A DNA stretch of 31,673 bases, taken from Pseudonocardiaceae bacterium (GTDB taxonomy: Bacteria > Actinomycetota > Actinomycetes > Mycobacteriales > Pseudonocardiaceae). The notes beneath the pieces were generated by a model. That model was not told where the DNA came from. It ran no database searches and worked only from the letters and a program-made list of their open reading frames with translations. Below, in pieces: positions 1-31,673 of this stretch. Location: positions 1 to 31,673 of the forward strand of contig DASYMV010000373.1 of NCBI GenBank assembly GCA_036008865.1. The letters run 5' to 3'. Numbering within the stretch: position 1 is the first letter of the stretch; the number at the start of each line of letters is the position of its first letter. The position numbers and the translations under genes are program-made.

Positions 1-2676
1 GTTCGTGTGCAGGCTGTTCGCGTTGTCATAGAGGGCGTTGAGCGCCTGAAGCGTCGTCCGGATGTCGTTGAAGGACATCTCCTGCGCGTGCAGTGAGCGG
101 CCCGAGGTCTGCACGTGGTACTTCAATTTCTGTGACCGCTCGTCGGCGCCGTAGCGGTCGCGCAGCGCGATCGCCCAGATGCGGCGCGCGACCCGGCCGA
201 GCACGGAGTACTCAGGATCCATGCCGTTGGAGAAGAAGAACGACAGGTTCGGCGCGAAGTCGTCGACGTCCATCCCGCGCGCCAGGTAGGACTCGACGTA
301 GGTGAACCCGTTGGCCAGCGTGAAGGCCAGCTGGCTGATCGGGTTCGCTCCGGCCTCGGCGATGTGGTAGCCCGAGATCGACACCGAGTAGAAGTTGCGG
401 ACCTGGTTCTGGATGAACCACTCCTGGATGTCGGCCATCATCCGCAGGGAGAACTCGGTGGAGAAGATGCAGGTGTTCTGCCCCTGGTCCTCCTTGAGGA
501 TGTCGGCCTGCACCGTGCCCCGCACGTTGGCCAGCGCCCACGCGCGCACCTCGGCGGCCTCCCGCTCGTCGGGCTCGCGGCCGTGCTCGGCGCGGAACGC
601 GTCCAGCCGCTGGTCGACGGCTGTGTTGAGGAAGTAGGCCAGGATCGTCGGCGCCGGGCCGTTGATCGTCATCGACACCGAGGTGGTCGGCGAGGTCAGG
701 TCGAACCCGTCGTAGAGCGCCTTCATGTCCTCCAGCGTGGCGATCGACACGCCGGACGTGCCGACCTTGCCGTAGACGTCCGGCGGGGTGTCCGGGTCGT
801 TCCCGTACAGCGTCACCGAGTCGAACGCGGTGGACAGCCGCTTGGCGTCGGAGCCGGCCGACAGGTACTTGAAGCGGCGGTTGGTCCGGAAGGCGTCGCC
901 CTCCCCGGCGAACATCCGCGCCGGATCCTCACCCTCCCGCTTGAACGGGAACACCCCCGCGGTGAACGGGAAGCAACCCGGTAGGTTCTCCCGGCGCAGG
1001 AACCGCAACAACGAGCCCTCGTCGTCGTACCGCGGCAACGCCACCCGTGCAACCTTGTTGCCCGAGAGCGTCTCCCGCGTCAACGCCGTGCGGATCTCCT
1101 CGCCCCGCACGGTGAACACCATCTCGTCGCCGGAGTAGTCCTCAACCGTCTTCGGCCACGCGGCGAGCAGCGCCTCGGTCCCACGGTCGATCTTGTGCTG
1201 TGCCTCGGCCTCCAGCTTCTCGATGTCCGAAGTGGACGCTCCGGCCGCTGCCAGCGCCTCGCGCGCCGCGCAGAGGTGGCCGTGCTCGCGCACCGCCGCC
1301 ACCTGCGCGTCGGTCTTGCGGTGGTAGCCGCGCACCGTGTCGGCGATGTCGGAGAGGTACCGGGCGCGCGACGCCGGGACGATGGTCGAGGCCGACGTCG
1401 AGACCTTGCCCGACACCTTCGGCAGCAACCCGTCCTCCGCCTGCAGGCCGTGCTCGGCGAGGCCGGAGACGACGTGCTGGTACAGCGCGGTGACACCGTC
1501 GTCGTTGAAGGTCGCGGCGCTGGTGCCGAAGACCGGCATGTCCTCCCACGACGCGCCGAAGGCCTCCCGGTTGCGCACGAGCTGGCGGGCCACGTCACGG
1601 CGGGCGTCCTCCGCGCCACGACGCTCGAACTTGTTGATCGCCACCGCGTCGGCGAAGTCCAGCATGTCGATCTTCTCCAGCTGCGACGCGGCACCGAACT
1701 CCGGCGTCATCACGTAGAGCGAGAAGTCCACGAACGGCACGATCGCCGCGTCACCCTGCCCGATGCCCGGCGTCTCGACGATCACCAGATCGGCACCGGA
1801 CGCCTTGCAGGCCGCGATCGCGTCGGCCAGACCGTCCGGCACCTCCGCCCCGGCGCGGCGGGTTGCGAGCGACCGGAAGAAGACCCGCTCCCCGTCGAGG
1901 CAGTTCATGCGGATCCGGTCACCCAACAGTGCTCCGCCACCGCGCCGCCGCGTGGGGTCGACGGCCAGCACCGCGATGCGCAGCTTGTCCTGCTGGTCCA
2001 GGCGGAACCGGCGCACGAGCTCGTCGGTGAGCGACGACTTGCCCGAGCCACCGGTGCCCGTGATGCCGAGCACCGGCACGGCGCGAGCAGCGGCCTGCTC
2101 GGCGATGCGCGCACCCAGCTCGTCGGGCACCCGTCCCGCTTCGATCAACGTGATGGCCCTCGCGAGTGCGTCCACGCTGCCGGTGAACAGGCCGTCGAAG
2201 CTGTCGGGGACGCACTCGGCGAGGTCGTGGTCGCACGCCCGGATCATCGAATTGATCATCTGGGCGAGGCCCAGGCTCTGCCCGTCGGACGGGGAGAAGA
2301 TCTTGGCCACGCCACGCGAGTGCAGCAGTTCGATCTCCTCAGGCACGATCACGCCACCGCCGCCGCCGAAGACCTTCACGTGGGAGGCACCGCGCTCGGC
2401 GAGCAGTTCCACGAGGTAGGAGAAGTACTCGACGTGCCCGCCCTGGTAGGCGCTGATGGCCACACCCTGGACGTCCTCCTGGATCGCCGCATCGACGACC
2501 TCGCGGACCGACCGGTTGTGCCCCAGGTGGATCACCTCGGCGCCCTGCGACTGCAGGATCCGCCGCATGATGTTGATCGCGGCGTCGTGCCCGTCGAACA
2601 GGCTGGACGCGGTGACGAAGCGGACCGGGTTGACCGGCCTGTGCAGGGAGTCGGCACTGTGCAGTGGGGTCGCCAT
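1..2676 (-). CDS. icmF: Fused isobutyryl-CoA mutase / MeaB-like GTPase (IcmF); 3' end runs off the left edge
   Basis: Open frame from ATG at 2676 to base 1 (absent from the ORF track because there is no stop). N-terminal B12-binding domain (FDGHDAAINIMRRILQ), GTPase motifs (GTGGSGKSS, ETPGIGQ, NKFE) and mutase barrel (RLSTAFDSVTLYG, QADILKEDQGQNTC, ISGYHIAEAGA, YHVQTSGRSL). Confidence 0.95.
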   Translation of the reverse strand, partial: MATPLHSADSLHRPVNPVRFVTASSLFDGHDAAINIMRRILQSQGAEVIHLGHNRSVREVVDAAIQEDVQGVAISAYQGGHVEYFSYLVELLAERGASHVKVFGGGGGVIVPEEIELLHSRGVAKIFSPSDGQSLGLAQMINSMIRACDHDLAECVPDSFDGLFTGSVDALARAITLIEAGRVPDELGARIAEQAAARAVPVLGITGTGGSGKSSLTDELVRRFRLDQQDKLRIAVLAVDPTRRRGGGALLGDRIRMNCLDGERVFFRSLATRRAGAEVPDGLADAIAACKASGADLVIVETPGIGQGDAAIVPFVDFSLYVMTPEFGAASQLEKIDMLDFADAVAINKFERRGAEDARRDVARQLVRNREAFGASWEDMPVFGTSAATFNDDGVTALYQHVVSGLAEHGLQAEDGLLPKVSGKVSTSASTIVPASRARYLSDIADTVRGYHRKTDAQVAAVREHGHLCAAREALAAAGASTSDIEKLEAEAQHKIDRGTEALLAAWPKTVEDYSGDEMVFTVRGEEIRTALTRETLSGNKVARVALPRYDDEGSLLRFLRRENLPGCFPFTAGVFPFKREGEDPARMFAGEGDAFRTNRRFKYLSAGSDAKRLSTAFDSVTLYGNDPDTPPDVYGKVGTSGVSIATLEDMKALYDGFDLTSPTTSVSMTINGPAPTILAYFLNTAVDQRLDAFRAEHGREPDEREAAEVRAWALANVRGTVQADILKEDQGQNTCIFSTEFSLRMMADIQEWFIQNQVRNFYSVSISGYHIAEAGANPISQLAFTLANGFTYVESYLARGMDVDDFAPNLSFFFSNGMDPEYSVLGRVARRIWAIALRDRYGADERSQKLKYHVQTSGRSLHAQEMSFNDIRTTLQALNALYDNANSLHTN

Positions 2677-2850
2677 CAGCTCTTCCGTCCTCGCTCGCTG
2701 CGCGTCCGCGGTGACGCACGAACTTACTTTGACTTCCTACTATCTCAGGAGCAACTGTCGTGTGTCCAAGCTCTCTCTGTTGAGATCGACCTGCAGGCCC
2801 GGCTCAGCGGAGGTATCAAGGAGTCGGGGCAGGACAGAGGTGTGCGAACA

Positions 2851-3195
2851 GTGATCGTGGAGATCGCGGTCGAGCGGTACCACTTCGTCTGCGGCCACTG
2901 CGGGTACGAGTGGACAGCCGACTACGACGTGCAGTACCTGCGGGACTACTTGGGTGAGGTCCTCGCGTTCTACCGCCTGAACGGCGCGCCGGTGGAGCCG
3001 CCGCCTGGTGACGTGATCATCTGTCCCAGGTGCGGTGAGGGGCCGGTGCGTGTCGAGCTGATCGGTCGGCGTGACGTCCCGGTCGCCTCGCTGGACTCCG
3101 ACGAGCCCCGCCAGAAGGTGACCACCACGCCTGAGGAGCGGCGCGCCTCGGTGCCCCACCTCGACGCGCACGACGGCGGCACGTCGCGATCGTGA
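2851..3195 (+). CDS. Small zinc-ribbon-like protein (two CxxC motifs), uncharacterised actinobacterial type, 114 aa
   Basis: True gene is the 3' end of track ORF 1195..3195. GTG start with AGAGG SD about 10 nt upstream, GC3-rich codons, motifs YHFVCGHCGYEW and IICPRCG. Confidence 0.8.
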   Translation: MIVEIAVERYHFVCGHCGYEWTADYDVQYLRDYLGEVLAFYRLNGAPVEPPPGDVIICPRCGEGPVRVELIGRRDVPVASLDSDEPRQKVTTTPEERRASVPHLDAHDGGTSRS

Positions 3196-3207
3196 CAGGC
3201 CCTCGGG

Positions 3208-3739
3208 TCATCCGGTGGCCGCCGGCGCCGAACCCTCCGTGACGAACAGGGGGCTCGCGATGTCCTCGAGCGATCGCTGGGACGCCTCGACACCGAGCAG
3301 GAGTTCCACCACGCCGCCGAGGATCATCACCACCGCACCGATGCAGTAGCCCATCGCGACCGCGCTCGGGCTACCGGTGCTGACGAGCTGACCGAACAGT
3401 GCCGGCCCGATGATGCCGCCGAGCGCGGTGCCCATCGAGTAGAGCAGAGCGATCGCCATGGCCCGGATCTCCAGTGGGAAGATCTCCGACACCGTGAGAT
3501 ACGCCGCGCTCGCCCCCGGCTCCGGCACCGGTGAGCAAGCGCATGAGGAAGAACCACCAGGGACTGAAGGAGAACGCGGTCAGCACCGCGCCGATGACGT
3601 AGCACGACGCGGTGAGACCCACCTGGGCCTCGGTGAGCCCGAGCCCGAGGATCACGGTCCAGTGCCACCTCGACCACGGCAGCCGGTCCATCCGCGCCGG
3701 AACGTCGGTCTCCACCGTGCTTCTCGGAGTGTCGGTCAT
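3208..3739 (-). pseudogene. MFS transporter pseudogene with several internal deletions and a frameshift
   Basis: MFS N-terminus (MTDTPRSTVETDVPARMDRLPWSRWHW) at 3739 and MFS C-terminus (GASAAYLTVSEIFPLEIRAMAIALLYSMGTALGGIIGPALFG) in a different frame. Only about 530 bp remain, far short of a 12-TM MFS gene. Confidence 0.8.
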
Positions 3740-3800
3740 CGCCACGCCGGCCACCGTCCTCGAGCCCCCAAGTCGATCAGTCGCGACTGTGCTTCCCGAT

Positions 3801-4748
3801 TCACCGATCGGGCGAACTCCCGTCATCCGCACGCAGACGCAGCACCGGAACACCCGGCGTGACGGCAATGGCTCCGGCCACGCGGTCGAGCACGACGAGA
3901 CCGACCTCAGCGGGCATCGCGGGCTCGTCGGAGGGGAAGAACAGGAACTCCGGTTCGGCGACGGCTTCCGACCGCATGGCCGCCACCGCGTCGGCGTCGG
4001 GCTGCCTGCCCCGCCCGAACACGGGGTCGGCCGGTGCCACCGACGCCATGACATCGACCTGTGGTCGAGTGGCGCGGGCAGGCCCGAGCCAGGCCGTCGG
4101 CCCCGGCGTGGACAGCCCTGCGAGCAGGCCGACCGCTCCCAGCCGCACCGGATCCGGTCCGGACAACTCGGCGTCACGACCGCTGACGACGCGGCACAAC
4201 GCCGCCGCCTCCACGTCGTCGGGCGGGGTGATGCCGAGCAGTGTCGCGGCCTCGGCGGGGTCCAGCCCGTCTGCGTGGCCGCGCCGCAGCGGCCAGAAGG
4301 GGAACGCCGGTGCCGGCCAGGCGTACGGCAGGTCGTCGGGAACGTCCGGCCCGAACAGCGGCCGGTAGTGGTCCGGGTCCTTGCGCAGCAACGACGACTG
4401 GTGGCTCAGATGCACCGCGGGCTCGCCCAGCCACGGCGGGAGCTGTCCCGTCGCGGCCAGCCGGCCACCGTCCGGCAGCTGCCCACCGGTGAACGCGAGC
4501 AGTTGGGGCAGGACGGTGTCGTCGTGTCCGAGCGCCGACCACCGCTGGCAGATCGCCACGCCGTACAGCACGAGCGCGGGCACGAAGCCCCGCCACATCT
4601 TGACCGCCGGGTGGTTCTTCCAGCCGTAACTGGGCCACACCAGTGCCCGCAGGATCTGGAGGGTCTCCACGCGCTGCTTGCCGAGCCTGCGCACGTCGAG
4701 CGCCGCGGCGCTGTCGGTGAAGCCCGCGAAGGGCAGGAACGTCTGCAT
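3801..4748 (-). CDS. MSMEG_6728-family / pyrimidine-dimer DNA glycosylase-like protein with a C-terminal degenerate RecQ-like domain, 315 aa
   Basis: Starts MQTFLPF, with LDVRRLGKQRVETLQI, GWKNHPAVKMWRG, LPPWLG and HLSHQSSLLRKDPDHY, all typical of the family. About 160 extra C-terminal residues. The track ORF 3801..5111 is over-extended upstream. Confidence 0.88.
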   Translation of the reverse strand: MQTFLPFAGFTDSAAALDVRRLGKQRVETLQILRALVWPSYGWKNHPAVKMWRGFVPALVLYGVAICQRWSALGHDDTVLPQLLAFTGGQLPDGGRLAATGQLPPWLGEPAVHLSHQSSLLRKDPDHYRPLFGPDVPDDLPYAWPAPAFPFWPLRRGHADGLDPAEAATLLGITPPDDVEAAALCRVVSGRDAELSGPDPVRLGAVGLLAGLSTPGPTAWLGPARATRPQVDVMASVAPADPVFGRGRQPDADAVAAMRSEAVAEPEFLFFPSDEPAMPAEVGLVVLDRVAGAIAVTPGVPVLRLRADDGSSPDR

Positions 4749-4760
4749 GTCGCGTCGCGG

Positions 4761-4786
4761 GTACCCCGTCCGCAACACATCGACAC
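4761..4786 (-). promoter_or_regulatory. Putative SigF/SigB-type promoter of the glycosylase-like gene
   Basis: Minus strand reads GTGT-N16-GGGTAC-N12-ATG, resembling the actinobacterial SigF/SigB consensus (GTTT/GNNT-N14-17-GGGTA). No SD before the ATG. Confidence 0.45.
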
Positions 4787-4886
4787 GATCACGCGTCAGC
4801 GCGGCCGGTGGCACCGGAGCGCCTTCACCGTGCGCGGTCCCGGTCAGCCCTCTAGGTTCGGTTCGGGGCGTGACGGGAGGGGCGCT

Positions 4887-5243
4887 ATGGGTGCGGATCG
4901 GTGGCAGTACCTGGCGTTGATGGCGGCATGCCTCGCGGTCACCGCGCCGTTGGAGCCGCTCGGCGCGGGCGTCTACCGCAGGGCCGGCAGGCTGGCACGC
5001 ACACTCCTCCCGGTGGTGGCCGTGTTCGCGGTGTGGGACGTGGTGGCGATCGCCCGCGGTCACTGGAGTTACAACGCTCGGTACACCACCGGGCTGTCGT
5101 TGCCGGGGCACGTCCCGGTGGAGGAACTGGTCTTCTTCGTCGTCATCCCGCTGTGCGCGATCCTGACCTACGAGGTCGTGTCAGCGCAGACCGCCCCGCG
5201 TCCGCTGGAGCCCGTGCTGCCCGGCGGCCGGAGCGCGGCTTGA
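4887..5243 (+). CDS. crtYc: Heterodimeric lycopene cyclase subunit (CrtYc-like), 118 aa
   Basis: Hydrophobic; motifs WDVVAIARGHWSYN and PVEELVFFVVIPLCAILTYE. GGGAGG SD at 4875-4880. Lies within the crt cluster. Confidence 0.85.
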   Translation: MGADRWQYLALMAACLAVTAPLEPLGAGVYRRAGRLARTLLPVVAVFAVWDVVAIARGHWSYNARYTTGLSLPGHVPVEELVFFVVIPLCAILTYEVVSAQTAPRPLEPVLPGGRSAA

Positions 5244-5557
5244 ACGCCGAGTACCTGATCGCCGCATCCGTCGCCTCGGTGCTGGTCGTCCTGGCCGAAC
5301 TCCTGGTGCTGCGCACGGGCCTGTTCCGCCGCAAGGCCTACTGGATCACGATGGTCGTCGTCTTCGCGTTCCAGGTCCTGGTCGACGGATGGCTGACCAA
5401 GCTGAGCGCACCGGTCGTGCTCTACGCCGACTGGGCGATCAGCGGCCTGCGCATCCCCTGGGACATTCCCGCCGAGGACTTCCTGTTCGGTTTCGCGATG
5501 GTCACCGCCACGCTGCTGCTGTGGGAGCGGGCGCGCGCACGAGAGGGGACGGGGTGA
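5240..5557 (+). CDS. crtYd: Heterodimeric lycopene cyclase subunit (CrtYd-like), 105 aa
   Basis: TTG start overlapping the upstream stop (TTGA). Motifs FQVLVDGWLT and IPAEDFLFGFAMV; hydrophobic. Confidence 0.83.
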   Translation: MNAEYLIAASVASVLVVLAELLVLRTGLFRRKAYWITMVVVFAFQVLVDGWLTKLSAPVVLYADWAISGLRIPWDIPAEDFLFGFAMVTATLLLWERARAREGTG

Positions 5558-6288
5558 ACGAGGCCGGCAGGCTGGACGCGACGGACGTGCCCGGCGCGTT
5601 CGACGCTGCGGCACGCAGCTACGACGTGCTGGTGGGGGCCAATCCCGGCTACCACGCCGCCCTGCGGCGTTCTGCGCTTCGGCTCGGCCTGCGCGGAGGT
5701 GGTGCGGGCTTGCGGGTGCTCGACCTGGGCTGCGGGACGGGAGCGTCCACCGCCGCCCTTCTCGCGGTGGCGCCGCGCGCCGAGGTCGTCGCCGTGGACG
5801 CCTCGGCGGGCATGCTGGCGCGCGCGAGGAGCAAGAGCTGGCCGGAATCGGTGACCTTCGTGCATTCGCGCGCGGAGGATCTCGCCGAGGCGGGAGTCGA
5901 CGGCTCGTTCGACGCGGTGTTCGCCGCGTACCTGGTGCGCAACCTGCCGGAGCCGGACCCGCTGCTGAAAACGGTGCTCGGTCTGCTCCAGCCGGGTGCG
6001 CCGTTCGTGGCGCACGAGTACTCCGTGCGCGACTCCCGCGTGCGGTCGCTGATCTGGTCCGCTGTGTGCTGGACGGTGATCATCCCCAGTGGCACCGTCG
6101 CGACGCGCGATCCCGGTCTCTACACCTACTTGTGGCGCAGCGTGCTGAGGTTCGACGGCACCGAGGAGTTCACCAACCGGTTGCGCGCCAGCGGGTTCAC
6201 CGATGTCGCCACGTTCGACGTTCCCGGCTGGCAGCGCGGGATCGTCCACACCTTCACGGGCAGGCGCCCGGCACGGGAGATCGCATGA
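5554..6288 (+). CDS. crtT: Class I SAM-dependent methyltransferase (CrtT-like), 244 aa
   Basis: GTGA overlap with the upstream gene. SAM motif VLDLGCGTG, VDASAGML and FDAVFAAYLVRN. Position next to crtU as in Streptomyces crt clusters. Confidence 0.78.
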   Translation: MNEAGRLDATDVPGAFDAAARSYDVLVGANPGYHAALRRSALRLGLRGGGAGLRVLDLGCGTGASTAALLAVAPRAEVVAVDASAGMLARARSKSWPESVTFVHSRAEDLAEAGVDGSFDAVFAAYLVRNLPEPDPLLKTVLGLLQPGAPFVAHEYSVRDSRVRSLIWSAVCWTVIIPSGTVATRDPGLYTYLWRSVLRFDGTEEFTNRLRASGFTDVATFDVPGWQRGIVHTFTGRRPAREIA

Positions 6289-7886
6289 CGACCGATCAGC
6301 GCCCTGGCCGCGACCGCCGCGCGGTTCGCGTCCCCGCACCTGCGGGGCGCCCCCGGCTGACCGGGACGGACGGCCCCCCGCGGGTCGCCGTGGTCGGCGG
6401 CGGGATCGCCGGCCTCGCCGCGGCAACCGTGCTCGCCGAACGCGGCGCGCACGTCGTGGTCTGCGAGAGGGAGCCGTACCTCGGCGGCCGCGCGGGCGGC
6501 TGGCCGACCACGCTCGCCGACGGCAGCCAGGTCACCATGACCAGGGGCTTCCACGCCTTCTTCCGGCAGTACTACAACCTGCGCGCACTGCTGCGCCGCG
6601 CGGACCCGGCGGGCACCGCACTGGTCGGGCTGGACGACTACCCGCTCTGGCACGCCGGCGGCCACGAGGAGGGTTTCGCGGGGTTGCCGCGGTCGACCCC
6701 GTGGAACGCCATGGGCTTCCTCTTCCGCAGCCCCACGTTCGCCTGGCGGGACCTGGCCAAGGTCGACGCCCGCGCCGCGCTGCCACTGCTGAACGTGTCC
6801 GTGCCGAGGACCTACCAGGAGCTCGACGCACTGGACGCGGCGAGCTACATCAACGCGATCCGATTCCCGCCCGCCGCGCACGCGCTGGCCTTCGAGGTCT
6901 TCTCCCGCAGCTTCTTCGCGCATCCGCAGGACATGTCGGCCGCGGAACTCGCGACCATGTTCCACATCTACTTCCTCGGCTCCGCAGAGGGACTGCTGTT
7001 CGACGTGGCGGCCGACCCGTTCCCGCACGCGCTGTGGGATCCGCTGGCCCGGTACCTGACCTCGCTCGGCACCGAGGTGCGCACGGGCACGCCGGTGTCC
7101 GTGATCGGCAAGGGCGGTCCGCGCCGGTTCGAGGTGCACCTCGGCACCGGAGAGCCCCCGATTCAGGCGGACGCGGTCGTACTGGCGGCTGACGTCGGCG
7201 GCCTGCGGCGGATCGTGGAGTCCTCGGACGAGCTCGGCGGCCCGGAGTGGCGCGACCACGTCGGGCAGCTGCGCAACGCGCCGCCGTTCCTGGTCTCGCG
7301 CCTGTGGCTCGACCGGCCGGTGCGAGCGGACCGACCGGGTTTTCTGGGCACCAGCGGGTACGACCTGCTGGACAACGTGTCGGTGCTGAACCACTACGAG
7401 CACGAGGCACGGGCCTGGGCCGCCCGCAACAACGGCGCGGTGGTGGAGTTGCACGGATACGCGCTGCCGTCCGGTGTGGACGAGGCCGAGGGCCGCGAGC
7501 GGCTCATCACCCAGCTGCACGAGGTGTACCCGGAGACGACCGGCGCACGGATCGTGGACGAACGACACGAGTTGCGCCAGGACTGCCCGCTGTTCCCACC
7601 GGGTGGCCACGCGCTGCGACCGGGCGTGCGGACTCCGGAGGACTTCCTCGTGCTGGCGGGTGACCTGGTGCGCATCGACCTGCCCGTGGCGCTGATGGAG
7701 CGGGCCGCGACGACGGGCTTCACCGCGGCCAACCTGCTGCTGCAGCGCTGGGGTGTGGCGGGCACGCCGCTGTGGAGCGTGCCCACCTCCGGCCGCAACC
7801 CGTCACTGAGCGCCCTCGCCCGGCGCTTCGGCCGCAACCCCGTCCCCGCTCAACCGACCCAACGGCCCGTGCTGCGCAAGGTGTAG
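6285..7886 (+). CDS. crtU: Beta-carotene desaturase/methyltransferase (isorenieratene synthase, CrtU-like), 533 aa
   Basis: ATGA overlap. FAD-binding VAVVGGGIAGLAAA..ERE..LGGR, RGFHAFFRQYYNL and C-terminal LAGD..R.DLPVALMERAATTG. Confidence 0.85.
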   Translation: MTTDQRPGRDRRAVRVPAPAGRPRLTGTDGPPRVAVVGGGIAGLAAATVLAERGAHVVVCEREPYLGGRAGGWPTTLADGSQVTMTRGFHAFFRQYYNLRALLRRADPAGTALVGLDDYPLWHAGGHEEGFAGLPRSTPWNAMGFLFRSPTFAWRDLAKVDARAALPLLNVSVPRTYQELDALDAASYINAIRFPPAAHALAFEVFSRSFFAHPQDMSAAELATMFHIYFLGSAEGLLFDVAADPFPHALWDPLARYLTSLGTEVRTGTPVSVIGKGGPRRFEVHLGTGEPPIQADAVVLAADVGGLRRIVESSDELGGPEWRDHVGQLRNAPPFLVSRLWLDRPVRADRPGFLGTSGYDLLDNVSVLNHYEHEARAWAARNNGAVVELHGYALPSGVDEAEGRERLITQLHEVYPETTGARIVDERHELRQDCPLFPPGGHALRPGVRTPEDFLVLAGDLVRIDLPVALMERAATTGFTAANLLLQRWGVAGTPLWSVPTSGRNPSLSALARRFGRNPVPAQPTQRPVLRKV

Positions 7887-8854
7887 CGGCGCTCGGCGTA
7901 GTCGAGGTCGTCGCGCCACAACCGCTTGGCCGCCCACTCCATCACCGGGCGCAGTGCCGGCGCCACCGGACGGGCCATTGCGAACCCACGGCGGTCGGAG
8001 TGGGCGATGGTCGCCTCGATGACGGCGGTGCGCGGGACACCGTCGGGACCGGGGCCGAGCGGCGTGGCGTGCGTCTCCACCACGCTGCCCTCACCCTCGC
8101 CGTCGACGATGCTCATGACGACGGTCCTCGGCTCGGGGCAGGTGAAGGCGGCGACGACCGGCACGCCGACCCTGCCCGCGACGCGGAAGGTCACCTCCAC
8201 CAGGAAGCGGTCGGCCTCCCCGTTGAGTTCCATGTCCGCGGTCGGCGCATCGATCACCCTGAGGTTGGCGAAGGAGTACGGGTGGAACCACGCCCCGTGC
8301 CACGGGTCCAGCCGGTTCGCCACCACGTCCTCCGGCTCGCACCGGCCCTCCACGGTCGCCACCGCGTCGATCGCGCCTGCGGGTGGGCGGGCGGGGATCA
8401 CCGGTCGCCCGAGGGGCTCTTCTCCGCCGACGGCGTCGAGCCGCACCCACGCCAGCACGCCGTCGTCGTGCGCGGGATACGGGCTCCAGCTGCCGAACTT
8501 GCGAGCTCCCAGCGCGAGACCGTGCCAACGGCACACCAGCTGTCCACCGTGCACCGCCGCGTCGCACAGCGGCGCCCCGAGGTGCGGACAGGACCCCGGC
8601 CCCGCCAGCAGGGTGCCGTCGGCACCGCGCCACGCCACCACCTCGCGGCCCCCGACGGTGCGGCCGAAGGGCTTGCGCGCGGTGACCTCACGACTCGCGC
8701 CCAGCACGAACCAGTTGCCCGAGGGCCGGCTCTGGGCGCGCTTCAACGCCGCGGCGATGAGCGCCGGCTTCGCGTCCGCCCAGGTCGGTCGCTGCTCGGG
8801 CCAGGGCTGTGCGGCGAAGCGCCGCAACGGGATCGAGCGACGTGCGGGTGACAT
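7850..8854 (-). CDS. crtV: Rieske 2Fe-2S + DUF5914-like protein (CrtV-like), 334 aa
   Basis: Rieske ligands CPHLG...CRWHG; NRLDPWHGAWFHPYSF; AGGAG SD. Found in actinobacterial crt clusters. Confidence 0.75.
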   Translation of the reverse strand: MSPARRSIPLRRFAAQPWPEQRPTWADAKPALIAAALKRAQSRPSGNWFVLGASREVTARKPFGRTVGGREVVAWRGADGTLLAGPGSCPHLGAPLCDAAVHGGQLVCRWHGLALGARKFGSWSPYPAHDDGVLAWVRLDAVGGEEPLGRPVIPARPPAGAIDAVATVEGRCEPEDVVANRLDPWHGAWFHPYSFANLRVIDAPTADMELNGEADRFLVEVTFRVAGRVGVPVVAAFTCPEPRTVVMSIVDGEGEGSVVETHATPLGPGPDGVPRTAVIEATIAHSDRRGFAMARPVAPALRPVMEWAAKRLWRDDLDYAERRYTLRSTGRWVG

Positions 8855-8864
8855 CGGAGCACTC

Positions 8865-9857
8865 CTAGCGGTCGGTGGCAGCTGTTCGGCGCTGATCGCT
8901 CGACTGGCCGGGAACCGGGACCACCGACGTTGAGCGGGCGAGTGCCACCCGCGCCAGCGCGGGCAGGGCGACTGCGAGACGGCGCCGGTTGGACACCACG
9001 ACGCGGCGGGACAGCACGTCGTAGTCGGCGTCCTCGATGAGATCGAGTATGCCGCCGTAGAGGCGCAGCGCGGTGGAGACGCACGGACGCGATGACGGCG
9101 CGAGCATCGGCACTCCGACCTCGGCGCGCCGGTAGACGCTCCTGGTGCGGGCGACGAGGTGCGCCAGCGCCTTGCGGATGCGCTGGTCGGGTTTGCCGAG
9201 GGTCCGCGCCCACCCGAGCAGGTCCCGGTCCACGCCGAACGCGGCGAGTTCGTCGGCAGGCAGGTACACCCTCCCCCGATCGAGGTCCTCGCCCACGTCG
9301 CGCAGGAAGTTCGTGAGCTGGAAGGCGATCCCCAGTGCCGCAGCGGCCGGCTCAGCCTCCTCGCGGGGGACGCACGTGCCGAGCACGGGAAGCACCTGCA
9401 GCCCGATCACCGCGGCCGAACCGTGCACGTACTCCTCGAGTTCGGCGTAGGTCCGGTAGTCGGTGACCACGAGGTCCATCCTCATGGAGTGCATGAAGTC
9501 CCGGAAGTACGAGTGGTCGATGCCGTAGCGCCGCGCGGTGTCCACGACCGCGGCGACGACCGGGTGCTCGCTGTGCCCCTGCGCCAGGCCTTCGCGGAGC
9601 TCGTCGTCCAATGCGGACAGCTCTGCGGCACGCATCGCGGTCGTGCGCCCGTCGTGCACCTCGTCGACGATGTCGTCGGCCCAGCGGGCGAATCCGTAGA
9701 GCGCGTGCACGGCCGGACGCTGAGCGGGAGCCAGCAATCGCGTGGCGAGGTAGTAAGTTCTGCCGTGGACGGCGTTGAGCTCGCGGCAGCGCCCATACGC
9801 CGCCCGCATGGGCGGTTCGGCGATACCGGCGGCGTCAAGTTCCCGATCGGAGCGCAC
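8865..9857 (-). CDS. crtB: Phytoene synthase, 330 aa
   Basis: [24 protein letters not shown] and [25 protein letters not shown] start chosen after the GGGGAGGGG SD. Confidence 0.93.
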
Positions 9858-9971
9858 CCGCCCCTCCCCTCGATGCACGTCCCCGTCGGACGTCAGCACA
9901 ACGCTAGGGCGGCGGCTCGGCGTGCGCTTGACGGGGCCTTCAGCTTCGCCGAGAGGTCGGCTTGATCGCCA

Positions 9972-9987
9972 CTGCATCGTCATGCAG
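9972..9987. promoter_or_regulatory. Inverted repeat CTGCAT-N4-ATGCAG in the crtB/crtE divergent region; possible operator
   Basis: Perfect 6-bp arms, located centrally between the two divergent start codons. Confidence 0.3.
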
Positions 9988-10055
9988 ATCGGGCCACCCG
10001 CTGGTTAGCTCGTGACCGCCGCTCCACACCCCGCGCACCAGTAGAGGAGGCGACG

Positions 10056-11186
10056 ATGTCGCTGGCACACAACGCCGCCGCCGCGTGGCGACCCTCGCAC
10101 GACGGCGTCGACAGCGACGGCTGGCTGCGCTCGCACGTGCAGCTCGGTCTCGAGGAGTTCCTGAACCGGCGCGCGAACCAGGACGTGCCCGCGGGCTTGG
10201 ACCCGACACTGGTCGGCGAACTGTGCGCTCTCGCACTCGGTGGGGGCAAGCGGATCCGGCCCACCTTCGCCTGGTGGGGCTGGAGGGCGGCGGCCGGTCC
10301 GGCCACGGGGTCCGCCGCGCAGCTCACCATCCGGGTGTTGATCGCGCTGGAGCTGTTGCAGTGCTGCGCGCTCGTGCACGACGACGTCATGGACCGCTCG
10401 GCGACCCGGCGTGGCCGGACCGCCTCGCACGTCGCGTTCGCCGAGCAGCACCGCGCCTGCGGCTGGGCGGGCGACGACGTTCAGTTCGGTGACTCGGTGG
10501 CCGTTCTGATCGGCGATCTCGCACTGGCGTGGGCCGACGACGCGATCGTGGGCGCGGGGCTCGACGGGGAGGCGCTGGCACGGGTGTGGGAGCCGTGGCG
10601 GGCCATGCGCACCGAGATGATCGCCGGGCAGTACCTCGACCTGCTGGCGGTCGCCCGCCGCGAGGAGTCGCTCGCCGAGACGATGCGCGTGGCGAGGCTC
10701 AAAACGGCCGCCTACACGGTCGAGCGGCCGTTGCACCTCGGTGCGGCGCTGGCCGGCGCCCAGCCCGTCCTGATCGACGCCCTGCGCGCGTTCGGCCGCG
10801 ACATCGGTGTCGCCTTCCAGCTGCGCGACGACCTGCTCGGTGTGTTCGGCGACGAGCACGTCACGGGAAAGCCGGTCGGCGACGATCTGCGGGAGGGCAA
10901 GCGAACTCCCTTGATGGCGATCGCACTCGAACGGGCCGCCACCACGGGCCGCCGCGACGCGGCGCACCTGCTGCGTGCGATCCTCGACGGCGGCGACGTG
11001 ACGCCGGGTCTGGTCGACGAGATCCGGGCGCTGCTGCACGACCTCGGCGCCGTCGAGGCCGTGGAGGAGCGGATCACCGAGCTGGCCGGCCGGGCCCTCA
11101 GCGCGCTGCAGCACGTCGACATGCCCGCAGCCGCTCGGTCCCACCTGCTCCGCTTGGCCGCGAAGGCCACCACCCGCCGACGTTGA
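10056..11186 (+). CDS. crtE: Geranylgeranyl diphosphate synthase, 376 aa
   Basis: GGKRIRP, first Asp-rich motif ALVHDDVMDRSATRRG, GQYLDL, KTAAYTVERP and second motif FQLRDDLLGVFGD. GAGGAGG SD. Confidence 0.92.
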   Translation: MSLAHNAAAAWRPSHDGVDSDGWLRSHVQLGLEEFLNRRANQDVPAGLDPTLVGELCALALGGGKRIRPTFAWWGWRAAAGPATGSAAQLTIRVLIALELLQCCALVHDDVMDRSATRRGRTASHVAFAEQHRACGWAGDDVQFGDSVAVLIGDLALAWADDAIVGAGLDGEALARVWEPWRAMRTEMIAGQYLDLLAVARREESLAETMRVARLKTAAYTVERPLHLGAALAGAQPVLIDALRAFGRDIGVAFQLRDDLLGVFGDEHVTGKPVGDDLREGKRTPLMAIALERAATTGRRDAAHLLRAILDGGDVTPGLVDEIRALLHDLGAVEAVEERITELAGRALSALQHVDMPAAARSHLLRLAAKATTRRR

Positions 11187-11198
11187 GGAGTTGTCCTG

Positions 11199-12701
11199 AT
11201 GCACAAGGTGTCGGGTCCGACCGACCACGTCGTGGTCGTCGGCGCGGGCCTCGCGGGCCTTTCCGCCGCACTGCACCTGCGCGGCAGCGGCCGTGAGGTG
11301 ACGGTCGTCGAGCGCGGGCCCCATCCCGGCGGGCTCGCCGGGCGAGCCGACGTCGACGGCCACCACATCGACACCGGGCCGACCGTGCTCACCATGCCGG
11401 AACTGCTGGACGAGGCGTTCGGCGCGGTCGGCGAGCACCTGTCCGACCGGCTCGAACTCCTGCCCATGGACCCGGCCTACCGGGCGTTCTTCGCAGACGG
11501 CAGCACTTTGAACGTGCACACCGGTCAGGCGGCGATGGAGGAGGAGATCCGGGACTTCGCCGGACCGCGCGAGGCCGACGGCTACCGTCGGCTGCGGTCG
11601 TGGCTCACCCGGCTGTACGAGGTGGAGCGCGACCGGTTCATCGGAGGCAACTTCGACTCGCCACTGGATCTCGTCGGCTCCGACCTGGCGCGGCTGACCG
11701 CGATGGGTGGCTTCGGCAGGCTCTCCCGCGCGGTGGGCCGGTTCCTGCGCGATCCGCGGCTGCAACGGGTCTTCTCGTTCCAGTCGCTCTACGCCGGGGT
11801 GGCTCCGCGCCACGCGTTGGCCGCTTACGCCGTCATCGCCTACATGGACACGATCGCCGGGGTCTGGTTCCCGCGCGGCGGCATGCGCGCGGTGCCGAGT
11901 GCGCTCGCCGACGCCGCGGCTGCGGCAGGCGTGCGGTTCCGCTACGACAGCCCGGTCGAGGCGCTGGAACTCACCGGCGAGCGGGTGACCGCGGTGCGCA
12001 CCGAGCACGAGCGGATCGGCTGCGACGCGGTGGTGCTGGCCACCGGCCCCGCGGAGGGCGAGCGCCTGCTGCACCAGCGGCCCCGGCGTCCGGTGCGGCT
12101 GCGCTGGTCACCGTCCGCGGTGGTGGTGCATCTGAGCGCGGACCGGGTGTCCGATCGGGTCGCGCACCACACCATCTCCTTCGGTGAGGCGTGGGAGAGC
12201 ACGTTCGACGAGATCATCCACGAGGGTGCGCTCATGCGTGATCCGTCGCTGCTGCTCACCACGCCGTCGCTGACGGATCAGGCGCTGGCGCCGGAGGGCA
12301 AGCACCTGCAGTACCTCCTCGCGCCTTGCCCGAACCTGGAGTCCGGCCTGCAGGCGTGGGACGTGATCGGGCCCCGCTACGCCGAGGAATTGATCGGTGT
12401 CGTGGTGCGACGAGGGCTGATCCCGGACGAGAGCAGCGTGCGGCAGCTGTCGCTGGTCACTCCCGACGACTGGGCGCGGCAGGGCCTCGCCGCGGGCACG
12501 CCGTTCTCGGCGGCGCACACGTTCGCGCAGACCGGCCCGTTCCGTCCGCGCAACCTGCCCTGCCGCACCGGCAACGTGGTGCTCGCGGGCAGCGGCACGA
12601 CGCCGGGCGTCGGCATCCCGCCGGTGCTGATCTCCGGGCGGCTCGCCGCCGAGCGCATCACCGGGCAACGCGCTCCCCAGCAGTCCCCGCACGCCGTGTG
12701 A
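11199..12701 (+). CDS. crtI: Phytoene desaturase, 500 aa
   Basis: VVVVGAGLAGLSAA, IDTGPTVLTMP, FQSLYAG, WFPRGGM and C-terminal VLAGSGTTPGVGIPPVLISGRLAAERI. GAGGAG SD. Confidence 0.93.
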   Translation: MHKVSGPTDHVVVVGAGLAGLSAALHLRGSGREVTVVERGPHPGGLAGRADVDGHHIDTGPTVLTMPELLDEAFGAVGEHLSDRLELLPMDPAYRAFFADGSTLNVHTGQAAMEEEIRDFAGPREADGYRRLRSWLTRLYEVERDRFIGGNFDSPLDLVGSDLARLTAMGGFGRLSRAVGRFLRDPRLQRVFSFQSLYAGVAPRHALAAYAVIAYMDTIAGVWFPRGGMRAVPSALADAAAAAGVRFRYDSPVEALELTGERVTAVRTEHERIGCDAVVLATGPAEGERLLHQRPRRPVRLRWSPSAVVVHLSADRVSDRVAHHTISFGEAWESTFDEIIHEGALMRDPSLLLTTPSLTDQALAPEGKHLQYLLAPCPNLESGLQAWDVIGPRYAEELIGVVVRRGLIPDESSVRQLSLVTPDDWARQGLAAGTPFSAAHTFAQTGPFRPRNLPCRTGNVVLAGSGTTPGVGIPPVLISGRLAAERITGQRAPQQSPHAV

Positions 12702-12716
12702 CCCCGTTTTCACACC

Positions 12717-12911
12717 TCAGGCGGTCTGGGTGATGGCCTGGCTGACCTTGTTGGGGCCGTCGTAGGTCCGGTCGGGCAGCTTCTGCAGCAGCTTGATGGT
12801 GTCCTCGTCTGCGCCGTTCTGGCGGGCCTTCTCGATCAGCTGGTTCTTGTCGGCCGGGTAGTCGACCCCGGACAGGTGCTTCTGCAACTGGATCGGATTC
12901 GGCTTGCTCAT
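12717..12911 (-). CDS. DUF2795-family small protein, 64 aa
   Basis: NPIQLQKHLSGVDYPADKNQLIEKARQNGAD...LPDRTYDGP pattern; GC3-rich codons. Confidence 0.88.
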   Translation of the reverse strand: MSKPNPIQLQKHLSGVDYPADKNQLIEKARQNGADEDTIKLLQKLPDRTYDGPNKVSQAITQTA

Positions 12912-12920
12912 GGGCCGCGT

Positions 12921-12945
12921 GTACCCGTGCTCCCGCCGACGAATC
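12921..12945 (-). promoter_or_regulatory. Putative SigF/SigB-type promoter, probably giving a leaderless mRNA (DUF2795 gene)
   Basis: GATT-N15-GGGTAC-N9-ATG on the minus strand; no SD. Confidence 0.55.
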
Positions 12946-12947
12946 CC

Positions 12948-13748
12948 TCAGCCGTCGCCCGATCCGGGTTTGGTCATCTTCTCCTGCATCTTCGCCTTCA
13001 GCGGGTCGGGCAGGATCCTGGAGGCCGCGGCCTGCACCTTGTTCCGCAGCGATCCGGCGACGACGTGGTCCTTGCCCTCCATCAGCGCCTGGAACCCCTC
13101 GCGGGCGACCTCGGCCGGGTCGTCCTTGTGCCCGCTCGCCACCTTGGTGTCCTCCATGCCCGCGCGCTCGAAGAAGCGGGTGTCCGTCGGTCCCGGCATC
13201 AGTGCGGTCACCGTGACACCGGTGTCCTTCAACTCCTCGCGCAGAGCCTCGGAGAACGACGCCAGGAACGCCTTCGACGCGGCGTACACGGCGTGGTAGG
13301 GCCCTGGCCCGGTCGCAGCGATCGACGAGGTGTAGAGCACCCGGCCGCGTCCACGCTCGACCATGCCGGGCAGCAGACGCTTCGACAGGTGCACCGCGGA
13401 GGTGCAGTTGAGGTTGACGATCTTCAGGTTCGACTCGAGATCGGTGTCCCGGACGAAGTCGCCCCCGACGCCGATGCCCGCGTTGACGGCGAGCGCGTCG
13501 ACCGGCCGGTCGTTCGCCGTCGCCGCGGCGACGAGTTGCTCGACACCGTTGAAGGTGGACAGGTCGGCCTGCACCGCATCGACGTGGACACCGTGGCTGC
13601 TCAGCGTGCGGGCCGCATCGTGAACGGCGTCCTCCTCGGCGGCGATGAGAAGGTCGAAACCGTTGGCGGCGAACTGCTTCGCGAGCTCCAGCCCGATACC
13701 GCTCGAGGCGCCGGTCACCACGGCGAGGGGTTTGCGAGATGAGGTCAC
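12948..13748 (-). CDS. Short-chain dehydrogenase/reductase, 266 aa
   Basis: TGASSGIG, NAGIG and catalytic YAASK. GTG start with GGAGGAG SD, overlapping the upstream stop (GTGA). Confidence 0.92.
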   Translation of the reverse strand: MTSSRKPLAVVTGASSGIGLELAKQFAANGFDLLIAAEEDAVHDAARTLSSHGVHVDAVQADLSTFNGVEQLVAAATANDRPVDALAVNAGIGVGGDFVRDTDLESNLKIVNLNCTSAVHLSKRLLPGMVERGRGRVLYTSSIAATGPGPYHAVYAASKAFLASFSEALREELKDTGVTVTALMPGPTDTRFFERAGMEDTKVASGHKDDPAEVAREGFQALMEGKDHVVAGSLRNKVQAAASRILPDPLKAKMQEKMTKPGSGDG

Positions 13749-14224
13749 GGGGTCTCCTCCGCTGGTCGTGACGTGGCGGCGCAGGTGGCCGCGGTGACGA
13801 TTCCGAAGGCGAGGTGAGGAGCGATGTCGCTCACCCAGTCCGCGAAGCTCCACGTGCGCGGGTCGCTCACGCCCAGCGCCGCCATCGGCGCGTTCGCTCC
13901 GGCCATCGCGACCAGGCCTGTGGCCAGCGCACCCGTCGCCACCGACGGCCGCCAGCCGAGCGACCGGGCGATACCGTAGGCCGCGCCGACGCCGGTCCCG
14001 GTGAGGACGCCCAGCAGCGCGCCGATCGCCGACAACCTGGCCTCGCGCTGCTTTCCCTCACCGGGCACGCGAACCCCGACCAGGCGCGCCAACCGATCGA
14101 CCGTCTGCTCCGGCGTGCTGCTCGCAGGACGTCCGCGCAGCGCCATGTCCAAGTACGTGACCGCGTTCAGCGCGGTCGTACCGGCCGCACCGGCCGCCGC
14201 ACCGCACAGGATCGGGCTCGCCAT
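13745..14224 (-). CDS. Conserved actinobacterial membrane protein of unknown function, 159 aa
   Basis: 3' part of track ORF 13745..14857. GAAGTTALNAVTYLDMALRGRPASSTP and DPRTWSFADWVSDIAPHLAFG; hydrophobic segments; coupled to the SDR. Confidence 0.8.
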   Translation of the reverse strand: MASPILCGAAAGAAGTTALNAVTYLDMALRGRPASSTPEQTVDRLARLVGVRVPGEGKQREARLSAIGALLGVLTGTGVGAAYGIARSLGWRPSVATGALATGLVAMAGANAPMAALGVSDPRTWSFADWVSDIAPHLAFGIVTAATCAATSRPAEETP

Positions 14225-14233
14225 GCCGAGCGG

Positions 14234-14258
14234 GTGCCCTGACGCGCCCGTCCGAAAC
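14234..14258 (-). promoter_or_regulatory. Putative SigF/SigB-type promoter, probably leaderless, for the membrane protein-SDR unit
   Basis: GTTT-N15-GGGCAC-N9-ATG on the minus strand; same geometry as the DUF2795 promoter. Confidence 0.62.
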
Positions 14259-14346
14259 CCCGCCTCACCCTGATGAGCATCCGCACCCCACGATCGCAGG
14301 GGTCGCGAACCCGGCCACGTATGCCTCCGCCGGCCTCTGCGGCCAC

Positions 14347-16644
14347 TCACGAGCGTTCGAGGCTGCGCAGGACGGAGACGACGTTGTGGTGCATCCACAA
14401 GGGATTCGTCGAGTACCGTTCGGACTGCGCGAGGTTGTTGGACACGTGGTGAAGCCAACTGAGGAGCACCAGCACGCGCGGCTCGACCACGTCCGCGCCC
14501 AACGCCCGTTGCGCGTCCACCAGGACCGGGTGACCGGGATGCTCCGGATCGCTCGACCACTGCTGGACGACGCGCCCCAACTCGGTGTGCGCGACCCGCC
14601 ACTCGGTGCTGACGAGCAATCCCACGACGTCCAGCACGGCGATGCCGTCCGGATCGGATTGGCACCAGTCCACGACACCGGTGACGCGCCCGTCTTCGAC
14701 CAGGACGTTGTCCGGGCAGAAGTCGCCGTGGACCCACCCGACAGAGACGCGCCGCCCGGCGAGCTCCTCCACCAGGATCGCTTCGAGCCGGTCGAGCGGG
14801 CCGCGTTCGCCATGACGCACGCAGGCGCGCAGGCGCGCGATCGGCACCCGAACCCATCGCGTCACGCTCGCCTCGTCCACGATCCGCGGAACCGCTGTGC
14901 GGTCGTGCAGGTCTTCGATCGTCCCCAGCGCCGCCGCGACGAAACTCCGCCGCCCGTCGGCGTCACCGAGCATGCTGCGGCCGTCGACACCGCGCAGCCG
15001 CGTCTCCATCACGCAGAACGCCCCGTTGACCTCACTGGTGGCGAGCACGTTCGGCAGGAGGTCACGCCACGCACCGAGTCGCCCGTCCGCGTGCAACCGT
15101 CTGAGGACGGCGGCTTGACGGACCAGTTGGTTCCGACCGGACGGGCTGTCGGCGACCTTGATCAGCGCCGTGTCGCCCTGCGCCGAACCGACCAGCGCCG
15201 TGGCGGTCCCCGACTGGCCGTGCAGGCGGCCCTGCAACCGCCAGGAGGCGAGGTCTCCTCCCATGATCCTTCCGAGGAGAACCGGAGCGGTGCGGCGGAG
15301 CAGGAACGAATGCCGGAGCCCGCTCAGCGGTCCGCTCAACGGCCGGGGCAACCAGGACGCCCGCAGGAGCAGGATCGCGCTCGCCACGATCATCTGCCCG
15401 GCCAGCAGCGCGATGCCGACGCCGTTGACCCCCACCCGCGGGGTCAGCACGACGCACAGGGTCAGCACGAGGATCGACAGGCTCGCCAGTACGGCGACGA
15501 CGACCGTCATACGGCGGCGCACCCTGGCGGCGCTCACCGTGGTGGACGTGACGATGTTGGGCAGTGCGGAGAGCGCGGCGAGCCGCAGCACCCAGGTGCC
15601 GTGCTGGGAGTAGGACTCTCCGAAGATCCTGAGCAGGTACGGAGCGGTCACGAAGATCACCACGACCGCCGGTACGAGCAGCAGCAGTGAGTACTCGACC
15701 ATGATCCGGCGGGCACGCTCCAATCCGGCGATGTCGCGCGAGGCGTGCACCACCAACGACTGCCCCATCCCGAGCGGCACGAGGTACAGCGAGTAGGCCA
15801 CGGTCCACGCGGTCGAGAACGCGGCCGTCGCCTCCGCCCCCACCACGTCGAGGACCAGCACCGGGAGCAACTGGGTGCACCCGAGCCAGAACAGCGTTCC
15901 GGTGTAGTCGCCGCCGACGTAGCGCAGCACGTGTCTCAGCGAGAACGGCTCGGCGACGTCCTGCGCGGTGACCATGTGGCTGGGCACGGCACGCCTGAAC
16001 AGGTAGACGTTCGTGACGACGACCACGATCGCCGTGGCGACGGTCCACGACACCGCGACGCCGTGGAACGGCATCGCCGCGACGAGCCACACGAGCAGCA
16101 CGATCTTCAGCCCCGAGAAGACGGCGTTCTCCACCGGAACCAGCGCGGCACGACCGACCGCGGTGAGCACGCTGTCCTGCATCACGAAGATCGTCCACAC
16201 CGCCGTCGCGGCGACGAACCACGCCGTCTCCAGCCGGCCCTCGAAGAAGCCCTCCAGCTGGGACGACCACAGCCGCGCGCCCAGGACGAAGACGTAGCCG
16301 GCGCTCGCGCCCAGCAACGCGCCCGCGGTGTAGGTGGTGATGACGAAGCCGCGGGCCCGCCGGCCGGCGACGGGCACGAACCGGAGCAGCGCGTTCATCA
16401 GGTTCAGCTGAGCGGCGCCGGCGAGGAACATCATCGCGTAGATCGCCGCGGAGTTCGTGCCCACCACCGCGGGCGGGTACAGGCGGGCGGCGATGACCCA
16501 GTACAGCAACCCGATGCCGGAGGTGATCGCAGAACTCGCCACCAGCGCGTAACCGCTGCGGTACAGGGGCTGCTGCCAGCTCGTGAGCAGGGACCGCACC
16601 GGTCTTCGGTGTTGCTGCACGGTCGACATCTCGTCAGTGGTCAC
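14347..16644 (-). CDS. Wzx/MOP-type polysaccharide flippase fused to a C-terminal APH/choline-kinase-like phosphotransferase domain, 765 aa
   Basis: About 12 hydrophobic segments beginning LYRSGYALVASSAITSGIGLLYWVIAARLY. Soluble C-terminus with ALIK, VHGDFCPDNVLV and GVVDW. GTG start at 16644 overlaps the upstream stop; the track ORF is over-extended to 16992. Confidence 0.87.
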   Translation of the reverse strand: MTTDEMSTVQQHRRPVRSLLTSWQQPLYRSGYALVASSAITSGIGLLYWVIAARLYPPAVVGTNSAAIYAMMFLAGAAQLNLMNALLRFVPVAGRRARGFVITTYTAGALLGASAGYVFVLGARLWSSQLEGFFEGRLETAWFVAATAVWTIFVMQDSVLTAVGRAALVPVENAVFSGLKIVLLVWLVAAMPFHGVAVSWTVATAIVVVVTNVYLFRRAVPSHMVTAQDVAEPFSLRHVLRYVGGDYTGTLFWLGCTQLLPVLVLDVVGAEATAAFSTAWTVAYSLYLVPLGMGQSLVVHASRDIAGLERARRIMVEYSLLLLVPAVVVIFVTAPYLLRIFGESYSQHGTWVLRLAALSALPNIVTSTTVSAARVRRRMTVVVAVLASLSILVLTLCVVLTPRVGVNGVGIALLAGQMIVASAILLLRASWLPRPLSGPLSGLRHSFLLRRTAPVLLGRIMGGDLASWRLQGRLHGQSGTATALVGSAQGDTALIKVADSPSGRNQLVRQAAVLRRLHADGRLGAWRDLLPNVLATSEVNGAFCVMETRLRGVDGRSMLGDADGRRSFVAAALGTIEDLHDRTAVPRIVDEASVTRWVRVPIARLRACVRHGERGPLDRLEAILVEELAGRRVSVGWVHGDFCPDNVLVEDGRVTGVVDWCQSDPDGIAVLDVVGLLVSTEWRVAHTELGRVVQQWSSDPEHPGHPVLVDAQRALGADVVEPRVLVLLSWLHHVSNNLAQSERYSTNPLWMHHNVVSVLRSLERS

Positions 16645-19334
16645 GGCGTTTCCCGCACGAGCTCGGCGAAGCCGCGGAGCGCGGCCGGCGCAACACCGCG
16701 CCTGCCCGCCTCCTGTGCTCCCAGCAGGGTCAGCAGCACCCTGGCGGCGGGATCGTGGCGGTTCTGCCCGCACACCGAGCAACCTCCTGGCGGGTGGCCC
16801 AGCAAGCGACCCACCGCGTGCGCGAGACCGGCCGCGTACGCGGGGCGGACGACGGTCACGGCCGACGCGCGGACACCCGCGGTGGCGTTGCCGGGCGCGT
16901 ACGCGTGGCGGGCCAGAGCGAGCATCGGCAGATCCGACTCCGTGTCGCCGACTGCGAGTTCGACCTCGCTCGGCGCCCCGCTCGGCGTGCACAGCATGGA
17001 GGCCAGCATCTCCAGGCCCGTTCCCTTGTCGGTGGCAGCCGCGACGAAGTCGGTCTGGCGCATCCCCGTGACGACGCGAACTCCGTCCTGGTCGTCACCG
17101 AGCACGCGCAGTGCCGCATCGACGATCTCCGCGGGCAGGGCTGAGGAGTGTCGCTCTCCGGTGCGCAGCGCGCGAACGCTGTACCGGTAGTCGTCGTTGA
17201 TCGACACCCCCGGCACGGCGCGCAACACCTCCCGCAGCTCGTCCAGCAGCAGCCGTTCGTGCTCGGTCACCAGCTCCACCACGCGACCGGTCGCGTGCTC
17301 GTAGGCGACCGCGCCGTACTCGGCCACGCCCCCCGCGAGACCGAACGCGGTGCAGCGGTCCTGCACTTCCGGAAGACTGCGCCCGGTCACGGGAACGGGG
17401 CGGTAGCCGTGGCGTTCGAGCGAGCGCAGCGCGAGTGCGGCCACCGGGGTGATGATCGAGAATCCGAGGGCGTCGGACTCCAGGACGCCGTCGATGTCGA
17501 GGGCGCACAGCATCGGTGATCCGGGCGTCCCCTCGAGATCGGGCACCGGTCCGGCCGGGAAGCGCCCGGCCATGTAGCGCTGCACCGCCCTCGACGCCGC
17601 CCTGCGAGCACCGTGGTCGGTGCTCGGCCGCGACGCCAGGTGCACCAGTTCGTAGAGCAGGAAGCGTTCGTCGGAGCACCGGTATGCCGCCCGCAGCGCG
17701 CGCACGAACCCGGTGTCGTGGCTGCCCGGATCGATCCCCGCGAGGTCGAAGACGGGGTCGTAGCAGTACAGGTCCGTGTTGGCGAAGCCGCGCAGGTCCG
17801 CGTTGTCCTTGACCAGCCGCCCCGCCCCGCGCAGCCAGTTCTCCAGGCCCGTGGCACCGTCCACGACGGATGGACGGTCGACCGAGCACAAGCGGCGCAC
17901 CAACAAGTCGAGCATCAGCGGGCGCAGCAGCACGCCGCCCCGCCCGTACCCCCCGGCGAGAATCTGACCTGCCACTTCCCACACGGGTTGCCTGCCGCCG
18001 AGCAGACGGCTGCGGTCCTCGACGGCGGGCAGCGCCGCCGCCCGGTCCTCGACGTAGCTCACGAACGCGGGCACGTCGCACGTGCTCGGGACGTGCACGG
18101 GCGTCAGTTCGGGTGACCACTCGCGGAAGGTGAGCCCGTCCCGGAAGCCGTAGGTCTTCGGCACGTGAGCGGACAGCGCGTCGGCGACGGCGATCGCGTG
18201 ACGGCCGAGGTACCCCAGTCCCGTTCCGGTGACGACGACCGTGCGGATCCGCTCGTCGGCCCACTGGACGCGGTAGATCGCGCGCACGTGGGAGCGATCT
18301 CCGTCCCTCCGGATCGACGGAACCGGCTCCACCCGCACGACGGGCACGTCGAGCAGCGACGACAAGGCGGAACCGACCGCCTCCGGTGCCAGCCGTCGGT
18401 GCACCTCCCACTGGTCGAAGGGCAGCTCCACGCGATTGCACGTCTCGAGGACCGGCGACGGTGCGCCGAACACGGGCAGCAACAGGGTGATCGCTTCCGC
18501 CGCGGCGCCGTGCCGGGTCAGCAGGTCGACACCCGCGAGCACGGAGGACCCCGTCACCGGTGGGTCGTCCACGACGGCCGCCGCGGCGCCGTCGCGCAGT
18601 CGCGCGCGCAGGACCCGCGCGTCCTCGTGCCACAGTGACCGGCGTGGCCGCATGGTCAGCGACGTCACGTCGCGGTGACCGGCACCTTCGAGCGCCGCGG
18701 CGATCAGCGGCGCGAGGTAGCTGCCCGAGGTCCGCACACCCAGCACGAGCACCGGGCGGCTGCGGTCGGGCAGCCGTCTGGAGTACTCCTGCGCAAGGCG
18801 CACCATGTCCTCGGGTTGCTGGTCGAAGCTGCGGAAGCAGTTGGGCAGGCGCAGCACGTCGTCCCCGGCCCGCGGCGGATGCTCGGGAAGTTCTGCGCGC
18901 ACCTGGCGTGCGATCACGAGCACGTGCCGGTGCGAGGCCGGGTGGTGCCGGCCGGTGACCACGGCGCGCGCCAACGCGTCGCGGACGGTCCTCATCGCGT
19001 CACGCCGCCGGGCGCTGGAGATCTCCGCGGACCGCAGGCTCCGCGCGTGCTCCACCGCATTCGCGAGGCCGCGCAACACCCGGCTGACGACTTGCGGCTG
19101 ACCTTGTTCCGACAGGTACTTCGCGCCCCGGCGCAGCGACAGGGTGTCGCGCTCGAGCCCGTCCTCCATCACCTGCACCGCGCCCGCGGCGAGCAGGAAG
19201 GCGTCCAGGACGTCGCCCGAGACGAGCCGATCGATCAGCATGTCCACGAGCTCGCGCAGGCCGCACAGCAGGTCGCCGACGATCAGTTCATCGGTCCGGC
19301 CGGTCTTCACTCCGTTGCGGACGAGGTCGGTCAT
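16641..19334 (-). CDS. Multidomain protein: type I phosphoribosyltransferase-like + kinase-like + HAD-IIB phosphatase, 897 aa
   Basis: PRTase-like VLVLGVRTSGSYLAP and AVVDDPPVTGSS. APH-like VVDG..LENW..LVKD..DPVFDLAG. Complete HAD motifs DIDGVL, TGRS, DKG and GDTESD. Confidence 0.85.
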   Translation of the reverse strand: MTDLVRNGVKTGRTDELIVGDLLCGLRELVDMLIDRLVSGDVLDAFLLAAGAVQVMEDGLERDTLSLRRGAKYLSEQGQPQVVSRVLRGLANAVEHARSLRSAEISSARRRDAMRTVRDALARAVVTGRHHPASHRHVLVIARQVRAELPEHPPRAGDDVLRLPNCFRSFDQQPEDMVRLAQEYSRRLPDRSRPVLVLGVRTSGSYLAPLIAAALEGAGHRDVTSLTMRPRRSLWHEDARVLRARLRDGAAAAVVDDPPVTGSSVLAGVDLLTRHGAAAEAITLLLPVFGAPSPVLETCNRVELPFDQWEVHRRLAPEAVGSALSSLLDVPVVRVEPVPSIRRDGDRSHVRAIYRVQWADERIRTVVVTGTGLGYLGRHAIAVADALSAHVPKTYGFRDGLTFREWSPELTPVHVPSTCDVPAFVSYVEDRAAALPAVEDRSRLLGGRQPVWEVAGQILAGGYGRGGVLLRPLMLDLLVRRLCSVDRPSVVDGATGLENWLRGAGRLVKDNADLRGFANTDLYCYDPVFDLAGIDPGSHDTGFVRALRAAYRCSDERFLLYELVHLASRPSTDHGARRAASRAVQRYMAGRFPAGPVPDLEGTPGSPMLCALDIDGVLESDALGFSIITPVAALALRSLERHGYRPVPVTGRSLPEVQDRCTAFGLAGGVAEYGAVAYEHATGRVVELVTEHERLLLDELREVLRAVPGVSINDDYRYSVRALRTGERHSSALPAEIVDAALRVLGDDQDGVRVVTGMRQTDFVAAATDKGTGLEMLASMLCTPSGAPSEVELAVGDTESDLPMLALARHAYAPGNATAGVRASAVTVVRPAYAAGLAHAVGRLLGHPPGGCSVCGQNRHDPAARVLLTLLGAQEAGRRGVAPAALRGFAELVRETP

Positions 19335-19515
19335 CGGACCACCGCCCGCCCAGCAGCCTGCGGACCCACGAGTGGCCGCGGTATCGGGTGCATCGGCCGG
19401 CCGGGCACATCGAGCACTCCGAACCTCGCCGGTAGTGCAGGTGCGCCCCCTTGGGGTGTGCGCAGAGACGGCAGGCGTCGCCGACGGCCCGCTTGGTGCT
19501 CCCGCTCGTTGTCAC
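19288..19515 (-). CDS. Cys/His-rich putative metal-binding microprotein, 75 aa
   Basis: CRLCAHPKGAHLHYRRGSECSMCPAGRCTRY; strongly GC3-biased codons across the motif; AGGGA upstream of GTG. Overlaps the next gene by 47 nt. Confidence 0.6.
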   Translation of the reverse strand: MTTSGSTKRAVGDACRLCAHPKGAHLHYRRGSECSMCPAGRCTRYRGHSWVRRLLGGRWSDDRPRPQRSEDRPDR

Positions 19516-19591
19516 ACACCGTCCCTGAGTCGTGCCGCTCCGGGGTGCCGGGGACGAGCCCTGGCCCGCGATCCACCGCCCCGTTCGTCAT
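19331..19591 (-). CDS. Alternative-frame ORF (86 aa, no recognisable motif) with ATGA overlaps at both ends
   Basis: Starts in the stop of 19588..19794 and ends in the start of 16641..19334. Only the first ~30 codons look GC3-biased. Confidence 0.25.
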   Translation of the reverse strand: MTNGAVDRGPGLVPGTPERHDSGTVCDNEREHQAGRRRRLPSLRTPQGGAPALPARFGVLDVPGRPMHPIPRPLVGPQAAGRAVVR

Positions 19592-19794
19592 CGTGCCACC
19601 ACCTCGGCAGCGACACGAGCGCCAGCGGCCGTGATCAGCAGGACCGACAGCACGCCGGACAGCCAGTCCAGTCTGCCGACGAGCGGAGGGTCCACCCCGT
19701 CCGCGCGTTCAGCGAGAACCGTGCGGACGCTCACGGCCGCCAGCAGTGCGATGGCGGCCACCACCACCGACCAGACCAGGACGTGCTTCATCAT
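19588..19794 (-). CDS. Small two-helix membrane protein, 68 aa
   Basis: Two hydrophobic stretches (VLVWSVVVAAIALLAAVSV; LDWLSGVLSVLLITAAGA); in-operon position. Confidence 0.7.
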   Translation of the reverse strand: MMKHVLVWSVVVAAIALLAAVSVRTVLAERADGVDPPLVGRLDWLSGVLSVLLITAAGARVAAEVVAR

Positions 19795-19808
19795 GTGCTC
19801 ACTTTCAT
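19791..19808 (-). other. 5-codon mini-ORF (MKVST) bridging two genes by ATGA overlaps
   Basis: ATG at 19808 overlaps the stop of 19805..21625; its TGA overlaps the ATG at 19794. Confidence 0.25.
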
Positions 19809-21625
19809 CGGGTGCCGGCCGCGGTGAACGAGTGCTCGTTCGCCAGCAGGACGCTGCCGTCCTGCTCGAACACCACGCGGTAGCTGCCGGAGGCGGTCAG
19901 CTGCCGCACGAGGGAGTTCGTCCAGCCGGGAGGCAGGTCGTCGAAGATCCGGCCGTAGTTCTCCTGCGAAGGAGTCACCAGCAGGTACGTGGGCGCGTGG
20001 TCCTTCACGCAGCGCAGTGCCTCCGCGAGCGCGGGACAGCCGACGCTGACCGACGTCAGCGACTCCTGCCGCACCTGCCCCACCTGAGCGGACAGCAGCG
20101 GCGTGTACTCGACCAGCACGTCGATCGACTGGCCGGCACCCGCGATCTGGTGCGCCTTCCCCGCTGCCATCAGATCCGCCCGGCTCATGCTCGTGTAGGC
20201 GTCGTTGCCGCCACGTGCGACGACGGTGGCCGAGGCGAGGGCGAGCAGGACCAGCCAGGCGCATGCCGCGGCCACGACGTGGTGCGAGTGGTTGCGCGCG
20301 CGACGGGAGGCCATCCGGTCGGCCGCCGCCCCCATCGCCACACCGCCGAGCAGGACCAGGCCCGGCAGGGCGAACAGGTAACAGCGGAAGAGGATCTCCC
20401 CGCCGTAGGGCTGGAGCACGATCATCGCGAACGGGATGAGCGAGAGCATGGCCAGCGACAGGTTCTTCACGCCCCGGTGGCGCAGCACGCACCACCCCGC
20501 CACCGCGAGCGCGAACACCGTCGCGGTGATCGAGGCGCGGACACCCAGGATCACCAAACGCCCGGTCTCGCCCACCACCCGGTCCGTCACCCCCTTGGCA
20601 GAGGAGCCGACGTCACCGAGCCCGTTGATGATGATGCTGAGCTGGCCGAGCCAGAAGTCCCGTGCTCCCAGCGCGAACCACACCACCGCGGCGGCCAGCA
20701 CGAGCACCGGGAGCCACGGCGTCCACAAGCGGCCGACGATCAGCAGCGCGAACAGCAGGGCCGCCAGCAGGAACGGGGTCAGCTGGTGCGACGGCGCCAG
20801 TGCGAGTGCGATCAGCACGACCAGGGCCTGGGCGAGCAACCGGTCACGCGGTGGGTGAAGCGGCGGCAGGCGGCGGCTCGGATGCGCGGGAGACGGGTCC
20901 GCCAGGCCCGGTCGCACCAGGTAACGCACCACGAGCGCGAGTGCGGCGAGGAACAGCACGTACGTGACGGCCTGGGGTGAGAAGTAGTCCTGCTCGGTCC
21001 ACTCGGCGAACACGAACAGCCAGGTGGCGAGCCAGCCCGCGCGCCCGTCGCCGAGGACGGTGGCGGCGAGCGCGCGCACGCCCAGCGTCGCCAGGGCGGC
21101 GATCACCACGGGCGTCCACCGCAGCAGTTCGGCGGGGTCGGGCGACCCCGAAGCCCGCTCCACGAAGGCGAACAACGAGAAGAACCCCGGCCAGGAGAAC
21201 CGCGCGTCGTAGCCGATCAGCGCGTGTCCGTGCTGGGCGATGTAGTCGGTGAAGCCCTGGTGCAGCCAACTCACCGGCAGGCGAGCGATCTGCTGGCTGG
21301 CCGGCTGCAGACCGTAGACGCCCCCGACACCCAAGGCGGTGAGGGCGGCGAGCAGTCCAGGCCTCGGGGCCGTGCGGAGCAGCTCGACCGCCATCGCACC
21401 GACCAGCATCGGGTAGGAGGCCAGCAGAACCGGGGAGAGCTCCGGCGCGAGCCCGTAGCTCCCCATCTGCGTGGGCGGCACCTGGCGCAGGCCCGCGAAC
21501 CACACGGCCGTGGCGGCCAGCGCGAGAACTGGAGTGATCACGGCCGAGACGTGACGAGGGCTGCGCCGCACGGGGCCAGGTGCCGCCACCACCGGATCGC
21601 GGCGAGCCACCGCGGACGCGGTCAC
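19805..21625 (-). CDS. Polytopic membrane protein, GT-C glycosyltransferase / Wzy-like polymerase candidate, 606 aa
   Basis: Many TM segments, with loop motifs YDARFSWPGFF and WTEQDYFSPQA and a soluble C-terminal domain. GTGA overlap at the start. The exact family is not determinable by eye. Confidence 0.75.
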   Translation of the reverse strand: MTASAVARRDPVVAAPGPVRRSPRHVSAVITPVLALAATAVWFAGLRQVPPTQMGSYGLAPELSPVLLASYPMLVGAMAVELLRTAPRPGLLAALTALGVGGVYGLQPASQQIARLPVSWLHQGFTDYIAQHGHALIGYDARFSWPGFFSLFAFVERASGSPDPAELLRWTPVVIAALATLGVRALAATVLGDGRAGWLATWLFVFAEWTEQDYFSPQAVTYVLFLAALALVVRYLVRPGLADPSPAHPSRRLPPLHPPRDRLLAQALVVLIALALAPSHQLTPFLLAALLFALLIVGRLWTPWLPVLVLAAAVVWFALGARDFWLGQLSIIINGLGDVGSSAKGVTDRVVGETGRLVILGVRASITATVFALAVAGWCVLRHRGVKNLSLAMLSLIPFAMIVLQPYGGEILFRCYLFALPGLVLLGGVAMGAAADRMASRRARNHSHHVVAAACAWLVLLALASATVVARGGNDAYTSMSRADLMAAGKAHQIAGAGQSIDVLVEYTPLLSAQVGQVRQESLTSVSVGCPALAEALRCVKDHAPTYLLVTPSQENYGRIFDDLPPGWTNSLVRQLTASGSYRVVFEQDGSVLLANEHSFTAAGTR

Positions 21626-21993
21626 CTCGTGCTCTCCTCGACGCTCTCCTCGATCCGGCGCACGAGATGGTGCACGAGCGGCACCACCGTCAGCGCGCAC
21701 ACCAGCAGCAACGCACCGACCGGGTGCCACTGACCGGTGGTGACCATGATCTGCGCGATGATGATCCCCACTGACCCGCCCACCGCCGCGGACACCGACC
21801 AGACCAGCGACGGGCTGTCCATCCGCAGGTAGTTCGCGATCGCCCATCCCGGCGCGAACAGGACGAAGAGCAACGTCAACAGCAGCCGGAAGCCTCCGCG
21901 CACGTCGAGGACCGCGCATGCCCCGGTGAGGACCGTCAGCACCAGGAGGGCCGTCGCGGTGATCCGCACCTGTCGTGATCGCACGCCGATCAC
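21622..21993 (-). CDS. Small four-helix membrane protein of the glycan operon, 123 aa
   Basis: Hydrophobic, LLFVLFAPGWAI motif; GTGA overlaps at both ends. Confidence 0.8.
   Translation of the reverse strand: MIGVRSRQVRITATALLVLTVLTGACAVLDVRGGFRLLLTLLFVLFAPGWAIANYLRMDSPSLVWSVSAAVGGSVGIIIAQIMVTTGQWHPVGALLLVCALTVVPLVHHLVRRIEESVEESTR
21631..21654. repeat. 12-bp tandem duplication (GCTCTCCTCGAC/GCTCTCCTCGAT)
   Basis: Seen directly. Encodes the IEESVEES tail and duplicates the GAGGAG SD-like element for the next gene. Confidence 0.6.
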
Positions 21994-24041
21994 CTCCTGC
22001 TGTTCCGGAACGAACGCCCGAGGGCCCGTGGTGCTTCGGCGACACCGCGCAACTGCTCGAAGACCAGTCGGCGAGGTGTTCGGCGCGAAGGAGCCCGATT
22101 CGGCTCACGCGAGGACAGCGTGCTGAGGAACCCGGCCGGTACGGCGGCCGCGATCTGCACGGCGTCGCCCGGCCGCCGCAGAACGTGTCGCAGGTACATG
22201 GCGGTGAGACCGGTGGCGTAGGCACGCAGTTTCGCGCGCAGGTCGGCCAACTCCGCCTCGTGCTCGTGCCACGCGACCGCGTCGGGCGCGTAGACGACCG
22301 TGCCACCGGAGCGCACCAGTCGCAGGAAGAGTTCGAGGTCCTCGGCGCCGCGGCACGGCGTGCCCGGTCCCAGCAACGGGTCGAACCCGTCGAGGCGGAC
22401 CAGGGCGCTTCTCCGCCACAGCGCGCATCCCCCGGGGCCGAAGCGGCCCGGTCTGGTCCACGCCGTGCGGTCTTCGGGGCCCCACCGCTGCAGGACGACT
22501 CCCTGACCGAACCCCTTGAGCTGTTCGAACACCAGCTGTGCCGGAGTCTCCAGAGCGACCGGCAGCACGAGGCTGGTCGCGCAGTCGACGCGAGGGTCGG
22601 CCAGTTCCGCCACGAGGTTGTGCAACCACCAGTGGTCGACCTCGATGTCGTCGTCGACGAAGCCCACCAAGGCGCCGTTCGCCGTGCGCCACCCGAGGTT
22701 GCGAGCGCGGCTCACGCCGGGCACCGGCTCGATGAGCACGCGCACCCTCGCATCGTCCGCGGCGAGGGCTTGGAGCGCCCGCACGCTCGGCGTGGTCGGC
22801 CGGTTGTCGACGACGAGCACCTGCAGCCGCGGATATCCGGTGTCGAGCAACGACTTCACGCACTTCGCCACCGACTCACCCCGGTCGGCCGTGGGCACCA
22901 CGATGCTGACCGGTGGCGTCCATGTGCCGGACCGGCCGGTGTCCGCACCCGAACGGTCCACGTCGGACAGGTCGACCACTCCGTGCACCACCGGGCGGCG
23001 CAGCACGTCACGGGTGCGCCTGCCGTCCCTGACGAGCACCTGCGCGGTCCGGTACGACTCGGGCACGACCACGTGCTCCGGGCCGCGGCGCACGTCCCAC
23101 TCGAGCACCCGCACCGCCTCGCCCGGCGGGGCAGCGGGTGCGGCCGTCCGGCCGATCGCGTATCCCGCCGCAGCACAACCGACCGACAGGGCGATGGCCG
23201 CGGCTGCTCGGGGCTTCCGAGGCAACTCCCGCAGGACGGCGCCGGGCAGGACGCGCCGGACGTAGTCGCGTTCGGACTCCAGGGCATCGGCCTGACCGAC
23301 CATCGACGAGATCAGCGCTTTGGAGCGGCCCTCGGCCCAGCTCCGGCGTGCCAGGTAGGCCCACGACGTGCGTTCGGGGGGAACGTGGTGGTCGACCGTC
23401 GCGGCCGGCTCGAACACGATCCGTCCGCCGTCGAAGGCGCGCCGCGCCCGGATGCACAGCTCGGTCTCCTCACAACCGAGCGGTGTCGTACCGACACGGC
23501 CCACCGTCTCGGCGAACCCGCCGACGCGGTCGAACACGGCGCGCCGGAAGGACATGTTGCAACCCATGAGGTTTCGCACGTCCGCGCGGTGCCGCGGCAG
23601 TCCGGTGTAGGAGCAGCCCACGACCCAGTCGAGCTCGCCGGGCAGGACGGCCGGGCGTCCACCCGACGCCCATCGCGGCCGCGCCGAGCCACCGACCGCG
23701 AGCACACGCGGATCGGCGTAGGGCTCGAGCAGCCGTTGCAGCCAGTCCTGCCCGGCGGTCGCGTCGTCGTCCAGGAACGCCACGACCTCGCCGTGCGAGG
23801 CCCGCAGGCCGGTGTTGCGTGCCGCCGACAGCCCTCGCACGCCACGGTTGCGCAACACCTCGACGCCGGTGAACACCCTTTCCAGGCGCTCGGCCAGCAC
23901 CGGTTCGTGGTCGACGACCACCACGACCTGGTCCGGGCGCACTGTCTGGACCAGGACGGATTCGACGGCGCGCAGCAGCTCACGCCATCTCCGCTGGGTG
24001 TAGGCGCACACCACCACGGTGACACTGGAGGTGACCGTCAC
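21990..24041 (-). CDS. Tandem GT2-GT2 glycosyltransferase, 683 aa
   Basis: Two GT-A domains: VVVCAYT..GLSAARN..AFLDDDA..GCEETELCIR and VSIVVPT..GVSRARN..GFVDDDI..GAEDLELFLR. Confidence 0.92.
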   Translation of the reverse strand: MTVTSSVTVVVCAYTQRRWRELLRAVESVLVQTVRPDQVVVVVDHEPVLAERLERVFTGVEVLRNRGVRGLSAARNTGLRASHGEVVAFLDDDATAGQDWLQRLLEPYADPRVLAVGGSARPRWASGGRPAVLPGELDWVVGCSYTGLPRHRADVRNLMGCNMSFRRAVFDRVGGFAETVGRVGTTPLGCEETELCIRARRAFDGGRIVFEPAATVDHHVPPERTSWAYLARRSWAEGRSKALISSMVGQADALESERDYVRRVLPGAVLRELPRKPRAAAAIALSVGCAAAGYAIGRTAAPAAPPGEAVRVLEWDVRRGPEHVVVPESYRTAQVLVRDGRRTRDVLRRPVVHGVVDLSDVDRSGADTGRSGTWTPPVSIVVPTADRGESVAKCVKSLLDTGYPRLQVLVVDNRPTTPSVRALQALAADDARVRVLIEPVPGVSRARNLGWRTANGALVGFVDDDIEVDHWWLHNLVAELADPRVDCATSLVLPVALETPAQLVFEQLKGFGQGVVLQRWGPEDRTAWTRPGRFGPGGCALWRRSALVRLDGFDPLLGPGTPCRGAEDLELFLRLVRSGGTVVYAPDAVAWHEHEAELADLRAKLRAYATGLTAMYLRHVLRRPGDAVQIAAAVPAGFLSTLSSREPNRAPSRRTPRRLVFEQLRGVAEAPRALGRSFRNSRR

Positions 24042-24895
24042 GTGGCACCCGCGCTCGTCAGGCCTTCTTCGTCACCGGGGCTCTCGACCGGCAACCGGGA
24101 CATCAGCGGCAACGCCGTCGCGACGGTGGCACCCGTCTTCCACACCGGAATCCTGGTGCGCCGGGAAGTGGCCCGCCGACGCTCGGCGAGGATCGTGCGC
24201 AGCACCCTCATCCCGTCGGAGACGGCGTTCAGATGGCTGTCGCCGTACCTGCGCAGCCGTTCCACGCTGGGGACCTCGGTGATGCGCAAGCCGGCCGCCG
24301 CCGCGCGGCAGTTGATGAGCGTCTCGACCTCGAAGCCGTCGCCCCAGACCATCTCCCCCGCGGGCACGGGCAGGTGCAGCGCGGGGAGGCCGAGTTGTGG
24401 GACCACGTCGCGCCAGAAGGCGTTGTAGCCGTAGCAGAGATCGGTGAAGTGGGTGTCGAACAGGACGTTGGTGAGACCGTTCAGCAGCGCGTTGCCCAAG
24501 TGCCGCAATGCGGTGATGTCCTCGCTGCCGCCGTCGCGGCAGAACCGCGTGCCCTTGGCGAAGTCGGCACCGTCCACCAGCACCTCGACGAATCGGGCGA
24601 TCTCAGCGGGGTCGGCCGATCCGTCGGCGTCCAGCATGACGATCACGTCACCGGTGGCCTCCGCGAAGCCGCAGGCGAGCGCGTTGCCCTTGCCGATGCG
24701 GGTCTGGTCGAGTGTCCGGATGTCCGGTCTGGCCCGTCTTGCGACGGCGACGGTGTCGTCGACGGAGTGTCCGTCGACCAAGATCACCTCGTGCAGGTAC
24801 GGCAGTTCACCCAGCACGAACTCGAGGTTGCGCGCCTCGTTGCGGGCGGGGATCACGACCGACACCGAGGGATTCCGGGTGCGCCTCATGGGCAT
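24038..24895 (-). CDS. GT2 glycosyltransferase, DPM1-like (polyprenol-phosphate glycosyltransferase candidate), about 285 aa
   Basis: VSVVIPARNEARNL, VDGHSVDDT, GKGNAL, MLDADGSADP, DLCYGYNAF and GFEVET. AGGAG SD before ATG 24895 (ATG 24889 is an alternative). Confidence 0.92.
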   Translation of the reverse strand: MPMRRTRNPSVSVVIPARNEARNLEFVLGELPYLHEVILVDGHSVDDTVAVARRARPDIRTLDQTRIGKGNALACGFAEATGDVIVMLDADGSADPAEIARFVEVLVDGADFAKGTRFCRDGGSEDITALRHLGNALLNGLTNVLFDTHFTDLCYGYNAFWRDVVPQLGLPALHLPVPAGEMVWGDGFEVETLINCRAAAAGLRITEVPSVERLRRYGDSHLNAVSDGMRVLRTILAERRRATSRRTRIPVWKTGATVATALPLMSRLPVESPGDEEGLTSAGAT

Positions 24896-24949
24896 CGCAC
24901 TCCTCGGCTTGCGGATGGCGGTGGCAGTGGCGGGAGATCCGCACCCGGC

Positions 24950-25200
24950 CAAGCTTTCCGCGAGAACGATCCCCAGGTCATCAACAGAATTGTGGAAATC
25001 GTCAGGCAAGCAAACACCTGCAGTGTTCAACGCGGTACTCAGATGAACCGTTTTCACCACGTAACCGCACGTCAACATGCTCCCGATGACTACACGGCAC
25101 TGATCGCACACACCGTGACACCAATTTTCAAGACCAGGTCAAGCGAGTTGAAAAAATAGCCATGACAGTAACGAAAGAATGATTCTTCCGGATGTTCCAA
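24950..25200. promoter_or_regulatory. AT-rich divergent control region between the glycan operon and the two-component system, containing inverted repeats
   Basis: Visibly AT-richer than the flanks. TTTTCAA-N16-TTGAAAA at 25125-25154 and AAGAA-N3-TTCTT at 25175-25187. Confidence 0.5.
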
Positions 25201-25309
25201 ATGGATCCCGTGCTCGTGCGCGGGCGCAGCCAGGCCGACAAGGGCGGAGCCACCGGCCCGGACGCCCCGCTGTGCGGGCGCAGACGCACGACCAGTGTGG
25301 AGGCCGCCC

Positions 25310-26755
25310 ATGGCTGGATTCCCGTACCCCGGTCCGTCGCCCCGCGTCGACGCCGCGACGAACGCTGTCCTGGTGGTCGGTGCCGCGTGCGCCGTGACCA
25401 CTCTGTTCGCCGCGTCGCTCGGCCACGGCTTCGGGCCGGGCCACGCGTACCTGCTCCTGATGCTCACAGCGGCAGGCGTGACCGTCGGCACCGCCGTCGT
25501 CGCGGAGTTCACCGTACGACTCGCCGACGACCTCGTTCTGGCCAGAATCGGCGCGGCCGCAGGCGTCTACGGCCTCTCCGTGATCCCCGTGGACGCGCTG
25601 TCCCCACCGCCCGGCGGGGCGTTGACGCTGCACGCCGCGAGCGGGGTGGACGCAGGAGGCGTGATGGCCCTGCTCGCCCTCGCCGTCATGGCGTGCGTGC
25701 GTGACCGCGCCGGGACGCGGCGCACGTCACGGGTGTGGCCCGCAACGCTGCTCGTGCTGGCCTTGCTGGCCGTGACGACGCTGGTGCTGGTGAGCACGAG
25801 CGCGCTCACCGGCATCGTCGTCGACCGCCTCGATCACGGCGTGCTCGCGACTGACTGGGCGGCCGCGGCCGCGGTGCTGGTGACGACAGGCCTGCTGACC
25901 CGCCGCCCCCTCGTGTGGCAGACCGGCTGCGGTATCGCGCTGATCGCGTTGGCGCACACGGCCTTCCACGAGATCCCCGCCTCGTCGCGAGAACTGATGT
26001 TCGCCGCCCTGCAGTTGCTGGGCGCCGTGGTGGTGCTGGGCGCCGTCGTGGCACGGGCACGCACCGCGCTGGTTCAGCACCGGATCCAGCTCGTCGCCGA
26101 CGAATGCCGACTGCGGGCCACCGAGTCGGCCGTGCAGAGCGCGGCCGAGCGCGAACACGAGATCCGCAACGGGCTCGCGGGCGTCGCCAGCGCCGCATCG
26201 CTGCTGGCGGCGGGCACACCGGGCGTGGAGCAGGTCGACAGGGCCGAACTCGCCGCGGCGTTGCAGGCCGAGCTGCTGCGCATGCACATGCTGCTCGACG
26301 GTGCGCAGGCCGGCGCGGAGCCTTCCGAGAGCCTGCTCGAACCGGTGCTGCGGCGTCTGATCGTGCTGCGCCGCGCCGCGGGCGCACAGGTCGACCTGAC
26401 GGTCGAGCCCGGCCTGCGCATCCCCGCGCCCGCCCTGGTGCTCGCGCAGGTGATGACGAACCTGCTCGCCAACTGCGATCGGCACGCGCCGGGCGCGCCC
26501 GTGCACGTCAGCGCGCGGCAGCGGGGCGACGTCGTCCGGCTCGTGGTGCGCGACGAGGGCCCTGGCATCCCACCCGGCGCCGAGCTCACCGTGCTCGAGC
26601 GCGGCGTGCACGACCCGGCCGGTGCGGGGAGCGGGCTCGGTCTGCACGTGTGTGCCGCGCTCGCAGAGGAGCACGGGGGTGATCTGCGGCTGGTGCCGCG
26701 CTCCGGTGATCGGCCGGGCTGCACCGTGGTGCTCGAGCTGCCCGCGAGGAAGTGA
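25310..26755 (+). CDS. Membrane-bound sensor histidine kinase, 481 aa
   Basis: GGAGG SD; multi-TM N-terminus; H-box REHEIRNGL; HATPase boxes NLLANCDRHA, DEGPGIP and GSGLGL. Confidence 0.9.
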   Translation: MAGFPYPGPSPRVDAATNAVLVVGAACAVTTLFAASLGHGFGPGHAYLLLMLTAAGVTVGTAVVAEFTVRLADDLVLARIGAAAGVYGLSVIPVDALSPPPGGALTLHAASGVDAGGVMALLALAVMACVRDRAGTRRTSRVWPATLLVLALLAVTTLVLVSTSALTGIVVDRLDHGVLATDWAAAAAVLVTTGLLTRRPLVWQTGCGIALIALAHTAFHEIPASSRELMFAALQLLGAVVVLGAVVARARTALVQHRIQLVADECRLRATESAVQSAAEREHEIRNGLAGVASAASLLAAGTPGVEQVDRAELAAALQAELLRMHMLLDGAQAGAEPSESLLEPVLRRLIVLRRAAGAQVDLTVEPGLRIPAPALVLAQVMTNLLANCDRHAPGAPVHVSARQRGDVVRLVVRDEGPGIPPGAELTVLERGVHDPAGAGSGLGLHVCAALAEEHGGDLRLVPRSGDRPGCTVVLELPARK

Positions 26756-26759
26756 GCGG

Positions 26760-27446
26760 ATGTCGCGAGCCACCGTGCTGATCGTGGACGATCACGACCT
26801 GATCGGGTTGTCGCTGCAAGTGCTGCTGCGCTCGCACGGCGTGGAGACCGCCCGGTGCGGGGTGGACGAGAAGTCGGTGCTGCAGACGGCGTACGAGCGC
26901 GACCCGGGGCTCGCGCTGGTCGACCTCGACCTCGGTCCGCGTCCCGACGGTGAGCGGTACCGGGGAGCGGAGCTGATCCCCGGACTCCGCAACGCCGGTT
27001 GGCCGGTGCTCGTGTTCACCGGAACCGCGGACGGGCACCGGGCCGCGCTCTCGGACGCGATCGCAGCCGGCGCACTGGGGTGGTTGTCCAAGTCGCTGCC
27101 GGCGCAGGAGGTGGTGCACGAGATCCTCGCGGCGATGAACGGCAAGACCATGATGAGTGCCGACGAGCGCTACGAGCTGATGGAGGAGCGTCGCGGGGCA
27201 CAGCTGCGCGACCACGCGACGCGAGAGCTGCTCGACCGGCTCACCGCACGTGAACAACTCGTGCTCGATCGCCTGATCGCGGGCAGGCGCGCCTCCGCGA
27301 TAGCGCGGGAGTTCTCGGTGTCGATGAGCACCGTGCGCACTCAGATCCACGCGATTCTCGCCAAGCTGAACGTGCGGTCGCAGTTGGAGGCGGTGGCGCT
27401 GGTGCGCGCCCTGCGCACAAATCACCGGGACGGTCGAAGGCCGTGA
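26760..27446 (+). CDS. NarL/LuxR-family response regulator, 228 aa
   Basis: Receiver motifs IVDDH, LVDLDL, VFTG and LSKS; HTH LTAREQLVL..TVRTQIHAILAKLNVRSQLEAVA. Confidence 0.93.
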   Translation: MSRATVLIVDDHDLIGLSLQVLLRSHGVETARCGVDEKSVLQTAYERDPGLALVDLDLGPRPDGERYRGAELIPGLRNAGWPVLVFTGTADGHRAALSDAIAAGALGWLSKSLPAQEVVHEILAAMNGKTMMSADERYELMEERRGAQLRDHATRELLDRLTAREQLVLDRLIAGRRASAIAREFSVSMSTVRTQIHAILAKLNVRSQLEAVALVRALRTNHRDGRRP

Positions 27447-27480
27447 CGGCCGGGGCTCGTGGGAGAACGCAGGACTGCGA

Positions 27481-28752
27481 TCAGGTCCGGTCCGGAACGC
27501 TGACGCCGTACGGCGGCAGCACCTCGTCGGTTCCGGGCGGCGTTTTCCCGCGATCGGTCAGGTTGACCCACATCGTGCCACCGGATGAGACGAAGCCCAG
27601 CAGGCCGTTCTCCCGCGTGATGCGCACATTGTGCTGTCCCAGCACGCGACACAACCACGCCCACGGTGCGGCGAGCGATGTCGGCTGCACCGCACCGGCG
27701 TCCGGAGACGTCCACAACGCCGAGTACCGGAAGTCCTCGCTCGCCTGCGGCTGCCAGAGCAGCATGCGCGCGGCGCCTCCTTCGGCCATCCGCGCCACCG
27801 CGTCGAGCGTGACGGCCGTCTGCCGCGCACCGCCCGCCGACTGCTCCGTGCCTCTGTCGGGGTAGAACTCCGCCCACCACACCGGCAGGCCGGTCTCCGC
27901 GGCGACCCAGCGGGTGACCGCCGTGAACATCGCGGTCGCGGTGAACGGGTCGGTCGTCAGCCCGCGGTCCTTCGTGGCGGTGGACCCGTCCACCACGACG
28001 AAGTCCGCACCGTGCTTGTGCCCGTTCCAGTAGGTGATCACGTCGGTGGTGCGTCCGTCCACCATGCCCCACGGCCCCGTCAAGGGGGAGCGCTTGACAT
28101 TGCCGGCCATGCCCGACCAGGTGTCCATGACGACGTACGGGCCACCGATCTTGGCGTCCGGCCGCACCGCCTTCACCGCGTCGTGGACGGCGTTGTAGAG
28201 GTCGGTGTAGGCGGCCGCGTCCCACCGCTGCCGGTCCTCGTCCCAGAAACCCTTGAGCTCGCTCCACACCTGGAAGTAGCGCACCTTCGGATACCGCTGC
28301 GCCACCGCGGCCGCGAGATCGGCGAAGTCGCCGAAGTGATCACGTGACGGTGCGGCGTTGATGCGGCTCCAGTCGGTCTTCCCGCGCTCGCCCCCCTTCA
28401 TCCAGTCCGGTGCCCCGGCGAGGGTGATCACGGGCGTGCCCTGCGTGCGCTCGATGAGCGCCATCCGCCTGTCCAGAGAGGACCAGTTGTAGTCGCCGGG
28501 CGACGGTTCGGGGTTGTCCGCCCCCCACCCCATGATGTTCTGGTTCTGCACCTGCGGTGCCGCCGAGAGCACCTTCTCCCCCGATGCCACCCTGGACGGC
28601 GGGTTCCACGGATCGAGGCTGAACTGCGTGTGCGTCACGCCCAGGACCGGGATGGTCACCGGATCCTCGGCGGATCTGGCCGAGTTGCAGGACACCAGCA
28701 GCACCACGGCGAGCAGGGCGGCCACCGCGGCACGAATTCGCCGGCGGGTCAC
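27481..28752 (-). CDS. GH39-like (clan GH-A) glycoside hydrolase lipoprotein, 423 aa
   Basis: Lipoprotein signal TRRRIRAAVAALLAVVLLVS-C; QNQNIMGWGADNPEPSPG; APDWMKGG; FQVWSELKGFW; WWAEFY. GTGA overlap with the deacetylase. Confidence 0.78.
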   Translation of the reverse strand: MTRRRIRAAVAALLAVVLLVSCNSARSAEDPVTIPVLGVTHTQFSLDPWNPPSRVASGEKVLSAAPQVQNQNIMGWGADNPEPSPGDYNWSSLDRRMALIERTQGTPVITLAGAPDWMKGGERGKTDWSRINAAPSRDHFGDFADLAAAVAQRYPKVRYFQVWSELKGFWDEDRQRWDAAAYTDLYNAVHDAVKAVRPDAKIGGPYVVMDTWSGMAGNVKRSPLTGPWGMVDGRTTDVITYWNGHKHGADFVVVDGSTATKDRGLTTDPFTATAMFTAVTRWVAAETGLPVWWAEFYPDRGTEQSAGGARQTAVTLDAVARMAEGGAARMLLWQPQASEDFRYSALWTSPDAGAVQPTSLAAPWAWLCRVLGQHNVRITRENGLLGFVSSGGTMWVNLTDRGKTPPGTDEVLPPYGVSVPDRT

Positions 28753-29522
28753 GGGAGGAACCAGGCCTGCATGCGGGGTTCGCCGTGGCGCAGTGCGTCG
28801 GAGAGAGATCGTCCGACCAGTCCCCTGGCGCTCACCGCGGTGAGGACCTCCGAGACGAGCGCTCCGCGGTCGAACCGCGGCGGTGGACCGTCGTCCGCGC
28901 CCTCCTCCGCACCTGCGAAACCGTCGTGCGCCAACAGGACGGAGCCCGGTCCGGCACCGCGCACGGCGAGATCGGCGAGCCGGTGCACCGGTGCGTCGAT
29001 CCAGTCCCCCGCCACCGCGGTCCACAGCACGGATTCCATGCCCTCCCGTCTGATCGCACTCCACACGCGCGGCGACTGCGCGCCGTAAGGCGGCCGGAAC
29101 CACCGGATCGGTTGTTGCACCAGGTCTTCCAGTCGTCGCTTGCCCTCGGCGAGACTGCGAACGCGTTCGGTGTGCGGAATCCTGGTGAGCCTGCGGTGGT
29201 CCACGCCGTGCAACGCGATCTCATGCCCGGCCGCGATCGTCTCGGCGAGCAGGGTCCGGTGGCGCTCGGCCCGTCCCACCAGGACGAAGAAGGTCGCGGT
29301 GGCCCGGCGCTGCGCGAGCGCGGCGAGCACCCGCTCGGTCGCCCCCGGTTCAGGCCCGTCGTCCAGCGTCAGCACGAAATGCGGTGCCGTGGTGCGCACG
29401 CCCACCACGGACCCGACCCTCGCGGTGAACGGGAGAACGGGATCCACCAGGAAGCGCCGGACGGGTGACCTGACCCCGATCCGGTTCAGTTCCTCAGCAG
29501 TGCGAGTTGGTTCTTCGGCCAC
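28749..29522 (-). CDS. Polysaccharide deacetylase (CE4/NodB homology), about 257 aa
   Basis: TLDDGP, ATFF, HGVDH, RPPYG, DW and LAHDG motifs are all present. Start chosen from the GAGGT SD; start uncertain. Confidence 0.88.
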   Translation of the reverse strand: MAEEPTRTAEELNRIGVRSPVRRFLVDPVLPFTARVGSVVGVRTTAPHFVLTLDDGPEPGATERVLAALAQRRATATFFVLVGRAERHRTLLAETIAAGHEIALHGVDHRRLTRIPHTERVRSLAEGKRRLEDLVQQPIRWFRPPYGAQSPRVWSAIRREGMESVLWTAVAGDWIDAPVHRLADLAVRGAGPGSVLLAHDGFAGAEEGADDGPPPRFDRGALVSEVLTAVSARGLVGRSLSDALRHGEPRMQAWFLP

Positions 29523-29631
29523 GGATCGACCTCGTCTCCGCCGCAACACCGGCCAATCTTCAGACTACGTATCCCCCGGCACCGGCAACAGCACGCGTAG
29601 CGTGAACCCGTGACGGAGCGAAGCAGCGCCC

Positions 29632-29851
29632 TACATCGATGAACTCTCCGGCGAGGGCGCGTCGTTCACCGACTCGCACGCGCTCCTGCATCCCAGCCTG
29701 CCCAACCGGTTCGACGGTGAACGCCGGCGCCTACGACGAGTTCGTCGATCACCACCGGGTGTTGCGCACGATCGGGGACATGCGCTCCTCGCCTCACACC
29801 GGTCGGAGCGCCGACGCGAAACCGGTCACCGACGTGTGGAACACCGGCTGA
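29632..29851 (+). pseudogene. Possible eroded gene remnant with a frameshift near 29716
   Basis: Two consecutive GC3-biased segments in different frames (YIDELSGEGASFTDSHALLHPSLPNRFDG, then NAGAYDEFVDHHRVLRTIGD). No convincing start; family not recognised. Confidence 0.25.
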
Positions 29852-29852
29852 A

Positions 29853-31256
29853 CTACTCGCTGAGCCACGTGATCTGCCGAATCTTGTTCATCGCGTCGAG
29901 CGCGGCCACCTTGTACGACTCGGCCAGCGTCGGATAGTTGAACACGGCGTCGACGAGGTAGTCGACGGTCCCGCCGCACCCCATCACCGCCTGTCCGATG
30001 TGGACGAGTTCGGTCGCGCCGGTGCCGAAGACGTGGACTCCCAGCAGCGACCGGTCCTCCGGCGAGACCAGGAGCTTCAGCATGCCGTAGGAGTCACCGA
30101 TGATCTGCCCTCTCGCGAGTTCGCGGTAGCGGGAGATGCCGACCTCGAACGGGATCCGTGCCGCGGTCAGCGCGTCCTCGGTGCGGCCGATGAAGCTGAT
30201 CTCCGGGATGGTGTAGATGCCGATGGGCTGGAGGTCGTTCATGGCGTGCACCGGCTCACCGCAGGCGTGGTAGGCGGCGAGCCTGCCCTGCTCCATCGAC
30301 GTGGCGGCCAGGGCGGGGAACCCGACGACGTCGCCGACGGCGTAGATGTGCGGCACGATCGTGCGGAAGTGCTCGTCGACCGGGATCCGGCCGCGCCCGT
30401 CGGCCTCGATGCCCGCGCGCTCCAGGCCCAGCCCGTCGGTCATGCCCTGCCTGCCCGCGGAGTACATGACCGTCTCGGCCGGGATCTTCTTGCCGCTCTC
30501 CAGCACCGCGATGGCGCCGCGCGGGTGCCGTTCGACGGCGGCGACGGACTCGCCGAAGCGGAACGTGACCGCGAGGTCGCGCAACTGGTACTTGAGCGCT
30601 TCGACGACTTCGAGGTCGCAGAACTCCAGCATCCGCTCGCGCCGCTCGACGACGGTGACCTTGGTGCCGAGCGCGGCGAACATCGACGCGTACTCGATGC
30701 CGATCACGCCGGCCCCCACGACCACCATGGACCGCGGGACCTCGTCCAAGCTGACTATGCCGTCGGAGTCGATGATCGTCTTGTCGTCGAAGTCGACGGT
30801 GTCCGGCCGCGCCGGCCGACTCCCGGTCGCCACCACGATCTTGTCCGCGGTGACCTTGGTCGCCTGGCCGGTGGCGTCGGAGACCTCGACGGTGTGCTCG
30901 TCGAGGAAGTGGCCGAGGCCGGGCAGCAGCGAGACGCGGTTGCGTGAGAGCTGACTGCGGACCACGTCGATCTCGCGGCCGACGACGTGCCGGGTGCGCG
31001 CGGCCAGGTCGCCGACGGTGATGTCCTGCTTGACCCGGTAGCTCTGGCCGTACATCTCACGCTGGTTGAGGCCGGTCAGGTACAGCACGGCCTCGCGAAG
31101 CGTCTTCGACGGGATGGTGCCGGTGTTGATGCACACCCCGCCGATCATGTCGTGCCGCTCGACCACGCCGGAGCGGCGACCGAGCTTGGCCGCGGCTATG
31201 GCCGCCTTCTGCCCACCGGGCCCCGACCCGAGCACGAGCACGTCGAAGTCGTACAT
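29853..31256 (-). CDS. sthA: Soluble pyridine nucleotide transhydrogenase, 467 aa
   Basis: [61 protein letters not shown] and [18 protein letters not shown]. Confidence 0.95.
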
Positions 31257-31280
31257 CTGCTCAGTGTGCAGGTGCTGAGG

Positions 31281-31673
31281 TCACAAAGCACCCGCATCCG
31301 GCCAGAGCCGCAACCTCACCCGTCCCACGAGCGAAGAGATCGGGACGGCGCCGAAGTCCCGGGAGTCCACCGAGTTCCCGCGGTTGTCGCCGAGCAGGAA
31401 CACCCTGCGGTCGGGCACCCGCAGAGGTCCGAAGTAGACCCCGTCGACCGTCTTCTGGTCGTAGAACGTCTCCTCGACCGGCACGCCGTCCTCCACACCC
31501 ACCTCGTCGCCGCCCACGGCGACCACGCGCTTGAGCAACAGGCCGCCGCCGGTGGGATCGTGCGCCACCACCAGCTCACGGCGCTGGGGCTGCGCGCCGG
31601 AGTAGGCCAGTTCGTCCAGCAGGACGTGGTAGCCGGGGACCAGCGTCGGGGACATGCTCTCCGAGGGCACTCG
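31281..31673 (-). CDS. lepB: Signal peptidase I (S26); 5' end runs off the right edge
   Basis: Catalytic Ser box PSESMSPTL, Lys box LLKRVVA and GDNRGNSVDSR. Confidence 0.85.
   Translation of the reverse strand, partial: RVPSESMSPTLVPGYHVLLDELAYSGAQPQRRELVVAHDPTGGGLLLKRVVAVGGDEVGVEDGVPVEETFYDQKTVDGVYFGPLRVPDRRVFLLGDNRGNSVDSRDFGAVPISSLVGRVRLRLWPDAGAL

Follow-up and report, generated by a model that had tools for sequence, protein, structure and literature searches.

A trimmed, ATPase-dead RecQ RecA1 domain joined to a putative DNA glycosylase domain in actinobacteria

Introduction

An open reading frame of 315 residues plus stop lies at exactly 3801-4748 on the minus strand of the window, the 31,673-nucleotide stretch of Pseudonocardiaceae DNA analysed here as a whole. 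Its product differs from the stand-alone members of the MSMEG_6728 family, which are about 150-175 residues long, by carrying 169 extra residues. The extension of roughly 160 residues is invisible to Pfam and NCBIfam, and proteins that carry it are labelled merely 'MSMEG_6728 family protein'. What is this extension derived from, and what might it do? A first-pass annotation, made from the letters of the sequence, had read the protein as a UV-repair-type glycosylase fused to a catalytically dead helicase domain resembling RecQ. Here, we identify the extension as a decayed RecQ lobe and discuss its possible roles. The window belongs to a 54%-complete MAG.

The reading frame has two possible starts. 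Because every homologue begins with MQTFLP or VQTFLP, the ATG at 4748 is the real start, not the GTG at 4778 chosen by the gene caller. The features of the gene are collected in Table 1.

Table 1. Features of the fused gene, with positions in the window and residues of the encoded protein.
Feature	Position	Strand	Remarks
Whole CDS	3801..4748	(-)	315 codons + TGA stop; MSMEG_6728-family domain and pseudo-RecQ RecA1 remnant
Candidate SigF-type promoter, GTGT-N16-GGGTA	4762..4786	(-)	Putative; 13 nt upstream of ATG 4748
N-terminal domain, residues 1-146	4311..4748	(-)	Pyr_excise / MSMEG_6728 family; NF038085 and PF03013 matches
RLGKQRVE motif, residues 21-28	4665-4688	(-)	Invariant; N-terminus QTF.P likewise invariant
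Linker, residues 147-156 (PAFPFWPLRR)	4281..4310	(-)	Motif F-P-x-W-P-(L/V)-R-R
Tail, residues 157-315	3804..4280	(-)	Trimmed ATPase-dead RecA1 domain of RecQ-family origin; 5 strands and 4 helices
Motif 0 remnant, residues 172-180 (GITPPDDVE)	4209..4235	(-)	Relatives have LLG...RP(G/E)Q
Destroyed Walker A/motif I, residues 198-204	4137..4157	(-)	PDPVRLG vs RecQ PTGGGKS
Most conserved tail block, residues 207-223 (GLLAGLSTPGPTAWLGP)	4080..4130	(-)	Helix after P-loop and motif Ia strand
Proline-rich variable loop, residues 224-250	3999..4079	(-)	Replaces RecQ motif Ib region; lower pLDDT
Helix 251-263 and EPEFLFF strand (265-271)	3936..3998	(-)	Core of predicted interface with glycosylase domain
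Destroyed motif II/Walker B, residues 283-291	3876..3902	(-)	GLVVLDRVA vs RecQ LLAVDEAHC
Motif III remnant, residues 301-307	3828..3848	(-)	PVLRLRA vs RecQ PV(L/I)ALTATA; last strand of the domain

The N-terminal domain

The first ~150 residues had been described as a complete MSMEG_6728/T4 endonuclease V-like domain, and profile searches bear this out. The NF038085 profile (MSMEG_6728_fam) matches residues 1-146, beginning at the very first residue and covering profile positions 1-149 of 149 (E 9.9e-63, 210.6 bits, cut-off 100). PF03013 (Pyr_excise) matches residues 1-76 (E 4.2e-17, 62.7 bits, cut-off 23), so that both curated cut-offs are exceeded. In the structure search T4 endonuclease V (1enj_A) is the sole row that is not a helicase. 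It aligns with the N-terminal domain, taken within the larger model (model residues 1-129 against chain residues 2-127), at a modest Z of 7.4, which is below 8, with an rmsd of 3.3 and 104 of 137 residues aligned. The all-helical fold of T4 endonuclease V would then be matched from the first residue. Sequence and profile searches of the PDB with this domain gave nothing significant and no residue-level alignment to the T4 enzyme.

T4 endonuclease V-type enzymes use the N-terminal alpha-amine and a glutamate (Glu23) in catalysis. Among 23 diverse N-terminal domains Q2, T3, F4, P6 and the whole of R21-E28 (RLGKQRVE) are invariant. The invariant N-terminus together with the glutamate of RLGKQRVE would fit an enzyme of this amine and glutamate type, and we regard the domain as a putative DNA glycosylase/AP-lyase domain. 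The searchable literature yielded no biochemical study of the MSMEG_6728 subfamily.

Origin of the C-terminal tail

Scans of the tail (residues 150-315) against Pfam and NCBIfam gave no match even at E values up to 10, and none to TIGR00614. This result would suit a reading in which an alpha/beta domain of other descent resembles RecQ by convergence or accident. Foldseek is also compatible with it: the lists from the PDB consist mostly of helicases, but the best match, DrRecQ, has a weak E of 0.035, and none reached 1e-3 with either the full or the domain model. Sequence and profile searches of the PDB with the tail returned nothing significant, the best helicase row being DbpA at E 0.63. A single-sequence search of 1.8 billion representatives yielded 12 clusters without a helicase; the full-length matches were all fused proteins and the rest were short fragments.

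The searches that are decisive for the identity of the tail are the exhaustive VIA structure search and the sequence profiles only. The AF2 models are confident (tail pLDDT 87.5-89; full-length pTM 0.88). When the tail model was compared with the PDB by VIA, the top five matches were all RecQ helicases, namely DrRecQ (Z 9.9, 117 residues aligned, rmsd 3.8), RecQL4 (9.3), RECQL5 (9.0), RECQ1 (9.0) and BLM (8.9), and the best 50 rows were all SF1/SF2 RecA-like domains. Models without a clear match typically reach a best Z of 7-8, so the ~9-10 of the tail is slightly above that level, which by itself leaves the accidental reading some room.

Profile comparison is more specific. An hhalign comparison of the tail alignment with nine actinobacterial RecQ RecA1 domains gave a probability of 86 and a score of 42.7 over 124 columns. 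Since column-shuffled alignments (n=150) scored 11.7±2.4 with a maximum of 20.9, and the reversed alignment 13.4, the register is far above chance. It recovers the ungapped stretch of 52 residues that the first-pass annotation had aligned to the RecQ N-terminus. G172 pairs with the G of 'FGY', E180 with the motif-0 Q, SGRD with GG/GRD, PDPVRLG with PTGGGKS, and GLLAGLSTPGPTAWLGP with YQIPAL..G.GIVVSP. Further along, EFLF pairs with the strand preceding motif II, LVVLDRVA with (L/F)AIDEAH and PVLRL with (I/V)ALTA, in keeping with the earlier assignment of EFLF, LVVLD and PVL. A proposed match of QVD to the RecQ DQVD did not hold: it is two positions off in the alignment and lies in the non-conserved proline-rich loop, and is thus put down to chance. 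RecQ motifs 0, I, Ia, II and III are therefore collinear in the tail, an order that argues against accidental resemblance.

The same specificity is seen in genomes. A HMMER search with the tail profile over 401 genomes also matched loci other than those of the fusion (E 5e-11 to 7e-4), and these matches fall specifically on RecQ-family helicases: 10 of the 10 non-fused matches examined are TIGR00614 proteins (355-385 bits). One match, at E 2.5e-4, is the window genome's own RecQ-like gene (G000:C233), which encodes an intact helicase with PTGAGKS and DEAH. The tail is a homologue of the RecQ-family RecA1 domain. The proposed RecQ likeness of the ~160 extra residues is upheld by the structure search, the profile-profile comparison, these HMMER matches and longer relatives with RecA2 and a Zn-binding domain, so that both profile and structural similarity to RecQ/SF2 proteins are present.

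Loss of the ATPase motifs

The tail has lost what a RecQ motor requires. The motif 0 glutamine is replaced by E180. In place of motif II, D288 is retained and the glutamate is gone, and the RecQ aromatic loop (SQWGHDFRPDY) that should follow is deleted, as it is in all fused forms. The protein stops 8 residues past the motif III strand, without RecA2 and without the RecQ Zn-binding domain. Since the Walker A lysine, the motif II glutamate, the aromatic loop, RecA2 and the zinc finger are all missing, the tail would be unable to bind and hydrolyse ATP or to translocate. Judged from its sequence, the protein is neither an ATPase nor a helicase.

The loss is general. No fused protein among 116 has a GxxGK[ST] or DExH motif and none keeps the Walker A lysine, so the destruction of Walker A and Walker B noted in the first-pass annotation is true here and in 116/116 fused proteins. 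The Walker A region varies among relatives: some short forms keep PGGGAT, long forms keep PGTGGS(T/A), and one subgroup lacks the loop. The name 'helicase domain' is correct as to RecQ RecA1 origin, but what survives is a trimmed RecA1 half-core alone. These results caution against labelling such proteins helicases or ATPases.

Long relatives and origin of the fusion

Relatives of 486-570 residues have the same N-terminal domain followed by RecA1, RecA2 and a RecQ zinc finger. In these long forms RecA2 and the Zn domain are decayed and the tetracysteine Zn finger is kept. One long form has a match to the RecQ equivalog PRK11057 (E 5.4e-21), RecQ_Zn_bind gives 25.6-30.6 bits against a cut-off of 25, and phmmer searches from long forms reach true RecQ at E 1e-13. 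With a profile built from the long forms, a RecQ-like subfamily of ~550-600 residues scores 141-175 bits and canonical RecQ 68-83 bits; the two weakest helicase matches, possibly DEAD-box proteins, score 18-21 bits.

The family is present in 109 of the 401 genomes searched. About a third of these 109 carry the fused form, and stand-alone proteins of ~150-175 residues make up about two-thirds of the family members in them. The fused tail is retained in many genera and in more than 100 sequence clusters. The fusion is thus not peculiar to this genome and recurs in many actinobacteria. In a tree of the N-terminal domain a 98/90 branch separates all 58 fused rows from the 19 rows with stand-alone or other-tail proteins. 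When the tree is rooted at its midpoint, the short forms need two losses; the well-supported branches alone allow a single loss. The clade looks like the outcome of one fusion, in which an MSMEG_6728-type domain was joined to a full RecQ-like core, followed by truncation. Every extant fused member examined is predicted to be ATPase-dead, and some lineages, including the one studied here, would have been cut down to RecA1.

The continuous series from the short tail to long forms that reach RecQ models, true RecQ and the RecQ Zn finger also bears on the accidental reading. The alignments and the N-domain tree link short and long forms. With the HMMER matches and the long forms, convergence or chance is effectively refuted; we give it a negligible probability.

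Selection on the tail

A tail that has lost its catalytic motifs could be a functionless relic, heading for loss and kept by chance. The progressive decay of these motifs, the variable or deleted Walker A region, and repeated truncation into long, mid and short forms are what such a relic would show. Constraint on the tail is also weaker than on the N-terminal domain: in the four pairs with dS <0.5 (NG86), the tail has a dN/dS of 0.17-0.38, compared with 0.02-0.14 in the N-terminal domain. However, these values of 0.17-0.38, obtained in unsaturated pairs, mean that the tail is under purifying selection and is not evolving neutrally. Its confident predicted fold, its retention across many genera and clusters, and 15 columns that are invariant across 27 tails (40% mean identity) speak against the relic as well, and we consider it very improbable.

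In the block of residues 207-223, L208-L212, T214, G216, T218 and W220 are invariant, and S213 stands in place of a cysteine that is near-invariant in short forms. In the EPEFLFF strand P266 and F270 are invariant, and E267 and F268 near-invariant. The linker motif is invariant among the fused proteins and missing from stand-alone family members.

Predicted docking and possible functions

Based on structure prediction, it appears that the two halves of the protein pack against each other. When residues 1-150 and 157-315 were modelled as a complex, ipSAE was 0.84, compared with 0.08 for the best of three controls; this score is a model confidence between two halves of one chain. The 0.84 mark is reached by 58 of 80 solved complexes and by 2 of 110 mismatched pairs, counts that apply only roughly here, since the alignment was one built for this analysis. 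At least 97% of contacts are shared between the runs, and the partner's pLDDT does not fall below 82. The predicted interface contains clade-specific residues of the fused proteins on both sides (W38, T87 and G88 in the N-terminal domain; W220, P266, F268 and F270 in the tail), and in the structure model the loop 224-250 rests on the N-terminal domain.

We therefore favour, with a probability of roughly 0.7, a two-domain protein in which a putative glycosylase carries a RecQ RecA1 remnant docked as a non-motor accessory. The remnant would pack rigidly on the glycosylase domain through the 224-250 loop, the 251-263 helix and the EPEF(L/R)F strand, contacting W38 and residues 54-110. As a non-motor accessory it may stabilise or shape the glycosylase domain, and the conserved motif-Ia block could enlarge the DNA-contact surface of that domain. 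The dead RecQ core of the ancestral long form was probably an ATP-independent module binding DNA structures. Of 30 conserved tail positions, 9 lie at the predicted interface, which takes up ~36% of residues; there is thus no enrichment, and docking alone fails to explain why the tail is conserved.

Another possibility is that the tail acts mainly as an autonomous nucleic-acid-binding module, an ATP-independent sensor of single-stranded DNA or junctions that uses motif Ia and neighbouring surfaces to target the glycosylase to DNA structures such as gaps, forks or bubbles. In SF2 helicases the motif Ia region touches the DNA backbone. The post-P-loop helix and motif Ia strand of RecQ are matched by the best-conserved part of the tail, GLLAGL(C/S)TPGxTxW(V)xP. 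Both RecA lobes and the Zn finger are still present in the long relatives, where they make up a full DNA-binding cleft. In the protein studied here, however, the RecA2 half of the cleft, motif Ib and the aromatic loop are all gone, and much of the tail surface is predicted to be buried on the N-terminal domain, which makes autonomous binding unlikely. The tail is also acidic (net -11, pI 4.3, no lysine), which counts against independent DNA binding at first sight; as a test of a DNA-binding tail, charge and pI are uninformative, because genuine RecQ RecA1 lobes are acidic too.

The tail could instead be a docking platform for other proteins, for example a RecA1 mimic that binds a RecQ-like helicase, SSB or a repair factor and thereby recruits downstream repair. 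A RecA1 lobe without RecA2 exposes the former inter-lobe surface, and a possible partner exists in the intact RecQ-like helicase of the window genome. In genome G066 the fused gene and a RecQ-like helicase gene are 4 kb apart. This proximity is not general, though: the distance is 14-15 kb in G061 and G091 and more than 200 kb in G108, G131 and G153. Among four other genomic contexts there is no conserved gene neighbourhood and no conserved neighbour gene that might encode a partner. Recruitment by the tail thus seems decidedly unlikely, and the docked accessory remains the preferred reading.

Relation to known proteins

The closest relatives of the tail are actinobacterial RecQ-like helicases (TIGR00614, ~550-600 residues). 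The homology of the tail to their RecA1 shows in remnants of motifs 0, I, Ia, II and III in collinear order, and the long relatives of the tail score highest on these helicases, which have an ATPase-linker-Zn-finger layout. The motor unit of M. smegmatis RqlH resembles this arrangement (PMC3378886); the likeness to RqlH is by layout only. In contrast to these RecQ-family proteins, the protein studied here lacks the Walker A lysine, DEAH, the aromatic loop, RecA2 and the Zn finger.

Pseudohelicases are known elsewhere, for example Deinococcus radiodurans PriA (PMC4504706) and yeast Utp25 (PMC9539457). As in these, a helicase-derived fold has outlasted its ATPase motifs and stayed under selection, presumably in a binding or scaffolding role. 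By fold, motif loss and selection the fused protein belongs with the pseudohelicases, a category defined by function and not by sequence family, its lack of ATPase activity being deduced from the residues it has lost. Unlike it, PriA and Utp25 have kept both RecA lobes and have no DNA-repair catalytic domain fused to them; here a trimmed RecA1 is joined to a glycosylase-like domain.

No published description of a glycosylase-RecQ fusion was found in the searchable literature, in agreement with the first-pass annotation, whose author knew of no described glycosylase-pseudohelicase fusion. The conserved actinobacterial fusion appears to be undescribed. It provides a natural series that leads from an intact RecQ-like helicase through a full-length ATPase-dead core joined to a glycosylase-like domain to a RecA1-only stub. 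The series is a clean case of a motor domain that took on a non-catalytic role and was afterwards pared down, and it offers concrete hypotheses, open to experiment, on a stress-regulated repair family that occurs widely in Actinomycetes and is uncharacterised.

Expression and genomic setting

The sequence upstream of the fused gene contains a candidate SigF-type promoter that would give a leaderless transcript or one with a very short leader. Of 33 loci with a fused gene, 11 have GGGTA at a distance of 14-18 nt before the start codon. MSMEG_6728 of M. smegmatis is SigF-dependent and a member of the SigF regulon (PMC4694148). A SigF-type stress promoter probably drives the fused gene.

It is possible, though on balance doubtful, that the dead RecQ module is an ATP-independent sensor steering a glycosylase for UV or stress lesions towards certain DNA structures or a repair partner, as part of a SigF-controlled branch of base-excision repair. 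If so, a helicase would have been turned into a targeting domain, the RecA1-only form of the gene studied here would be the minimal functional unit, and this branch of actinobacterial base-excision repair would be one that was previously unrecognised.

In the window genome a carotenoid cluster adjoins the fused gene. This adjacency is local: relatives in the four other contexts are without it. The position of the gene beside the cluster would suit a role in photoprotection.

Gene start and N-terminal domain

The fusion gene occupies exactly the coordinates proposed in the first-pass annotation. It lies on a complete 31.7-kb contig of a metagenome-assembled genome that is 54% complete, in 380 contigs, with a G+C content of about 70%. 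The database gene call (P0002) is 325 aa long and starts upstream at GTG 4778. We take ATG 4748 to be the true start, given that all aligned homologues begin with MQTFLP or VQTFLP and that a promoter-like element, which the P0002 call overlaps, sits between the two candidate starts. The GTG start is probably a mis-call.

Residues 1–146 cover the whole of the NCBIfam model NF038085 (MSMEG_6728 family; E 9.9e-63, 210.6 bits, cut-off 100), and residues 1–76 match Pfam PF03013 (Pyr_excise, E 4.2e-17). The domain is thus complete, as first annotated, and through it the protein belongs to the Pyr_excise/MSMEG_6728 family. A PDB search at the sequence level with this domain gave no match. When the full-length AF2 model (pLDDT 89, pTM 0.88) was compared exhaustively with known structures, the sole non-helicase row was T4 endonuclease V (1enj_A; Z 7.4, rmsd 3.3 Å, 104 residues aligned, model 1–129 to chain 2–127). 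Q2, T3, F4, P6 and RLGKQRVE (21–28) are invariant in 23 diverse N-domains, a pattern that would fit, by analogy, the N-terminal-amine and Glu chemistry of T4 endonuclease V. No biochemistry on the MSMEG_6728 subfamily was found in the searchable literature.

The tail is a RecA1 lobe of RecQ origin

Residues 150–315 match no Pfam or NCBIfam model. Nevertheless, four independent lines (fold, profile-profile comparison, HMMER and intermediate sequences) agree that the tail is a RecA1 lobe of RecQ origin, as the first-pass annotation had proposed. The modelled tail (pLDDT 87.5) is an alpha/beta unit of five strands and four helices. Aligned against 48,161 PDB representatives, its top five matches are all RecQ-family proteins (DrRecQ, Z 9.9; RecQL4, 9.3; RECQL5, 9.0; RECQ1, 9.0; BLM, 8.9), and the 50 listed rows consist solely of SF1/SF2 RecA-like lobes. 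Foldseek gives the same ranking without significance (DrRecQ best, E 0.035). When 27 tails were compared by hhalign with nine actinobacterial RecQ RecA1 domains, the probability was 86 and the score 42.7 over 124 columns, against 11.7±2.4 (maximum 20.9) for column-shuffled tail queries (n=150) and 13.4 for a reversed alignment; the alignment reproduced the register proposed in the first-pass annotation.

Over 401 Actinomycetes genomes, the tail profile (HMMER) found true tails and weaker matches (E 5e-11 to 7e-4 per genome) in frames of 540–1100 aa. Ten of ten weaker matches examined, including the source genome's own RecQ-like gene on contig C233, are TIGR00614 RecQ-family helicases (355–385 bits; DEAD, Helicase_C and RecQ_Zn_bind), and in each the profile aligns to the RecA1 lobe. 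Several lineages carry long forms of 486–570 aa that join the fusion N-domain to RecA1, RecA2 and a tetracysteine RecQ zinc finger, in that order. These reach E 5.4e-21 against the RecQ equivalog PRK11057 and 25.6–30.6 bits against RecQ_Zn_bind (cut-off 25), and a phmmer search of 5.8 billion proteins links them to true RecQ at E 1e-13. Databases show PF03013 with PF16124 on some long forms, solely as automatic matches. Some rows were read from unpublished genomes (G055 with loci L024 and L058, G062 with L048, G026 with L037, G049, G051 and G019). L048 supplies one of three RecQ_Zn_bind matches and one of two strong equivalog matches, and L058 one of the ten verified RecQ matches; no conclusion depends on these genomes alone.

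The long-form core profile scores 141–175 bits on an actinobacterial RecQ-like subfamily of ~550–600 aa versus 68–83 on canonical RecQ, which identifies this subfamily, at the level of sequence, as the donor of the helicase part. For the two weakest helicase matches of this profile, possibly DEAD-box proteins, the score is 18–21 bits. The donor's ATPase-linker-Zn arrangement recalls the motor unit of RqlH (PMC3378886) in layout alone.

Loss of the ATPase motifs

Walker A and motif II are destroyed, as first noted: RecQ PTGGGKS has become PDPVRLG (198–204) and DEAH has become DRVA (288–291). No aromatic loop remains, and the chain stops eight residues past the motif III strand. Among short relatives, which end after RecA1, one group has PGGGAT as its P-loop and another has a deletion there; all long forms have PG(T/S)GGS(T/A) and, at motif II, D(R/D/G/H/S)A. 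As GxxGK[ST] or DExH occurs in none of 116 fused proteins, loss of the ATPase is probably ancient and universal in the fused clade. Residue S213 is Cys in at least 90% of short-form tails (GLLAGL-C-TPG) and varied in long forms.

The protein is derived from the RecQ family and is not a member of it: it lacks Walker A, DEAH, RecA2 and the zinc finger, and falls below the family cut-off. It fits the functional category of pseudohelicase, for which D. radiodurans PriA (PMC4504706) and Utp25 (PMC9539457) offer comparison. No glycosylase-pseudo-RecQ fusion was found described in the searchable literature, in line with the first-pass annotation.

Distribution and history

Of the 401 genomes, 109 carry NF038085 domains, about 36 of them with the RecQ-like tail fused in frame directly behind the domain; the remaining carriers mostly have stand-alone proteins of ~150–175 aa. 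Short forms are found, for example, in Actinokineospora iranica, Streptomyces sp., Nocardiopsis halotolerans, Thermobifida halotolerans and Motilibacter. In four pairs with dS below 0.5, NG86 dN/dS is 0.17–0.38 for the tail and 0.02–0.14 for the N-domain; it is 0.18–0.25 for the RecA2-Zn part in three long-form pairs. The tail keeps fifteen invariant columns at 40% mean identity. Two alternatives had been set against the original reading, namely a tail unlike RecQ/SF2 and a fusion unique to one genome with a neutral tail. The first conflicts with the structure search and hhalign scores; the second fails because the tail is not neutral and the fusion is not unique.

In an IQ-TREE tree of 77 N-domains, a 98/90 branch separates all 58 RecQ-fused rows from the 19 stand-alone or other-tail rows, consistent with one single fusion event. 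Short forms make up two clades, one of 11 rows including the window's and one of 23 rows sister to the long forms, among which a 364-aa mid form nests. Since RecA2 and the zinc finger are homologous to RecQ, the tree's fused ancestor must have been long and was truncated at least once. Two or three truncations probably took place; the well-supported branches by themselves force no more than one loss. The mid form, which stops soon after RecA1 amid 560-aa long forms of the same genus (see table) and recurs in protein cluster P0057 (5 member sequences), seems to reflect a separate, later truncation of the pseudo-RecQ core.

Four other actinobacterial MSMEG_6728 proteins carry C-terminal extensions of ~150–180 aa that have no Pfam match and no likeness to the RecQ-like tail; all four end in an ALLQDPR.(F/L)F-like motif. 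From these unlike extensions, it seems that the N-domain gained accessory domains more than once. Locus L056 has a long-form fusion gene with an intact RecQ-like helicase gene encoded only ~4 kb away on the other strand; the distance is 14–15 kb in G061 and G091, and the two are far apart elsewhere.

Predicted docking and possible role

The high pTM of the full-length model implies that the two domains would be held in a fixed arrangement. Folded as separate chains, residues 1–150 and 157–315 score 0.84 (best of 3 controls, 0.08), a mark that 58 of 80 solved complexes attain, against 2 of 110 mismatched pairs, counts that are rough because our own alignment was used. At least 97% of contacts agree between runs, with partner pLDDT of at least 82. 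The predicted interface sets the tail 224–250 loop, 251–263 helix and EPEFLF strand against N-domain 34–41, 54–72 and 78–110. It includes residues specific to the fused clade (N-domain W38, T87, G88; tail W220, P266, F268, F270), and a linker motif, FPxWP(L/V)RR, is likewise specific to fused proteins.

The RecQ remnant is best read as an integrated, non-motor accessory of the putative glycosylase domain. It would provide structural support and may also widen the DNA-contact surface through its conserved motif-Ia block; the ancestral dead core was probably an ATP-independent binder of DNA structures. Conserved tail positions are not enriched at the predicted interface, which may count against a purely structural role. 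The tail is acidic (net −11), as are genuine RecQ lobes.

Promoter and neighbourhood

In 11 of 33 fused-gene loci (besides the window, L021, L022, L028, L031, L033, L035, L036, L044, L050 and L063 are listed), GGGTA precedes the start codon by 14–18 nt, and GGGCA takes that place in several more; the element resembles a conserved SigF-type -10 box. In an M. smegmatis sigF mutant, MSMEG_6728 is strongly down and carotenoid pigmentation is lost too (PMC4694148). Taken together, these make it reasonable to infer a SigF-type promoter, with a leaderless or very short-leader transcript. The adjacent carotenoid cluster is not kept in four other genomes, and no conserved neighbour or partner was found in four other genomic contexts. 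Just downstream of the fusion gene lie MFS transporter remnants, probably a pseudogene. One piece is N-terminal (MDRLPWSRWHW...) and the other C-terminal (MFS_1, E 7.7e-7; Sugar_tr profile positions 370–449 of 452); their reading frames differ, and most of the middle is absent.

Coordinates of features in the window and in compared loci
Feature	Position	Strand	Remarks
MFS remnants	3208-3760	-
Fusion gene	3801-4748	-	315 codons + TGA stop
S213 codon	4110-4112	-
P0002 5' extension	4749-4778	-	10 codons 5' of ATG 4748
Palindrome GGGTACCC	4759-4766		single copy in window; at least 1 match by chance in 26/100 shuffles
Promoter-like element	4762-4786	-	GTGT-N16-GGGTA; ends 13 nt upstream of ATG 4748
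Carotenoid cluster	~4887-9983		divergent from fusion gene; two lycopene-cyclase-domain ORFs, UbiE-type methyltransferase, amine-oxidase/desaturase, Rieske+DUF5914 protein, phytoene synthase
Mid form, L043 (G116)	1417-2508	-
Long form, L046 (G139)	742-2439	-
Other extension, L074	1290-2279	+
Other extension, L077	739-1644	-
Other extension, L075	764-1696	-
Other extension, L079	469-1380	-
Locus L056	G066:C1:2353500-2363500

Follow-up and report, generated by a model that had tools for sequence, protein, structure and literature searches.

A stretch of 31,673 nucleotides from a Pseudonocardiaceae genome, referred to here as the window, contains a minus-strand operon of glycosyltransferases, membrane proteins, a flippase fusion and a large multidomain enzyme. 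It raises the question of whether these genes and their neighbours serve one pathway and, if so, what kind of glycan that pathway handles. A preliminary description had interpreted the locus as a self-contained and apparently uncharacterised system; a literature search found no paper describing the cluster, in agreement with the latter point, and the interpretation as a whole is partly supported by the present analysis. In the most likely reading, the cluster assembles a small, decorated sugar unit on a lipid of the membrane, moves it to the outside and puts it on the cell surface.

Gene content and organization

An ORF and Pfam check located every gene listed in that description, including those for the 897-residue enzyme F, G, A to D, E, the HK/RR pair, CE4 and the GH39-like protein, at the following positions, among which a possible microprotein (x) is also entered:

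G, 14347..16644, minus strand: putative MOP/Wzx-like flippase (about 12 TM segments) fused to an APH-type kinase
F, 16641..19334, minus strand: 897 aa, helical bundle, type I PRTase-like domain, unassigned alpha/beta domain, HAD-IIB domain and C-terminal HxxGxCxxC
x, 19288..19515, minus strand: possible 75-aa CxxC...CxxC microprotein between E and F
E, 19588..19794, minus strand: 68 aa, 2 TM, specific to this lineage
D, 19805..21625, minus strand: predicted GT-C fold glycosyltransferase, GTG start overlapping the stop codon of c
c, 21622..21993, minus strand: 123 aa, 4 TM, predicted membrane subunit of the GT-C protein
B, 21990..24041, minus strand: double GT2 with two PF00535 stretches
A, 24038..24895, minus strand: soluble DPMS/ArnC/GtrB/AglJ-like GT2, putative polyprenyl-phosphate sugar synthase
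HK, 25295..26755, plus strand: about 7 TM, no large external domain, HATPase_c match at 1.1e-18
RR, 26760..27446, plus strand: NarL/LuxR-type with Response_reg and GerE matches, ATG 5 nt after the HK stop
GH39-like lipoprotein, 27481..28752, minus strand: LLVSC lipobox, GTG start overlapping the TGA stop of CE4 (GTGA)
CE4, 28749..29549, minus strand: NodB/ArnD-type de-N-acetylase, core member

The minus-strand set thus runs from the DPMS/ArnC-like GT2 through the GT2-GT2 protein, the 4-TM protein c, membrane protein D, the 2-TM protein E and F to the flippase-APH fusion, with 4-nt overlaps at the A/B, B/c and c/D junctions. This operon is flanked by the HK/RR pair, which is divergently oriented and separated from it by some 400 bp of AT-richer sequence, and by the GTGA-coupled CE4/GH39-lipoprotein pair. 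The small frame E shows a coding-like codon-position GC pattern and two hydrophobic segments, and no homolog of it was found in the 80 related loci described below. The closest relative (L020) has an ORF 48% identical to x at the corresponding place, and phmmer matches to x occur in 4 loci; a linker ORF (19331-19591) competes with x for the same stretch.

Pfam scans assigned the remaining long ORFs of the window to an IcmF-like mutase, an MFS-like fragment, a pyrimidine dimer glycosylase, carotenoid genes, an SDR, a DUF2795 protein, an LpdA-like protein and a signal peptidase. The same scans agree with the earlier remark that no nucleotide-sugar synthesis enzyme, initiating phosphoglycosyltransferase or LCP protein is encoded among the window's long ORFs. 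A phosphoglycosyltransferase is also missing from the clusters of five annotated relatives, neither these clusters nor the window's long ORFs encode a Wzy polymerase, a chain-length regulator or an initiating transferase, and no export pore was found in the window or in relatives.

Conservation and domain fusions

Related loci were anchored on F (n = 80, of which 52 had full flanks), and GT2, CE4, APH kinase, flippase and D were defined as core classes. At least four of these five classes are present in 40 of the 52 full-flank loci, with profile matches to GT2 in 44, CE4 in 41, APH in 40, D in 38 and the flippase in 37, counts that overstate independence because co-occurrence was scored only in F-selected loci, many from related organisms. 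The background family SDR was found in 6/80 loci by tblastn (E 1e-5), a search run without the profile iteration used for the core classes. The cluster is rare and is common to soil actinomycetes, Chloroflexota and Dormibacterota, in which the gene order is shuffled.

Fusions among the core genes are frequent. Flippase and kinase are joined in 31 ORFs across the 80 loci, and B1, the N-terminal half of B, is fused to D in at least 16 of them; kinase, B1 and D form one protein in Nocardia and Rhodococcus, and flippase, kinase, B1 and D share a single 1661-aa open frame in one locus (L065). Flippase+kinase+D and c+D fusions also occur, as do flippase+F proteins of 1368 aa, which carry the JGI label 'O-antigen/teichoic acid export membrane protein'. 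Where fusions were called from six-frame stop-to-stop ORFs, a few may be merged neighbouring genes. Shuffled order combined with frequent fusions of this Rosetta-stone kind argues for one pathway, and the core genes with CE4 form one co-conserved unit, as the preliminary description had expected. It is extremely unlikely that these are chance neighbours or parts of several unrelated pathways: the rest of the cluster is often conserved without HK/RR and GH39, and F stands alone in 5 of the 52 full-flank loci, but the recurrence of the core set in several phyla and its multiple independent domain fusions already contradict that explanation for the core genes.

Of the regulator, modifier and hydrolase that had been counted as the system's own, the modifier (CE4) belongs to the conserved unit. 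The hydrolase gene is confined to the window and 3 Amycolatopsis loci, always directly after CE4, and is absent from 77/80 related loci; its product matches the GH39 xylosidase 4ekj over 219 residues (phmmer, 3e-8) and PslG at E 0.005, and scores 24.5 bits against the Pfam GH39 cut-off of 26. A response regulator gene lies within 10 kb in 15/80 loci, mostly of Pseudonocardiaceae, Actinomycetospora (38% identity) and Amycolatopsis have a homologous HK close to the cluster, and homologous HK/RR pairs are found only near some Pseudonocardiaceae clusters. Owing to this restricted distribution, GH39 and HK/RR are regarded as lineage-specific additions rather than parts of the conserved system.

Glycosyltransferases and a cytoplasmic deacetylase

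The likely start of A is the ATG at 24895, preceded by GAGGAG, in an ORF open to 25111. The protein matches PF00535 at 1.4e-22 and TIGR04182 (AglJ) at 2e-30, the latter far below the NCBIfam equivalog cut-off, and its catalytic half resembles its nearest solved relatives, P. furiosus DPMS (5mlz, 7e-13), ArnC (1.5e-6 to 9e-6) and GtrB. No TM segment is found in A, unlike GtrB, ArnC and archaeal DPMS, which have such helices at the C-terminus; human DPM1 also lacks a TM helix. In B, the N-terminal half is AglG-like (NF041394 at 5e-77, far below the NCBIfam equivalog cut-off), and the C-terminal half, B2, is MftF/NodC-like (TIGR03965 at 5e-59), with weak NodC/PgaC-like matches.

CE4 matches PF01522 at 7.9e-27 (94 bits) and NodB (TIGR04243) at 5e-30, and the metal-site motifs LDDG, HGVDH (HxxxH) and RPPYG in its translation place it in family 4. 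It has no signal, hydrophobic N-terminus or membrane segment, as is the case for 55/57 orthologs, and hence acts in the cytoplasm like ArnD or NodB; the analogy with the Pel and PNAG deacetylases drawn in the preliminary description does not hold for such a protein.

A GT-C protein and its predicted partner

D has no Pfam match, its own Atlas clusters carry no annotation and it falls into no named GT-C family. Its model (pLDDT 87.8, pTM 0.90) clearly has the GT-C fold. The closest fold is AglB (3waj, Z 23.7 over 429 aligned residues), other matches include STT3B (20.7), ArnT (18.5), AftA (18.0) and PglB (17.1), with ALG12 and Pmt within Z 17-21 and AftD also present, and the top 20 matches (Z above 9) are all GT-C folds, the next lying below Z 7. 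The first half of the earlier label 'GT-C/Wzy-like' is therefore well founded in the model and the second is not, as no Wzy-type polymerase or O-antigen ligase appears among these 20. The C-terminal globular domain weakly resembles the soluble domains of AglB, STT3 and PglB (Z 5.7-6.1), and a WWDYG-type motif is absent from both the translation and the conserved columns. GT-C enzymes usually carry an acidic residue in the first external loop; the corresponding segment of D (residues 79-112) has no invariant Asp or Glu among orthologs, and D181 (QDYFSPQ) and E378 (YGGExxFR) are the acidic positions that do not vary.

The small protein c, with a conserved R..F..PG motif, occurs in 33/80 related loci, mostly adjoining D and in 2 of them in one open frame with it. 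It is predicted to bind D, since the complex model reached an ipSAE of 0.89 against 0.01 for the best control, with three runs agreeing on at least 98% of contacts and a partner pLDDT of at least 85; in calibration, the mark was reached by 58/80 solved complexes and 2/110 mismatched pairs.

These structural results bear on the Wzx-dependent biofilm or spore polymer that had originally been envisaged. A secreted polysaccharide of Wzx/Wzy type or Pel/PNAG-like type, with D as the polymerase and CE4 and GH39 tailoring the polymer outside, would accord with the Wzx-like domain of G, with the adjacency of CE4 and a PslG-related GH39-like protein and with the weak NodC/PgaC-like matches of B2. It is nevertheless very improbable in view of the folds matched by D, the lack of a phosphoglycosyltransferase, chain-length regulator or export pore in the window or relatives, the cytoplasmic character of CE4 and the scarcity of GH39. 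A GT-C protein without a Wzy polymerase, chain-length regulator or initiating transferase points instead to a system with a lipid-monophosphate donor.

Protein glycosylation of the archaeal Agl type is a further candidate, in which AglJ/AglG-like GT2s would build a lipid-linked oligosaccharide and an OST-like GT-C would move it en bloc to proteins. The best NCBIfam matches of A and B1, the rank of AglB among the relatives of D and the weakly OST-like C-terminal domain are consistent with it, but both family scores fall far short of the equivalog level, D has no WWDYG motif, and GT-C enzymes of many specificities, such as ArnT and AftA, score nearly as high as AglB, which makes this reading unlikely.

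The flippase-kinase fusion and enzyme F

The C-terminus of G matches PF01636 at 3e-15 (57.1 bits, cut-off 23.2) and contains the motifs HGDFCPDN and VVDW, as in APH/choline-kinase-like proteins. The kinase part of the 'Wzx-kinase fusion' named earlier is thus confirmed, while the flippase part has no Pfam match even at E 10 in the window's own protein and matches Polysacc_synt (PF01943) in 6/20 orthologs (best 1.7e-5).

F belongs to a family of at least 420 homolog clusters, and its model has a pLDDT of 87.9 and a pTM of 0.89. Residues 165-330 are modelled as a PRTase-like domain with a five-stranded core, closest to PyrR (Z 12.7), HP1257 (Z 12.4) and UPRT (Z 12.3); Pfam Pribosyltran scores 19.3 bits, below its cut-off of 26.3. 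Residues 605-850 correspond to a HAD-IIB (Cof-type) domain (1wr8, Z 24.6 over 222 residues; PF08282, Hydrolase_3, at 1.4e-9), with D613, D615, K770, D797 and D801 invariant. D256 D257 P258 P259, the PRPP loop with its vicinal acidic residues, is invariant in 30 homologs, and the invariant motifs of the protein are GxRTSGxY, DDPP and DxDG...GDxxxD. As modelled, F joins a PRTase domain of type I fold, whose DD loop is invariant, to a HAD-IIB phosphatase, and the PRPP use suggested earlier is plausible.

The PRTase and HAD parts of the 'PRTase-kinase-HAD' assignment accordingly agree with the model, and its kinase part is without sequence support. Among 24 members, no Pfam family is matched more than once by the conserved middle domain (about 280 aa), no PDB sequence match to it lies below E 0.6, and hhalign against the cluster's own APH profile gave a probability of 0.1%; the sole argument for the kinase label is a language-model feature score of 0.92.

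The same enzyme could be read as the core of a three-component pentofuranose system, doing in soluble form what the UbiA-type polyprenyl-phosphoribose synthase/phosphatase does. F would use PRPP to produce polyprenyl-P-ribofuranose; once flipped by the MOP domain, this donor would allow D to attach ribose or an epimer to a glycan made with the aid of the GT2s. The chances of this are small, as no type I PRTase is known whose substrate is a lipid phosphate, the fusion partner of D is B1 rather than F, no epimerase genes are present, and three GT2 domains, CE4 and the kinase, all equally conserved, would be left unexplained. In its favour are the PRTase fold with an intact PRPP loop and HAD phosphatase, the flippase-F fusions, the presence of AftA and AftD among the matches of D, and the C. 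youngae system, which consists of a synthase-phosphatase, a MOP-superfamily flippase and a GT-C (PMC11127046).

Proposed pathway

The operon and the CE4 gene are best explained as one multi-component transmembrane glycosylation system of the Gtr/Gac/Arn/Agl-like kind, with a probability of roughly 0.65. The absence of a phosphoglycosyltransferase fits a monophosphate-linked donor, and we infer the substrates, step order and acceptor as follows. A would load a hexose or N-acetylhexosamine onto polyprenyl monophosphate, and the two GT2 domains of B would extend it to a short lipid-linked glycan, from which the cytoplasmic CE4 would remove an N-acetyl group in the manner of ArnD and NodB. The last decorations, including phosphate, would come from F and from the APH kinase at the end of the flippase; F might add ribose-5-phosphate from PRPP, which would then be dephosphorylated. 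The Wzx-like MOP domain of G would flip the product across the membrane, and D with c would transfer it to an external acceptor, possibly a wall polymer, a lipoglycan or a protein. In this lineage, the genes are probably under the control of the NarL-type, membrane-embedded two-component system, and the secreted GH39-like lipoprotein may trim or turn over the product. Against this explanation stand the missing C-terminal helices of A, the first external loop of D with no invariant acidic residue, the flippase domain of the window's own G, which Pfam does not recognize, and the middle domain of F, which has no detectable kinship to kinases.

A more specific proposal, which we consider doubtful, is a previously unrecognised terrabacterial pathway for a partly de-N-acetylated, phosphorylated and ribosylated polyprenyl-monophosphate oligosaccharide. 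A new OST-like complex of GT-C and 4-TM subunit would transfer it en bloc to proteins of the surface or polymers of the wall, and F would represent a PRPP-dependent glycan ribosyltransferase of a third and independent architecture.

Comparison with known systems

The statement that the locus does not match the layouts of Pel, PNAG, cellulose or teichoic acid is upheld. With the Psl, Pel and PNAG systems (PslG is a GH39; PelA and PgaB are CE4), it shares a CE4 and a PslG-related GH39-like gene beside glycosyltransferases, but it has no synthase or Pel/Pga scaffold genes, its CE4 is cytoplasmic, and most related clusters do without GH39.

PRPP-dependent ribofuranosyl transfer is carried out by gPRT-PRP enzymes and by CriT/CrpP of H. 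influenzae Bcs3 (PMC11127046; PMC10299916). F resembles these in uniting, within one protein and in a glycan cluster, a HAD phosphatase with a PRTase-like alpha/beta core that lies next to a helical bundle. The likeness is architectural only, as neither the PDB sequence and profile searches nor the top 50 structural matches include Bcs3 or the T. composti enzyme. The classical vicinal DD motif, missing from CriT, is retained in F, which differs further in its extra conserved domain and in the HAD subclass, IIB.

The N-glycosylation pathway of Haloferax volcanii employs AglJ, AglG, the AglR flippase, AglS and AglB, and its glycan is assembled on a monophosphate-linked lipid, as proposed for the cluster. 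AglJ and AglG are the best NCBIfam matches of A and B1, and AglB is the best fold of D; the distance of the scores from equivalog level, the lack of WWDYG and the bacterial hosts set the cluster apart.

In the Arn pathway, the GT2 ArnC, the CE4 deformylase ArnD, ArnE/F and the GT-C ArnT place aminoarabinose on lipid A. An ArnC-like GT2, a cytoplasmic CE4 that would act before flipping and the ArnT-like fold of D are common to both systems. The cluster, however, has no ArnA/ArnB sugar-nucleotide genes, would use a MOP-type rather than an SMR flippase, occurs in monoderm organisms without lipid A, and includes extra GT2s, a kinase and F.

Gtr-like systems comprise GtrB/GtrA/Gtr(type) of enterobacterial O antigens, CsbB/GtcA/YfhO of Bacillus and Listeria, and GacI/GacJ/GacK/GacL of Streptococcus pyogenes. 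The Gtr system is summarised in PMC11127046. The cluster has in common with them a DPMS-like GT2, a putative flippase (Wzx-type in Gac), a small membrane partner and a GT-C transferase, as well as the lack of a phosphoglycosyltransferase and a donor that would be made inside the cell and used outside. Beyond these shared elements, it contains two more GT2 domains, a cytoplasmic CE4, a flippase-fused APH kinase and the PRTase-like/HAD enzyme, and its small partner is predicted to bind the GT-C protein rather than the GT2.

Gene content and organization of the locus

Because the DNA of the window has a G+C content of about 70%, reading frames were picked by codon-position GC. The resulting minus-strand operon is listed below.

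Operon features in order of transcription
24038-24895 (frame open to 25111), minus strand: A, GT2 (Pfam/NCBIfam)
21990-24041, minus strand: B, GT2-GT2 protein (N-terminal half B1, C-terminal half B2; Pfam/NCBIfam)
21622-21993, minus strand: c, 123-aa protein with four transmembrane (TM) segments
19805-21625, minus strand: D, 606-aa polytopic protein
19588-19794, minus strand: E, 68-aa protein with two TM segments
19288-19591, minus strand: disputed short stretch between E and F
16641-19334, minus strand: F, 897-aa soluble protein
14347-16644, minus strand: G, 765-aa protein with about 12 TM segments and a C-terminal APH domain

The A/B, B/c and c/D pairs overlap by 4 nt, and the GTG start of D, preceded by GAGGAG, lies within the stop codon of c. 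About 400 bp of AT-richer DNA separate the operon from a plus-strand 7-TM histidine kinase (HK) and LuxR-type regulator (RR), to which a CE4 gene is convergent; the TGA stop of the CE4 gene and the GTG start of a gene for a GH39-like lipoprotein overlap. The operon and the CE4 gene are together referred to as the cluster.

Pfam and NCBIfam scans bore out the gene list of a preliminary description, which had read the locus as a Wzx-dependent surface-glycan system. Its statement that the window contains no nucleotide-sugar, phosphoglycosyltransferase or LCP ligase genes also holds, none having been found when all long ORFs of the window were scanned with Pfam. The remaining long ORFs correspond to an IcmF-like mutase, an MFS-like fragment, a pyrimidine dimer glycosylase, a carotenoid cluster, an SDR, a DUF2795 protein, an LpdA-like protein and a signal peptidase. 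The IcmF-like protein (1-2676, minus strand), a fusion of B12-binding, MeaB GTPase and methylmalonyl-CoA mutase-type parts, is cut by the left window end. The carotenoid cluster (3612-12701), beside the pyrimidine dimer DNA glycosylase gene (3801-5111, minus strand), comprises genes for a lycopene cyclase domain, a methyltransferase, two amine-oxidase-type desaturases, a Rieske/DUF5914 protein, phytoene synthase and GGPP synthase.

The disputed stretch between E and F holds two overlapping candidate small ORFs, neither of which is favored by codon-position GC. The first (19288-19515) would encode a 75-aa CxxC...CxxC microprotein, which is matched at 48% identity by an ORF in the corresponding position of the closest relative (locus L020) and has matches also in L023, L026 and L031; the second (19331-19591) would be an 86-aa linker ORF with ATGA coupling at both ends.

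Distribution and co-conservation

F was chosen as the search anchor because it is the most distinctive protein of the cluster. Its homologues (35-56% identity) form at least 420 clusters, annotated solely as HAD hydrolases, from Pseudonocardia, Amycolatopsis, Streptosporangiaceae, Chloroflexota, Dormibacterota, Gaiellales, Solirubrobacterales and Acidimicrobiia. When a single genome of each species was scanned, relatives turned up in at least 204 species, from soil Actinomycetota, Chloroflexota and Dormibacterota. The gene set is rare within any one group: full-length F occurs in 2 of 24 sampled genomes of the window's own family and, at E 1e-40, in none of 400 other genomes sampled evenly across the phylum Actinomycetota. 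F relatives were also seen in metagenome-assembled genomes labelled Candidatus Micrarchaeaceae archaeon and Terriglobia (L057, L068), which could reflect gene transfer or mis-binning.

The same kinds of genes, in differing order, are present in five annotated neighborhoods from four classes. For a wider comparison, 80 related loci were taken with 10-kb flanks, and their six-frame ORFs were searched with profiles; 52 loci have flanks of 8 kb or more on each side. Among these 52, GT2s were found in 44, CE4 in 41, APH kinases in 40, D in 38, flippases in 37 and c in 27, and at least four of the five core classes (GT2, CE4, APH kinase, flippase and D) co-occur in 40, in a set selected by the presence of F and drawn in many cases from kindred organisms. 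SDRs served as a background family of high abundance and were present in 6 of the 80 loci, a count made by plain tblastn without profile iteration, unlike those of the core classes.

Domain fusions were recorded from stop-to-stop frames, which may merge a few adjacent genes into seeming fusions: flippase and kinase are joined in 31 ORFs of the related loci, B1 and B2 in 13, and B1 and D in at least 16 loci. Further combinations are c with D, kinase-B1-D in Nocardia and Rhodococcus, flippase-kinase-D of about 1400 aa in Acidimicrobiia (L079 and L083), and flippase-kinase-B1-D in one 1661-aa open frame of a Nocardia sp. (L065:17639-22621). Three F-homologue entries (P0117, P0099 and P0107) are flippase-F proteins of 1368 aa. 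Each of the longest fusions would be one polypeptide whose active sites lie on the two faces of the membrane. The fusions link the parts of the cluster, and with the 40 of 52 loci they answer in the affirmative the conservation check proposed in the preliminary description. Given the recurrence of the core set and its fusions, chance adjacency of the genes is very improbable. The fusions found in nature, the longest of which has flippase, kinase, GT2 and GT-C in one open frame, offer a map of enzymes working together.

Accessory genes

GH39 is confined to the window and three of the 80 related loci, all from Amycolatopsis (55% identity), always directly after CE4. Homologues of the window's HK/RR pair lie near the cluster solely in Actinomycetospora (38% and 43% identity) and Amycolatopsis loci. 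An RR of any kind is present within 10 kb in 15 of the 80 loci, which we estimate to be near chance for abundant NarL-type regulators in large actinomycete genomes. The idea that the pair regulates the system in general was therefore rejected. Since the pair lies in the window with one half of the cluster on either side, a link to the system is suggested in the window's lineage only.

Cytoplasmic enzymes and the flippase-kinase

A, in which a TM helix is absent, is nearest to polyprenyl-phosphate glycosyltransferases (DPMS, 7e-13; ArnC; GtrB; AglJ, 2e-30), and B combines an AglG-like B1 with an MftF/NodC-like B2. In CE4 the NodB motifs are intact; it has neither a signal nor a TM segment, as is also the case for 55 of 57 orthologs, which places its action in the cytoplasm, like that of ArnD and NodB. 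A gene for a FemAB-like Acetyltransf_6 protein, absent from the window, recurs in Amycolatopsis, Gaiellaceae and Solirubrobacteraceae clusters (L015, L018 and L019), and its product might re-acylate or aminoacylate the amine released by CE4. The C-terminal domain of G is a canonical APH kinase, and its membrane part is Wzx-like solely by transitivity, 6 of 20 orthologs matching Polysacc_synt.

The membrane glycosyltransferase D and its partner

No match to D was obtained by Pfam, NCBIfam or PDB profile search, and its placement comes from structure comparison alone. A model built from 28 orthologs (pLDDT 87.8, pTM 0.90) matched AglB (Z 23.7 over 429 residues), STT3B (20.7), ALG12 (20.2), ArnT (18.5), AftA (18.0) and PglB (17.1); the first 20 structures ranked all have the GT-C fold, after which Z falls below 7. 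D's own Atlas clusters carry no annotation, and the next nearest are the PMT_2, STT3 and ArnT families. Because the model matches GT-C enzymes only, and because D carries invariant family-specific motifs (WPGFF, QDYFSPQ, SHQLTP and YGGExxFR) and the WWDYG motif was not found in it, the modeling identifies D as a GT-C of an unnamed family rather than a Wzy polymerase. Of the earlier label "GT-C/Wzy-like", the first half is thus retained and the second dropped. A Wzx/Wzy or Pel-like exopolysaccharide pathway, for which the Wzx-like part of G and the CE4-GH39 pair might speak, is quite improbable given this placement of D and the narrow distribution of GH39. An Agl-like protein glycosylation pathway, weighed on the resemblances of A, B1 and D to Agl proteins on one side and on the absence of a WWDYG motif from D on the other, is unlikely.

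The small protein c, with its four TM helices, carries a conserved R..F..PG motif. Its predicted complex with D, at D's membrane core, reached an ipSAE of 0.89 versus 0.01 for the best control, a mark that in calibration was attained by 58 of 80 solved complexes and by 2 of 110 mismatched pairs; three runs share at least 98% of contacts, with partner pLDDT of at least 85. This prediction supports, though it does not show, binding of c to the membrane core of D. A role for c as a GtrA- or SMR-type flippase was discarded, Pfam giving no support beyond a faint DUF1616 match.

The PRTase-like/HAD enzyme F

The model of F (pLDDT 87.9, pTM 0.89) contains a HAD-IIB domain (1wr8, Z 24.6) and a type I PRTase-like domain (PyrR, Z 12.7; UPRT, Z 12.3) whose GxRTSGxY and DDPP loops are invariant; the result lists of whole-model fold searches were filled by matches to the HAD domain. 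The middle domain between them, conserved and about 280 aa long, was described in the preliminary reading as a kinase. No such kinship emerged from hhalign against the cluster's APH profile, a Pfam tally over 24 orthologous segments or PDB profile search, an Atlas language-model feature score alone pointing to APH; the kinase label was withdrawn and the domain left unassigned. Stand-alone AlphaFold DB proteins of 480-650 aa (clusters A0A537J204, A0A7V9CLN5 and A0A4U1HUM1) match the first ~590 residues of F (helical, PRTase-like and middle parts) and lack the HAD domain; these residues therefore act as an evolutionary module.

Pairing of a PRTase-like domain with a HAD phosphatase in glycan synthesis has precedents in the published gPRT-PRP and CriT/CrpP (PMC11127046, PMC10299916). 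F has this logic in common with them, but homology is undetectable in PDB sequence/profile and structure searches, and F is a PRTase-like/HAD enzyme without a characterized relative. A pentofuranose three-component variant, in which F would make polyprenyl-P-ribose, could draw on the PRTase-like domain, the HAD phosphatase and the flippase-F fusions, and is judged unlikely.

Proposed pathway

Gene content, co-conservation, topology and the D and F folds are shown by the analysis. The reading that is supported best, to which we assign a probability of about 0.65, is that the cluster is a multi-component transmembrane glycosylation system, for which we infer every substrate and the acceptor. A and B would make a lipid-monophosphate-linked sugar or short glycan, which CE4 would de-N-acetylate. 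The kinase and F, each of which occurs fused to the flippase in some lineages, would then decorate the glycan; the MOP domain would flip it, and the D-c complex would transfer it onto a putative acceptor.

Comparison with known systems

PADLOC matched none of eight cluster proteins to known anti-phage defense systems, and full-text literature searches found no description of the cluster. The pathway is testable in cultivable carriers from Amycolatopsis, Pseudonocardia, Streptomyces and Rhodococcus, among them Amycolatopsis orientalis DSM 43388, Pseudonocardia asaccharolytica DSM 44247, Streptomyces levis JCM 6924 and Rhodococcus chondri. It could reveal a new envelope glycoconjugate as well as new enzymology for sugar decorations that are phosphorylated or derived from PRPP. 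Making a glycan inside, flipping it and attaching it outside with a GT-C enzyme is a known logic; the gene set itself is not a known one, comprising a GT-C of an unnamed family together with its dedicated 4-TM partner, a kinase-bearing flippase, a cytoplasmic deacetylase and a PRTase-like/HAD enzyme.
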